From a virus (Duplodnaviria > Caudoviricetes), in IMG/VR virus record IMGVR_UViG_3300021400_001346, positions 51,740 to 115,739 of that record: a stretch of DNA of 64,000 bases; one strand, given 5' to 3'. A program made the position numbers and the translations under genes. The notes beneath the pieces are model-generated. The model saw only the letters and a program-made list of their open reading frames with translations. It did no database searches and was not told the origin of the DNA. Positions within the stretch are counted from its first letter, which is position 1. Each line of letters starts with the position of its first letter. Shown in pieces: positions 1 to 64,000 of the stretch.

Positions 1-471
1 AAATATCCATATATTGAAGCTAACAACCTTAAAGGTTTACAACCAGGTTTTGTTGTTTCTCAAATGGAAGTCGCCGCAGCTGATTTAAATGCTTTAACAG
101 CTAAAGGTGTTACAGGTTCAATAATGCCTAATGGTGTTATTTGTTCCATTTCTGCTGATGGTATTTGCGAATGGTCAGAAGGTAAACCAATGTTTATCGT
201 TTACAATGAACCATTAAATACTATTTATAATGCAGACGAATTCTATGCTACAAAATTAGCAAACGAAAACCCAAGACTTGTCCAATTAATCCCTGGTGAT
301 GAATGGATGGCAAGTGGTACAGTAGCAGATCACGTTGGTTTACAAGCTGCTATCACAGCAGGCTTAGTAGCAGTTGTTACTGGCACAAGTGGTATGTCAA
401 ACGATGATTGGTTCGACAGTGCTACAATGCCAAATGGCGACGCAGGCGTACATCTTGTTTACCTTGGTTAA
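1..471 (+). CDS. Putative head decoration/capsid-associated protein, 5'-truncated by the window edge
   Basis: Frame is open from base 1 (KYPYIEANNLKG...) to TAA at 469-471; directly upstream of the capsid gene. Function inferred from position only. Confidence 0.5.
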   Translation, partial: KYPYIEANNLKGLQPGFVVSQMEVAAADLNALTAKGVTGSIMPNGVICSISADGICEWSEGKPMFIVYNEPLNTIYNADEFYATKLANENPRLVQLIPGDEWMASGTVADHVGLQAAITAGLVAVVTGTSGMSNDDWFDSATMPNGDAGVHLVYLG

Positions 472-489
472 TAGTGGAGGACGATAACA

Positions 490-1494
490 ATGAATGCACA
501 ATTAAGAAAAGCTTTAATCGCTGCCTATAATGGTCAAGCAGTTGCTGAATTCTCCGCAGAAGATGTCAACGCAGCAGCTATCAAAGGTATTAAAGAAGAA
601 TTAAATTTAACAGACGAATCTACATACAGAGATTTTAGAAAAGTTGAAAATGATGCATTTGCATTAATCGAAGAAACAGTTGATGAAATCTTACCAAAGA
701 AATTAGAAAACGTTTTAGGTAACTTTGCTGAAATCAAATCTTTCCCAAGAGATGCAGAAGTAGTCTTCAATATTGAAAGAATTGGTAAAAATAGAGCAAA
801 ACTTACAATTAGTAAAGGTGCTCGTGGTGGTATTTACAGAGCAGCTAGATTAGGCAACAAATACTTCTCACTTGATGTATCTGTCCAAACAGTTGCAGTT
901 TATGTCACTTTAGAAGAAATTCTCTTAGGCACAATGTCCTTAGCAGAATTATTCAATAACATTTTAGAAGGCTTCGAAGAAATCGTTTACAAAGAAGTTT
1001 TCAATGCATTAGCAACAGGTACTGCAGCAGTTGGTTCAAGAGTTCCTGGTTCAACAACAACCACAAAAGCCGCTTTAGGTGGAGCAATTGACCAAGTTAT
1101 GCCATACGTTAAACAATATGGTGTTCCAACTATCTTCGGTTCTTACGCAGCACTTAGTAACTTATCAAATGATGCCGCTCAATATCACCCAGAACTTTTA
1201 GATTCTGCTGATAAGAGACGTTATGGCTTCATTCAAGAATATAAAGGTAGCCAAGTTGTTGAACTTCCTAACTATTTAGTTGATAGTTCCAACTCCGCAT
1301 GGTTCTATGAAGAAAAATATGTCTTCGTTCTTCCAAGTGGTGCAAAACCAGTTAAAGTTGCTTTAAAAGGCGATATGACAATCATCAAAAATACACAAGC
1401 AGTTGGCTCTGAAAAATGGGAAGCTTCTAAGTTAATTGGTGTTGGTGTCGCAATGGCAAACAACTTCGCAGTTCTTGAAGTTACAGACTTATAG
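490..1494 (+). CDS. Major capsid protein (probable HK97 fold)
   Basis: 334 aa, GGAGG RBS, strongly biased codon usage, followed by an intrinsic terminator; size and position at the start of the morphogenesis module fit a capsid gene. Confidence 0.7.
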   Translation: MNAQLRKALIAAYNGQAVAEFSAEDVNAAAIKGIKEELNLTDESTYRDFRKVENDAFALIEETVDEILPKKLENVLGNFAEIKSFPRDAEVVFNIERIGKNRAKLTISKGARGGIYRAARLGNKYFSLDVSVQTVAVYVTLEEILLGTMSLAELFNNILEGFEEIVYKEVFNALATGTAAVGSRVPGSTTTTKAALGGAIDQVMPYVKQYGVPTIFGSYAALSNLSNDAAQYHPELLDSADKRRYGFIQEYKGSQVVELPNYLVDSSNSAWFYEEKYVFVLPSGAKPVKVALKGDMTIIKNTQAVGSEKWEASKLIGVGVAMANNFAVLEVTDL

Positions 1495-1519
1495 TTTTTA
1501 ACTAAACTTAATATCCACG

Positions 1520-1553
1520 GGAGGGGAGGGTTCCCTCCTCTCCTTTATTTTTT
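1520..1553 (+). terminator. Intrinsic terminator after capsid gene
   Basis: GGAGGGGAGGG-TT-CCCTCCTCTCC stem followed by TTTATTTTTT. Confidence 0.8.
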
Positions 1554-1566
1554 ATAGAAAGGAGAC

Positions 1567-2070
1567 ATGTACATGTCTGACAATAAAAATTTTAAGCTTA
1601 TTAAAGTTACACCAAATAATTTGTTTTTAAGAATTCGTCCACTTGGTATGAATGGAGTTGAAAGAGATTTCTTCTTAACAAATAGAAATCCAGTTCAAGT
1701 TTTGCCAATGGATTGGGCTCTTGGTATTTTCCAAGATAGCGGATTGTTTGAAATGTATCAAAAAGGTTTATTTACTTTTGACGATAATGAAGCCGCTGTT
1801 CAAGCCGCTTATGAAAAAGGTGTTTACTTTGCTGACAAATTAGAATTTACACCAGCAGATCCTAAATTAGCCGAACAAGTTTTAAATGTTTTAAAAAGCG
1901 GAAATAGAGCCGCAATTTTAGACGCTATTAAAACTCATGGTAAAACATTTGTTCAAAACGTTGCAGTTCGTAATTTAGCTGACTTAACACAAGGTGTTGT
2001 TTCTATGCTAGAAAGTACACTTAAAACTCAATTAGTAGTTGACGATTTAGCTGGAGACATCGAAGACTAA
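1567..2070 (+). CDS. Hypothetical protein (head module)
   Basis: 167 aa ORF with AAAGGAG RBS. Confidence 0.7.
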   Translation: MYMSDNKNFKLIKVTPNNLFLRIRPLGMNGVERDFFLTNRNPVQVLPMDWALGIFQDSGLFEMYQKGLFTFDDNEAAVQAAYEKGVYFADKLEFTPADPKLAEQVLNVLKSGNRAAILDAIKTHGKTFVQNVAVRNLADLTQGVVSMLESTLKTQLVVDDLAGDIED

Positions 2071-2093
2071 TTTACTACAGGAGGTAGAGTAAT

Positions 2094-2615
2094 ATGCAAA
2101 ACTGGGATGACATCCTTTATCCATCATTTAGAGCTACTATTCGTGGTGAGTATTATGGCATTATTACTCAAGACGATATCGACGAAGAGTGTTTTTTCCT
2201 TGCGGAAAGAGCTGTCGCCGCGTTTAAATTTCCTCATATTTCTACTGACTATACAATCTTCTATGCGATAAGAGATGCCGACAATGGCTTAGAAACAGTT
2301 GACGCAGACACTGAAGGAGCAATCCCTCATGCTTACTTCAATAATGACCTTACTTATGCCGAAATCGAAATCATTATCGCATGGATGAAAGTTTATTGGG
2401 CAGAAAATCAAATCTCTAATGCCGATAACTTTGACGACATCTATACAGATGTTAATATTAAGACTTATAGCCGTGCCAACATGTTAGATAAGGCTACAAA
2501 CTTATATAAAACTTATCGTGAAAATGCTCGTGAACTTGAAAATCGTTATAGTCGTGTTAACGTTAAGAAAGCCCCAAGTATGGGCGATATTAATGAGGAC
2601 GATGATAATGAATAG
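2094..2615 (+). CDS. Putative head-tail adaptor/connector
   Basis: 173 aa, AGGAGG RBS, helical; position between capsid and tail genes. Function by synteny. Confidence 0.45.
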   Translation: MQNWDDILYPSFRATIRGEYYGIITQDDIDEECFFLAERAVAAFKFPHISTDYTIFYAIRDADNGLETVDADTEGAIPHAYFNNDLTYAEIEIIIAWMKVYWAENQISNADNFDDIYTDVNIKTYSRANMLDKATNLYKTYRENARELENRYSRVNVKKAPSMGDINEDDDNE

Positions 2616-3453
2616 TTTTGAACGTTTTCGTAATCGTCAAAAACAAAGAATAGCAGCAACTGACCAACTTAATAGTCAATTTATTTTTAAAGGTTATCCA
2701 TCTATTAAAATCGAAAATCAAGACGGCATGTTAAAGCAAGCCGCGGTTGTCAACAAGCAAGAGAAAGATCAGGCTTATATTTATACACAACTTGATGACC
2801 CACTAACCATTGGTTCTGTTTGGTCCGCAAAAGGACTACATTGGTTGATTTCTGAAGAAATTATCATTATTAAAGACGTAAAATGGCATAAGTATCTCGC
2901 CTTTTTGTGCAACGTTGAACTTGATGATATGTGGGGATATTTTGTTGGGCCTGAAAAGTCTTACATCAATATCGCATTGCGTGAGAACGTAATGATTGAA
3001 TCCTTACAACATCCTCTTCTCATCTTACCATCTGATGCATTATCATACGAAGACAAAATTATTATCAAAGGGAGACCTTGGATAATACAAGAATATGATA
3101 GCATTAGCACCGAAGGAATTACTTATTATTCTTTGCGCGCAACTACTGTTTCTAAAGAAGTCGCGGCTGAACATAAAGATGAAGAAGTTTATGTTGAAAA
3201 GCATGTTGACAACTTAATCATTCCATCTTTTGAAGATGAAGACGCATCTGATTTTAATGTTAAACCTCAACAACAAATTACTATTACAACCGTTGGTGGA
3301 TATTTTAAATATTCAAACAAAAGTATTAAAGTAATTGCACATACAAGCACATCAGTTATTTTTTATCTACCTTTTGGTGTAGATAAATGTTCCATTGAAA
3401 GAAAGGACAGTGAAGGCAATATTATTGAAGAAACCTATACTGTGGTAGAATAA
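2608..3453 (+). CDS. Putative head closure protein
   Basis: Start re-called at ATG 2608 (MNSFERFR..., GAGGA RBS, overlapping the previous stop); beta-rich; function by synteny. Confidence 0.45.
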   Translation: MNSFERFRNRQKQRIAATDQLNSQFIFKGYPSIKIENQDGMLKQAAVVNKQEKDQAYIYTQLDDPLTIGSVWSAKGLHWLISEEIIIIKDVKWHKYLAFLCNVELDDMWGYFVGPEKSYINIALRENVMIESLQHPLLILPSDALSYEDKIIIKGRPWIIQEYDSISTEGITYYSLRATTVSKEVAAEHKDEEVYVEKHVDNLIIPSFEDEDASDFNVKPQQQITITTVGGYFKYSNKSIKVIAHTSTSVIFYLPFGVDKCSIERKDSEGNIIEETYTVVE

Positions 3454-3454
3454 T

Positions 3455-3961
3455 ATGAAAAGTTTAAAAAATATTAATAAGGCGGTTTTTGAAATCGTTA
3501 CTTTGCTTTTACAAAACGATAATATTAAGAAACTTTTGTTTTGGGACTCCGCCGATGCACTTAGTTTAGAGGTGCCAGACATTTCTATTCAACGTTATAT
3601 TGATGATAAATACATCTGGCTTTATCCCGCCGTTGAAACTGGCATTCAAAATTTTGAACGCAATACTTTCTTAATCGTTAATTTGGAAGAAATTAATTTA
3701 AGAGGTATGGACGCAAACACTAGCGCAAGTGGAGCAATTTATGTAACAACTGATGCAAAACATTCTCTCCTTGATAATAATCAACTTAGATTATTAGTAT
3801 TAGCAGATGAAGTTCGACAATCTTTAGATAATCATAAATTATCTGCGGCTGGTGAATTGCAAATCAATTCTATCCGTCAACAAATGATTAGTGAATTTCG
3901 TAGTGCTTATAGAATTTCTTTTAGTTTGTCAGACCAATCAACTAGAAAGGCGGAAATTTAA
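3455..3961 (+). CDS. Putative tail completion/terminator protein
   Basis: 168 aa, translationally coupled to neighbours, neck position. Confidence 0.4.
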   Translation: MKSLKNINKAVFEIVTLLLQNDNIKKLLFWDSADALSLEVPDISIQRYIDDKYIWLYPAVETGIQNFERNTFLIVNLEEINLRGMDANTSASGAIYVTTDAKHSLLDNNQLRLLVLADEVRQSLDNHKLSAAGELQINSIRQQMISEFRSAYRISFSLSDQSTRKAEI

Positions 3962-4692
3962 TGCAAGATAATTTTGATTTATTCCGTCTTTTTTTAACTA
4001 AAGAAGTTACGATTTATAGTGACGACGGAGCGGCACTTCTTTCAATGAAATGTCCTTCTATTCGTGATACATTAACAGAACATTATTTAAATCTTGCATA
4101 TCAACTATGAACATCTGATATGGAAGAAATCACGAAGAAAACTGGATTACAAGTAAAAAGTTCTTGAGATTTGTTAACAACCATCTTATTTGATTTAGGC
4201 AAATATCGTCAATTCGCCAACTTATATTCCTGTTCTCTTCAAACACTTAAATTTCTTTTTAATGACAAGGTATCTATCAATTTAGGTCTTCACACCCTAA
4301 CCATTGGTGATGTTATTATGACAGAAGAAATTTGAGATTATGTAATTTATCTATTAAAATTATGTTATGGGGTGAAGGTTTCAAAACCTATTCACTTTAA
4401 TACAGACGAGGAACGCCAATGATATTTGGCTCAAAAGAAAAATGAAAACCGCATTCGTGCATTAAGAGAAAAAGGCAGTAAAGATTCTCAAGATGCCATG
4501 CTTAAGATTTTTCTTAATATTACTTACGCGTTTCCTAATTTTACTTTTGATTATTTATTTGATCAAACCATGGCTCAAATTCACTGACTCCAAAGCAAAG
4601 CCGCGGGAGCAGTGTCTTATGAAGTAAAAGCGCAAGCTTATGCGGCTGGTAATATGAAAAAGGGTTCACAACTCGATTTCTTTATTAAATAG
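3961..4692 (+). CDS. Tail-module protein (possible assembly chaperone), 243 aa with 5 in-frame TGA(Trp); absent from the ORF track
   Basis: ATG overlaps the upstream TAA (TAATG); frame open to TAG 4690-4692 except TGA at 4108, 4165, 4333, 4420, 4585; fills the gap up to the tail-tube RBS. Confidence 0.8.
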
Positions 4693-4704
4693 AGGTATAA
4701 AAAC

Positions 4705-5658
4705 ATGGCTTTAAATTATACAAGATTAGGCGGTAGTAGCGCTAATTTCCAACAAATGATTCAACGTTTTGGCGTCGTTACCGTTATGAACGCTAAAGTC
4801 TACGAACCATTCGAAAACGAAGAAATCAAAGATCTTCAAGCTGATGCAATTATTGCAAAATATGATAGCAAAACTGAACTTTGTAAATTAGATACTTTAA
4901 AAATTGCTAATGTTACAGAAGAAGGTCCAACTAAAACAGTTACTGGTGGTCAATATAACAATCCATTAATCAAATTTGGTAAAACCGCAAGACTTGAAAT
5001 GCAAGACGCTTTAGGTAATGCCGCAGCATTAGATGCTTTATGTGGTAGCGTTGCTGAAGTTGATGCATTAGTTAATGGAAAAATTGACTATAGTACAGTT
5101 TTTGCTCTTCATTTTGGTTCTGATTTCTCTGGTCCAAAATGTATTATTGGTGAGTCTTTCTTTATCGATCAAAAGAGCGGACAACAAGTTCCTGTTAAAA
5201 TTATTTTCTATCAATTCCTTCCAGATTCATTATTTAATTTAACACAAGATGCTGAAGGAGATGCAACTGTCTTCGATATGAATGGTGACTTATTAGCTAC
5301 TGATATTACTATTAAAGATATTAATGGCAGCAAAATTCCTTATGGTGTTTTCTATTCAATTGTTGATGCAGAACCTAAGACTTCTTGGTTAGATAATGAT
5401 TATTATACTTTAGAACAACAATCAACTGAAACTGAGGCCAATGGTATTGTAACTGTATATAGTGTCCATATCACAAACAATACTCGTAGCCTACTCTTAG
5501 ATGGACAAGCAATTGCACCAGTTGAGACAGAAACGCCAACTCCAGTAGCTAGAATCCAAGATCCAGATACTTTAGAAGACTTAGCTAGCGGAAAATTAAT
5601 TATCACAGATATCAATGGTAAAAATATTAAGATGATCGTCCCACTTGTTTTTGCCTAG
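4705..5658 (+). CDS. Major tail (tube) protein
   Basis: 317 aa; LDTLKIANVTEEGPTKTVTGGQYNNPLIKFGKTARLEMQDAL resembles tail-tube proteins of SPbeta-like siphoviruses; followed by a terminator. Confidence 0.65.
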   Translation: MALNYTRLGGSSANFQQMIQRFGVVTVMNAKVYEPFENEEIKDLQADAIIAKYDSKTELCKLDTLKIANVTEEGPTKTVTGGQYNNPLIKFGKTARLEMQDALGNAAALDALCGSVAEVDALVNGKIDYSTVFALHFGSDFSGPKCIIGESFFIDQKSGQQVPVKIIFYQFLPDSLFNLTQDAEGDATVFDMNGDLLATDITIKDINGSKIPYGVFYSIVDAEPKTSWLDNDYYTLEQQSTETEANGIVTVYSVHITNNTRSLLLDGQAIAPVETETPTPVARIQDPDTLEDLASGKLIITDINGKNIKMIVPLVFA

Positions 5659-5680
5659 TAATCTTTAACATTTCCATTCA

Positions 5681-5713
5681 GGCTCATAGGGTAAAACCTA
5701 TGAGTTTTTATTT
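5681..5713 (+). terminator. Intrinsic terminator after tail tube gene
   Basis: GGCTCATAGG-GTAAAA-CCTATGAGTT stem plus T-rich tail. Confidence 0.8.
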
Positions 5714-5740
5714 GCCAAAATGAACAAATTTGATTATAAT
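5712..5740 (+). promoter_or_regulatory. Sigma-A-type promoter for the glutaredoxin-nrdD-nrdG cassette
   Basis: TTGCCA(5712)-17 bp-TATAAT(5735). Confidence 0.75.
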
Positions 5741-5773
5741 ATATTTACACACTAGCGTGTAAAGGAGATTTAT

Positions 5774-5983
5774 ATGGACGATAGTATCAAAGTATATTCT
5801 TTGCCAACATGCGGCATGTGTAAAATGTTAAAGCGCTCTTTAGACGCACACAACATTCCTTACACCACATGCGAAGATATAGACATCATGGCTAAAATGA
5901 ATATCAAAAGCGTACCCGTCTTAAGCGTCAACGGGACACTTTACAATTTTAAAGACGCACTTGACTGAGTTAATAGGAGATAG
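5774..5983 (+). CDS. Glutaredoxin/NrdH-like redoxin (69 aa)
   Basis: YSLPTCGMC redox motif and SVPVL; reading TGA 5966 as Trp gives ...DALDWVNRR* ending at TAG 5981-5983. Confidence 0.85.
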
Positions 5984-5987
5984 CATC

Positions 5988-7835
5988 ATGAAACCAGACA
6001 CAACTGAAAACAAAATTGCATTTATGCAAAAGTACATGGTTGCCCAAAATGCGGCGACCGGTAGTGACGTTGACTCAAATGCCAACGTTGCTAATAAAAA
6101 CATCGCAACCTTATTTGCCGAACTTCCTAAAAAAGACATTATTGCACTTAATCGTGAATTAATGCGCATTAAACTTACAGAACGTTTTGGTAAAACTCTT
6201 GCCGAACAATATGAAAAAGATTTAGCACATCATATCATTTACAAACACGATGAAACATCAATCTATCCATATTGTTGTTCAATTTCCCTTTATCCATTCT
6301 TACTTGATGGACTTACTAAAATTGGAGGCTCTTCAACTGCACCAAAGCACTTAGATTCCTTCTGCGGCGGCTTTATTAACTTAATGTTCTTAGTTGCTGG
6401 CCAATTTGCAGGAGCAACCGCCACACCTGAATTCCTCACCTACTTCGATCACTTCGCGCGTATCGACTATGGTGAAGATTACATTAGCCATCTTGACGAT
6501 GTAGTTGAACATTTAAAGAGCGGCAAAATTACTTTGCGTGAAAAGATTTATCATTACTTTGCTCAAGTAGTTTATACAATCAATCAACCTGCGGGCGCCC
6601 GTGGCTATCAAAGCCTTTTCTGGAACATCGCATACTTTGATAAAGACTACTTTGCCTCAATTTTTGAAAACTTCTACTTCCTAGATGGCGATGCACCAAA
6701 ATGGGAAACTACAAAAGAACTTCAAAAACTCTTTATGAAATGGTTTAACCAAGAACGTTTAAAGAGTGTTCTTACCTTCCCAGTTGAAACCGCTAATATG
6801 CACACAGTTGGCGGCAAATATTCTGATACAGAAATGGCAGACTTTTTTGCTCAAATGTGGGCAGAAGGTGCATCCTTCTTCATGTATCAAAGTGATAGTG
6901 TAGATTCACTTTCATCTTGTTGCAGACTTCGTAACGGCATTGAAGATAACACCTTCTCATATACACTTGGCGCCGGCGGCATTGAAACTGGCTCTAAAGG
7001 TGTTATTACTCTCAACCTTAATCGTATTGTTCAAGATTGGTCTAAATCTACTTCCGACGACTTAAAAGAATATTTAACTGTCATCGTAAAACGTGTTCAT
7101 CAATACCTCGATGCCTTTAATGACATCATCTGGGATTATAAGCGCGCGGGATTATTAACTATCTATAACGCCGGATTCATCGACCTTGACAAGCAATACC
7201 TTACTATTGGTATTAATGGTTTCGTTGAAGGTGCTGAATTCTTAGGCATCCCAATTAATCCAGACGACGCCGCTTACCAAGACTATGCTAAAGCCATTCT
7301 TGAAACAATTAAAGACCTCAACATCGCGGCACGTACTGAACACTGCAAATTCAATACAGAATTCGTTCCTGCCGAATCATTAGGTGTTAAAAATGCAAAA
7401 TGGGACCGCAAAGATGGCTATGAAGTTCCAAGAGATTGTTACAACTCTTATTTCTACATCGTTGAAGACCACGATATTGACCCAGTAATTAAATTCCGCT
7501 ATCAAGGAATTAAGTTCACCGGATGCTGTGATGGCGGCAGTGCCTTACACAACAACCTCGATGAACATCTCAGCGCGGCGCAATATAGACTTCTTATGGA
7601 CATTGCTATCGCCGAAGGTTGTAACTACTTCACTTACAATGTCATGAATACCATCTGTAATCATTGCGGTCACATTAGTAAGCATACCTTTGATAAGTGT
7701 CCAAAATGTGGTTCAACAGATGTAGATTATGCAACTCGTGTTATTGGATATTTAAAACGTATTAGTTCATTTAGCGCGGCTCGTCAAGCAGAGGCCGATC
7801 GTAGAGCATATTTGGGGTTAAAAGAAGAAAAATAG
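5988..7835 (+). CDS. nrdD: Anaerobic (class III) ribonucleoside-triphosphate reductase
   Basis: TFPVET, SSCCRL thiyl loop, CNHC..CPKC zinc site, glycyl-radical motif TRVIGYL; start at ATG 5988 after AGGAG. Confidence 0.95.
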   Translation: MKPDTTENKIAFMQKYMVAQNAATGSDVDSNANVANKNIATLFAELPKKDIIALNRELMRIKLTERFGKTLAEQYEKDLAHHIIYKHDETSIYPYCCSISLYPFLLDGLTKIGGSSTAPKHLDSFCGGFINLMFLVAGQFAGATATPEFLTYFDHFARIDYGEDYISHLDDVVEHLKSGKITLREKIYHYFAQVVYTINQPAGARGYQSLFWNIAYFDKDYFASIFENFYFLDGDAPKWETTKELQKLFMKWFNQERLKSVLTFPVETANMHTVGGKYSDTEMADFFAQMWAEGASFFMYQSDSVDSLSSCCRLRNGIEDNTFSYTLGAGGIETGSKGVITLNLNRIVQDWSKSTSDDLKEYLTVIVKRVHQYLDAFNDIIWDYKRAGLLTIYNAGFIDLDKQYLTIGINGFVEGAEFLGIPINPDDAAYQDYAKAILETIKDLNIAARTEHCKFNTEFVPAESLGVKNAKWDRKDGYEVPRDCYNSYFYIVEDHDIDPVIKFRYQGIKFTGCCDGGSALHNNLDEHLSAAQYRLLMDIAIAEGCNYFTYNVMNTICNHCGHISKHTFDKCPKCGSTDVDYATRVIGYLKRISSFSAARQAEADRRAYLGLKEEK

Positions 7836-7836
7836 T

Positions 7837-8301
7837 ATGTTAAAATACGATTCTACACTAGTCACTTTTACCGAAGTGCCTGATGAAATTTCTTTATGTT
7901 TTAACATTTCCAACTGCCCTTGTCATTGCCAGGATTGCTTCGAACCTTGGCTTAGAGAAGATCGCGGCGACCCATTGACTTTAAAGGCAGTGTGCAGCGA
8001 ATTGGAAAAACATCCTCATGTAACCTGTGTATGCTGGATGGGAGGAGATGCAGATTATGATGCATTAATCAGACTATCAACTGCTTTAACATTTGTTATG
8101 CCTTCCTTAAAAATTGCTATGTATAGCGGCAGACCTGAAATGTCATTTCCTCTCGCCGATTATCTTGACTATTATAAAATTGGCCCTTATATGCCGCAAT
8201 ATGGTCCGCTTAATAAAACTACCACCAATCAACGTTTTTATAAAAAGGTAAACGATAATTGAACTGATATTACTTATCGTTTCCAAGAAAAGAAGGATTA
8301 A
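7837..8301 (+). CDS. nrdG: Anaerobic RNR activating enzyme (radical SAM)
   Basis: CxxxCxxC (CPCHCQDC), KIGPY, TTNQRFY; TGA 8260 as Trp gives the typical C-terminal WTDITYRFQ. Confidence 0.92.
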
Positions 8302-8318
8302 TTCCTTCTTTTTTCTTT
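8285..8318 (+). terminator. Intrinsic terminator after nrdG
   Basis: AAGAAGGA-TTAAT-TCCTTCTT followed by TTTTCTTT. Confidence 0.7.
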
Positions 8319-8328
8319 ATGCTGGAAA

Positions 8329-8357
8329 TTGATAATTTCGTTTTAGCTGGTTATACT
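8329..8357 (+). promoter_or_regulatory. Sigma-A-type promoter re-initiating the tail operon
   Basis: TTGATA(8329)-17 bp-TATACT(8352). Confidence 0.65.
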
Positions 8358-8385
8358 ATGACTAGAATTTGAGGAATTATTTTTT

Positions 8386-9087
8386 ATGGAAACTTATAAA
8401 ATCGGAAATAAAATCAAATGTACAATTAGTACATATGCGCCAATTACTATTGGGGATACGCAATTACTCTACGATCAACAACCTTACACTGTATTGAATG
8501 AAGTTGAAGCAAGATTAACTTTTGACGATATCGATACAGTAGGACGTAGTGTCTTTAATCAACTCGTTTACAACAATGCAAATTTACGTTCAATTTCATT
8601 TTCTGATGTAACACTCAATAATAAAATTTTGAATTTAATTTTCCATAAAATTGACGCAAAATTATGCCGCAAATCAGAAAATTGCAACTCAGAAGATAAA
8701 ATTTTATATCTTTCTACTGGGGCAGACACTATTTACCAAGTATTCATTTATGACGCTGATGGTCAACTCGCGGCCGCATTTGGCTCATATGACAATCCAG
8801 ATGAAGGAGTACAATTGCCTGAGGAAGTTGAAGATGGTAATTACATTATCTTTTATTCAGTATTTAGCAATTTAAGTTATGAATTTAAAAATAATCCAAA
8901 CAACTATTTTACTTTAGATTTAGAAATTACTGGAAATAAAAATGATACTACTCATACAATGTTTATACATCTTGATAAATGCGGATTACAAATAGATAAA
9001 AATATGGTCTTTAGTCGTAACGCTAATACAGTTGATTTACGCTTTACGATTATTGATAATAACAACAATTATATTGCATTAGAATAG
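8386..9087 (+). CDS. Hypothetical tail-module protein
   Basis: 233 aa, GAGGA RBS, beta-rich. Confidence 0.7.
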   Translation: METYKIGNKIKCTISTYAPITIGDTQLLYDQQPYTVLNEVEARLTFDDIDTVGRSVFNQLVYNNANLRSISFSDVTLNNKILNLIFHKIDAKLCRKSENCNSEDKILYLSTGADTIYQVFIYDADGQLAAAFGSYDNPDEGVQLPEEVEDGNYIIFYSVFSNLSYEFKNNPNNYFTLDLEITGNKNDTTHTMFIHLDKCGLQIDKNMVFSRNANTVDLRFTIIDNNNNYIALE

Positions 9088-9101
9088 AAAGGAGTCGCAA
9101 T

Positions 9102-9446
9102 ATGAATAATCAAGAATTACAACAAGCAATTCAAGAAATTTTAGATAAAGACAACTACTTTGATGCTATTGAAGCAGCAAATGAGTTTGAAAAAGAATAT
9201 AAAAATAGTGAATTTTTTAAGAAAACTAAAAAGCCTTTAAAAGAAGTTTTACGCGAAGCTAAGGTTTTCTATACATTCAACTTTAAAAAGTTAGGTGAAA
9301 AGGTTCAAACTTTTATTAATGAACTTGACGTTAGTAAACTTAACTCTTTATTTGACCAAATCGCAGCCACTTTTGGTCAAGAAAATCAAGAAATTAATTC
9401 GCAATTAGAAAGTTTAGCAGATTTTAAAAATATTATTGGTAAATAA
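9102..9446 (+). CDS. Putative tail assembly chaperone
   Basis: 114 aa helical protein directly before the tape measure gene; AAAGGAG RBS. Confidence 0.5.
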   Translation: MNNQELQQAIQEILDKDNYFDAIEAANEFEKEYKNSEFFKKTKKPLKEVLREAKVFYTFNFKKLGEKVQTFINELDVSKLNSLFDQIAATFGQENQEINSQLESLADFKNIIGK

Positions 9447-9466
9447 TTTTTACCTGGAGGGAGGCT

Positions 9467-12400
9467 ATGGCTACAGACAATGAAATTAAAATTACATTAG
9501 AAGCTGCAAAATCAGTTAGAGACACCATCAAACAAGAAGGTGGTTTTTCTGGTAGAAAAGGCGAAGCCTCATTAGATAAAGTTAATAATGTTATTAAGAC
9601 TATTGAAAAATTAGACCCTTCAAAAACTGACCTATTAAATAAAGAATTAAAAAACTTATCTTCTTTATTATTGAATGCATCTAAATATACTAAAGGAGTT
9701 AATTCTGACCTTGCGCAAGCAGTTACCAAATTACAAGAATTAAAAACTCAACAAAAGGATTTACAAAAAGAATTACGTGAGGCTTATAAAGCCCGTAAAC
9801 AATCTATTGAACAATTAAAAGAAGATAAAGAAATTAGTAAATATACCTTTAGAAGTAAAAAAACAGGTGAAAATGTTTCTTCTTATAAAACAATTTCTGC
9901 TTTACATCAAGAAGGAAATCTACAAATTTATAATCAAGCGGGAACTCTTTTGAAAGGCGCTGCCGCAGACACTGTTTATCAAAATAGTTTTGGACAAGCA
10001 GACCTTGCCAGCCAACAAGTTGAAGCATTAAAAGAAAAACTTCAACAAAGCAAAACAAGTGCTGAACAAGTACAACTTCAAGTTGACCAATTAGAATTAC
10101 AAGCAAAAGATGGAAAAGCTATTGCTGAAACACTTAAATTTGCTGGACAAATAGACAAAATGACTGAGCCACCTGAACAAGATGTCGGTGGATTAGATAC
10201 TGATGATATTAACTTACAAACTAATGCCATTGACAAACAAAATACTTCTCTTGGTAAAGCATTTAAGCAATTTTCTATTTATGCAATTGCTTTAAGAACA
10301 GTTAAATCTGCTTTACGTGAAGCCACTCAAACTATTGCTCGTTTAGACCAATATCTTACTGAACAAGCAATGGTTACTGGTAAAACTCGTAAAGAAACTT
10401 ATCAATTGCTTGAATCTTACCAAAGCATGGCAGGATCTCTTGGCACCACTACCAAAGAAGTTGCAGAAGTTACTACTCAATTCTTACGTCAAGGTAAAAG
10501 TGTTCAAGACTCTCTTAAATTAACAGAAGCCGCAATTTCTGCCGCAAAAGTTGCAGGTATTAGTGCGACTGAATCTGTTAACTATTTAACCACCGCTTTA
10601 AACGGTTTCCAATTAAGTGCGGATCAAGCTATCCGTGTTTCTGATAAATTCGCCGCAGTCGCTGCAACCGCCGCTACATCATACGACGAAATTGCTATTG
10701 CATTAAGTAAGGTTGCTGCACAAGCCAATCTTGCTGGTATGTCTATCGACTATACAACTGCCCTTTTAACAAAAGGTCTTGAAACAACTCGAGAAGCGCC
10801 AGAAACAATTGGTACTGCACTTAAAACTATTATCGCTCGTATGCGTGAGCTTTCCGATTATGGTGAAACTCTCGGCGGCGATACTGATATCAACAACGTT
10901 GAATCACAATTGGCATATGTTGGTATTCAATTACGTGATAATAATGGAGAATTACGTTCAACTGAAGACGTTTTAAATGATTTAGGACAAAAATGGGATA
11001 CTTTAAATAGTAACCAACAAGCGGCTGTTGCAAAAGCACTTGCTGGTACACGTCAACAATCACGTTTAATCGCTATGATGTCTGATTATGAACGTGTTCT
11101 TGAATTACAACAAATTTCTGAAAGATCTGCAGGTGCAACTGTTGCACAAATGGCAACCTACCTTGAAGGTATGGAGGCCGCAACAAATCGTGTTCGTGTT
11201 GCATGAGAAACCATTATTACTACTGTTGCTAACAATGATTTAATTATAGGCTTAGTTAATATTGGAGCTAATATATTAGACAGCATAAATGGTATCCTTG
11301 GAACTATGCCAGGTATGATTGCGGCCGTTACAATGTTATCTATACTTGGTTTAAATATTGTTGGTAACAAATTACGTGAATATCAAATTAGTAAAATACA
11401 AGCCAATTTAGACTTACAACGCGCTCAAGCTGACAATAAGGCTAATCAAGGACAAATTCGTGCAAATATTATTCAATTAGCACAAGAAAAGAAATTACAA
11501 AATGCTCAAGCAATAACAACAAAATTAACAGAAGCAGAAACTGCAGCTAAAATGGGAGATTTAGCCCAAGCTAAAAAATTAACTGCTGAAGCTAAACTTT
11601 TAAATACTGAAGGTGATGACCAAATTAATCAGCAATTCGAACTTTTAGAAGGTTTTCAATTACAAGCTGATAATTTGGCTTTACAATCTTCTAATCTTTT
11701 AGGTCTTGCTGGAGCTTGAAGTGGTATTTTGACAATAGTTAATGCGATCAATACTGCATTAGGCATTGGCAATCTCCTTCAAATGGCAAGAGTTGCTTTA
11801 AAAGGTGCAGAAAATAAAGAAGATAAAAAAGCAATTGCTAACACGATGTTAAAAAATAAGGCAGAACTTAAAGGTTTACCTGGCCTTATTGCTAAAGCTT
11901 ATGCTAAATCTGTTGCAAGTTTAGGACCAATTGCTGGCTCTATTGCATTTGCGTCTATTGCGGCTGCAATCACTGCCTTAGGAGTTATGGGTGGTATTGC
12001 AATCGCTGGAGGATTTAAACAAGCGGATCCATTAGACGATATTAATAAAACTTCTAATTCTATTTACCAGCTTAATAAATCTACAACCGCTATTAAATCT
12101 ACTATTTCTTCTTTTGAAAAGTTAGATGAACATATTATTAAAACTAAAAAAGATGCAGAAGATATGGCTACCGCCCTCGAAGGTGCAGCAGATAAATTAT
12201 CTTCTGATACTGAAGGTACTCTTCACAATATGTTAGGTCTTCGTGCCGGACAATCTGCACAAGATTATTATAAAACTTTAACTAGTGATAAACAACGTTT
12301 AGAATTTTTAAAACGTTATACAGAACTTTCTAATACATTAATTCGTCAACAACATGAACAAATTATTAGAACTATTCGACAAAATAAACTTAATTTATCA

Positions 12401-14098
12401 TTAGCTGAAAATGCTACTGCGGCAGCCGCAGTATATGCCCGTAACAATCTCGTACTCTATGATTACATTGATGGTTTAGAGATGGAAGCCAATGGGCTTC
12501 AAGAAGTAACTCAAGCTATTCTTGAACAAATTGATGCAAATCAAGCCCTTAATCTTACACAACAACAAATTCAAGACTTAGCACAAAAAATTCAAGACAG
12601 CGGCGCGGCTAGTATCTTCTCCGAAGAAGGCGGTTCTATTTTAGAACGTGCCCGTGCATTTAGAGACCTTAGTTCCGCTTTACAAAGTGACGCAGAGGCT
12701 CTTAAAGCCCTTAATAAGGCTTATTCCGAATGAGTTACTTTCGCCGGCATGGATGATGATACTTTAGAGATACTTGATAAACTTAAATTAAATGCAGATA
12801 AACTTAATGATTTAAATGCAGCATATACTAAGTTACAAAAGAATGGAGTACCCATTTCTCAAGAAAGTTATCAGGCTCGTATTCCAATTTTACTTAATAC
12901 CCTTGCGGCAACTAGCGGAGATGTCGCAGCTACAATTCGTACTGTCTTTGCATCTGAACTTGATCGCGCCGGCCAAGATTATGAAAAATGGTGGAATGCA
13001 TTTGTTAGCGTATTAGGAGATTCCCTTACTGTTGGTATTCTCAACATGGGACAAAGTATAGATACTCTTCAAAACAATATCAATGCCTTTTACGAAAAAG
13101 CATCTAAATGGACCACTCTTACTGAAACTGAGAAAAATGAGTTCTTAGCCGATTACGCTGATCTCTTCTCTGGAGAGAATGGTGCAAAATTAAAAGCGGC
13201 TTTTGAAAGTGGCAATTACAATCTGATTCATGAAGCCTTACTTAATAATGAAGTCTTACAAGAACAAGTCGACAAACAACTTCAACAAGTTGAACAAGAA
13301 CTTGCGGTTGAAAAAGCTCGTATTGGTAGCGCCCGTAATGAGGCTTATATCGCCGAACTTGAAGAATACAAAAAGCAACTTCAAAACCGCAACAAACTTT
13401 TCCAAGCCGATCTCAACTTACGCTTGGAACAACAAAATAAACAATTAGATGAATATAAATCTTATTTACAAGAACAAGAAAAAGCACTCACTGATTCGCT
13501 CAATAAGCGTCGTGATGCTTATGAAAAATACTTCGATGCTATTAATGAAAGCAAAGAAGACGAAGAATATGAAGAACAAGCGCAACTATTGGCATCCAAC
13601 CTTAGTAAACTTGGTTCTACCACTAACGCGGCCGCAGTTAACCAACGTGCCGAATTAGAACAACAACTTCGTGACCTTGAAAAAGAAAGACTTGAAACTT
13701 TGCGTGAACGTGCGCAAGAAGCTATTTTAAATGAAATGGACGACACACTTAATGCTATTAGTGAAAAGTTTGATAAGTTATTAGAAAACAATCAAGCGCT
13801 TTTAATGGCATTAACAGGACAACTTAACAATCCAGTTGCCTTCCTTACCAGCATGTTGGCTAACCGTATTGCTGGAGGCGCAACTGAACTCGAAATGCAA
13901 GATTACTTCGGCACCTTAAGAAGTACTTATGGTTCTATCTTAAGTGATATTGATTGGGATAGTTTCTCATTTGGTACAGACGTCAGCAACAATTTAACAT
14001 TAAATGTTGCCGGCCAAGAAGTAAACTTATCTGCCGCTGATTCAAGAGTCGTCTTTGCTGCAATTGAAACTGCATTAAAACAAATCGGATACAAATAG
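9467..14098 (+). CDS. Tail tape measure protein (TP901-like core), 1543 aa, 3 in-frame TGA(Trp)
   Basis: Four track ORFs share one frame, separated only by TGA at 11204, 11717, 12731; TP901-type core (TREAPETIGTALKTIIARM, LAGTRQQSRLIAMM), Ala/Gln/Leu coiled coils. Confidence 0.92.
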
Positions 14099-14111
14099 AG
14101 GAGGAAAAATT

Positions 14112-15278
14112 ATGGCTTTAACATCACAGATTTATCCAGGCGTTAGTAGCGATGCCACTAAAACTGCCAAAAGAAAGCAATTAAAATCCATGATGGATAA
14201 TTTTTCCACCTTCTCTTGAGATGGATATAATGCATTTGATAGTTTCGGGGCCTTTATTATTAATGACCGCAATGGACTTAAATTCTACAACGGCCCTACC
14301 TTTTCAAATACATATTCTAAACCACAATTCAGCCGCACTAATGCGACTTTATCTGGAGTTTCATTTAATCAACAAAAAATTCAATTCACTATTGGTGTTT
14401 ATTGGATTACTGAAGAAGATTATCGTTTATTTTTAAACTGGTTAAACCCATATGTCATTGGTAACTTATGCTTTGGCTATGATAGTCAATATAGATATGT
14501 TTGTAAATTATCAAATATACAAGATAGCACACGTTATGTTTTAGGTTATACTAATCCAACCCCCAATAATGACTCTTCAGTCAATTCCAAACTTAATTAT
14601 TCCAAATTATTAGGTGGCAATGAACCCGCTTATTATACAGAATTACAATTAACTTTTGAATTACAAGGTGAAAGTTGCGCTATTACTAATACTAGTTACC
14701 AATTTAATACAGACGCCATTTTAAGCAACCCTAATGAGGGCATTCAAGCCTATCCTCTTATGGTTGGTGACAATCCTCAATTATCTGACTTGCCAATGCC
14801 ATTTGTTATTTATAGCAACTTTGTTATTAATCACCCATTGGTAACTGAACCTTTAAATATTACTTGCCATGTCTGTTACTATGATGGAGAAAATGTAACC
14901 TTAAATGCCCTTTCACAAGCAGTTGAAACCGGCGGTAAATTATTATTCTCTATCGCACTTAAAAATTTAACTTATAATACTTCTGGTGCAACTGATAATA
15001 GTTTACCATTAAATTTGCAACTATCTTACGATTCTGAAGCCGGCTTATTATATCTCACCTACAACAACTCTAAAAAATACTTAGCAAGCCTTTTAAATAC
15101 TTCAACAGATGGCAAACACATCGTTAATGCCTTAGACATTAACAGAACTTACATTCCTGGCCGTTTTGATTTTAGAGGACTCGACTATACCAAACTTTAT
15201 TTCGTTTTCCAATATGATACGCAATTAACCGCCGAAACTCCTTCTATCGAAGCTTACGGCCGCACTAATATATTATAG
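14112..15278 (+). CDS. Putative distal tail (Dit-like) protein, 388 aa
   Basis: GAGGAGG RBS; one TGA at 14217 (FSTFSWDGYNAFDSFGAFII); frame open to TAG 15278; immediately after the tape measure gene. Confidence 0.65.
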
Positions 15279-15291
15279 GAGGTAAGACATT

Positions 15292-15915
15292 ATGGCAGAT
15301 TTAAAACACATAAATTATGGATACGACTTACCATCTCCTACTGGTAGTTTTAACACTTACATTCAAGAACTTGATGCGCATTTAGATGCATTAGAAAGAG
15401 TTAATTCCTACTGGGATATGATTAGAATTGCAGATGTCGCAAACTCTGCATCTCAAATTCAATCTAAAATTAATTCCTTACTTCCTAATACTTCCTTAAT
15501 CATTAATACAAACGAAGATTCAAACTATAAAAAAGGAGACATTGTCGTTAAAAAGTACGACAATTCTACCATTTTAATTCCAGCAGGCAATACCATTACT
15601 TATCAACCTGTTAGTCTTACTACTGATAATACCAACATTTATATTAATTATCAATACCAACCTAACCCAGTACCTGGCAATATTTCTATTTCCGGCACTA
15701 TTACAACTCCTACTGGTATTACTACTTATAATAAACAATATACTGTTGCTAGCGGCATCGTAAGATTTCCTATAATTGAAAATTTAACCCCTATTATCAA
15801 ATTATACAGTGCAGAAAATGAATTAGTCTACGCTGACTACAATTTGTCAGTTAGTGGTCCTAATTATCAAATATCTAACTTGCCTCTTGTCGTTACGCAC
15901 GTTGTGGTAAAATAA
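15292..15915 (+). CDS. Hypothetical tail/baseplate protein
   Basis: 207 aa, AGGAGG RBS, T/N/Y-rich. Confidence 0.65.
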   Translation: MADLKHINYGYDLPSPTGSFNTYIQELDAHLDALERVNSYWDMIRIADVANSASQIQSKINSLLPNTSLIINTNEDSNYKKGDIVVKKYDNSTILIPAGNTITYQPVSLTTDNTNIYINYQYQPNPVPGNISISGTITTPTGITTYNKQYTVASGIVRFPIIENLTPIIKLYSAENELVYADYNLSVSGPNYQISNLPLVVTHVVVK

Positions 15916-15916
15916 T

Positions 15917-17350
15917 ATGAGAGTTTTTGATGATTATTTAAATAATCCCCAATACTGAAAGAAACATTGGGCACATCTGCTTTATAATCGTGCCAAGTCT
16001 ATGTACGATTATATTCGTTATTTTAATCCAAACTGGGTTATTTTAAACGACGCCGCAAATAAAGATCCATGGAAAAGATTTAGTGAATTTGCGACACCTG
16101 ATAGTAGCATTATGCCTTTTAGCAGCGAGGAAGAGCTAATTGATAATGGATACCTTAAGATTTTGCATGTCGATGGAGAAAGAGACAACCGTTATATTAT
16201 TTTGGCTAGTAAGTTATACTGGCGAGAAGGTATTCTCAATTCTTTCTTAACAAAAGCTTATGTTTGAGGAGGAGATGAAAAATCTTGGGAAGACTATGGC
16301 GGTACAGTTGTTTCTGACACCGAATGAAGCATTAACCCATTTTTACTTGAACAATTAAATTCAGTAAATGAAAAACCTTTAGACTTTGAAAATTTAGAGT
16401 TTTATAATCCAAGTTTAGATATTTTTGTACCAATTCATCCATTAGCAAGAGACAGCAATTTATCTCTTGCTTCATCAGGCTCAAATCTTCCAACTGGAGC
16501 CGATGTTACATCTACAGATATTGACCTTTTACCTTCTGATATAGATTTCGAACCTACAGGCATTGATATTACTCCTACTGGAGAACTTACTCCTACAGGC
16601 GCTACGCCAGTTACAGTTCTCACAGCGAAAATTGATTTGACCGCCACCGATTTACATCGTGAAACTCCTGCAAAGACTATAGACATTGAAACTAAAATTA
16701 ATGATGGTGGCATTTCTATTTACTATGGTTTAAGCGATTCATTAATACCAGATTTAACAGGCAGACCTTTATTACAATTGCCAACTAGTTATGTAGTTTT
16801 TAACAATTATCAACCAATTTTTGACGACCCACAAGGAGCAGTACGTAACATTCCTTCATTTGAAAAACACATGTTGATTATTCCAATGAGCAGTTCATTA
16901 GTTTATTCAATCATTGCCGCATACGATAATAACACAATATCTTTTATTGGTCGTCCTGTTGAAACAAACGGTAATATTCGTCAAATCCTTTTCTCTTACA
17001 ACCCTTTGCCAAGCCGCTTTACTTCAAAAAAGCCACTTACTGGCAATCTTAGTGTAAATAAAACTTATTACAACCACTCATATAATGCTAATACTGGGCA
17101 AGACGATATTAATATTTACGATTTTACAAACCATGCTGTTTGGAACGGAGAATCTTTCCTTGAACATGAAACCTACTTTGATAATGCCAATACTTCACCA
17201 ACAGGCGCAGCCTTGCCAATAGACGAAATGATTTTAGATGAGACCGTTGAATTCGCTTTCTTTAATATTGATAATTCCATTTCTCATGGTTATACTATAA
17301 ATGTAAAAAATAATCCATCACCACGCACACACTTGAGGGTATTATATTAG
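15917..17350 (+). CDS. Hypothetical tail/baseplate protein, 477 aa, 3 TGA(Trp)
   Basis: ATG 15917 one base after the previous stop; joins track ORFs 16001 and 16637 in one frame; cluster of PTG motifs near 16490-16600. Confidence 0.75.
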
Positions 17351-17363
17351 GAGGTAGTATACT

Positions 17364-20300
17364 ATGGCATATTTTAAACTTGAACTACTTACTCCCAATA
17401 TCGTTTTTGGTACTAATAAAAACTATGGGAATATTACATATTTTAAAGACACCATTAGTGAATTTGATTTATCAAATACTACTTTTCAATCCACTCGCTC
17501 TTCTGACGAAATGTGGGCTACTACTAATTTTACTTACACATATAATGAAAAGCTATCTATTCATCAAAATAGTCAAAAAGATTTAACTTTTTCTTTAAAT
17601 CTTAAAACTTTTTCACATAACAACTGGATAAACAATCCTTTCGCGGATTTACTCCATGTTGGTAGCAAATTGCTTTTAACTGATAAATATAATAACACTT
17701 ATATTTTTAATGTTACTAAAATTGAATACAAACCTAATGAAATCAACACTGAGCTCGCTTTTACTTGCCAAGATACTTTCTCTTATCAACTGGCACGTCA
17801 AAACAGCGGCTACACCATTAAGAATGATGAAACATCAGAAGACTTCATTGGCGCCCGCACATTAGACTATTGGGCATTAAAAATTGCTCAAGAATGTCAT
17901 ATTAGTTTCGCGGACTACTTACGTCTCGACCAAGGATTATGTCGCCTTACTTTAGCAGATGGCACAATTGAATATCACGTTACTAATAGTTTTGATAATG
18001 TAATGCCTTATGGCGCCGCAGAAGTAGTAGATTTTACTATTGTTAAACCTATTTTTCCTAAACCAACTGAATTAGATAAAACTTATGCGGACTACTATGA
18101 GGAAATTCCTTTTGCGGTTAGCGGTTCAACTGCCAGTGCGGCACTTATTGCCCTCGGCAATGAATTGTCCTTTAACTTAACTACTTGCGATACTTTTGAT
18201 GCCGAATCTAAACAACAAAAGTCTTATTTCTGGTTTGCGCCTGCACATAATGACCAAATTAGTGGTCTTACCTATTCTCCTTATAAGAATATTCAATCTT
18301 TCTCTTTTGGTAACTCAGGTGAGGCGCTTACTACTGTACTTAATGTCGAAGCGCGCAAATTATCTGATGATAGTTTGGTTACTATGCTTCCTGAAGTTAA
18401 TGGCTTCTTTACTCAATATTTCTTAGATACCGAATGAGAGCAAAGTGTCTTTACAACTGGAATGTTTAGTGAAATTTGTCAAGGCAATACTAAAGTGGCC
18501 ACCACAGACGCTTCTTTTGAAAACGCCTATTTAATCGCTACTACTTACGAAGCCGTTGCGCCTGAAGCTTTCCGTAACTTATGGTATCAAAGAAAGTTTA
18601 GCAAGGTGGTATTAAATGATACTCCTTACATTTGCATACCTTGTTACCAAAATAGTTATTCCGCACTTTTCCATACTCCTAAATGGTATGGTCGCATTAA
18701 CTTCCGCACTCATAATCAAGAAGTTACTAATGTTTTAGAAAGCGCAGCCAGCCATATTAGTTTTAATACTTTTGGTGTTTATTTTGATATTAATACCGCC
18801 TTCTTAGGTTTATTCTCTGAAGATGAGACACCTGAATTATTATATTTAGTTGGCGAAGATGACCAAGAACTTGCTGTCGAAGCTCGTAATCAAGACTATC
18901 TCGCGGCGATTTTAATTCCTGTAGGTCAATTTTATCAAGGCGGCGAGGATTCCATTGATGAGGCCAACCTTTCTGACATTACCAATTATCACGTCTACTT
19001 CAATTGGAATCGTGTACCAACTGAGTCTGAATTACAATTCGCGGCGATCGCAGACCAAGCCCCTTGGTTAGAAAATAAAATTATTGATTTCTCTTACTTT
19101 GTTAAACAACACATCATTAACCAAGACGAATATAGACATTTAATTGATATGCTTTACAACGAATTGCGTATCGTTAATGGTCAATTGCTCGTTTACTATA
19201 AATCTTACGTTGCGGCCGTACAAGCCAAAACTAAAATTGTGGCAGAAGTACTTAACAGTTTGGATGCCCTTGGCGCGGCGTTGCAAGCAGATGTTATTGA
19301 TGTTTATGCAACCAAAGGGAAACTCGAAGACTTTTCTTACTTTAATCAAGCCTACAACACAGTACTTGAAACACAAAAACAAAATAAAACTTTATTCAAT
19401 CTTCCTTCTTTATTAGAAGAATACTTCCGCAAATATTTCAATGCCGAACAACGTTTCTTAAAGAATATTCATAGATTCCAAGAATACTTTAATGCACCTG
19501 TTTCATTTGGTAAAGAAGGCACCGCTATTTATCAACATGATGTTAGATTGTCTAATAGCACCTTACCTGCCGGAACTACTCGTTATGCATTTTTAACCTT
19601 TCCAAATGCACAATTCCGCACTTTACCACAAGATTTTGCGGAATGGATAAATGATAAAGAGAGCATTAATTACGGTCAACCTTATAATACAATCTATTAT
19701 AAGAATATGGCTTCACCTGTAAAAATTGTTACTCAAGATACATTAGCTAATTACTATTTACCATTAATTCGTCAAGATCAAGACTTATTATCTTGCGCAG
19801 GTCAAAAATATTCTGCAACACAATCTTATTATTATAAAGAGAATAATGAGTGAAAACAAGCCGATTTTAGTTATCTTGCTGAACATTACTTACAAGGTAG
19901 TAATAGAAACAAATTCTATCTTAGAGACCAAGAATATAAATCTGTTAACAGTCCTGAACCATATTTAAACTGGGGCGAAGTTGGCACATTAACAAGTTGG
20001 CTTTACAATGAAGATGACTCGAATAAGACGAATGATTTGTTAAGAGTTTTATGTGCATTAACCTACAGCGACGCAGAGTTAACTTTAACTGACGCCAACT
20101 TGGCACAAACTTTATTTGATGCTTTCAAAAAAGTAAACTTGCCTAAAAATGCTACTCCTTCTTATACATATACATCTTGTTTTCCTTTAGCTAATGTATA
20201 TGTTAAAGACTATAAATATAATATTATTAACGGTAGTAACTTATCTATTTCAGTTTTAAATCAACAAGGGTTAACATATCAACAATGGTATGACGCACAA

Positions 20301-22964
20301 CTCCAAAAATACCCAGGTGAAGAACCTGTCGCGACAGATTTTACTAACAGTCGAACTTATTATCCAGTTTCATTAGTTACTCCTAATAACTATACTGCTT
20401 TTTATCATAGAATCAGTCGTCTTGATACTCAAGTTGTACATCAAAAGAATCTTGATAAACCTTATTGGCAAACCGAATACGAATTACGATGCTATCCTTC
20501 TGTTGAACACTGGGGTCATATGCCTGAAGCTATTAAAAATAACTGGGCAACTGAAGGTAATGAATGATTTTATGATTTCTTTAATCATCAAATTGATACT
20601 GATATTAATGAAGACTGGTCTAAGGAAGCCGCATGGAACGACTGCTATACTTTAAATCATGGCAAAAGCGCTGATGCATACGACCTTTATCAATCTTATG
20701 TATCATACTTCCAAAGCCATCAAAACGATAGCGGGTTACGTATTGGTGAAGACCTTTATCAAAATAATGTACATAACTGGGGTACTTTCTATAATTTAAC
20801 CGGTTGGACATACAACACTATTCGTTCTGATACTTATAATAATGTCTTCTACTATCAACCTAGATTCTGGAGAATTTTACATAGTCCTACTGATATTATA
20901 AACAATACTGACGATTATTATTATTTGCCTATCTACATGTTGGAAACAACTAGTCCTCAACCTTTTGATAGTGTTAAAAATAATATATCATCAGCAGCAG
21001 GAACCGTTTGCGCTTTATATAAGAATCATGATGCTTTTCTTACTTGACTTTCAAGCAATAGTCATGAGCTATACGAAGGCGTTACCGATTATATTATTAA
21101 TCAAGACACTTATTACTTCTTACGTCCGCTTTTACAACCTTTACCAAATATTCCTACCGCTTCAATGGTACCTATGTCTGCAGTTCCAGATGTAGATAGA
21201 ACTCTTACTAATTCTACTTTCACATCTGTACATTATCATATGGAAATCACCGAAAAAGATGGTATGATTCTTCGTATCGCATATTACGATGGTAGCAAAT
21301 ACTTTGTTACTTATGGTTATATTGTACACGATGAAAAATATTTACGTAAAGCAGTACCTGCCGATTACACCTTATCTATGGGCGTACCATATCAATGCGC
21401 AGACGATTTGTCTCCAGCATGGGGTAAATTATCTGACTTTGTAGATGATTTCTATACACCTGCACAATTAGATGATAACTTTATTAATGCTCAAACTTAT
21501 TTAGTTAATAATAATATCTCTGATTTCTTAGACGATAATTATATTAACTTACATTTCTATTATAAAGACAACGATGAATATTTACGCGCTTATACCATTA
21601 AGCAAGTTATTAATCAATCTGATTTCTTCTATTTAAGTAATAATATCCATCAAGAAATTAATTTTACTGAAAAGCCTAGTGAATTCACCACAGCGGCGAT
21701 ATTAAATATTGTCCAAGGTGATGATACTACTAATTCTACTTTAGAGAAAATTGAATTATCAGACCCTATTGTATTTAATTACGATGGAACAACCATTAAG
21801 ACGGACTTAAATGTAGAACTACAAAAGTATATTAATGCGGACCTTCCATTAATTACTTCTTATGCCGTTGCTACTACTCAAATTGGTATGATTGATAGTT
21901 CAATTACTAACGGCACCTTCTGGTATAAATACCATGATAAGTTAGATTGGTCTCAAATTTGAGAATACTCTGCCATTATTGAGTCCGAGTTAGAAACTTA
22001 CTGGCAAGTGGCTTATGCCGCAAGTAAAAATTGCGAGTATTTCTTACCTGAACATTGGCAACAATCTATTAATGGCGTTGTTAACTATTTCAACAATGCA
22101 ATCATTCAAACAGATGGTACTAATGTAACACTTAGTTCAGAATACTTACCAATAGTTGAAGTTGTATCTCACAATGGACAAACAAACTTACCAAATTATG
22201 TTTTATCCCGCACAGAGAATTTAAAATTTAAATGAACAACCAACCAGGAAAGCGTCGATACTTCGGCCTTCCATTTACCTTCCGCGGTTTTCGGCTCTAA
22301 TCAGGCTATTCAAAACGTCATGAAAGAATTAGGTTTAACCACTCTTGATGACTACTGGACCGCCGAAAGCTCTGGTTCTACCGTTTATTACTACTCCAAT
22401 CATGGTGGTATTAAGTGGCGCGATCTCATTCCACATATCAATATGGTAAATACATCTGGTTACGATGGATTGGGCGGCTTATATCAAATGATGTTTAAAT
22501 ATTTTAATGAGAACTTCATTAACCAAGATATGGAAACTTATAATCGCCTTGTTGAACGTCAATCTAGTGTTTGGAAGCGCATTTATAATTTATACCCTGG
22601 TATAGTATTAGAAAGCACATATCAAAATGACTCTGCGACAACATCTGCAGATTTATATAAAATGGCCACTTATTACTTTAAAGATTTAAGCGCGCCAGAA
22701 AAATCATATAACATTGCATTAATTAACGCTGACCAACTTGAAGGCTATAGCGGCAATGAATTACACATTGGTGATTCAATCAAACTTAATATATTTGATT
22801 ATTACCAAAATACTGAATTATCTATATACAATGCACTTGATCAATATTTATTTATTACAGATATGAATTATTCATTGAGAACTGACCATGATTTAAGTCT
22901 AACTGTTAATAACATTAAATATCAAGACAAGATGATTCAACGTTTAGCAAAACTTATCCAGTAG
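17364..22964 (+). CDS. Large tail tip/baseplate hub (Tal-like) protein, 1866 aa, 6 TGA(Trp)
   Basis: Six track ORFs are co-framed; the only interruptions are TGA at 18435, 19851, 20565, 21045, 21960, 22233; N- and C-termini resemble siphovirus tail hub proteins. Confidence 0.75.
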
Positions 22965-23016
22965 AAGCTTTGACTTCTACGGATAAGTAGCGTAAATTTT
23001 AAAGAGAGGTATAAAA

Positions 23017-23805
23017 ATGGCAATTTTTTATCAATATATTAAAGGTTATAGTCCAGCCGGTCCTACTGGTCCTACAGGTGCTGGTGCTTTTGCATTTTTA
23101 AGTTTTGGTCCATCTGGAATATCTTTAAAAACCACTGAAGCAAATTCTTTTAGTGCTACTGGCACTGAACATGGAGATTTATTAACTACTGCAGGGGTCA
23201 CACAAACAGTAACAAAACGTGTCAATTTTAATGGGCAAGTTGATTTTACTAATAGAGTAAACGTTGGTCCTTCTGGAACAGTAGTAGTCTCCGCAGAACG
23301 TCCTATTCTTTTTGGTCCTTCCGGCGCGCAAATTAAATCCGGACCATCAGGTATCAGTCTTGATATTATTGGCGGACCAACTGGAATTTCTATGCAAGGT
23401 CCTATTAAAGCCACAGGCGGAATGGCTCTATCTGGAGATTTAAGTGTAACTGGTTCAATTCGTGCAACATCATTGGTTGAAGGCACATATTTTAACGCTA
23501 CATCAGATGCTCGTTTAAAAGAGAATATAGAACCGCTTACTTCATCTGCTTTAGACTATCTTAATCATATTAAAGTCTGCTCTTTTAATTACTTATCTAT
23601 GCCTGAAGAAAAATGTATTGGTGTAATTGCACAAGACTTAGAAAAATTAGGCTTATACAATGATATCGATTTCGTTGCAGAAAACGGCAGTGCTTTAACT
23701 GTCAAAGAAAGTAAGTTTGTTTATCTTCTTATGAAGGCTATTCAAGAGCAACAAGAAGAAATTAAAGAACTTAAAAAGCAATTGGAGGAATTAAGACATG
23801 AGTAG
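23017..23805 (+). CDS. Tail spike/fibre with C-terminal intramolecular chaperone (peptidase S74)
   Basis: ATSDARLKENIEPL...IGVIAQDL...LLMKAIQEQQEEIKELK autocleavage/chaperone signature; GP[ST]G repeats upstream. Confidence 0.85.
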   Translation: MAIFYQYIKGYSPAGPTGPTGAGAFAFLSFGPSGISLKTTEANSFSATGTEHGDLLTTAGVTQTVTKRVNFNGQVDFTNRVNVGPSGTVVVSAERPILFGPSGAQIKSGPSGISLDIIGGPTGISMQGPIKATGGMALSGDLSVTGSIRATSLVEGTYFNATSDARLKENIEPLTSSALDYLNHIKVCSFNYLSMPEEKCIGVIAQDLEKLGLYNDIDFVAENGSALTVKESKFVYLLMKAIQEQQEEIKELKKQLEELRHE

Positions 23806-24397
23806 TTATTCTTTACCGTCTGATAAATTTTATTTTAGAAATAAGGAAACAGAAGAAGCTATCGATCTTTGGGCTCCTTATGCTGGAATAGCCACTTATG
23901 CTGAATTTGCCGGTGCACCAACTGGAACTTTAGCAACAACTATTACACAACTTCGACAAGATATTACAAGTGTTTCAGGTAGTCTTGGTACTTTACGAGT
24001 AGATTTTGATACTCTAAACTCTACTGTCACTCGTGACATGAACAAGTTTTTAGCCGTATCTGAGCGTATTCAAGTTGCATCAGGCACTTTTAATACAGGA
24101 AAAAATATAGGAAGTATTCCTTCTGGTATATATGAACTACAAATGTGAACTGATAGTGATACAGATGGCTTTATGAACAATCTTGTTTTAGTTTATATAA
24201 ATGGAATTGATTGGTATCAAGATCAAACAATATATTCTCACAATACATCTGATGAAAACTGATATCAAATTACAACACAAATTCTTTCTACTAATACAAT
24301 GACAGTTTCTGTAGAACGTTTTAGTTTTTATAATCCAACCGATCGTGATACTGTATCCGGTGGTTGAACTTTATATCGTATTACAACTTTAAAATAA
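23798..24397 (+). CDS. Putative minor tail fibre/receptor-binding protein, 199 aa, 3 TGA(Trp)
   Basis: Extends through TGA 24146 and two further TGAs to TAA 24395-24397, ending exactly at the terminator; short coiled coil then beta domain. Confidence 0.65.
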
Positions 24398-24426
24398 AAA
24401 CCTCTCTTAAAATAGAGAGGTTTTTT
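24396..24426. terminator. Bidirectional terminator between structural (+) and replication (-) blocks
   Basis: AAAAA-CCTCTCT-TAAAAT-AGAGAGG-TTTTTT. Confidence 0.85.
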
Positions 24427-25042
24427 CATTATTGTCTTTTTTCTTCCATCTATCTGGATGTACTTGTGGGTCTACATAGAAGAAAATATTTTTAAGCATC
24501 AATACATCTTCTAAAGCGTCATGCGCTCCTTCGTTATCAAATCCTAAGATTTCAGCAACAAGACTTAAACGCCATTTGCGTCCTAATTTATCTTTTAAAC
24601 CATGCCAATTCATTTTCTTTGCATCATAGATACAATCGTAATAACCATCAATGCCAGGGAATTTTTCTTTATTAAAGAAGTCGTAATGAATGCCTAAAAT
24701 GCGGCAACGCTCATTTAACATACGACGGTCAAATGCTTCGCCGTTATAAGTCAATACCAAGTCTACATCATGTTCTTTCATTCATACACAAAAATCACCT
24801 AAAACTTCACTTTCGCGGCGGCAGTTAACTAAATCTTTTTGATAGATGCCGTGAACTGCAGAGGCGTCAGGTGCGATAGTATGAGTTGTTTTAATACGCT
24901 CATTAAAACTATCAATGATTTTTCCATCTGTATTAACAATTACTGCGGCGATTTGAATTGGCGCGGCAGTATTCCAATAACGGTCGGTTGTTTCAGTATC
25001 TAAAATACATATGCTTTTAAAGTCGTGAATATTAAAGTCCAT
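24407..25042 (-). CDS. DEDDh 3'-5' exonuclease (DnaQ/epsilon-like), 211 aa
   Basis: ILDTETT, YNGEAFD, AHDALEDV motifs; start ATG 25042 with AGGAG; one TGA at 24782 joins the two track ORFs. Confidence 0.85.
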
Positions 25043-26168
25043 AAGTAAACTCCTTTTCTCAAATTGATCATGGTATTGTAATGTCGTTCTCTTTTTTATT
25101 TCCCCATTCGGTAAGTAAAAATTCTTTGTTTTGATAAGTTTGTCGTAATAAATCACGGAATACTGGATGCCATTCGTAAGGGCGACACCAGTATAATTGT
25201 TGTCTGTCTCGGCTGTATCCAACATAGCGGGCTGATAAATAGGCTAACCAGCTGCGCTTATAAGATTTACTATTAGTCCATTCTGACACCATTTGAAACA
25301 TAAAGAAATAAGGTGTCTCAGTATATTCTTTAGGTCCAATTACTTGCAACTGGATTTTATTTTCCTTGCAGAGAGTTATCCTACTACACAATAAATTAAA
25401 TTCGTTTTGCGCTATTTTTGTATCTACCCAATGTTTGGAAGGAACCGGGCTGTATTTCATAGATAGCGGGCCAATTTTGGCGTTAGGAAAGGCTGTTTTT
25501 ATTCGCACTAGTCCTTTTAACGCAACGTCAAATTCATTTCAACTGATAACATACCACTTTAAGTTTGAACCAGCACCAATTGATAATTCTAAGAAGATTT
25601 GAAACAATTCTTCATTCATCACCAGACGCATTAAATCAATTGGCTTGGTAAAATATAAGTTCTTGTGTCCCTTTAGTAAAGTGAATACTTCGATAAGGTC
25701 TTCTGTCGCGGCGTGTCATAAGGCAGGATCAGTTAACATTAAACGCTTGTGTTGAAATGCGTTCGTATAATCTTGAGTTAATGGTAAACGCTTGCCGTCA
25801 TTATCAAAGAAACGCACTTGTTCTGCCCTTTCCAGTTGTGTATTTAATTCTGGATAAAGTAAATAATCAGGTCGACATCCTAACATTGCAGGTGTCATTT
25901 TCCATTTGACCTTTACTCTATATGCATCTCCCCACCATCTGACCTTTTTATTTAACAAGAAGTCTAGTGGTGGGTTAGGTGTTTCACTTTTCTCTTTAAT
26001 AATATAATAGATATCATATGGTCGGCGAATATCGTCTTCCTTAGTAACGAAATTAATAGTATCACCTAATTGCTTGTGATAACTACTAATTTTCATTACA
26101 TCTGGATTAAAACAATTTACTTTTTCAGGCGCATAGTAATAATCTAAATCTCAAATACTAACCTTCAT
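25032..26168 (-). CDS. Radical-SAM-family-like protein lacking the CxxxCxxC motif, 378 aa, 5 TGA(Trp)
   Basis: MKVSIWDLD...NPDVMKISSYHKQLGD...PDYLLYP resembles the N-terminus of a common phage radical SAM family; track ORFs 25716 and 25068 are co-framed. Confidence 0.6.
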
Positions 26169-29100
26169 TTTGTACGCTCCTCTTTTCTTCGAGTTCTACA
26201 AAATTACCCATATCGTCTAATACAATTCTTTCAATTGCTTGACGACCTGTATTCTTATATACCTTTGGAATAAATGTTGCGCCTCTTTGAATACCTGTAA
26301 CTAATAAGTGCACTCCTTTTTCAAAGAAACTGTCTTGTTCGATATCTTTTTCGCCGTTTTCATTAATATCACCAATGACGGCAACAAATGTTGAATATAA
26401 ATCTTTATATACCTTCAAACTGACAACACCATCGACCGTTTGTAAAGTTACTAAGCCTTTAACTTTATCTCTATCAATGACTGTGCCCGCTAAAGTATAT
26501 AATTTCATTTTTGGAATTTGTTTACCTTTAATTAAGAAGAAACCATCTGGCGCACCTTCAACTACTTCTTCTAAGAAATTAACTTCAATGCCAAGTTGAG
26601 GAATAACTTTTGTTAATGGATGCCCATCAAAATAGAAGTTAACACTATCAAGTTCCCATTGTAACTCATCACCATTACAATATTTATTCCACTCTGTCAT
26701 AAACAAACGATTATTTAATTTCTCCAATAATTCGTCGTGATGAGCTTTAATATAATTCTTAATCGTTAACATTTTGCGGTCATAGAAGTTATCCCACAAA
26801 TTACTATCCATTACACGACATGGAACTCCATCTAATACCAAGTCTTGTCCACGTACGCCGGCATCCACAATAATTTGTTTCCAAATATCTATTTTATCTA
26901 CTGGCACTTCTAATGCATCGCCAATATACCATAACTTATTCTTATCTCTATGTTTTCTTAATTCTTTTGTGAGTTTATAAACTTCACTTTCATAAGATAG
27001 TTCAGGTGGCAATAATCCTTGGTCAATTAACATATTTGCATTTTGCATAGTTAACTTTTGCTTTGCATCACATACTTGCCAAATAAAATCTGTTAAAATC
27101 TCTTTTCTATCCTTCTTTTCAATGCGGTCAAATGCGCCGCATTTAATTAAATTAATAACTTTATCTTTTGTAACAATACGACTTGTTGTTCTATTTAAGA
27201 AATCTTTTAGTGAAGAATATGGTCTATTAATCATAATTTCTTCAATAACTGGCGCCGTTACTCTACTAATACCTTTTAAACCATACAAAATAGAATTATC
27301 TTTTACATCTGGTGTAAATCCTAATCGAGATTCATTTATATCTGGTAAACGTACTTTACAGCCGCTACCTCTAAAGTTATCGAGTGCTTGTGCAATCTTT
27401 GCATAATCCATTTTATTTTGCACTCTCTTACCTTCAACTTCATCGATTTCAACGATGTTTTCATCGACCAAGTTATAAAAATCTTGCGCGTTAATTGCAC
27501 TACTATCAACTGATAAACATGCTGTGTTCCAATAAATAATTGGCCATTTGTGCGCCAAGTTCATTTCTTGAACCGCAATAATTGAATAACCTGTTGTATG
27601 TAAACGGCTAAAAGAATAACCTAATGACATACCGATTTGAACTTTCCAAACATAATCTAATAATACTTTTCTAGTTCCCGCGGCTAATCCTTTTTCATAA
27701 AATAATTGTCTAACATTTTCAATTTCTCTAAATGCCTTCTTTGCAATTGTTTTTCTTAATCGGTTGGCTTCTTGCATTGTAAAGTTACTAATATGTGGAT
27801 CCATGGAAAGTTCCATAACAACTTCTTGAGATTCGGCAAGTCCGCAAGAACCTTCCAAATACTTTTTTAATACTTTTACTTCATCTGCATTTAAACCATA
27901 TTCGTTCATCTCATCATACCAAAGTTGAGGTGAAGTTTTAAATTTAACATATTTATCTAATGGAAGTTCCGCACCTTTTTCGCCCATTAATCTCATGATT
28001 GAGTTTGCAACCGCTAATTCAGTTAAACTGTGCGGACGAATTTGCTTAATTGCCTGGCCACCGACTAATGTATCGAACTGGAATAAACTTCTAATTTCAC
28101 CATTTGCGGCCTTATCCCACATTTCTTTATCATTATAATCAATTACTTGCGGCGACAAATATTTATTATAAGTACTTCTTAAATCGCCTTGCCATTCAAG
28201 AGTACCATCTTCTAACATATAATTCATGGTTTGGTGAATACGGTCAAGCGCTGAAACTGTTAATAAATCGTATTTAACTAAACCACAACGCTCCAATTTG
28301 TGTAAATCAAAACAGGTGACTAATTGTTCCTTATTAGTCTTCATGAAACCTGCATAATCAGTTAATGGACTATTCAAACAAACAACACCTGAAGCATGAA
28401 CACCTAATCTGGTGACCAATCCTTCAATGCCTTGCGCAACTTCCCATAACATTGGGTTTTCGTCCATTACTTGTTTAAATGCGGCACGACCTTCTCTATC
28501 CTCACCGTTACCATAATAACAATCATGCAAGCTCCAGTCAAAACCTCTTTCATTAGGTATCATTGAAGTTACATATGTAATTAAGTCATCATCTATATTT
28601 AAACCACGACCTGCGGTCTTTAATGCACTCTTAGTTCCTTCTGTACCAAAAGTACAAACATTAACAACATCTCCACCTAAGCTTTGGAAATATTCTCTAA
28701 TGTTATTAAAAACGGCGGCTCTCTTATCTGACTCTGAGTCAACATCAATATCAGGTAAGTCTGGTCTAGATGGGTGCATAAATCTCCAAACATATGGAAG
28801 ATTTAATTCAATTGGGTTCATTTGTGTGATACCTAATAAATAATTAATCAACATCGCACCTGCCGAACCACGGCTTGGACCAACAATTGAACCGGCTTCC
28901 CACATTAAGTCAATCATTTTTGCCATTGAAATAAAATAATCAGACATGTGTTGACCAATCTTTTCGCCGACTTCTTTAATTGTCCATAATTCTTCTTCTA
29001 ATCTATTATAATATGTTTCACTATTCCAAGTTTCATCATATTTATTAATATACCCATGTGCAATTAATCGTGCCAAATAATTATCGGCTTGATTATCTGT

Positions 29101-30216
29101 ATGTAAATAATAATAAAAGTTTGGATAAGTTTGTTCGTCTACATCATCAAAAAACTCTAAATCTTCTTTATATTCATCAAAATGTTCATATGCAACACGT
29201 GCTATAACTTGTTTTTGGTCTAATGTATAATAAGAGCACATTTGTTGAATACGATTTGTATTATTAATCATTTCTTGGAATTGTTCTTCGGTTATATAAC
29301 TTTTCATAAAGCCATAAACTTCTTCCGCGGCCATCATATATGCATAACCATAAAATTCGTCGACATCTCTAGTTCCACTGGAACGGCTATTTAAAAATGC
29401 CTTATGAACTTCTCTTAAAGCTGGCTTTAAATAATGCGCGTCTGTTGTAAAAATAAAAGGATACTTGCCCCAATAATTATTAATTAACCATTTATTATAA
29501 TCTATTTGGTCAAACTTTTCACTTGGTTGTAACTCTAAATAATAATTCCCCTTACCAAATAATTCTTCCATCATTTGTAAGTGATTATCAATTTGTTGTT
29601 TAATCGCACGTTTTTGTTCTTCGTCTAAGCATGCCACCATCTCGTTATATTTACGCGCGACATATCCAGCCAAACATGCTGTTGAACATACTATATGTCC
29701 ACCTTTAACAATTTCAAATAAATCAGATGGATAGGTTGGTGTTCTCATCATACGTCCATAAAAGAACCCACGACTCCATGCGCGACTACTTAATTGACGT
29801 ATTTGTTTAAAACCTTCGGCATCTTTTGCTACTAAAAGATAATGATAAAAATAGGTCTTTTCACCATTCTTATAGTTTTCTCTTTGCGTTTCTTCAGTGA
29901 CACCTTCGGCTGTTAGATAAATTTCATTACCCAACATAATTTTAAAGTTTAATTCAGCAGCCATTTCTTCTACTGATGGTACTTCTTTGTCTGGATTTAA
30001 TTTTGTCCATTCATCAGTTATTTTTCTTTTATAACAATCTAATTCTTCAATGGCACCTGAAATACAATCATGGTCAGTAAAAGCGAGACCAGAAAACCCT
30101 AAGTCCCACGCATAATTAATCATATCCATTGGACGATTAATACTATCTATAACATGGACATTTGAATATTCTGTATGATTATGTAATGATGTATAAAATT
30201 GATGTTCTGATCTCAT
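26158..30216 (-). CDS. dnaE: DNA polymerase III alpha subunit
   Basis: PHP domain (LHNHTEYS, FTDH, TTDAHY), GPSRGSAG, PDIDVD catalytic motif, GVHASGV, KYDLL. Confidence 0.95.
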   Translation of the reverse strand: MRSEHQFYTSLHNHTEYSNVHVIDSINRPMDMINYAWDLGFSGLAFTDHDCISGAIEELDCYKRKITDEWTKLNPDKEVPSVEEMAAELNFKIMLGNEIYLTAEGVTEETQRENYKNGEKTYFYHYLLVAKDAEGFKQIRQLSSRAWSRGFFYGRMMRTPTYPSDLFEIVKGGHIVCSTACLAGYVARKYNEMVACLDEEQKRAIKQQIDNHLQMMEELFGKGNYYLELQPSEKFDQIDYNKWLINNYWGKYPFIFTTDAHYLKPALREVHKAFLNSRSSGTRDVDEFYGYAYMMAAEEVYGFMKSYITEEQFQEMINNTNRIQQMCSYYTLDQKQVIARVAYEHFDEYKEDLEFFDDVDEQTYPNFYYYLHTDNQADNYLARLIAHGYINKYDETWNSETYYNRLEEELWTIKEVGEKIGQHMSDYFISMAKMIDLMWEAGSIVGPSRGSAGAMLINYLLGITQMNPIELNLPYVWRFMHPSRPDLPDIDVDSESDKRAAVFNNIREYFQSLGGDVVNVCTFGTEGTKSALKTAGRGLNIDDDLITYVTSMIPNERGFDWSLHDCYYGNGEDREGRAAFKQVMDENPMLWEVAQGIEGLVTRLGVHASGVVCLNSPLTDYAGFMKTNKEQLVTCFDLHKLERCGLVKYDLLTVSALDRIHQTMNYMLEDGTLEWQGDLRSTYNKYLSPQVIDYNDKEMWDKAANGEIRSLFQFDTLVGGQAIKQIRPHSLTELAVANSIMRLMGEKGAELPLDKYVKFKTSPQLWYDEMNEYGLNADEVKVLKKYLEGSCGLAESQEVVMELSMDPHISNFTMQEANRLRKTIAKKAFREIENVRQLFYEKGLAAGTRKVLLDYVWKVQIGMSLGYSFSRLHTTGYSIIAVQEMNLAHKWPIIYWNTACLSVDSSAINAQDFYNLVDENIVEIDEVEGKRVQNKMDYAKIAQALDNFRGSGCKVRLPDINESRLGFTPDVKDNSILYGLKGISRVTAPVIEEIMINRPYSSLKDFLNRTTSRIVTKDKVINLIKCGAFDRIEKKDRKEILTDFIWQVCDAKQKLTMQNANMLIDQGLLPPELSYESEVYKLTKELRKHRDKNKLWYIGDALEVPVDKIDIWKQIIVDAGVRGQDLVLDGVPCRVMDSNLWDNFYDRKMLTIKNYIKAHHDELLEKLNNRLFMTEWNKYCNGDELQWELDSVNFYFDGHPLTKVIPQLGIEVNFLEEVVEGAPDGFFLIKGKQIPKMKLYTLAGTVIDRDKVKGLVTLQTVDGVVSLKVYKDLYSTFVAVIGDINENGEKDIEQDSFFEKGVHLLVTGIQRGATFIPKVYKNTGRQAIERIVLDDMGNFVELEEKRSVQNEG

Positions 30217-30245
30217 ATTTGTTTTCCTTTACTTATTTTATTATA

Positions 30246-30461
30246 TTATATCTTTTTGGCTTCGTCAATACTTTCTTGGCCTATATCCCAAAACTCATTA
30301 TAAAGAGTGTCTGCATTATCGTAGTAATCAGTAATTAATTCAATGGCTTGTTCTTTTGTGCAGTCAATGTAAATATCATCCATAATAGACATAAAGAACT
30401 CTGGATAATCTGACCTAGACATAACTGCGCCCCATTTCTTTTTAAACTCTTGTAAATTCAT
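30246..30461 (-). CDS. Hypothetical protein
   Basis: 71 aa, coupled to the recJ stop. Confidence 0.65.
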   Translation of the reverse strand: MNLQEFKKKWGAVMSRSDYPEFFMSIMDDIYIDCTKEQAIELITDYYDNADTLYNEFWDIGQESIDEAKKI

Positions 30462-32254
30462 TATATTAAATCTCCTAAATTATTAGAACGAACAATTTGT
30501 GTAGACAACAGTGGTTCTACAACATAATCGTCCATAACGATTTGTATGCTTGAACGCCCCATAAACTCATTTAAGCTTGGCGCACCAACAATCGTGATGT
30601 GTCCAGATGTATAAGTTTGTAATAATTTAACAAGCGCGGCATCTTTGAAAGTTACAAAATCTATACCATCGTATTTAATTTTTACTGAGCTCTTGTCTTT
30701 ACCCATGATTTGAACATTTGAAGGCGAATAGTTAAAATCAAATGCAAATAATGGACGAGGTAAACCATTACCCCATAATTTATCTTGTTGCGCGAACTCA
30801 TATAACATACCTTGGTCAATAAAGTCACTGCTATGGAACCAATAATCAACCTCAAACACTGTATCATTAAATGATTCGGCGTTTAACATCTTGTCTGAAT
30901 AAGCGCGCAATGCATCAACATTTTCTTTAGTGATAAATAAGCCATGCGCATTGGCGTGTCCAGCCGCGTATAAAACCAAGCCACTTTGTTTTAGAAAGTC
31001 AAGTAAACTTGGAATGCCGTAGAAATTACCATTACGTCCACTACCTCCATAAACCATCTGTCCTTCGTATTCAGTGGTACGTAAGACTAAACATGGTTTG
31101 CCGAACTCTTTAACAAGTTCCATGGCGATAAGCCCCGTAACGTTTTGATTTACTTTTTTACTATCTTCTTCATTAATTGTAGCAATGACAATATTATGTT
31201 GGTCCCACCCGTTTTTGCGGATTTCGTCGCATAACCATTCAAAGGACTTTTTCTTTGCACTGTCTTGTCTACTCTTGGCATTTACTGCAAGACGAACGGC
31301 ATGTTGATATAACGTTTCATAGTTCTTTACGCCGCGCCATTCGTGAAGGAAGTTCTCAGTGCAATTTTCTTCCCATAAGGCACGGAAGACTAAGTTCTTA
31401 TCTTCAGCAGTGCCGCTACGAATAACACCATTAATAACAGGTGCAATATAGAAGGCAACATCAATCTTGCTAAGGTGAGCCGCGTCTTTGATGCCTCTTT
31501 CTTGTTTTTCTGCCAATTCCTTTAAAAATTTATTTTTAATATTATTAAGACCATTATAAGCAATCCAGTTATTGCCGAGAGTAGTCATATTCATGGCATC
31601 TGCAATAATTCCTACCGCGGTTAAATCTAAGTAATCGTCTGCGATAGGCGAATCGGCGAAATGTTTTTCGTCCATGGCTCGTAAGAACATATAGACGATA
31701 CCAACACCGCTTAAGTTCTTATTGAAGAACTCAGGACTAAATTGGTTATTAACCAAGATGGCGCCGGTCTCTTCATAATTTTCATTAACTTCGTGATGGT
31801 CTAAAATAATAACAGTCTTATTTGCGGCGATAAGTTCTTTTTGTTGTTCATAATCATTTGAACCGGCATCAGGAATAAATATTAACTTATCATCTGTTTT
31901 GATGTAGTCGCAATTAATACCATGTTCCTTGCCATTATGTAATTCATAATTAATTCTTACTGTTGGCCATCTGCGTTTAATGTATGAGATTAAAATCGCA
32001 GATGATGTAAAACCATCTGTATCAGAGTCCGGTTGAACATATACATTCGCGCCGCCATTAAGCAACTGATAGGCGGTTTCAACGGCATAGTCTAAGTTCA
32101 ATAACTTGTGAGGATTATCAACATCTGAGAAACGTGGAGCCGCCAAAAAACTATTAACATCTTGGATTTTAATACCCAAGCTAGTTAAATAACTGGTTAA
32201 ATAACTTTTATCGCCAGGATTGATGTGGTTTACTTTTAATTCAATACGTTTCAT
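30461..32254 (-). CDS. recJ: RecJ-like ssDNA exonuclease (DHH family)
   Basis: DSDTDG, ILDHHE, GIIAD, GSGR, AGHANAHG motifs. Confidence 0.9.
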   Translation of the reverse strand: MKRIELKVNHINPGDKSYLTSYLTSLGIKIQDVNSFLAAPRFSDVDNPHKLLNLDYAVETAYQLLNGGANVYVQPDSDTDGFTSSAILISYIKRRWPTVRINYELHNGKEHGINCDYIKTDDKLIFIPDAGSNDYEQQKELIAANKTVIILDHHEVNENYEETGAILVNNQFSPEFFNKNLSGVGIVYMFLRAMDEKHFADSPIADDYLDLTAVGIIADAMNMTTLGNNWIAYNGLNNIKNKFLKELAEKQERGIKDAAHLSKIDVAFYIAPVINGVIRSGTAEDKNLVFRALWEENCTENFLHEWRGVKNYETLYQHAVRLAVNAKSRQDSAKKKSFEWLCDEIRKNGWDQHNIVIATINEEDSKKVNQNVTGLIAMELVKEFGKPCLVLRTTEYEGQMVYGGSGRNGNFYGIPSLLDFLKQSGLVLYAAGHANAHGLFITKENVDALRAYSDKMLNAESFNDTVFEVDYWFHSSDFIDQGMLYEFAQQDKLWGNGLPRPLFAFDFNYSPSNVQIMGKDKSSVKIKYDGIDFVTFKDAALVKLLQTYTSGHITIVGAPSLNEFMGRSSIQIVMDDYVVEPLLSTQIVRSNNLGDLI

Positions 32255-33330
32255 TATTTTATTATCTCCCTTTCAGCTAATAGTTTTTCAAAAGTCTCTT
32301 TGCCGCCATCAATTGGACTACTCTTGTATGGTAATACAAAGTCGTAATCTATTAAGATGCTTACATTAAAGTAAGGCGATAATAGACGCGCTTTGGCAAT
32401 ATACTTTTCTCGTACTTCTTGTAGTTGCTGATAATCTTCATAATCGGTATCATATGCTAAAATAACATTTGCGACACCCAATTTTAATAAATATTGTATG
32501 TGTTCTCGTGTAATATTTTGACCTAAAGTTGCAAGTGCAATATTTTGGTCATCTCCATAAATGGTTCCATAGTGCAATACTGACTTTTCACCCTCAAAAA
32601 TAATACACATATGTTTTCTTCTTATGTTCTTTTGGTTTTCCCATATGCCATAAAAGGTGCGGCCCGTTGGGTGATTGAATAATTGATTGTCCAAATAGGC
32701 TGGACGATACTTACCTTTTAAAATATCTTCTGGTTTGAAAAAACGTTCTCGAATCCCTATTAAATTACCTTTCATGTCAAAGTTAGGGATTAGAATGGCA
32801 TCGTGGGCTTTATTATATTTAATATTAAACTTCTGCAAAGTTTCGATGCTGATGCCTTCTTCAATCCAAGGCATTAACCCTGCAAAATCAAAACTAAATT
32901 TTCTTAAGATACTTTTGTCGTATACCTTAAAATTTAAGTTGTCGATATCTGGTATATACATATTGTTTAAAGTTTGCATATACTTAATATCTTCAGACGT
33001 ATTATATTTTCTATCTTCTACTACAATGTGACTTGCATCTAAATCACATAAACTAACCGCTTGTTGTAATGTAATCTCTTGGTCACGCAATTTATACATC
33101 TTTTGCAATAATGTAAAGATGTCAAATGTATCCGCGCATTCAGTAAAGCAGTGGAAGAGTTTACTATTTTTATAATAATATAACTTTGGACTGCCGCCTT
33201 CCAAGTTGTGGCAACAAGTAGGGAATATTATTACTTCGCTAGTTTCATCATATGGTTCTACATTAAATTGACCTAAAATATTTTTAATCATTTCATCTGT
33301 CAATTGTTCTCTTAACTCTTTAAAATTCAT
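32254..33330 (-). CDS. dnaG: DNA primase
   Basis: N-terminal Zn finger (CCHN...FHCFTEC), TOPRIM motifs FEGEKS and AYDTD. Confidence 0.85.
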   Translation of the reverse strand: MNFKELREQLTDEMIKNILGQFNVEPYDETSEVIIFPTCCHNLEGGSPKLYYYKNSKLFHCFTECADTFDIFTLLQKMYKLRDQEITLQQAVSLCDLDASHIVVEDRKYNTSEDIKYMQTLNNMYIPDIDNLNFKVYDKSILRKFSFDFAGLMPWIEEGISIETLQKFNIKYNKAHDAILIPNFDMKGNLIGIRERFFKPEDILKGKYRPAYLDNQLFNHPTGRTFYGIWENQKNIRRKHMCIIFEGEKSVLHYGTIYGDDQNIALATLGQNITREHIQYLLKLGVANVILAYDTDYEDYQQLQEVREKYIAKARLLSPYFNVSILIDYDFVLPYKSSPIDGGKETFEKLLAEREIIK

Positions 33331-33331
33331 A

Positions 33332-34918
33332 CTATATGACTCCTTTTGAAACTAATTCTAAATAATCATACAGTTTCTTATCATACTTTAAGAGACCATA
33401 ATCAGCAATTGCTTTATAACTTGAGTCTGTAACAAACAAGTCTTCGCAATGGCAGGTGGCAAAATCAAAGTATCTAAATATTTTAACACAGTTCATTTCG
33501 CCGCGTCGATTTTTATATACGTCTATAACAATATTTGGCTCTTTTGTAAAACGACCCGCCTTTTGATTTTTTAATTCAGTCCAAATCGTTTCAATTTGTT
33601 TCTTTTCTTCGTCACCTAATCTAACACCAATTAAACCAATATCAATTTTATCGGCAATGGCTTTAGACCCTCTTAAACAGTTTTGGTCACGCAATCCTAT
33701 TTCGCGTTTACTCCAGTTTTCATTCAACTGTGTGGCGCTTTGAATAAATACATTATATGTCATCGCAATTTCTTTTAAAGTATTACTTAACATCATTAAT
33801 GCTACATATTCTTTAACATCTGCACTTGCAAACTCTGTGATTAAACTTGGAGAAGTAAAAATATAATCATAAAAGATATATTCTACATTATCTTGCACTA
33901 TGTATTTTGTTAAACGCGCCTTAATCATGGCGATACTTGGGTCAGGAATACACTCAATAATAAAATTACTTCCATACTTATCTATAATCTTGAGTGCCCT
34001 TTGAACTCTATCTAATTCGTCTGGTGAATAATTACCTAACAAAATAGTTTTTTCATTAACACCGCTAACATATGCTAAAATTAAAGTTTGAATTTCATCT
34101 GCTTGCATTTCAGTTGCAACAAATAAAACTTTTTGATAATCTGCGCCGTCTTCTCCACGCACCACGACATGGCCATCTTTATCAATATATGGCATACTAA
34201 TCGCGCATGCGTTGCCGACCATATAACGAGTTTTACCTGAACCTGATGGTGCACTATAAATATATAATTTGCCAAGTCTGGCTCCTCTCGCGGCCCAATT
34301 TATTATATCGCCGTCAAGTGGCAATCCGACTTCTGGATGCGCCTGTAATTCGGCAACCAAGTCTCTTAAACCCGCAGATGCTGGTTGAGATGTTCCTTGG
34401 TCCTTTCCAATATGTCTATTTTCAATATCAACTACTTCACTACGCAATGTCTCCAGAATCGAATTAATCGACATACGATTTAATTTTTCATCTTCGATAT
34501 CACGATTTAAAGTATTCGCCGTATTGTAAAAATTAGAAGTGTCAATACCAAGACTTTCTAAATCTCTCAGTACTGAAAACTTTTTGACTCTTGCATAATA
34601 ATAGTCAAATTGCTTTTCGTCACTTCCTTCGGCAGTTTGATAACATTGAGTTACATACTCGTAGCCTTTATTTTCTTTATAATATGTATATTGTCCGTCG
34701 TATTGATGTATATATAAATCTACATCTTGCGGCGTAATTTTTTCGACTCCTTGGTTTGCCATATTAAAAATGGCATAAAATATTATTTGTTCCAAAGGTT
34801 TATAAAAGTCCGTCTTTACAAATGCATATCTCTCATCTTGTAATAAAAGCGGCTTTCTCATTAAACAACTAAGTACATACAATGAAGCACTGGAGTCGAA
34901 GAGGTCTTTAGTTATCAT
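33332..34918 (-). CDS. dnaB: Replicative DnaB-like helicase
   Basis: Walker A APSGSGKT, ATEM, FYDYI, ATQLN, LRGSKAIADKID, KNRRG. Confidence 0.9.
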   Translation of the reverse strand: MITKDLFDSSASLYVLSCLMRKPLLLQDERYAFVKTDFYKPLEQIIFYAIFNMANQGVEKITPQDVDLYIHQYDGQYTYYKENKGYEYVTQCYQTAEGSDEKQFDYYYARVKKFSVLRDLESLGIDTSNFYNTANTLNRDIEDEKLNRMSINSILETLRSEVVDIENRHIGKDQGTSQPASAGLRDLVAELQAHPEVGLPLDGDIINWAARGARLGKLYIYSAPSGSGKTRYMVGNACAISMPYIDKDGHVVVRGEDGADYQKVLFVATEMQADEIQTLILAYVSGVNEKTILLGNYSPDELDRVQRALKIIDKYGSNFIIECIPDPSIAMIKARLTKYIVQDNVEYIFYDYIFTSPSLITEFASADVKEYVALMMLSNTLKEIAMTYNVFIQSATQLNENWSKREIGLRDQNCLRGSKAIADKIDIGLIGVRLGDEEKKQIETIWTELKNQKAGRFTKEPNIVIDVYKNRRGEMNCVKIFRYFDFATCHCEDLFVTDSSYKAIADYGLLKYDKKLYDYLELVSKGVI

Positions 34919-35327
34919 ACTTATCTACTCCTTCGACATGAATTTCATTCATATCTAATTGTTTAGGTTGTCTCTTTTTATGTTCTAATGATTTTATGTT
35001 GAATATTATATTATTGTCTTGATACTCTACTATCTTTTTTGCCTCGATAGCTTGATTTCGTTGGTCAAGTTCCAACTTTTTAAAATACTTATCAACTTCT
35101 TCTCTTATAGACGCAAAGATTTTAACGCCGTAAAGTGGTGATATCTCTTTCTGCGCTACTTCCACATACCAAACGGCGCAACGTGCAACTTCTTTTAACG
35201 TAAAATTATCATCTAATACTAATGAATTAATTTGACGTTTAATCATATTAGGGAGCGGGCCGCTTAGACCCATATACTCCCTAATTAAATCTTCTACATA
35301 AGTTCTAGTTATTAGAGTTTCTTCCAT
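34908..35327 (-). CDS. Hypothetical replication protein (possible helicase loader)
   Basis: Likely start MEETLIT at 35327; lies between annealing protein and helicase. Confidence 0.55.
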   Translation of the reverse strand: MEETLITRTYVEDLIREYMGLSGPLPNMIKRQINSLVLDDNFTLKEVARCAVWYVEVAQKEISPLYGVKIFASIREEVDKYFKKLELDQRNQAIEAKKIVEYQDNNIIFNIKSLEHKKRQPKQLDMNEIHVEGVDKYDN

Positions 35328-36078
35328 TAAGAGCTGCCTCAATTTCGCCTAAGAAATAAGAAACCTTTTGCATATTGGCGCAGTCTTCTGTGAAGGTTGT
35401 TGTTGATAATTTTTTACCTGGGAATAATTTTGTAACATATGCAACAATTGCGTTACTTGCATTTTTATCTTTTTGTCCGCTGGCAATAATTTGAATAACA
35501 TGTTCTTTAAGTTTTTCAAAATCTGCTTCTGAAAGTGTTTGACAATTATAATTATCTGCGGCTACTGCAATACCATCGAAATCAATTGCCATTTTGACTT
35601 TTTCATCTTCTGGTAAATCTTCACCTGCATAAATATATAATCCTAAGCCATGTCTTGCACATACTTTAACAAATGCTCTTTGTAAAGCCTTATTAACTGC
35701 GGTTGAAGTAACAACTTCGGCACGGATAGCATTTTGTTTGTTATCCATAACTGGAAGATATTCAATATATTGACGATTATCAATAGTTAAACCAACTTTA
35801 ACATAACAAGTTTTTCCATCTGTAAAATATGGAACTTCGTTAGTTGTTTCTTCAACGGTTACTGATTCATAACCATCTGCTATACTTTTAGTAGTAGTAG
35901 TTGAAGTTACTTCTCTGGTAAAAATTGTATAAACGGCATCGGGATATCTTTTCATGATTTCTCCCCATGCGTATGCCCAACTTAAATATGTTAAACCTAT
36001 TTTTTCTTTTGTCTTATCTTTTAAACTAATTGAATTTAATATATCAAAACTGGTTAATTTCTTTTCTTCGCCTGTCAT
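35305..36078 (-). CDS. ssDNA-annealing protein (Sak3/DUF1071-like)
   Basis: LTYLSWAYAW, LPVMDNK, QRAFVKVCARHGLGLYIYAGEDLP. Confidence 0.85.
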   Translation of the reverse strand: MTGEEKKLTSFDILNSISLKDKTKEKIGLTYLSWAYAWGEIMKRYPDAVYTIFTREVTSTTTTKSIADGYESVTVEETTNEVPYFTDGKTCYVKVGLTIDNRQYIEYLPVMDNKQNAIRAEVVTSTAVNKALQRAFVKVCARHGLGLYIYAGEDLPEDEKVKMAIDFDGIAVAADNYNCQTLSEADFEKLKEHVIQIIASGQKDKNASNAIVAYVTKLFPGKKLSTTTFTEDCANMQKVSYFLGEIEAALNGRNSNN

Positions 36079-36137
36079 TTTTATTCTCCTTTATTAAATA
36101 AGTCTAACGAATAAGCGGCGGTGTTATTTTCCACCGC

Positions 36138-37022
36138 TTAAATTAAACTAGCTTGTCTAGCACTAATTGTTTTACTTGCAGGAACTTCAGTGTTGTCTCC
36201 AGCTGCGGCGCTATTAGCAGCATTTGCTTCTAATTCTTTACCTTCAGCCTTATAAGAATTGACTAAACTATTGATAATAGGTCTTCCATATTGTCTATTA
36301 TCTGTAATAACTGTTGAACCGCTTTCAATGAAGTAGTTATTTTGTTTATTAGTGTATGTTCTTGTAACTGGTGTACCGAAAGCTGCATTGTCGTCTTGAA
36401 CAGTAACTTGTTCAACTTTGAAGATTAATGAACCACTGAATTGAACAGTATCACCGGCTTGGTATAATTTTTGAATACTATTAACAACATCAGTTCTTGC
36501 TGGATCAACGTGAAGAGTGAATAAACTCATCTTGTCACCTGCATAATTTGCTTGAGCAAGTCCTAAATCATAACGATAAATTTCGTTTTCTTTATTTTTC
36601 TTTTCAGTTAAAGTTGTAACAATGAATCCACCTAAAATGAAACGAGCGACATCTGGTTCAGTAACTACAACGCCTTTAACGAAGTTGCCTGATAATTGAG
36701 TTGCAGATGCTAATTGTTTTGTTTTAGTGCTGAAGAATCTGTTTTCTCTTAATGAACCATCAATTTGAACTTTCTTGCCAACTAATGAACCCATTTTAGA
36801 ATAAGATTCATAAAGTTTATTTGGAGTTTTATCTGCTTTTAATTGATTTGAGTAGAATCTAACTGGATATTCACAATGAATACCGTTAATTTCTGCACCA
36901 ACAAGTGCTTCTACTGAAATGTAACCAGCTCCATCTGATTTCTTATTACCATACTTAATTTGTGCATCTAGTAATGTTCCAACGATTGTAAATGAGTTTT
37001 CTCTGTAAAATGTGTCTGCCAT
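36138..37022 (-). CDS. ssb: Single-stranded DNA-binding protein (two OB-fold-like halves)
   Basis: N-terminal NSFTIVGTL and VQIDGSLREN pattern, flexible C-tail, adjacent to the annealing protein. Confidence 0.65.
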   Translation of the reverse strand: MADTFYRENSFTIVGTLLDAQIKYGNKKSDGAGYISVEALVGAEINGIHCEYPVRFYSNQLKADKTPNKLYESYSKMGSLVGKKVQIDGSLRENRFFSTKTKQLASATQLSGNFVKGVVVTEPDVARFILGGFIVTTLTEKKNKENEIYRYDLGLAQANYAGDKMSLFTLHVDPARTDVVNSIQKLYQAGDTVQFSGSLIFKVEQVTVQDDNAAFGTPVTRTYTNKQNNYFIESGSTVITDNRQYGRPIINSLVNSYKAEGKELEANAANSAAAGDNTEVPASKTISARQASLI

Positions 37023-37105
37023 AATTTCTCCTTTTTAATTTTCTCTTTTAATTATTCTAGCAAAGTTTTTTCTTTTGCGCAAGCTACATTTCAATTGCGC
37101 AGAAG

Positions 37106-37375
37106 TTAATTTTGATATGAACGACCAAAGTCGGTCAATAAATATGTTTGATATTCTTTAGGTTTTGTTTCGCCCTTAATATTAGTAAAGTTTCTAGTGA
37201 TAGGGTCTCCCTTTTGGACTAGTTTTCTGTTTACTAAAGAGTTAAGGACAGGATAAATACCTTTAATTCCTGTTGCATCAGCGATGTCTTTTCCAACTAA
37301 TAATTCGTCATGCCCTTGCATATATTCAAGAACAACCTTACCATTATCAGTTAAAATAATCTTATCATCATTCAT
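37106..37375 (-). CDS. Small winged-helix DNA-binding protein
   Basis: LTDNGKVVLEYM...DIADATG...VLNSLVNRKLV...YLLTDFG wHTH pattern. Confidence 0.7.
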   Translation of the reverse strand: MNDDKIILTDNGKVVLEYMQGHDELLVGKDIADATGIKGIYPVLNSLVNRKLVQKGDPITRNFTNIKGETKPKEYQTYLLTDFGRSYQN

Positions 37376-37437
37376 GCTTGTGTCTCCTTTTAATATTTTG
37401 TCTTATTAATACTATGTAGCGAGTAATTAACAAATAC

Positions 37438-37466
37438 ATTATATTAATGTAAATGGGCTTAGTCAA
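37438..37466 (-). promoter_or_regulatory. Sigma-A-type promoter
   Basis: TTGACT-17 bp-TATAAT on the minus strand upstream of the wHTH/ssb/replisome genes. Confidence 0.8.
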
Positions 37467-37477
37467 TATTGTTTTGC

Positions 37478-39721
37478 TTAAATAATATCTTCTAGTACCC
37501 TGTTAGTGATAAGCGCTCCAGTCGCAGTTTTACTCTTAATGGATACTTTATCGCGGCTAATTGATAATACTTTGCCGCCTTTCAAGATACCATAAATAGT
37601 ATCTCTACCATTGACAAAAGGTTTAATCCATTTAGTTTTTTCAAGAACGAGCTGTCCTTTATTTCCGCGGCTATCGACTCCAAAGTCTTGAACGGCGGTT
37701 AATTTACCTTTGCGGTCGTCGGTTACCATTAATAAGTAATCTTGGTTGTTAACTGCCATTGCGGCCACAATGTTGGTGAATCCGGTTTTTACACCAAGCG
37801 TAAGTCTGCCTGCAACTGGCAAGTCTTTAACTGCCAACTTTAAGATATGTTCAGCGCCGTCATATAACACAATAAAGTCATTATCGTCTACAAATCCAAC
37901 GAAAACTAAGCTATCGTTTTCTTTGAGTTTCATAACCTTATCGGCCTTTTTAAGTTTATAATCACTAACTAAACTAACTTTAATATTACCATTTTTGGTA
38001 ACTGCTACCAATTTGTCTTTTGAACTATCGTGAACCGTAGCGCCGCGAATAATTACGCCGCTGTAGTTATTAACAGGTGCAAATTGTTCTTTATCATATA
38101 CAAAGATGTCATCTGTTGAATAAGCAAAGACGATGTCTTTTAAGCAACTGCCGAGATCCGCGATGGAGTTAGTACTACTATGTACACCGTCATCAAAGAT
38201 TTTCCATTCTTTGCGGATAACAATTGGTGCGGTGGCACTATTATTGCTTACTTCTTCAAGAGGACGGCGATAAACAATTTCGGTTAAACGCTTATCTTCG
38301 CCAACAACTTTCTTAATCTCTGCCAAATCAGCACGAATTACTTTATAACGTTCTTGTTCATCTGTAATGATTTTGTTTAATTTGGCAAGTTGTTCTTCTA
38401 AATCACTACGAGTTTGATTTAATTCCTTAATGTCAAGTCGATTTAGGCGGCTTAATTTCATATCTAAAACCGCATTGGCTTGTTCTTCATTAAGTTCAAA
38501 AGTCTTCATAAGCGATTGTAGAGCCGCAATTCTACTTGGGGCATTGCGGACAATTTGAACAAGTAAATCAATATCACTCATACATTTTTGTAAGCCAAGA
38601 GTAATAGTTAGTTTATGATTAGTCTTGTCGTAGTCTGTTTGGGCAATCTTTCTAATGATGCCGCTACGATAGTTTACCCAATACTCTATCATCTGTTTAA
38701 GATTAAGAATACGAGGTTCACCATTAATGATAAGGGTTTGGTTAATTTTTACTGTTTCTGCGAGTCTTGTTTTTGTCATTAAGAGATTTAAACATTCTTG
38801 AATGTTAGCGTCTTTACTTAATACAACAACAATATCTACACGCCCCATATCATCTTTCTTTAAGGTGTAAATATTTTGAAATGCTTCATAACCATCTTCT
38901 AAAATTAATTTTTTAAGAGGCGCCTTAACACCGTCTTCAACATTAACCCCATAAGGAAGGTCATGAAAGGTAATTAATGTTTCTTTTCCTTGTTTAGAAA
39001 TATCATAATGTGCGGTCATTTTTACATTGCCGCGACCAGTAGAATATATATTTAACAATTCATCGCCATTAGTAATGATACCGCCAGTTGGAAAATCAGG
39101 ACCTTTAATATATTGCATTAAATCAATGATTTTACAATCTGGGTGCGCCATATAATAATTAATGGCGTCTGCTACTTCTGTAAAGTTATGCGATACCAAA
39201 TTACTGCCCATACCAACTGCAATGCCTTCATTATTGCCGCAAAGTAAATAAGGGAATTTAGAAGGTAAAGTAACTGGTTCTTGCAATGTGCCATCATAAT
39301 TTGGCTTCCAGTTAATACAATTCTTATCAAGGTCTTCAAGCATTAACATACCGATTTCACTTAAACGGCATTCTGTATATCTTGAAGCCGCAGGTCCGTC
39401 ACCTAAAACGTTACCAGCATTACCTTGAATATAAACTAATGGATATCTTAATTTCCACCATTGTCCTAAACGAACTAATGCACCATAAGCAGATGCATCG
39501 CCATGAGGGGAATACTTCATGGCGGAACCTACCTCAGTCGCACATTTTTTAGTTTTCTTATCGGCATACACTTTATCTTCATATAAAGTATAAAGTATTT
39601 TACGATGAATTGGCTTTAAATTATCTTCTGCGTATGGAATTGCACGGCTTTTAATAACACTATTGGCATAAACAAGAAAATCATTTTTACTACGTTCGTT
39701 TAAAAGATTTTCATTAGCCAT
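37478..39721 (-). CDS. gyrA: Type IIA topoisomerase subunit A (GyrA/ParC family)
   Basis: DNLKPIHRKILY, YSPHGD, AASRYTE catalytic Tyr, GPDFPTGG, C-terminal pinwheel repeats. No canonical GyrA box seen, so it may be ParC-like. Confidence 0.9.
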   Translation of the reverse strand: MANENLLNERSKNDFLVYANSVIKSRAIPYAEDNLKPIHRKILYTLYEDKVYADKKTKKCATEVGSAMKYSPHGDASAYGALVRLGQWWKLRYPLVYIQGNAGNVLGDGPAASRYTECRLSEIGMLMLEDLDKNCINWKPNYDGTLQEPVTLPSKFPYLLCGNNEGIAVGMGSNLVSHNFTEVADAINYYMAHPDCKIIDLMQYIKGPDFPTGGIITNGDELLNIYSTGRGNVKMTAHYDISKQGKETLITFHDLPYGVNVEDGVKAPLKKLILEDGYEAFQNIYTLKKDDMGRVDIVVVLSKDANIQECLNLLMTKTRLAETVKINQTLIINGEPRILNLKQMIEYWVNYRSGIIRKIAQTDYDKTNHKLTITLGLQKCMSDIDLLVQIVRNAPSRIAALQSLMKTFELNEEQANAVLDMKLSRLNRLDIKELNQTRSDLEEQLAKLNKIITDEQERYKVIRADLAEIKKVVGEDKRLTEIVYRRPLEEVSNNSATAPIVIRKEWKIFDDGVHSSTNSIADLGSCLKDIVFAYSTDDIFVYDKEQFAPVNNYSGVIIRGATVHDSSKDKLVAVTKNGNIKVSLVSDYKLKKADKVMKLKENDSLVFVGFVDDNDFIVLYDGAEHILKLAVKDLPVAGRLTLGVKTGFTNIVAAMAVNNQDYLLMVTDDRKGKLTAVQDFGVDSRGNKGQLVLEKTKWIKPFVNGRDTIYGILKGGKVLSISRDKVSIKSKTATGALITNRVLEDII

Positions 39722-39723
39722 GG

Positions 39724-39966
39724 TTATTCTCCTTTCTTTTCAGCAGCCGCCTTCGCAGCCTCTTCTTGTAATTTAAAAAGTTCTGTAACTGTAACAACTC
39801 TACCGTCATCTAATTTAATAGATACATGGTCCTCAAGAAGACAAAGTCTTTGATTAAGAACATTGATAAAAGATATTAAAACTGAAACAGGGGTATCTGG
39901 TCCCAAGTTAATATCTTTCCAACTTTGAGGGGCGGTTGATTGTTGTTGTTGTTTATTTTCTTCCAT
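39724..39966 (-). CDS. Hypothetical protein
   Basis: 80 aa between the topoisomerase subunits, AAGGAG RBS. Confidence 0.7.
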   Translation of the reverse strand: MEENKQQQQSTAPQSWKDINLGPDTPVSVLISFINVLNQRLCLLEDHVSIKLDDGRVVTVTELFKLQEEAAKAAAEKKGE

Positions 39967-39987
39967 ATTATTATGCTCCTTTATATT

Positions 39988-40016
39988 ATTATATGTTTGT
40001 CAATTCTTATTGTCAA
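39988..40016 (-). promoter_or_regulatory. Consensus sigma-A promoter
   Basis: Exact TTGACA-17 bp-TATAAT. Confidence 0.85.
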
Positions 40017-40020
40017 TAAA

Positions 40021-41961
40021 TTATTCTATATCATCGTCATCATATTCTTCTTCAAAAAGGTCATCATCACCTTTAATTGATGATAATCTGTTTTGAATAA
40101 TGAAATCACGACGTAATTGTGCACTTTTACCCATTAAACTGTCGTATAAGTCTAGTGTGGCTTGCATGTCGTCAGTTGTTAACTGGACTAAATGACGATT
40201 AGCAGGGTCCATGGTCGTTGAGTAGAGTTCTTCCGCGTCCATTTCGCCCAATCCTTTGTACCTTGTGATCTCGCATTTGTGGCTTTTGATATATTTTCGA
40301 TATTCTGCATTGTCTTCGTACCAATATTTAGTTCCATCACGAGCCGCGACGGTTCTATATAATGGAGGTGTGGCCGCGTAAACTTTGCCAGCCTCGACTA
40401 ATTCAGGCAGATGATGTAAAAATAGTGTCATGAGTAAAAGTTCTATATGTTTCCCATCTGAGTCAGCATCCGTTAATATAATTAGCTTATCATATCTTAA
40501 ATTTTTAATGTTGAAGTATTCACCGACGCCGCACCCCAAGCAATTTAAGATACCTTGTATGATTTCACTTTTGATTGCATCTGCTAATTCTAGGCTAGTG
40601 CAATTTTTAATCTTGCCTCTTAAAGGAAGCACTGCCTGATTTTTTGCTTTACTGAGCTTAAGATTGCCTGCTGCTGAATCACCTTCACAGAAGAATAATT
40701 CCGCATTGTTGAAATCAATAGCATCGCATAACTTCTCTGGTAAATCTCTTAAACTATTAAGATTTTTACCGCCTTTTGTAATTTTTTCTTGGGCTTCACG
40801 TTTTCTCGCGGCGGCATCTTCAGCCTTTTGCTCAATCATAATCTTCTTAAAGATTTGTTCACCAACTTTCTTTTCAAAAGTTAATTGCCCAACGGCTTGA
40901 CTGCACCATTTACGGGCTTCAGGTGAATTTAAAGTAAGTTTAGTTTGTTCACCGAATAAAGGACGTGTACTCATCTTAATAGATAAAACCAATACTAATC
41001 CTTTACGAACAATATCGCCGCTAAAGTTTTTATCCTTATCTTTAAGAATTTCTAACTCACGCGCGGTTTTATTTATTAATGATGTATAAGCGGTTTTCCA
41101 ACCTGTAACGTGTGTACCATCGTTTGGTGTGTAGCCGCCATTGACGAAGGAATAAATGGTTTCAAATGCCTTGTCGCAATAGGCAAAAGCCATTTCAACT
41201 TCGCAGGTGCCTTTATCATCGCTCACGGTAGTCTTGAAGTAATTTGGGTCGGTTAGCATGGTTAGACCGGCGCATTTTATCTTTAGCATATCTTTGATGC
41301 CGTTAGAATAGCAGAAGGTATTTCTCTTTTTACCATCTGCCCAAAGTTCAAAGGTAATGCCATTATTTAAGAGTGCGTGTAATTGCAATTCGTCAGCAAT
41401 ACGATTAAGATCCCACTTATTATCATTACCAAAAACGGTAGCATCTGGTATAAAACTAACAATTGTGCCGCTTGTGTGTCCTTTGGCGGGTTCAATGAAT
41501 GGGTCATCGTCATAACTGCCGTCAAACACTTCAAACTTACAATGTTCGTCATCTCTCCAAACTTCTATAGAAAATTCAGATGAGAGTGCGTTAGTTACGG
41601 TGGCACCAACACCATTTAGACCAAGAGAACTTTTATAGTTACCTTGTCCAGTGAATTTACCTCCTGAATGAAGGTTAGTACACATTTCAATTATCGCCCA
41701 TTGACCACTTGCGTTGCGGCGGAATGGAATACCACGACCGTTATCAATAACAGTAGCTCGATTTTCTTCTGTATTGATTTTTACGGTAATTAATTTACCA
41801 TATCCCGCGGCGGCTTCGTCCATAGCATTGGCTACGATTTCAGTAAGCAGATGGTGTAAACCATTAGAGTCTGCTGCACCGATATACATACCTAAACTTT
41901 CTCGTGCCGCTTGTCGATAGTCAAGAGTGATGATTGAATTTTCATCATACTTTTGTATCAT
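40021..41961 (-). CDS. gyrB: Type IIA topoisomerase subunit B (GyrB/ParE family)
   Basis: EIVANAMDE, DNGRGIP, LHSGGKF, GLNGVG, EGDSA, PLRGKI, TDADSDG, RYKGLGEM. Confidence 0.92.
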   Translation of the reverse strand: MIQKYDENSIITLDYRQAARESLGMYIGAADSNGLHHLLTEIVANAMDEAAAGYGKLITVKINTEENRATVIDNGRGIPFRRNASGQWAIIEMCTNLHSGGKFTGQGNYKSSLGLNGVGATVTNALSSEFSIEVWRDDEHCKFEVFDGSYDDDPFIEPAKGHTSGTIVSFIPDATVFGNDNKWDLNRIADELQLHALLNNGITFELWADGKKRNTFCYSNGIKDMLKIKCAGLTMLTDPNYFKTTVSDDKGTCEVEMAFAYCDKAFETIYSFVNGGYTPNDGTHVTGWKTAYTSLINKTARELEILKDKDKNFSGDIVRKGLVLVLSIKMSTRPLFGEQTKLTLNSPEARKWCSQAVGQLTFEKKVGEQIFKKIMIEQKAEDAAARKREAQEKITKGGKNLNSLRDLPEKLCDAIDFNNAELFFCEGDSAAGNLKLSKAKNQAVLPLRGKIKNCTSLELADAIKSEIIQGILNCLGCGVGEYFNIKNLRYDKLIILTDADSDGKHIELLLMTLFLHHLPELVEAGKVYAATPPLYRTVAARDGTKYWYEDNAEYRKYIKSHKCEITRYKGLGEMDAEELYSTTMDPANRHLVQLTTDDMQATLDLYDSLMGKSAQLRRDFIIQNRLSSIKGDDDLFEEEYDDDDIE

Positions 41962-41990
41962 ATCTATCTCCTTTAATAATAAATCATGTA

Positions 41991-42018
41991 AATAAAAAGT
42001 ACCGGTTTAACGGTACTT
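41991..42018 (-). terminator. Terminator-like hairpin in the gyrB leader
   Basis: Minus strand AAGTACCG-TTAAAC-CGGTACTT followed by TTTATTT. Confidence 0.65.
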
Positions 42019-42115
42019 ATAGTCTGCCTTAAGTATGTGTATATTGATTAATGGTAAGTAATGATTAATGATTAATCTCAACACCCTAATTCCTTTTTCC
42101 CGGTTCCCTAATTAT

Positions 42116-42144
42116 ATAGTAGTAAATTAAGCGACTTTTGTCAA
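42116..42144 (-). promoter_or_regulatory. Sigma-A-type promoter about 150 nt upstream of gyrB
   Basis: TTGACA-17 bp-TACTAT. Confidence 0.65.
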
Positions 42145-42201
42145 GGAAAAGTTTATTAGTTAAGATAAAGATTTTAATTTTTGAGTTCAATTTGGCTTAA
42201 A

Positions 42202-44034
42202 TTATTCGTCAATTGGGTCCTTAAAGAGAATGTATAAGTCATCATCATACCACAAAAAGCGTGGAGAATTTTTAGTAGCCTGAATGGTTGTTGGATCGAC
42301 ATCTGAATATTCAACAAATTCGAAGATACCTGTTGGACCAATATCACCTTGCGCACCGGTTGGGCCTGTACTTCCTGTTGGACCAACACTGCCTGTAGCA
42401 CCAGTTTGTCCAGTTGGACCGATATTACCTTGTTTACCTGTTGGGCCAATAGTACTAACGAACACGGCATTACCACTTGGGTCATAGATATAGATGCCGT
42501 TCTCTGCTACTTCAATGCTGTAATTGGCTGGAGTTAAACCAGTTGGACCAATATCACCAGTTTCACCCTTTTCGCCCTTTTCACCAGTTGGACCAGTAGG
42601 ACCTACATTTCCTTGAGGACCAGTTGGACCCATTAAACCTGTAGGACCAATATCTCCAGTTGGGCCAGTGTCACCTTTTGCGCCTGTAGGGCCTACGGTA
42701 CTTACAAAGATGGCATTACCAGATGGATCGTATATGTAAATGCCACTATCTGTAGTTTCAATTGAATATGATTCAGGAGTTAAACCTGTAGGACCAACAC
42801 TGCCGGTTGGACCTTGAGGGCCTGTGTTTCCTTTCGCGCCTGTTGGACCAGTAGGACCGACAGTAGAAACAAACACGGCTTGACCAGATGGGTCATATAT
42901 ATAGATACCATTATTAGTGGTTTCAATAGCATAAGAATCGGCACTTGGACCAGTTGGACCAATACTACCAGTTGGACCAGTAGGACCTTTTTTACCTTGT
43001 GGACCAGTAGGACCGATACCGCCTGTTAATCCAGTTGGACCTCTTTCACCAGTTGGACCGATTGGACCGGCGTTTCCTTTTGGACCTGTTGGACCTACAC
43101 TACCAGTTGGACCAATGCTACCTGTTGGACCTGGTGCGCCAGTTCTACCTTGCGGACCAGTTGCACCTGTAGGACCTTGAGCGCCTGGAATACCAGTTGG
43201 ACCAATAGCACCAGTATCACCTTTTATACCTCGTGCACCTGTTGGACCAGTATAACCTATTTGCCCTTGCGGACCTGTTGGACCAGGAACACCTTTTTCA
43301 CCTTGTGGTCCTCTTATACCAGTTGCACCTGTAGCACCTATTGCACCTTGAGGACCAGTAGGACCTATTGGACCACTTTGTCCCGCGCTACCTTGCGGAC
43401 CTGTTGGACCAATATTGCCTTGTTCGCCTTTAGGACCTGTAGGACCAATATCTCCAGTTGGACCTTTTTTACCGTCAGAACCAGTTGGACCGGTTTTACC
43501 TATTGGACCCATTGCGCCAGTAGGACCGATTGCGCCAGTAGGACCGATTGCGCCAGTAGGGCCAGTGTCTCCTTGCATACCAATTGGTCCAGTGTCGCCT
43601 TGCGCACCGGTTGGACCGACGCTACCAGTTTCACCAGTTGGACCAACTTCACCTTGCGGACCTGTTGGACCGATATCTCCAGCAGGACCAGTTGGACCGA
43701 TGTCACCCTTTTGACCCGCGGAACCTGTAGGACCAGGTTGTCCTTGTGGACCCGTAGGACCGATTTCACCCGTTGGACCGATTGGGCCGCCATGAGGACC
43801 AGTTGGCCCCATTGGACCAGTAGGACCTAAACCACCAGGTTCACCTTTGTCTCCCTTAGGACCTTGAGGACCTTGCGCGCCATTAATATATGTTGTAGAA
43901 TGTAAAGAGGAAGTTTCACCTTCTTGCTGAAAAGAGCCGGTCACATGAACGGCTTGATGAACATCAACTTTTTGGGTTTGTCTAATACTATTAAGTGTTA
44001 TTAATTCAACTTGACGAGTAGATGTTTTATCCAT
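42202..44034 (-). CDS. Collagen-like fibre protein (GPT-rich) with three 30-aa interrupting modules
   Basis: Long G-X-Y runs dominated by GPT; modules at about 42859-42948, 42694-42783, 42448-42537. Confidence 0.9.
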
Positions 44035-44038
44035 ACTA

Positions 44039-44347
44039 CTATTCTCCTGAAGAAATTTCTACGACATTAACTTTTCTTTTAACTACCAATTCACCATTAT
44101 AAACAATGGTCCATACATCATCATTAGAAAAATGTACAGTAATATCATAAGAATATGTGCCAACTCTTAAAGTTTTAGTAGTTTCTGGGCTAAGAGTAAC
44201 TGTCCAAACACCAGAATTGTTTGTACGTTGTTCACATTCTTTTTGTATATTTAATACTTTAGAAGAAAAATAAACATGTGCAATATCTTGATCAGAGTTA
44301 AAGTCGAAATCCGCAATTAATGTATCTCCTTGAACAATTGTTAACAT
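44039..44347 (-). CDS. Small Ig-like/BppU-like virion adaptor
   Basis: Start MLTIVQGDT at 44347 (GGAGGA RBS); GTYSYDITV...[11 protein letters not shown] pattern typical of fibre-anchoring proteins. Confidence 0.6.
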
Positions 44348-44380
44348 ACGCTTTCCTCCATAATTTTTCATTATATAATC

Positions 44381-44409
44381 ATTATACAAATTAAAAAGAG
44401 CTTAGTCAA
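44381..44409 (-). promoter_or_regulatory. Sigma-A-type promoter overlapping a terminator hairpin
   Basis: TTGACT-17 bp-TATAAT; the -35 lies in the loop of the 44395-44418 hairpin. Confidence 0.75.
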
Positions 44410-44418
44410 AAGCTCTTT
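44393..44418 (-). terminator. Intrinsic terminator after the uracil permease
   Basis: AAAGAGCT-8 nt loop-AGCTCTTT running into a T tract on the minus strand. Confidence 0.65.
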
Positions 44419-45684
44419 CTATTTCTTTTTGTTTTTTAAAATAAGATTTAGTAGCACGCCCAATACCATTGCTAGTGCAACGCCAGTGAAACTTGCTGAC
44501 CATAAGAATAGTCCACTAACTCCAACGGTCAAGATAACACTTACAATGATAAGGTTTTTAGGCTCTTCTAAGTCAGGTTTGGCCGCGAGTAATGTTTTAA
44601 GCCCGCTTGCTGCAATATAACCGTAGAGAATCATCGCTACGCCGCCAAAGACAGCAGATGGTATTGAAGAAATAAAGACGGTAATTGGTGCAAAGAAGCC
44701 CATACCTATTAATACAACTGCGGTTGCTGTACTAATCCATACACTTGCAACTCGGCTGAATCCAATCGCGGCGATACTTTCACCATAGGAAGTATTAGGT
44801 AAGCCACCAATAATTGTTCCTATCGTAGACGCAACACCATCGCCAAGTAAAGTTCTACTCATGCCTGGGTCAAGCGTTAAGTCGGTTCCGATAATATTAG
44901 ATAAAACCTTATGGTCCGAATAATGCTCAAGTGCCGCGCAGATAGAAACTGGTAAGAAGAGAATAATTACATCAATAATATGTTTTGCTTCAAATGGACT
45001 ATTGCCCCATTGCATAAATGCGAAACTATTTGGATTAAACCACTCAAAGCCTTGGAAGGCCGCGAAGATACCGAAATCATAAGCGGAACTTGCTTCCAAA
45101 ACAATTGCAAGAACATAACCAATGCCAAGACCAATTAAGAATGAAATAGTTTTAATAAAGCCTTTGCAATAGTGAGTAATAAGAGCAGTTGCAATCATGG
45201 TAACTACTGCGACAACCATTGGAATTCAATCAATGCCAATATAAGTTGGCAAGAAGCCCGCCAAATTTAAACCAATAACCATAGTGACTGGACCAACGAT
45301 AATGGCTGGGAAGATACGTTCAAACAACTTTTTACCAAAGAAATGAACTAATAAAGCAAAAGCACCATATACGATTAATATTACTGCGCCGCCAATTGCA
45401 ACAGCGATATAGTTATTTCCTCCGCCGAGAGCCAATGCTCCGACGACTGCGCTGACTGTGGCGCCGCAAGAAGAAATAAACATTGGGGATTTGAATTTAG
45501 TAAAGAATTGATAGATTAATGTACCAACACCGGCGCCAATTAGACATGAAGGAATTGGAGTGCCGCAAATATTAGCAATTAAAACTGTGGCGACAAATAC
45601 ACTTAACAACATTTGTAAAGTATATAATATCCATTCATACCACTTACGAGGACGTTCATTCACTTGATAGATTAAATTATTCAT
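44419..45684 (-). CDS. uraA: Uracil/xanthine permease (NCS2, UraA/PyrP-like), 421 aa
   Basis: Many TM helices; GGLPNTSYGES signature; SIPSAVFGG; single TGA at 45226 joins two track ORFs. Confidence 0.88.
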
Positions 45685-46195
45685 CAAACTCACCTGCCTT
45701 TGTTTTTATCCAGGCAATTGCGTCTTCAATGTTTGAAACTAAAACGCCGCCCTGTTTAATTAAACCAGTAACGTAAAGATTTTGATAACTATATTGTTGT
45801 TCGCCTAACGATGCCGCGCCACCCTCGTCTTTGGCTTGGCTATGCGTAAGGAACATTTGTCTATTGTCAGTACAAATGCCGACAATATATTTGTGGTCTC
45901 CTCTTTCAATTTTCTCGTGAAACTTACCGATTTCTGCGCAAGTGCCTGAAGGAAGAACGTCTCCATCAATGCAAGCTAAAAGAATATCAGTATTGTTTAA
46001 ACGTTGATTGTCTCCATTGGCGATTTCTTGTGAACCAGCGAATTTTTTCTTACCTTCAACGCCGTTAATATCAGTATTCTCAACTGGAGAATAGAGATCA
46101 ACGCCTGGGAAGGCAGCACGAATTTTTGCAGCCCATTCTGTATTTCGCAATAAATCACCATAGCAGAAGATTCCACCTGCTAGATAAATTTTCAT
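45677..46195 (-). CDS. Nucleoside 2-deoxyribosyltransferase/N-glycosidase family protein
   Basis: MKIYLAGG, YSP, D..DILLA.IDG..LPSGTCAEIG, NLYVTG motifs. Confidence 0.85.
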   Translation of the reverse strand: MKIYLAGGIFCYGDLLRNTEWAAKIRAAFPGVDLYSPVENTDINGVEGKKKFAGSQEIANGDNQRLNNTDILLACIDGDVLPSGTCAEIGKFHEKIERGDHKYIVGICTDNRQMFLTHSQAKDEGGAASLGEQQYSYQNLYVTGLIKQGGVLVSNIEDAIAWIKTKAGEFDE

Positions 46196-46242
46196 ATTAA
46201 AAACTCCTTTACTTGTATTTTAGTAAAGGAGATGGATTTTGT

Positions 46243-47934
46243 CTAATTTGATGATGTTGGTCTTTTTAATTGAGCAATAATAATATATCCAGTATTAAAA
46301 CTAGTTGGAACAGTATATTCGGCGTTTAGTTGATTAAGATCATTAATAATATAAGGAGGAGTTAAATTAGTTAAAGAAGGATTACCTGGCATAAAAATTT
46401 TATCATCACTATTAGAATTTGCTACAAAGTTTGAAATAGAAACAGAGCTTGGACGACTTGTTAAAGTTACTGTTGCATCTTTTGAAGGAAAAGTAAAAGG
46501 AGAATTGTCTGACGTACAATATAATCAACAATTTCCATAATTTTTTATTGTTCTGCCTATTTCTTTTTGATATTGAGAATATATTATTATTGATGGCTCC
46601 TCATTACTAGGAAGATGTGTATGATTTGTTGCATCTAATACTATTTGGTTTGACGCAAAAGGATTAAGCATTTTACGATTTAATCATTGTATATTAGTTT
46701 TAATATTATATACAGTATTAGCAATTCCTCCATATAAATTCTGTGTGCCAGGGTTGTCGTATCCATTTATTGCAACGGCATTAGCATTAGCATTAGATTT
46801 CCATTTAAAATCAAAAATAGGGGGAAATGCAAAACTTAGATTACCAGTTATATTAATTTCTCCTTCTTCTTGTGTATAATAGAATCAAGAGGTAGAGCTT
46901 CCTGCCCATGTATCAATTAACAAAGATTGATAGGCTTTTGGTGTATTACATGTAAAGTTAATAGGATATGAGTGTTGATTTAAAAATTTCTGTATAACAG
47001 TATTATTTTCAAAAGAACTTCCGCTAACAACAGACCAACTATCTTGTATATTAATTTTTAATGATGGTGATAACGTTAAAAAAGATTCTCAAGTTTCTGC
47101 GAATATAGGATAAAGAGCATCTTGATGTCAGCGACTAGTAAAAACAGAATCAGCAATAGTTTGACCTGTTATTTGGCTAGTTTTATTATACGCATATATC
47201 TTTTCTGTATTTTCTGACACATCTATTCCGGTAGGACCATTGCCAAAATCAACTAGAATTTGATTATTTGTTGGACCAGTTATAGAAACAATATGTCCTT
47301 CATTTCAATCAACAGCTACAATTCTATAATCTCTATCATTTAACCCAAAATTAGCGGGTTTTAAACCTACACCAGTTGGATTATTGAATGTATATAAACC
47401 AGTTGAACTAGAAGTTTGTGTAACAGGTCCTTGGAAACCTTTTGTTGCAATTCCATAATTATTAACTTGCACTCAATCTAAAATTGCTCCAGTTGGACCA
47501 ACAACTGGGATTGAAGATTTATTAATTTTTCCTGTGGACACGCCATTTGTCGAAACTTCAGCATAAAAAAATTGAGGTGATTGATTTACTCTATATAATT
47601 CTTGTGGTAAGATACCAATATTTAATTTTGTTAGTAAAGCATTTTGAGCTGGAGCATTAATAGTATGTGTTGTAGATAAATTTTGTATTGTAGTTGTTCC
47701 ATCAAGGGTATATTTGAATTTACTCTTAAAAGAAAAAGTAATAGTAATACTTCAATTTGATGCAGCACCAACAATATATAGACCATTGTTACTGCCACTT
47801 ATGGCACCCACATATTCCCCTTCAATACTTTTAGCGCCGATTAAATGCTTTAATTGTTCTAATGAGTTAATTCCATCAAATTCTTCATTTTCGTGGTCGC
47901 TTCAAATAAAAGCTGCATTATTGTCAATGGTCAT
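46243..47934 (-). CDS. Hypothetical beta-rich (virion-like) protein, 563 aa, 9 TGA(Trp); absent from the ORF track
   Basis: AGGAGG RBS then ATG 47934; read by hand to TAG 46243 with no TAA/TAG; N/S/T/I-rich with several GPT/PTG motifs. Confidence 0.85.
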
Positions 47935-47943
47935 AATTACCTC

Positions 47944-49293
47944 CTATACAAGGTCTCATCCTCTTGTATAATCTTTTAGTCTATATAATTGTTCAAAACG
48001 GCCCCACGCGCATACTATTAAATTATCTCTTGCACGAGTAAGTGCAACATATGCAACATTTAAATCTTCCATACTAGTAATAGGGTGATCAATAACAATA
48101 ACGTTGTCATATTCTAATCCTTTCGCTTGGTGAATAGTAGAGACATTAGTATATCCCATTTCTTGAATTTCCTTAACCCTTTTATTAGTACGGCAAAGCA
48201 CCATAGGGTTTTGATTTAACACTTTATAAAATTGAAGTGCCGCTTGTTCATTAGACAGATGCTTAACTACATCTTTATTATTAATATATATATTATTACC
48301 AAATGGGTCAAGTATAGACACAGACCCATCACTATCGCCGCGAGCGCAGTGTATCCCGGCTTGAGAAATACTTTGAACCGCAGAAATGCACGACTCATCT
48401 TCATCTTCAATAAATGGTTTTAAGCGTTGATAAACTTCACTTGCATAATCAACAATACATTGATAACTACGGTAATTATATTTAAGTTTATATAAATCAA
48501 AGTCATCTAACTTGGTAAATATTGCACCATCTGCGCCACGAAAAACGAAGATAGATTGCCAAGGGTCTCCTATAAAGAATTTTTTCTTGCAGATGACTTT
48601 CTTGAAGATATTAAATTGGGTTTCGTCAACGTCTTGGAATTCGTCTACAAATAAGGCATCAATTCCTCTAATGTCTTCGTGATAATATTCCAGCACGTCC
48701 CACAAGTAAAGTGGATAGTCAGTAAAATCATAGAGTTGATTATCGCGCTTATACTTAATATAGTGCCCTTCTAAAATGGCTAACATGCGGCGATAATTAT
48801 CACTTATGTCCATAATTTTATTTCCGCATACCCATGAATATAAAATGCCTAAATTAACTTTAATTCTTGGATTATTCTTTCTACGATAATCTTCTCAAAT
48901 ATCATTTAATATCATTTTGATATCGCCTTCTTGTAAAATACTTATCTTAAAATCATATTTTATTCCAAAGGCTTCTAATTGTTTGCGCGCTCAAACGTGT
49001 ATGGTAGTTACTTCCACGTCAAAAATACCCATATTGTGCAACCTTTCTTCCATTTCAGCGCGGGCGGCACGTGTATAGGTAATAGCGCAGATGCGGTCAT
49101 TGATATTATCATAACGATATGCGGCAACGGCGGTAATTAATGTATTAGTTTTGCCACTGCCAGCAGGGGCCTTAATGACAATGTTATCACTGTCGTTTTC
49201 TATTGCCGAACGTTGTGTATTATCAAGACGATTCAAATCTACTTCAAAGTTTTTATTTCTTGGTTCTTGTTTAAAAGCTGTTTCCAATTCCAT
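47944..49293 (-). CDS. UvrD/Rep-like SF1 helicase (compact), 449 aa, 3 TGA(Trp)
   Basis: APAGSGKT, ITYTRAA, TTIHVW, VDEFQD, GDPWQSIFVFRGA, NYRS, TIHQAKGLEYD, YVALTRAR. Confidence 0.9.
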
Positions 49294-49828
49294 CGTCTAG
49301 TCCTTTTTCTTTAAAATGCAAAACTTTATCATATTGCGCTTTAATGTCTTCAAGATGAGGGTCGGTGGTTAAATATTCACTCACAAATTGAGCGGTTGCG
49401 CGGCAATTATGTAAAGTCATTTTACTATCTTCCTTAGTATATAAATTTTCTACATATGGTAATAAATTAGGGTCTTTCTCAATGATTTCTCTAATTTTGT
49501 CTATAAACAAATCACAGTATGGTAAGTCTGCTTCATCGTCTTGAAAGTTAAAAACGGCATCAAATTTAAAATCATTTTTGTTCATATTCCCAAAAATAAT
49601 AATATCATCGTTTGTTTCAATTGCCGTTTTGACTAATCCTTTCGCGGCGACAGCGGCATAGAAGTAGGCCATCACCCAGTTGCCAACTGTTTTGGTAACC
49701 ACTAAATTGTCCATAAAAAGTGGCATAAAAAAGGTTTTATCTCTTGCATCGCCAGTTAGATTTTTATAAATAGCGGCGCACCAATGTACCCATTTTTCAT
49801 CACATGGGGTTAATACAAGTATTTTCAT
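49271..49828 (-). CDS. Hypothetical protein
   Basis: 185 aa, coupled to neighbours. Confidence 0.7.
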   Translation of the reverse strand: MKILVLTPCDEKWVHWCAAIYKNLTGDARDKTFFMPLFMDNLVVTKTVGNWVMAYFYAAVAAKGLVKTAIETNDDIIIFGNMNKNDFKFDAVFNFQDDEADLPYCDLFIDKIREIIEKDPNLLPYVENLYTKEDSKMTLHNCRATAQFVSEYLTTDPHLEDIKAQYDKVLHFKEKGLDDGIGNSF

Positions 49829-50298
49829 TAATCTTCTAATTCCTTTCTGCGGCGAACAGCCAAAGCATCAACGTAAATATTCCAACGATTGTTACTATGA
49901 CTTTTTACCTTAATAATTTCTATTTTAAAACGTTCTTTATTTTTAATCCAAAGTGCCACAATGCGGCGCCAGAGGTCTTGATTTTTGACATCTTGTTTAT
50001 CACTAGTTTTCCAACCATTACTTATCCAATTGCGGTACCACCCATCATTAAAGGCATTAACAATGTATGCGCTGTCGCAATAAATAGTTACCTTGGTATG
50101 ACTGGTTTGAATAGTGTCAATATTTTCAAGAGCGGACAAAATGGCGGTTAACTCCATACGATTATTAGTTGAGTATGGTTCGTAACCGCTTTGTTCATCA
50201 ATAATCATACCATCTTCTAAACAAACACTGGCCCATCCGCCCATTTCACTTTTGGCAGAATAAGCACCGTCTGTATAAAATTCTAATAATCTTGGCAT
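49828..50298 (-). CDS. rnhA: Ribonuclease HI
   Basis: YTDGA, STNNRMEL, YCDSAY, VKNQDLW, KVKSH, N.YVD.LA; start MPRLLEF at 50298. Confidence 0.92.
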   Translation of the reverse strand: MPRLLEFYTDGAYSAKSEMGGWASVCLEDGMIIDEQSGYEPYSTNNRMELTAILSALENIDTIQTSHTKVTIYCDSAYIVNAFNDGWYRNWISNGWKTSDKQDVKNQDLWRRIVALWIKNKERFKIEIIKVKSHSNNRWNIYVDALAVRRRKELED

Positions 50299-50302
50299 TT
50301 GT

Positions 50303-50767
50303 CTACTCCTTTTCAGCAAATTTAAAGATGTATTCTCCACATCTTATTTCAATATTAAATATATTATAAATGGTTGTATAATTAATTGCCCTTTTCAATA
50401 AGCCACGACTGCAGTGGACTTGGTCTAAAAGTTCAGCAGGAACATCAAGACGATGTTCACGAGGGCGGCCGCTAGATGAAACAATGATTTCAAAGAAGGT
50501 TGCCAAAGTAATATTGACATAACTCAAGAAGTCATCTGGTGAAATTTCTTTAGAAGTGTTTAAATCAAAGACAAAGGTAGTTGGTCTTTCACCAACTTCT
50601 TCACTTGCTTGATTGTAAGTTTTGTTTTCAAACACTAAAGCAATTTCGTCATGTAAGGCTTTTGGTGTAGTAAGGTGGTCGTCATCCATGTTGATTTCAA
50701 TATTAAGGAATTGAGTATCTTTTTTGGCTTCTTCAACCTTTAAAGTTAATAAGTTTAGAACTATCAT
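50303..50767 (-). CDS. Hypothetical protein
   Basis: 154 aa ORF in operon. Confidence 0.7.
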   Translation of the reverse strand: MIVLNLLTLKVEEAKKDTQFLNIEINMDDDHLTTPKALHDEIALVFENKTYNQASEEVGERPTTFVFDLNTSKEISPDDFLSYVNITLATFFEIIVSSSGRPREHRLDVPAELLDQVHCSRGLLKRAINYTTIYNIFNIEIRCGEYIFKFAEKE

Positions 50768-50769
50768 AA

Positions 50770-51348
50770 TTATTCTTCTCCTTTATTTTGTTCCTCAATC
50801 TTCCTTAAATATGTGAATACAGATACTTCTGCCCATACATCATTGTAAGCATTATGGGCTTGATGTAAATAATAACCGCATTCTTCGGCAATGTCTGCCA
50901 ACGTCAATTTATTATTGCGCTTTAAAATACGTTTAGCATTGTTAAAAGTGCAGTAACCATCAACGGCAGTGCCATTGTCTTTTAATAAGAAAATACCATT
51001 GTTTTCTAATACAAGGCGGTCATTACGCAACCCATGACTAATTAATAGGGTGTTGTTCAAGTCTATATCTTTTAAGAAGGTATCCTCTAAAAAGATAATT
51101 AAGTCTTTGAGCGGCACGCCATTTTCTGTTAAGAATGTATTAGTAATGGAGGTATATTCCATAAATGGATAACTAACTGTATCTGTGACATATGCATTAT
51201 AACTGCGGGCTAATTGGTAAGTTTCTTCATCAATACGTTGAAAGAGAAGACCCGCAAATTGAATTAATACTCCATTATTGAATTCTAAATCGACAAATAA
51301 TAAATAGGGGTGTTTTTCATTGTATGCTTTGATAATCATAACTAACAA
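50770..51348 (-). CDS. Second DEDDh exonuclease
   Basis: FVDLEF, SHGLRND, AHNAYNDV motifs; exact start uncertain (51348 or 51339). Confidence 0.75.
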   Translation of the reverse strand: MLVMIIKAYNEKHPYLLFVDLEFNNGVLIQFAGLLFQRIDEETYQLARSYNAYVTDTVSYPFMEYTSITNTFLTENGVPLKDLIIFLEDTFLKDIDLNNTLLISHGLRNDRLVLENNGIFLLKDNGTAVDGYCTFNNAKRILKRNNKLTLADIAEECGYYLHQAHNAYNDVWAEVSVFTYLRKIEEQNKGEE

Positions 51349-51737
51349 GAACCCGAATTCTTATTGCCGTCAGATTTGTCAGATGATTTATATGGGATTT
51401 GGTCAAAGAGGCTTTGTAGTCTATTAATAAAACCTTCTTCTTCCCATGCGCTTAAATGATTAGCGGCGCAATATTGATGTGCATAATTTATTATTTCACA
51501 TCTTTCATCGTCATTAAGCTCGGCAATATAAGGTTTAATTTGTTTTAATAAAGCTTCATATAATTCATTAATGATGGCGGCATTAACATCTGCATCTGAA
51601 TTACTTGGTGCAGTTGAATGAGCTGCAGCAATATTGAATAATGTAGTTAAAACACCTGATTCGTTTAGTTGAATTACTTCTTCTGCAGTAATTTCGACTG
51701 TGCAGGAAACATCGTTTTTGTGCATTTCAATTTTCAT
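51342..51737 (-). CDS. Hypothetical protein
   Basis: 131 aa, AAGGAG RBS, first gene after promoter. Confidence 0.7.
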   Translation of the reverse strand: MKIEMHKNDVSCTVEITAEEVIQLNESGVLTTLFNIAAAHSTAPSNSDADVNAAIINELYEALLKQIKPYIAELNDDERCEIINYAHQYCAANHLSAWEEEGFINRLQSLFDQIPYKSSDKSDGNKNSGSC

Positions 51738-51769
51738 AGTTTACTCCTTTTTATTATTTTACTGTTTAT

Positions 51770-51819
51770 AGTATAGAAACAAAAATCGTTTTTGTCAAGA
51801 GAATAGAAGATATTATAAT
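51770..51819. promoter_or_regulatory. Overlapping divergent sigma-A promoters
   Basis: Minus: TTGACA(51798-51793)-17-TATACT; plus: TTGTCA(51792)-16-TATAAT(51814). Confidence 0.65.
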
Positions 51820-51835
51820 TAATGGAGGCTAAAAT

Positions 51836-52288
51836 ATGAAGATTTCTTTAATTTTTAAGCGCATTTTATTTTACGTTTTGTCTCTTACTTGAGGCGCGCT
51901 ATTATCTATTCCCGGCTTAATAATTATTGCCGTGCTTGCAATTCAAGGCAAGGTCCGTTGTTATCATGGTCGTCTTTATGGCATCATTGGTGATAACTGG
52001 GGCGGCTTTAATTTAGGCTGTGTCTTCTTAGTGAGCCGTGTCGCCGCAAGAGATACAAGCTATGGTAATCACACAAGAGCACATGAAAGCGGGCATGGAT
52101 TACAAAATATGGTATTAGGTCCTTTTATGCTTTTTATCGTTACCATTCCATCTGTAATTAGATACTGGTATCGCAATTGAATGTTTAAGCATAATGCAGA
52201 TAAACCTTTACCTTCATATGACGCCATTTGGTTTGAAGGACAAGCAAGTGCACTAGGGGTAAAGTACGTCACTACAGATAAAATTTAA
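51836..52288 (+). CDS. Membrane zinc metallopeptidase-like protein, 150 aa, 2 TGA(Trp)
   Basis: LSLTWGALL, HESGH (HExxH), QNMVLGP, YDAIWFEGQA; GGAGG RBS. Confidence 0.75.
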
Positions 52289-52346
52289 CCCGGTCTGCCA
52301 TCATATCGGGTTAAGGTAAACCTTAACCCTCGCGGCGACCCATAAG

Positions 52347-52372
52347 AAAAGACCTCCTAGGAGGCCTTTTTT
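52347..52372. terminator. Bidirectional terminator
   Basis: AAAAGACCTCCTAGGAGGCCTTTTTT between convergent genes. Confidence 0.7.
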
Positions 52373-52958
52373 ATTCTTGGAAAATCAATTCGATACTATC
52401 AACGTAAAGGCTGTATGTAATGCTATGTACAAGTTCGAATGTTTTAGCAGCGCCACTTACATTAAAACTATATTCATATTTATCAGCCTCTGTGTTCCAA
52501 TTAATGACGGTTGGAGTTTCACTTTCTTTATTGAAAGTAAAGACAAGCGCGTGTTCGTTAGCATAAACTTTTTTGTCTGCATTGAGGACGATGTTAACTT
52601 TTTTGACATCTGCGTCAAACGCGTCTTCATTTTTAATGGCAGAGGATTTGCCGTTTTTAGTTCTCATTTGAATGCCATTGCCATAAGCGGCACATTCAAC
52701 AAAGCTGAACTTTTTGCCTCCAACAGTACTTTCTCCGTCCTTATAGGCGATGTTACTATCTGCATATCCCAATAAATTTGCGGCGGTAAGTTTAATTGGA
52801 TCAACAACGACAGGTTCTTCAATTACAGGGTCTTCAACGACAGGTTCCTCAACAGTAGGTTCATCAACATTAGGTTGTTCTTCAACGGCGTGTTGAGTTC
52901 CGCATCCAACTAATGTCATAGTGGCAGCGGCGATAAGAAAAAGATTTTTGATTTTCAT
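52371..52958 (-). CDS. Lipoprotein with acidic E/P/V linker
   Basis: MKIKNLFLIAAATMTLVG|C signal peptide II lipobox; EEQPNVDEPTVEEPVVEDPVIEEP linker; beta-rich domain; AAGGAG RBS. Confidence 0.8.
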   Translation of the reverse strand: MKIKNLFLIAAATMTLVGCGTQHAVEEQPNVDEPTVEEPVVEDPVIEEPVVVDPIKLTAANLLGYADSNIAYKDGESTVGGKKFSFVECAAYGNGIQMRTKNGKSSAIKNEDAFDADVKKVNIVLNADKKVYANEHALVFTFNKESETPTVINWNTEADKYEYSFNVSGAAKTFELVHSITYSLYVDSIELIFQE

Positions 52959-53185
52959 GTAAATGCTCCTTGTATAATCACTATACCTTAATATTTTAGT
53001 GCCGACGCCACGCCAAAGCAAATTTTTCTAGATGGTGGGACTTCTGCCGGCTCGCCGCGAGGTCAAGGTACTTGACCGATATAAAAGACAGCCTAGTCTT
53101 GAAAATCATCCGTATTTTTGTTTTTTGCAGAGAAATATTAGATATTATATTATAATAATGTAGATTAATTATGGAGGATATAATT

Positions 53186-54133
53186 ATGTCAGGATGAACA
53201 GGACCTACTGGGACACTAAGTTTTACCAACACTAGTGGCAATCAAGAAGGTAAAGTATATAATGCCAAAACTCAAACCATTGTTAAATATAAGAGAGACT
53301 TTGATTTCCAAGACTTAGGTCCAGAAGTTTTAGCACGTTATAGATATCAATATAAAGATATTTCAACACCATGGTGTAAATTAACTATTACTGGTGATAA
53401 TGTAGGCTTAAATCCAGTACAAGTTCACTGGGAGTCTAATATTGCTTTAAGTTTTGCTCGTTGGGTCATTTATTTTACAGGCGGTAGTTCTCGATTACAA
53501 ACGTGAGTGGACACTAAAACTTCTGCAACTGAAAATACAATAGGCAACTTCTCTGTCATGGACTTTGACCACATCGAAATTACTTTCACTCAACCAGTTA
53601 ATAATGCAAGTATTGCATCTGCTCTTACCACAGGAAAAGGTGTCTCTGTCATTAGTTTTGATGGTACAAAAATGTTTGATTGGAAACCAGTATTAGATAT
53701 GTCAACCAATCATCATGTCCTTACTGCAAAGGGCGTCTCTAATTTAAAGAAATTAACAACAGCAACTATCACTTTATCTACAGTCGCATTTAGTGAGTCT
53801 ACCATTATAGATATTACTAATCCATCTGTTTACCTTCCAGACGAAGGTGTATATCAACAATTGGGCGATAACTTTACATACAAAGGCGTCCTCCTTCACC
53901 CAGGACTTACTTCCTCTAGTGCAGCAAATACTTACTGGAAGAGTGTAAGCATTAGTAATACTTTTGATGGACCTGATATTTATTGGTTCCCATTAGACAA
54001 TAAGAGCACTAGTGCTTTACATGCTTCAGTAATCTTACCAGTTTCTTTAGCCAATACAAATAAATATTGTGTTGCAATTCTTGTACAAGACAATACTACT
54101 CATCAATTATACGGTTGGAATTATTCCAATTAA
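53186..54133 (+). CDS. Hypothetical beta-rich (virion-like) protein, 315 aa, 2 TGA(Trp)
   Basis: GGAGGA RBS; MSGWTGPTGTLSF with TGA at codon 4; co-framed with track ORF 53507. Confidence 0.75.
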
Positions 54134-54160
54134 AAAAGACCTCAATTCGAGGTCTTTTTA
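54132..54160. terminator. Bidirectional terminator
   Basis: AAAAAA-GACCTC-AATTC-GAGGTC-TTTTT. Confidence 0.85.
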
Positions 54161-54538
54161 TTTTTGTTTAAGATTATAAAGCACAGCTTCAATTTGAGTA
54201 GACAAGTATTTTTGTACGTCTCCAAAGTTTTCTTGAATATATGCAGTTAATTCAGGTGTAAGTTGTTCATTAATGATTGCTAAACATTTTTCTTTAGCAG
54301 CGGCTTGTTCTTTTGCATCGAACTTTCCATCATCCTTTAACGCATCAACGAAAATTTGTTGAATGGCTTGAACAGCACTTTGAATAATGCTTAATACTTG
54401 TCCGGCCATTTGTCTCATCTTCTCGTCTTTAATTTTAGTATTTAACCAAGCGATTAATCTACTAATGCCCCAAGATGTAAGGGCAGTAACGATAGTGCCA
54501 ATGGCTGACCAGAAAATTGTTCAAAATTCTTGTGGCAT
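54158..54538 (-). CDS. Holin (LL-H-like), 126 aa, TGA at codon 6
   Basis: MPQEFWTIFWSAIGTIVTALTSWGIS N-terminal TM helix, then AVQAIQQ...LKDDGKF...QIEAVL pattern. Confidence 0.7.
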
Positions 54539-54553
54539 GGTTTAATCATCTCC

Positions 54554-54934
54554 TTATTTATTGTTTTCTGGTGGTACTTTTGGTAGTTTTTCAATAGTTA
54601 ATTTCCATTGATCGACATATTCACGAAAGTGATTACCACCTAAATTTTTGTATGAGTCATAAAGTTCTTTTCAGTTGGCTTTGTCGCCGTCTTTAGCATA
54701 ACCACGTTCCTCATATTCATCTTTAAGACATTTCATTCTGTCTCGAAGTAAAGTAACGGTGCCTTCGCTATTACTAGTAAGCTTATTTTCAATACGATCC
54801 ATTTGTTCTTTTTTACTTTCTTCTTGTTCTTTCTTTTTATGAAAGTAATTATCGAAACTACGCTTAATTGCGTAACCAACAATTCCAGAGACTATCGCGC
54901 TTACTATAATGCTAAGTAGTCAGTTTCAGTCCAT
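54554..54934 (-). CDS. Holin-like membrane protein, 126 aa, TGA at codons 3 and 5 plus one internal; absent from the ORF track
   Basis: MDWNWLLSIIVSAIVSGIVGYAI TM helix, coiled coil, LLRDRM...ELYDSYKNLGGN motif common in Bacillota phage lysis cassettes. Confidence 0.7.
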
Positions 54935-55054
54935 GATACTAATTGTCCTCCTAGCGAGTAACGCTCGCTCCGAATTACAGAGTTATAACTCTCCATCATC
55001 TATACATAACATAGACGAAAAATTTAAATAAAGCAAATCGAAGGAAGCCTTTTT

Positions 55055-55083
55055 TTGTTATTTCTATTTTCTTCAGTTATACT
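55055..55083 (+). promoter_or_regulatory. Sigma-A-type promoter
   Basis: TTGTTA-17 bp-TATACT. Confidence 0.55.
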
Positions 55084-55111
55084 AATATTAATTAAAAAGG
55101 AGAATAATGCT

Positions 55112-55288
55112 ATGGATGTTAAACAAGACATTTTAGATTTTAAACAATCAATCATGAATTTTTCATTAGAAGAATTACAAGCTAAAAAAGAAGAACTTAA
55201 CAACCAACTTTCCAAGATGATTTTAGACAGCGACGTGGTAATTAAAATCGCCATAGTAGATGCCCTTATCGAAGAAAAGGAAAAATAG
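55112..55288 (+). CDS. Small coiled-coil hypothetical protein (58 aa)
   Basis: AAGGAG RBS, start MDVKQDIL. Confidence 0.7.
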   Translation: MDVKQDILDFKQSIMNFSLEELQAKKEELNNQLSKMILDSDVVIKIAIVDALIEEKEK

Positions 55289-55291
55289 TCT

Positions 55292-56017
55292 ATGGCGCGT
55301 TTAAGCACTAATCAAATACGTGACCTAATCGCCGCGAAAGGGAAGTTTAGTCTAGTTTCAGATGAAGGCTATGAGAATATTCATAGCCGCATTTTAGTCA
55401 GATGTGATAAAGGACATCTGTTTGAAACTTGTATCGCTGATGTGCGCCATCCTTCTTTTGCTTGCCCTCAATGCAATCGACACCTGGATTTCATTAATCC
55501 CGCGGCCGTACCTCAAAAGCGTGGCTACAGACTTATTGCCTTTGATCAAGCAACTGAGAAGTTCGGATTAAGTATTTATGAAGACGGCAAACTAATTTTT
55601 TATAGTTTGTATCAATTCAGCGGCGACGTAACTGCCCGCTTAAGCCAAATTAATAAGTTCGTTCGTGATATCGTAATCGCGCAATGAAGGCCTGATTACA
55701 TTGTCATGGAGGATATTCAATATCAACAAAACGGATTAATGACTTTTAAGGTATTAGCCATGTTGCTTGGCATCTGTGAAATTGCATGCCGCGACAATGA
55801 TGTTCCTTATGAAGTAGTTTCTCCTAACGTTTGAAGAAAATATGCCGGCACCGCTGGTAAGACTCGCCGCGAAGAAAAATTGCTCTCCGTGGGAAAAGTT
55901 AAAGAACAGTATGGTGTTATTGTATCAGATGACATCGCAGAAGCAATTTTAATTGGAAGCTATGGGATTAGGATGCACCAAGGTGCGCCGCTCAAAATGG
56001 CTTTCGGAGGTAAGTAG
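55292..56017 (+). CDS. ruvC: RuvC-like Holliday junction resolvase with N-terminal zinc ribbon, 241 aa, 2 TGA(Trp)
   Basis: CDKGH...CPQC; [34 protein letters not shown]. Confidence 0.8.
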
Positions 56018-56019
56018 AA

Positions 56020-58995
56020 ATGGCAATGGATTATCAAGACTATAAGTATGTATACCATTCTTTACATAAAAACAAACCACAACATATTGTCATTAATCCA
56101 GACATACCAGTAGGAGTAACACCTCCTGCCTTTAATGGTATTGAATTAGATGGCAAGATTTATGAAATTAAGTTTCCAGCAACAGTTATAGGTAATCCAG
56201 AGATTCCAACTGGCGTCAGACCAACCAATTTGGTTTCGATGCAAATTAATGAGGAATACTATGTTTTCCAATCCGGTCCTACTGGAGCTGTTGGTCCAAC
56301 TGGTCCAATAGGTCCTTATGTTAATCGTTTAGAGTTTATTGAATACGATGAACAAGGAAACGGTATTTATAAAGCACATCTTTCTGATGGTTCAGAAATT
56401 ACTGGATATGTCACTTTACTCGCAGGTCCAGTCGGCCCTACAGGTGCAGTTGGTCCTACCGGTCCACAAGGTGAAGTTGGTCCTACTGGTGCAGTCGGTC
56501 CAACTGGTGAAGTTGGTCCAATAGGCCCCACTGGTTTAACACCAGACGCTTACTCAATCGAGGCGGGTAATAATGGCATTTACATTTATGACCCAAGCGG
56601 TAACGCGGTCTTCGTCTCTACTGTCGGCCCAACTGGATCAACCGGTCTAATCGGCCCTACCGGAGCCACTGGCGCCACAGGAGAAATAGGTCCAATCGGT
56701 CCAACTGGAGCTACTGGTGATATTGGTCCAACAGGTTCAACTGGTCCAACAGGTGCCACAGGCTCTGTCGGTCCAACTGGTGCAAAAGGTGATAAAGGAG
56801 ATAAGGGAGACAAGGGCGATAAAGGCGATAAAGGTGATACTGGAGACATCGGTCCTACCGGCTTAACTCCAGATTCATATAGTATTGAAAGTGCTAATAA
56901 TGGCATATATATTTACGACCCTAGTGGAAACGCTGTCTTTGTTAGCACAATTGGTCCAACCGGTCCTACTGGTGCAACAGGCGCGAAGGGCGAAACTGGA
57001 GACGTTGGTCCAGTCGGTCCTACAGGTGAAAAAGGTAATACTGGAGACATTGGTCCGACCGGTCTTACAGGCCCAACTGGAGCTAAAGGTGACCAAGGAA
57101 ATATAGGTCCTACGGGTTCTACTGGTGCAGTGGGTCCGCAAGGTCCAACTGGTGCAAAAGGAGAAGAAGGTAATATAGGTCCAACTGGTTCAATTGGTCC
57201 TACTGGAGCAACAGGTAGCGTAGGTCCAACTGGCTCTACTGGTGCAACGGGTCCTGTCGGCCCCACTGGTTCAACAGGCGCAACCGGTCTTCAAGGTCCA
57301 ACAGGTGAAAAAGGTGCTACTGGCAATATAGGCCCTGTCGGTCCAACCGGTTTAACACCAGATTCATATAGCATTGAGACCAGCAATAACGGCATTTATA
57401 TTTATGACCCAAATGGAAATGCGGTTTATGTATCTACTATTGGTCCAACAGGTCCAACTGGGCCTACCGGAGCAAAAGGTGAAATAGGTAATGTTGGTCC
57501 AACTGGTGCAAAAGGAGACATTGGTCCTATTGGCCCAACTGGTGCAACCGGAACTAGCATTATTTCAGTTGTAAAAACAAGTACTAGCGGGCTCACTGAT
57601 ACTTATACCATTAGTTTTGACGACGGTACAAGCACTACTTTTACTGTTAAAAATGGCAAAGGCATTAATACAATTACAAAAACCAGCACATCTGGTTTAA
57701 TTGATACATATACAATTACTTTTAATGACGGAACAACTACTACCTTCACTGTTACAAATGGTGCAAAAGGAGACACTGGTCCTGTTGGTCCAACTGGTGC
57801 AGAAGGTATTCAAGGAAAAGTTGGTCCAACTGGTGCCATTGGTCCTATTGGCCCAACGGGAACAACTGGAGCTACTGGTGGAACTGGTCCTCAAGGTCCA
57901 ACCGGGGCTAAAGGTGAAACTGGAAGCACAGGTCCTATTGGTCCAACGGGTTTAACACCAGATTCATACTCAATTGAAACCGCAAATAACGGAATTTATA
58001 TATATAATCCTTTAGGCGAAGCAGTGTTTGTTTCTACACTTGGTCCAACAGGCCCAACCGGAGCTAAGGGAAACACTGGCGCCGTCGGACCTACAGGTTC
58101 TACTGGAAGTACTGGTCCTCAAGGTCCTACCGGAGAGAAAGGTAGCACGGGTAACGTAGGCCCAATCGGTCCTACTGGTGCGAAGGGTGATCAAGGTAAT
58201 ACTGGTCCAACGGGGGCTAAAGGTGAAACAGGACTTCAAGGTCCAACCGGAGCCACTGGTGGAAATGGTCCTGTTGGTCCAACTGGAGCAACTGGTGAAA
58301 CAGGTTCTCAAGGCCCAACTGGAGCGAAAGGTAATACTGGAAATACTGGTCCAACCGGTGCAAAAGGTGATATTGGCAATGTAGGTCCAACTGGTTCTAC
58401 AGGGGCTAAAGGTGAGACTGGTAATGTTGGTCCAACCGGTTCAACAGGCGCACAAGGTAATGTTGGTCCAACAGGTGCAAAAGGTAATACTGGTAACGTT
58501 GGTCCTATTGGTCCAACTGGTTTAACACCAGATGCATATAGTATTGAAAGTGCTAATAATGGCATTTACATATATAATCCTAGCGGACAAGCAGTCTTCG
58601 TTAGTACGATTGGTCCAACTGGTCCAACAGGAGCAAAGGGAAATACAGGTAATACTGGTCCAACTGGAGCTACTGGAAGTACTGGTCCAGTTGGTCCTAC
58701 TGGTGCCAAGGGTAATACTGGAAATACTGGTCCTCAAGGCCCAACAGGTGCAACTGGAAGCACAGGTAATACTGGTCCACAAGGCCCTACTGGTGCCACT
58801 GGAAATACCGGTCCACAAGGTCCAACAGGTGCTAAGGGAAATACTGGTAATACAGGCCCAACTGGTCCAACAGGTGCCGCAGGTTTAACTACACAAATTG
58901 AAGTAAATGGCACCACTTATACACAAAGCGGTGGAAAAATTACATTACCTAATTATCCCAGTATTGAAATAGTAGATTTGACTGGAGCTAATTAG
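56020..58995 (+). CDS. Collagen-like fibre protein, 991 aa, five 30-aa modules and two Thr-rich repeats
   Basis: Extensive GPT-dominated G-X-Y; modules start at 56536, 56863, 57352, 57952, 58522; tandem KTSTSGL.DTYTI.F.DGT.TTFTV.NG repeats. Confidence 0.92.
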
Positions 58996-58996
58996 T

Positions 58997-60661
58997 ATGA
59001 AATATACAATTTACTATAAGGGAGATAAAGTTAAACTATTCAATGACGATTATAATTATGTAATTAATATGTATAAAGCAGCTAATGCCTCCTCTTGTTC
59101 AGTAGATACTGGAGGAGACATTACATTATCAAATGGTGATATCTTACATATTAATGAAAAGAATGGACCTTTAGATTATGAACAAAATACTTATGGTATT
59201 GGTTTTACTTTAGAAAGTGGAACAAATGTTGTAGCGGTTATGTCTATTGATGATCTTAGTTATTATACGATTAATAATTGTTTTTATGGCATTAATAGTT
59301 TATATAAAAATTGAAATGTACTTTCTTTATATCAAATATCCACTTCTGGATTTTACGATAAAATGGCGCACCAAGGCTCAGATGCAGCAAAAAATTATTT
59401 TTGGCAACATAGTGTGTTTTATGGTGCAATTATATTAAAATCAAACAAATGGCAATTAGCTATTAATAATGTTTATTCTGGTCAAAGTTTTAGATTATCA
59501 TCTGGTGAACGTATTACTATTAGCGGTTTTATGCCACCAGTATATGGTGAATCAGCGATATATTATGTACGCTCCAGCGGAGCTAATAGTGCAGGTTATT
59601 ATATTTCTGAAGTTGATGAAAACTGAAGACAAACTTCTTATAATGTAAGTTGATGTACTGGTTATTTTGACCCAGTTCGTTTACAAGAAGACGATGAAAT
59701 TCATATTTATCATATGGGTGAAACGGAATGATACGATTTAACTCCCCAAGAAGGTGACGAATGAGATAGCAGTCATGGAATTCCTGAGTCTATTGCACAA
59801 AGAGAATTTAATTTATTATGCACTTTTAAAATTATTAATCAAAAGTGGGTATTAATGAAAGATTATTCCACAGGCTCTATCCCTCAAACATGTTCAGTCG
59901 AAGATGGAGGAAATTTTGTATTAGAAAATAATGATATATTATATATCAATGAACAAAATGGATTATTGACTCACGGTCCTTATGGTGATGAAGAGTGTTA
60001 TGGCATTGAACTTACTTTAGCAAGTGGACATGAATTTATGGCAGTATTATTAATGCCAAATAACTCATGACACACTCAAATGTCTATTTATGGAACTTTC
60101 TTTGATATTGACGCTGAATATGAAGAAGGTAATATTATACACATTTATGATTTAAGTGCATGTGATTCTTATGAAGATTTAGGAGATAATGGTTATTCAA
60201 ATGAACATGAATTTTTATCACATCCAGGAGTCATTTGCAATGCCGTATTAGTTTTACAAGACAATGAATGAGTATTAACTGATGACCCTTATTATCTTGG
60301 TCAATATTTAACATTAAATTCTGGTGAAGAAATTTTTGTTAGTGGTCAAATGGCAGAATATGATGACATTGGATTGTATTTTACTCTTAGTAGTGGTCGT
60401 ACGAGTTTAGCATTATATTATGATGCTAGCCAAAGAAAGTATACTAGACATTCTTCATACAACTGATTAGCTCCTACTCCAGCCGCAGAAGGTGATTGCA
60501 TTTATATTTTCCTTTATTATGAAGGCGAAGATTATTCACAATATACTAGTGATTATGATTTTCATGAGTTAGATTTTGATGCAGCTGAACAATTCACAGA
60601 GCATCTTTGTACATTACAAAGAGTAAATAATCAATGAAAGGTAGTAGAGGATAATTCATAA
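58997..60661 (+). CDS. Internally duplicated hypothetical protein, 554 aa, 9 TGA(Trp)
   Basis: Four track ORFs co-framed; open to TAA 60659-60661, which overlaps the next ATG; two homologous halves. Confidence 0.82.
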
Positions 60662-61230
60662 TGATAGCACCTGAAATAATAAAACAAGCTGAAAAAGTAT
60701 ATCAATACTTACAACCATATTGCATCGCTATTTATCTCGGCGGTTCTTATTGCCAAGATTTTATTCAAAATAAAGGCGATGTAGACTTTATTTGTTTCGC
60801 AGACGAACCCGTCAATATGTGTCATATTCGTCGACTTTTGTTCTTTTATCAAAAGAAACATGCATTGCCAGAAAATTATGACTTTATACAAGTTCGCACA
60901 AAACAACGTGAAGAACATGCATATGGCTCTTATATAAATAAACAAATGATAAAGTTAATAGGGGAAGATATTGATTTTAAATTTGATGTAATCAATCAAA
61001 ACAGAGTAGAATATATACAGATTTTAAAACAAACTATTGAAAAATTAAATACTGGTAAAATTCGCAATCAAAAAAGATGATACCAAGTTTTGCGTGGCTA
61101 CTACATCTTAAAACACAACAGTTATGATTTAACAGATGAAGAAATCGCGATTATTAATATGGTCCATGACCAACAACCAGGCTGAGAACAGTATAAAATT
61201 ACTGTGCAAGATATTGAGGAGGTAAAATAA
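60661..61230 (+). CDS. Pol-beta-superfamily nucleotidyltransferase, 189 aa, 2 TGA(Trp)
   Basis: AIYLGGSY...GDVDFI (GS + DxD) motif and a helical C-terminal domain. Confidence 0.75.

Positions 61231-64000
<2,770 letters not shown>

Follow-up and report, generated by a model that had tools for sequence, protein, structure and literature searches.

DNA uptake sequences (DUS of Neisseria, USS of Pasteurellaceae) are words of 9 - 12 bases with a fixed extended consensus that occur in competent bacteria, and in E. coli the footprint of Dcm and Vsr consists of an excess of CCWGG and a deficit of CTWGG. A further short word, Chi, reads AGCGG in Bacillus and GAAGCGG in Staphylococcus, both of which contain GCGG. 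The closest analogue of the case described here is the class of highly iterated palindromes (HIPs) of cyanobacteria, which includes HIP1 (GCGATCGC) and the alternative HIP GCsGC of Cyanothece sp. PCC 7822, found alongside GCsGC methyltransferases; indeed, every HIP genome of that study has a cognate methyltransferase (Elhai 2015, PMC4390886). In phages, Chi-rich genomes have been published (LLS, MD8 and other lambdoid phages without Rec modules), whose Chi is identical to that of the host, shows a strong orientation bias (20:3, 32:0) and clusters near one end (PMC12315714). A system behind a word excess such as the present one was considered possibly undescribed in phages by an earlier note on this DNA, and our literature search found no paper describing such an excess there.

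The window analysed here is a stretch of 64,000 nucleotides from a member of the Caudoviricetes (positions 51,740 to 115,739 of IMG/VR record IMGVR_UViG_3300021400_001346), whose whole genome comprises 115,739 bp. It is a TGA-recoded, Agate-like, ~116-kb gut/rumen phage. Members of the Agate clade of recoded gut phages read TGA as Trp, keep TGA out of their replication genes, have genomes of ~100 - 150 kb and inhabit the animal gut (Borges et al., bioRxiv 10.1101/2021.08.26.457843); in the present genome (115.7 kb), ORF coverage increases from 0.81 to 0.89 and long genes become fused when code 4 is applied, and the replication block is devoid of in-frame TGA. The phage grossly over-uses GCSGC (S = G or C), i.e. 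the identical all-G/C, palindrome-like word of Cyanothece, in coding DNA (in several frames) as well as in non-coding DNA and at a density in the range of thousands per Mb (2,886 vs 1,000 - 2,000 quoted for HIPs), so that the HIP analogy drawn by the earlier note is an apt one. Unlike HIPs, however, the word is carried by a virus rather than a cellular genome, lacks a recognisable cognate methyltransferase, has as its minimal enriched core the non-palindromic 4-mer CCGC/GCGG, and spans a deep lineage rather than one strain. Similarly, DUS and USS are written through genes and spacers by molecular drive and not by coding needs, but here the carrier is a phage and just 4 - 5 bases are specified.

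The over-use extends over the entire window (positions 1 to 64000), whose plus strand holds 93 GCGGC and 84 GCCGC, i.e. 177 GCSGC vs 55 GCWGC (W = A or T), and it continues through the other 51.7 kb; the whole genome contains 334 GCSGC vs 77 under an order-1 model, with GCSGC as its top 5-mer and CCGC as its top 4-mer. Such an excess could arise artefactually, from codon usage, from amino-acid content, from restriction avoidance acting on other words or from local differences in GC; in favour of this, Ala-Ala is over-used 1.3x and, in frame 0 (Ala-Ala), a gain of GCS-GC (143 vs 80) is necessarily a loss of GCW-GC (64 vs 126). The enrichment nevertheless survives a shuffle that leaves protein sequences and codon usage intact, a null under which the earlier note had considered that the signal might vanish; it does so both in the genes of the genome (309 vs 143.0±9.3, z 17.9, with code-4 gene calls) and in those of the window alone (167 vs 72.5±7.0, z 13.5). 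Moreover, GCSGC is enriched in frames 1 and 2, where S and W centres are independent of each other (134 vs 49), and in non-coding DNA (26 vs 7.9 under the order-1 model), while other all-G/C words (GGCC, CCGG, GCCC, CCCC) are neutral or depleted and controls of equal GC content show nothing. These shuffle, frame, control-genome, word and non-coding results refute the artefact for practical purposes, and we consider it scarcely credible.

Both strands are enriched in GCSGC and strand polarity is absent: CCGC occurs 342 times on the forward and 319 times on the reverse strand (as GCGG), evenly across eight bins, and this evenness holds in four genomes. Genes free of TGA and genes containing it are affected alike (2.31x and 2.02x). 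The collagen-like tail-fibre gene (56020 - 58995, plus strand) has 46% GC and one GCSGC and is among the longest site-free stretches (2.9 kb), but it is uninformative rather than an exception because its Gly-Pro-Thr codons give an expectation of just 0.6. The excess thus depends neither on protein coding or the genetic code nor on strand or position, and the DNA-level signal postulated by the earlier note is borne out in all frames, on both strands, in non-coding DNA and in the contrast of S-centred against W-centred words. It also runs counter, as that note had pointed out, to the usual avoidance of palindromes by phages: this phage itself avoids GATC (0.40), AGCT (0.59), GTAC and GGCC, and each relative avoids another set. 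Restriction-site avoidance is ruled out for GCSGC, the effect having the opposite sign.

The word first noticed in this DNA was the 9-mer TCGC(G/C)GCGA, described as an iterated palindrome of at least ten copies where fewer than 0.1 per 64 kb would be expected. The copies are real: the window contains exactly ten, all at the coordinates then given, against a mean of 0.05, and none of 100 dinucleotide-preserving shuffles reaches ten. The whole genome holds 14 copies vs 0 for a reversed control word, an A/T-centred version (TCGCWGCGA) is absent from window and genome, as had been suspected, and the "several dozen" CGCGGC/GCCGCG amount to 48 in the window vs 5.6 under the order-1 model. In genes, the 9-mer is found 12 times vs 1.5 under a null that keeps amino acids and per-gene codon usage (code-4 gene calls). 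What did not hold is the 9-mer as the unit of iteration, which appears to be the 5-mer GCSGC with its CCGC/GCGG core.

Eight of the ten window copies are genic, occupying two frames and both strands, and two are intergenic. The form TCGCGGCGA lies at 7962 - 7970 in gene 7837 - 8301 (plus strand; read D-R-G-D), at 18901 - 18909 and 19039 - 19047 in the 1866-aa gene 17364 - 22964 (plus; L-A-A-I and F-A-A-I; the latter copy is followed by TCGC, which creates the sole GCGATCGC of the genome), at 44766 - 44774 in a gene of the xanthine/uracil-permease family (44419 - 45693, minus; I-A-A-I) and at 49642 - 49650 in gene 49271 - 49885 (minus; V-A-A-K). The form TCGCCGCGA lies at 48335 - 48343 in a UvrD-like helicase gene (47944 - 49293, minus; A-R-G-D) and at 55329 - 55337 and 55864 - 55872 in a RuvC-like gene (55292 - 56017, plus; I-A-A-K and T-R-R-E), so that all four peptides reported earlier (D-R-G-D, L-A-A-I, I-A-A-K, T-R-R-E) are present. 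The intergenic copies, TCGCGGCGA at 52330 - 52338 and TCGCCGCGA at 53052 - 53060, bracket gene 52371 - 53021 (minus), and each abuts a hairpin, the former directly 3' of GGGTTAAGG-TAAA-CCTTAACCC, the latter, on the minus strand, directly 3' of GGTCAAG-TAC-CTTGACC.

Together with this arrangement, a 2.5-fold excess of the 9-mer (14 seen vs 5.5 expected from the GCSGC core count and one-sided flank frequencies) would suit a discrete site, such as the target of a DNA-binding protein that acts as a dimer, or an element tied to a structure, atop the 5-mer background. The p-value of 0.002, however, is uncorrected and becomes ~0.03 after correction for 16 flank types, and the excess is absent in three relatives (3 vs 4.4, 6 vs 3.2, and 0), where the 9-mer and its reversed control word are equally frequent. 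Furthermore, the 14 copies are surrounded by unrelated sequence, 12 of them inside genes unrelated to one another, and we therefore hold a discrete site to be very improbable. A dispersed repeat or mobile element (REP/MITE-like) is ruled out, as the 14 copies share no extended flanks. The 9-mer is the longest common form of the genome-wide over-use of GCSGC, not a discrete element.

The enriched core has somewhat blurred edges. The related words GCGC, CGCC and ACCGC are also enriched, and CCGC outside GCCGC is still found at 1.26x in this phage and at 1.9x in one relative, G003, whose leading word is CCGCA. In this phage and the other two relatives (G000 - G002) GCSGC dominates; among 5-mers it ranks first in three of the four genomes. 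Flank preferences are weak: the oriented GCGG core tends to be preceded by T and followed by C (TGCGGC), and GCSGC favours C on both flanks (CGCSGCG); around GCSGC, the sole enriched flank is C at -1 (1.33x).

Over-use of the word is inherited within a broad group of uncultured gut/rumen phages, which have in common a replication module with a YorL-type DnaE polymerase. In the three other genomes compared (~45 - 65% protein identity, 29 - 40% GC), GCSGC stands at 2.2 - 2.4x, and this phage, together with a wide circle of uncultured relatives, over-uses it two to ten times, in genes and spacers. At least 3x the order-1 expectation is found in 44 of 77 loci bearing this polymerase, with codes 11, 4 and 15 included, and nearly all gut/rumen metagenome lineages among them carry the excess. 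On the polymerase tree of these 77 loci, the word-rich label clusters (10 changes vs 28 when shuffled), and the trait is labile between sister lineages, namely in the pairs L108/L110 and L112/L109; CCGC still stands at 1.9x in L112, a relative that avoids every form of GCNGC. By contrast, no GCSGC excess exists in T4 (0.97x), in SPbeta, the nearest cultured relative (YorL polymerase 38% identical; GCSGC 0.79x, GCWGC 1.37x), or in any of the 21 SPbeta-like Bacillus isolate prophage loci sampled, although the SPbeta-like phages have the YorL-type DnaE, RecJ-like exonuclease, primase and helicase in common with the word-rich ones; word-rich vs word-poor status is confounded with habitat and host, i.e. 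metagenome lineages vs Bacillus isolates. The positions of GCSGC shared with the three relatives (36, 14 and 21) are close to those predicted if enrichment is independent at sites permitted by the amino acids (~34, 17 and 16). Density, and not the individual site, is thus conserved between relatives, and it rises with GC content across loci rather than being held constant. The word is kept at ~1 - 5 copies per kb by continuous DNA-level turnover.

What drives this turnover? The earlier note proposed a classical HIP or very-short-patch route, in which a GCSGC/GCNGC cytosine methyltransferase together with mismatch or Vsr-type repair would ratchet sites upward. Besides the Cyanothece precedent, two C5 methyltransferases of unknown specificity in a Bacilli host bin (G005) and the C5 methyltransferase of SPbeta-family phages speak for it. 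The latter enzyme acts on GGCC and GCNGC. Nevertheless, the route now appears quite unlikely. C5, N4/N6 and D12 methyltransferases and Vsr (PF00145, PF01555, PF02086, PF03852) are missing from all four genomes, three of which are complete, as are TGT/DpdA and hydroxymethylase, and a Pfam scan of 109 proteins of this phage found neither a methyltransferase nor Vsr. Neither host bin yielded a Vsr, and SPbeta has its methyltransferase, yet no excess. T-containing neighbours are not depleted as Vsr-type repair would have it (GTGGC/GCCAC and GTCGC/GCGAC both at 0.98 of expectation); the phage thus resembles the Dcm/Vsr footprint in that a process at the DNA level has enriched a word of the restriction type, but differs in lacking the enzymes and the deficit of precursors. 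Finally, a ratchet run by the host should act on the host too, but the enrichment is missing from sampled contigs of two candidate host bins (assigned only by binning, as bins holding related phage contigs), whose bacterial contigs, those of the Bacilli bin included, show GCSGC at 1.0 - 1.8x vs 4 - 7x for phage contigs in the same bins, with the exception of one 11.6-kb contig (3.6x on 4 copies).

Alternatively, a host factor of gut anaerobes might read the word, either as a Chi-like regulator of AddAB/RecBCD or in a defence that spares word-rich DNA, whereupon phages would accumulate it. The division between gut/rumen metagenome lineages (high) and Bacillus isolates (low), the GCGG within known Chi sites and the existence of Chi-rich phages agree with this idea, and the latter also have in common with our phage a short G/C-rich word far above chance, presumably read by a DNA-processing enzyme. 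However, the published Chi is oriented, clustered and found in phages without a recombination module, whereas the present word is unoriented and unclustered, and this phage has a module of its own (Sak annealing protein, RecJ-like exonuclease, UvrD-like helicase, RuvC-like resolvase). Moreover, the sampled host-bin contigs lack the excess of CCGC/GCGG (1.1 - 1.4x). We thus rate selection imposed by the host as unlikely.

Our preferred explanation, to which we assign a probability of roughly 0.4, is that a putative conserved sequence-reading protein, belonging to the phages or to their infection cycle, acts on GCSGC and thereby favours a high density of the word, which would make it a phage counterpart of HIP. 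Such a protein might use the word in priming, junction resolution, topoisomerase action or the marking of phage vs host DNA, and selection would favour density and not fixed places. This retains the alternative of the earlier note, protein binding or self-marking, except that the reader protein itself was not found, which counts against our explanation. The spacing of GCSGC is over-dispersed (CV 1.3, with gaps of 2 - 4 kb), which argues against even-coverage functions such as Okazaki priming; this spacing and the rise of density with GC likewise weigh against the preferred explanation, while the fuzzy word family suits a recognition core of 4 bp and a context-dependent mutation bias alike, and unconserved positions fit a mutational drive just as well.

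Indeed, a context-dependent mutation or repair bias, in which some replication or repair activity of the infection cycle produces CCGC/GCSGC from near-miss words at a higher rate than the sites are lost, with the excess as a neutral by-product that has neither reader nor benefit, is a possibility to be taken seriously, if well short of an even chance. It would account for an excess that is strand-symmetric, present in all frames and in non-coding DNA, unconserved in position, scaled with GC, accompanied by fuzzy relatives (GCGC, CGCC, ACCGC) and labile between sister lineages; in addition, a host-type permease gene is enriched like the rest (8 vs 3.5), and the effect is almost wholly synonymous, amino-acid order adding ~1.4x (1.2x in SPbeta). 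On the other hand, no responsible enzyme was found and the conserved replication core also occurs in word-poor SPbeta-like phages. Every word that differs from CCGC by one base is mildly depleted, with transition neighbours (0.91 - 0.96 in this phage) no lower than transversion neighbours, so that no substitution class stands out, and the bias would need to create words of G and C alone in the face of strong AT pressure and to maintain them at 4 - 12x composition over deep divergence.

Returning to the preferred explanation of a sequence-reading protein, one speculative candidate reader is the RuvC-like Holliday-junction resolvase with an N-terminal zinc-ribbon extension (55292 - 56017, plus strand), recognized by alignment and profile match: D85, E140 and D214 are invariant among 23 aligned homologues and the homologue profile matches E. 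coli RuvC (1hjr, E 1.2e-8), although Pfam did not detect the protein. Of the word-rich loci, 27 of 44 have this gene close to the polymerase, vs 1 of 24 word-poor ones. As a sufficient cause it is ruled out, for the word-poor L108 carries it too, and no gene family tracking the trait was found within ±10 kb of the polymerase. A more specific proposal, that GCSGC/CCGC is the cognate word of an enzyme of this phage group (the zinc-ribbon RuvC-like resolvase, a primase or a type II topoisomerase), by which the genome would be formatted for its own replication, recombination and resolution and told apart, chemically or functionally, from the word-poor host chromosome, is a doubtful one; if true, phage DNA would carry a code for marking itself that needs no methylase.

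A phage would be expected to rid its genome of short palindromes of the restriction type, but this deep gut/rumen lineage multiplies one without a methyltransferase, which suggests that phage DNA metabolism includes an as yet undescribed process of sequence reading. In practice, the phage contigs of this group can be told from the bacterial ones of their metagenomic bins simply by how densely the word occurs. Finally, the puzzle of cyanobacterial HIPs gains a second, much smaller and methylase-free system, in which the candidate readers number ~150 genes.

The 9-mer TCGCSGCGA (S = G or C), which an earlier note had described as a highly iterated palindrome, occurs ten times in the window, exactly at the coordinates reported there (7962, 18901, 19039, 44766, 48335, 49642, 52330, 53052, 55329 and 55864), against 0.05 expected from dinucleotide-preserving shuffles, and no version with an A/T centre exists. 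The window makes up the right-hand 64 kb of a virus record of 115,739 bp, rated complete, and the whole record contains 14 copies of the 9-mer and none of the reversed control word. Two of these 14 copies are intergenic; the other twelve are spread over unrelated genes, two frames and both strands. The four peptides quoted for individual copies (D-R-G-D, L-A-A-I, I-A-A-K, T-R-R-E) are correct, and the strong excess of the sub-word CGCGGC/GCCGCG was borne out (48 observed, 5.6 expected). Within genes, 12 copies compare with 1.5 expected under a synonymous shuffle, i.e. a permutation of codons within each gene that keeps protein and codon usage.

The 9-mer is nevertheless not the iterated unit. 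Given 334 cores and a one-sided TC-flank frequency of 0.129, 5.5 copies are expected where 14 are seen (p 0.002, uncorrected for 16 flank types). This surplus is not replicated in three related phage genomes (G001, G002 and G003; 3 observed vs 4.4 expected, 6 vs 3.2, and 0), in two of which the reversed control word is as frequent as the 9-mer, and the sequences flanking the 14 copies do not resemble one another. On these grounds the 9-mer is mainly a by-product of the 5-mer GCSGC in AT-rich flanks. The two intergenic copies, 52330 and 53052 (window 52303-53082), each lie directly 3' of a perfect hairpin, a different one in each case, and face inward on either side of the gene at 52371-53021 (-). 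An origin of the sites from hairpins or terminators was considered and rejected, as close pairs are not over-frequent (43 vs 36 at ≤40 bp), overlapping GCSGCSGC excepted.

A shorter core was indicated by low-order k-mer statistics (CGCCGC, CGCGGC, GCSGCGA). Low-order Markov models and the codon shuffle were preferred to maximal-order Markov z-scores, in which enrichment of the sub-words themselves masks the signal. Genes were called with code 4 (TGA = Trp), since ORF coverage is then 0.89 instead of 0.81 and the tape-measure and other long genes are joined. GCSGC outnumbers GCWGC (W = A or T) by 177 to 55 in the window and by 334 to 102 in the genome. Under the synonymous shuffle the genes hold 309 GCSGC against 143.0±9.3 expected (z 17.9) and 95 GCWGC against 168, so that the excess survives the very null under which its disappearance would, according to the earlier note, have refuted the claim. 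Around GCSGC, C at -1 is the sole enriched flank position (1.33x), the remaining positions fitting the null. Among 4-mers composed of G and C, CCGC, CGGC, CGCC and GCGC are enriched, while GGCC, CCGG, GCCC and CCCC are not; the oriented core GCGG prefers T before and C after it, and CCGC and GCGG are in balance along each genome.

The enrichment of GCSGC is the primary effect and, as the note had claimed for the palindrome, a DNA-level signal, for it extends to all three frames and to non-coding DNA. Every frame of the coding strand is enriched in both GCGGC and GCCGC. In frame 0 the word always encodes Ala-Ala, and the gain of GCS-GC (143 vs 80 expected) therefore entails a loss of GCW-GC (64 vs 126); in frames 1 and 2, where S and W centres are independent, GCSGC stands at 134 vs 49 and GCWGC at 19 vs 27. 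The GCWGC deficit is thus mostly a bookkeeping consequence of the frame-0 tie. In 12.5 kb of non-coding DNA, 26 GCSGC compare with 7.9, 11.3 and 15.8 under order-1, order-2 and order-3 models. Genes with and without in-frame TGA are enriched alike, and a gene-position effect was ruled out by a flat metagene profile. Adaptation at the protein level was likewise rejected: amino-acid order contributes ~1.4x, similar in SPbeta, and the proteins are not clearly reshaped.

GCSGC sites are over-dispersed (CV 1.3), with gaps of up to 4 kb. Such spacing fits a neutral, context-dependent bias of mutation or repair, as do the scaling of word density with GC content and the loosely defined set of enriched words; this tentative explanation is nearly as likely as the one that we prefer, in which the density itself is favoured. 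The longest GCSGC-free stretch, 4.0 kb, lies upstream of the window (genome 40699-44699). Two collagen-like tail-fibre genes of 46-48% GC, at window 42202-44034 (-) and 56020-58995 (+), are almost devoid of GCSGC, and their Gly-Pro-Thr repeats explain why GGTCCAAC, CCAGTTGGACC and words like them are so numerous. A further word, CAGATG/CATCTG, is over-used about twofold under the synonymous shuffle (149 vs 72.5 in the phage under study, G000, and 129 vs 70 in G001) and, unlike GCSGC, is unequal between strands (66:94 in G000, 42:88 in G001, 77:42 in G003).

The earlier note had suggested a system driven by methylation or repair. Direct six-frame searches for the main methyltransferase families in G000-G003 recovered neither a C5, N4/N6 or D12 methyltransferase nor Vsr; as a positive control, the C5 search finds the SPbeta methyltransferase. 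Pfam scans of 109 phage proteins gave no methyltransferase or Vsr among the matches listed, and six-frame searches of the same four genomes for base-modification routes returned no thymidylate-synthase-like hydroxymethylase and no TGT/DpdA. The deamination products GTSGC/GCSAC occur at 0.98 of expectation, and among one-off neighbours of CCGC transitions are depleted no more than transversions. The 4-bp palindromes that are avoided differ from genome to genome (G000: GATC, AGCT, GTAC; G001: TCGA, GATC; G002: GTAC, GATC, CCGG, TCGA; G003: CATG, AGCT, GTAC), presumably a mark left on these methylase-free phages by host restriction systems that differ between them.

No cultured phage matched 12 kb of the phage in a megablast search. 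Its polymerase (1,352 aa) is a YorL-type DnaE; among cultured phages, the Bacillus SPbeta group comes nearest to it (38% identity). The further genomes, G001 (119.6 kb), G002 (112.8 kb, with terminal repeats) and G003 (a 73-kb part), all use code 4, have 29-40% GC, and show ratios of 2.2-2.4x for GCSGC, 1.6-2.0x for CCGC/GCGG and about 0.55x for GCWGC; the controls T4 (0.97x) and SPbeta (0.79x) have no GCSGC excess. The G002 polymerase match (L010:10001-14358) suggests an insertion (intein, intron or frameshift), because it spans 4,358 bases, not divisible by three, and has no reciprocal full-length ORF.

A profile search yielded 80 polymerase-bearing loci, and the polymerase tree comprises 77 rows. 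GCSGC reaches at least three times the order-1 expectation in 44 of the 77, in lineages using codes 11, 4 and 15, while the 21 loci from SPbeta-like isolate prophages, together with a few more, remain at 0.4-1.6x. The high/low label changes 10 times on the tree, against 28 when shuffled. Sister pairs of opposite status (L110/L108, L109/L112, L092/L136) show that the trait is labile, and L112, which avoids all GCNGC, retains CCGC at 1.9x, which marks the 4-mer core as the robust element. In codon alignments of 54 ortholog families, 36, 14 and 21 site positions are shared with the relatives, where independent enrichment at amino-acid-permitted places predicts about 34, 17 and 16: the density of GCSGC is inherited, the places of the sites are not. 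The closest relative among the loci compared has ~78% nucleotide identity, with none nearer for a polarised analysis of gain and loss, and a metagenome scan found no relative above 68% protein identity. Bacillus SPbeta-like prophages (SPbeta L034-L040, loci L079-L100) display the opposite bias, with GCWGC raised and GCSGC not enriched; GCWGC stands at 1.4x under the synonymous shuffle (1.37x for SPbeta) and at 1.6-2.6x over order-1.

Related phage contigs sit in two MAG bins, 'Bacilli bacterium MAG140' and an Oscillospiraceae bin. In both, code-4 phage-like contigs carry 4-7x GCSGC. The enrichment that the note had proposed to seek in the host is not seen in four of the five code-11 bacterial contigs (1.0-1.8x); the fifth (11.6 kb) is at 3.6x on four copies. 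This is an indication rather than proof, binning being weak evidence of host. In the Bacilli bin (1.9 Mb), 13 of 19 CGCSGCG fall on one phage-like contig. The Bacilli bin has two C5 methyltransferases of unspecified target, and Vsr occurs in neither bin. Besides the polymerase contig, the MAG140 bin holds a second GCSGC-rich code-4 contig (G005:C106, L047-L048; 41.7 kb, 71 vs 10.6), and at least two of its contigs look like phage.

Across 44 word-rich and 24 word-poor loci, no gene family encoded up to 10 kb on either side of the polymerase tracks the trait, and gene-content comparison with SPbeta is uninformative, since detectable sharing is confined to the replication core and tape measure. 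The best correlate is a RuvC-like resolvase, found at 27 word-rich loci and one word-poor locus; the word-poor L108 also has it. The gene is conserved; in our phage it lies at 55292-56017 (+), was missed by Pfam and has an N-terminal zinc-ribbon of ~75 aa (C..GH...CP.C), whereas the other large clade has short versions that lack the ribbon. Further proteins conserved in the clade are a primase (32254-33330), topoisomerase II (37478-41961) and two of unassigned function (36138-37022 and 25032-26168). As RuvC enzymes cleave at preferred tetranucleotides, it is a candidate reader of the word, to which we attach little weight because a word-poor relative has the gene. Elsewhere in the window, at 44419-46195 (-), a xanthine/uracil-permease-family gene (Pfam E 1e-54) and a nucleoside 2-deoxyribosyltransferase gene overlap by 17 bases; the pair is kept in the relatives and looks like phage-borne nucleobase import and salvage. 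The genome also encodes NT5C, dUTPase/dCTP-deaminase-like and NrdD genes.

Of the phenomena described so far, the highly iterated palindromes (HIPs) of cyanobacteria come closest; one of them, the exceptional GCsGC of Cyanothece PCC 7822 (PMC4390886), is the word that the phage over-uses. However, that class is defined by association with a cognate methyltransferase, which the searches did not find in the phage, and in the phage the minimal core is non-palindromic and the carrier a virus; its GCSGC excess is therefore a variant, not a member, of the class. The literature search turned up no account of a comparable word in phages. A role like that of Chi is disfavoured: the published Chi-rich phages show strong polarity and have no recombination genes (PMC12315714), whereas in this phage the word is not strongly polar and recombination genes are present. 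The phages thus carry an excess of one G/C word that is heritable, lineage-wide, strand-symmetric and position-free, and that is unexplained by coding, composition, the sampled candidate host contigs or recognised methylation and repair genes. The most likely reading, to which we give a probability of roughly 40%, is that the phages have some conserved activity that reads sequence and acts on GCSGC, through which the density of the word would be favoured.
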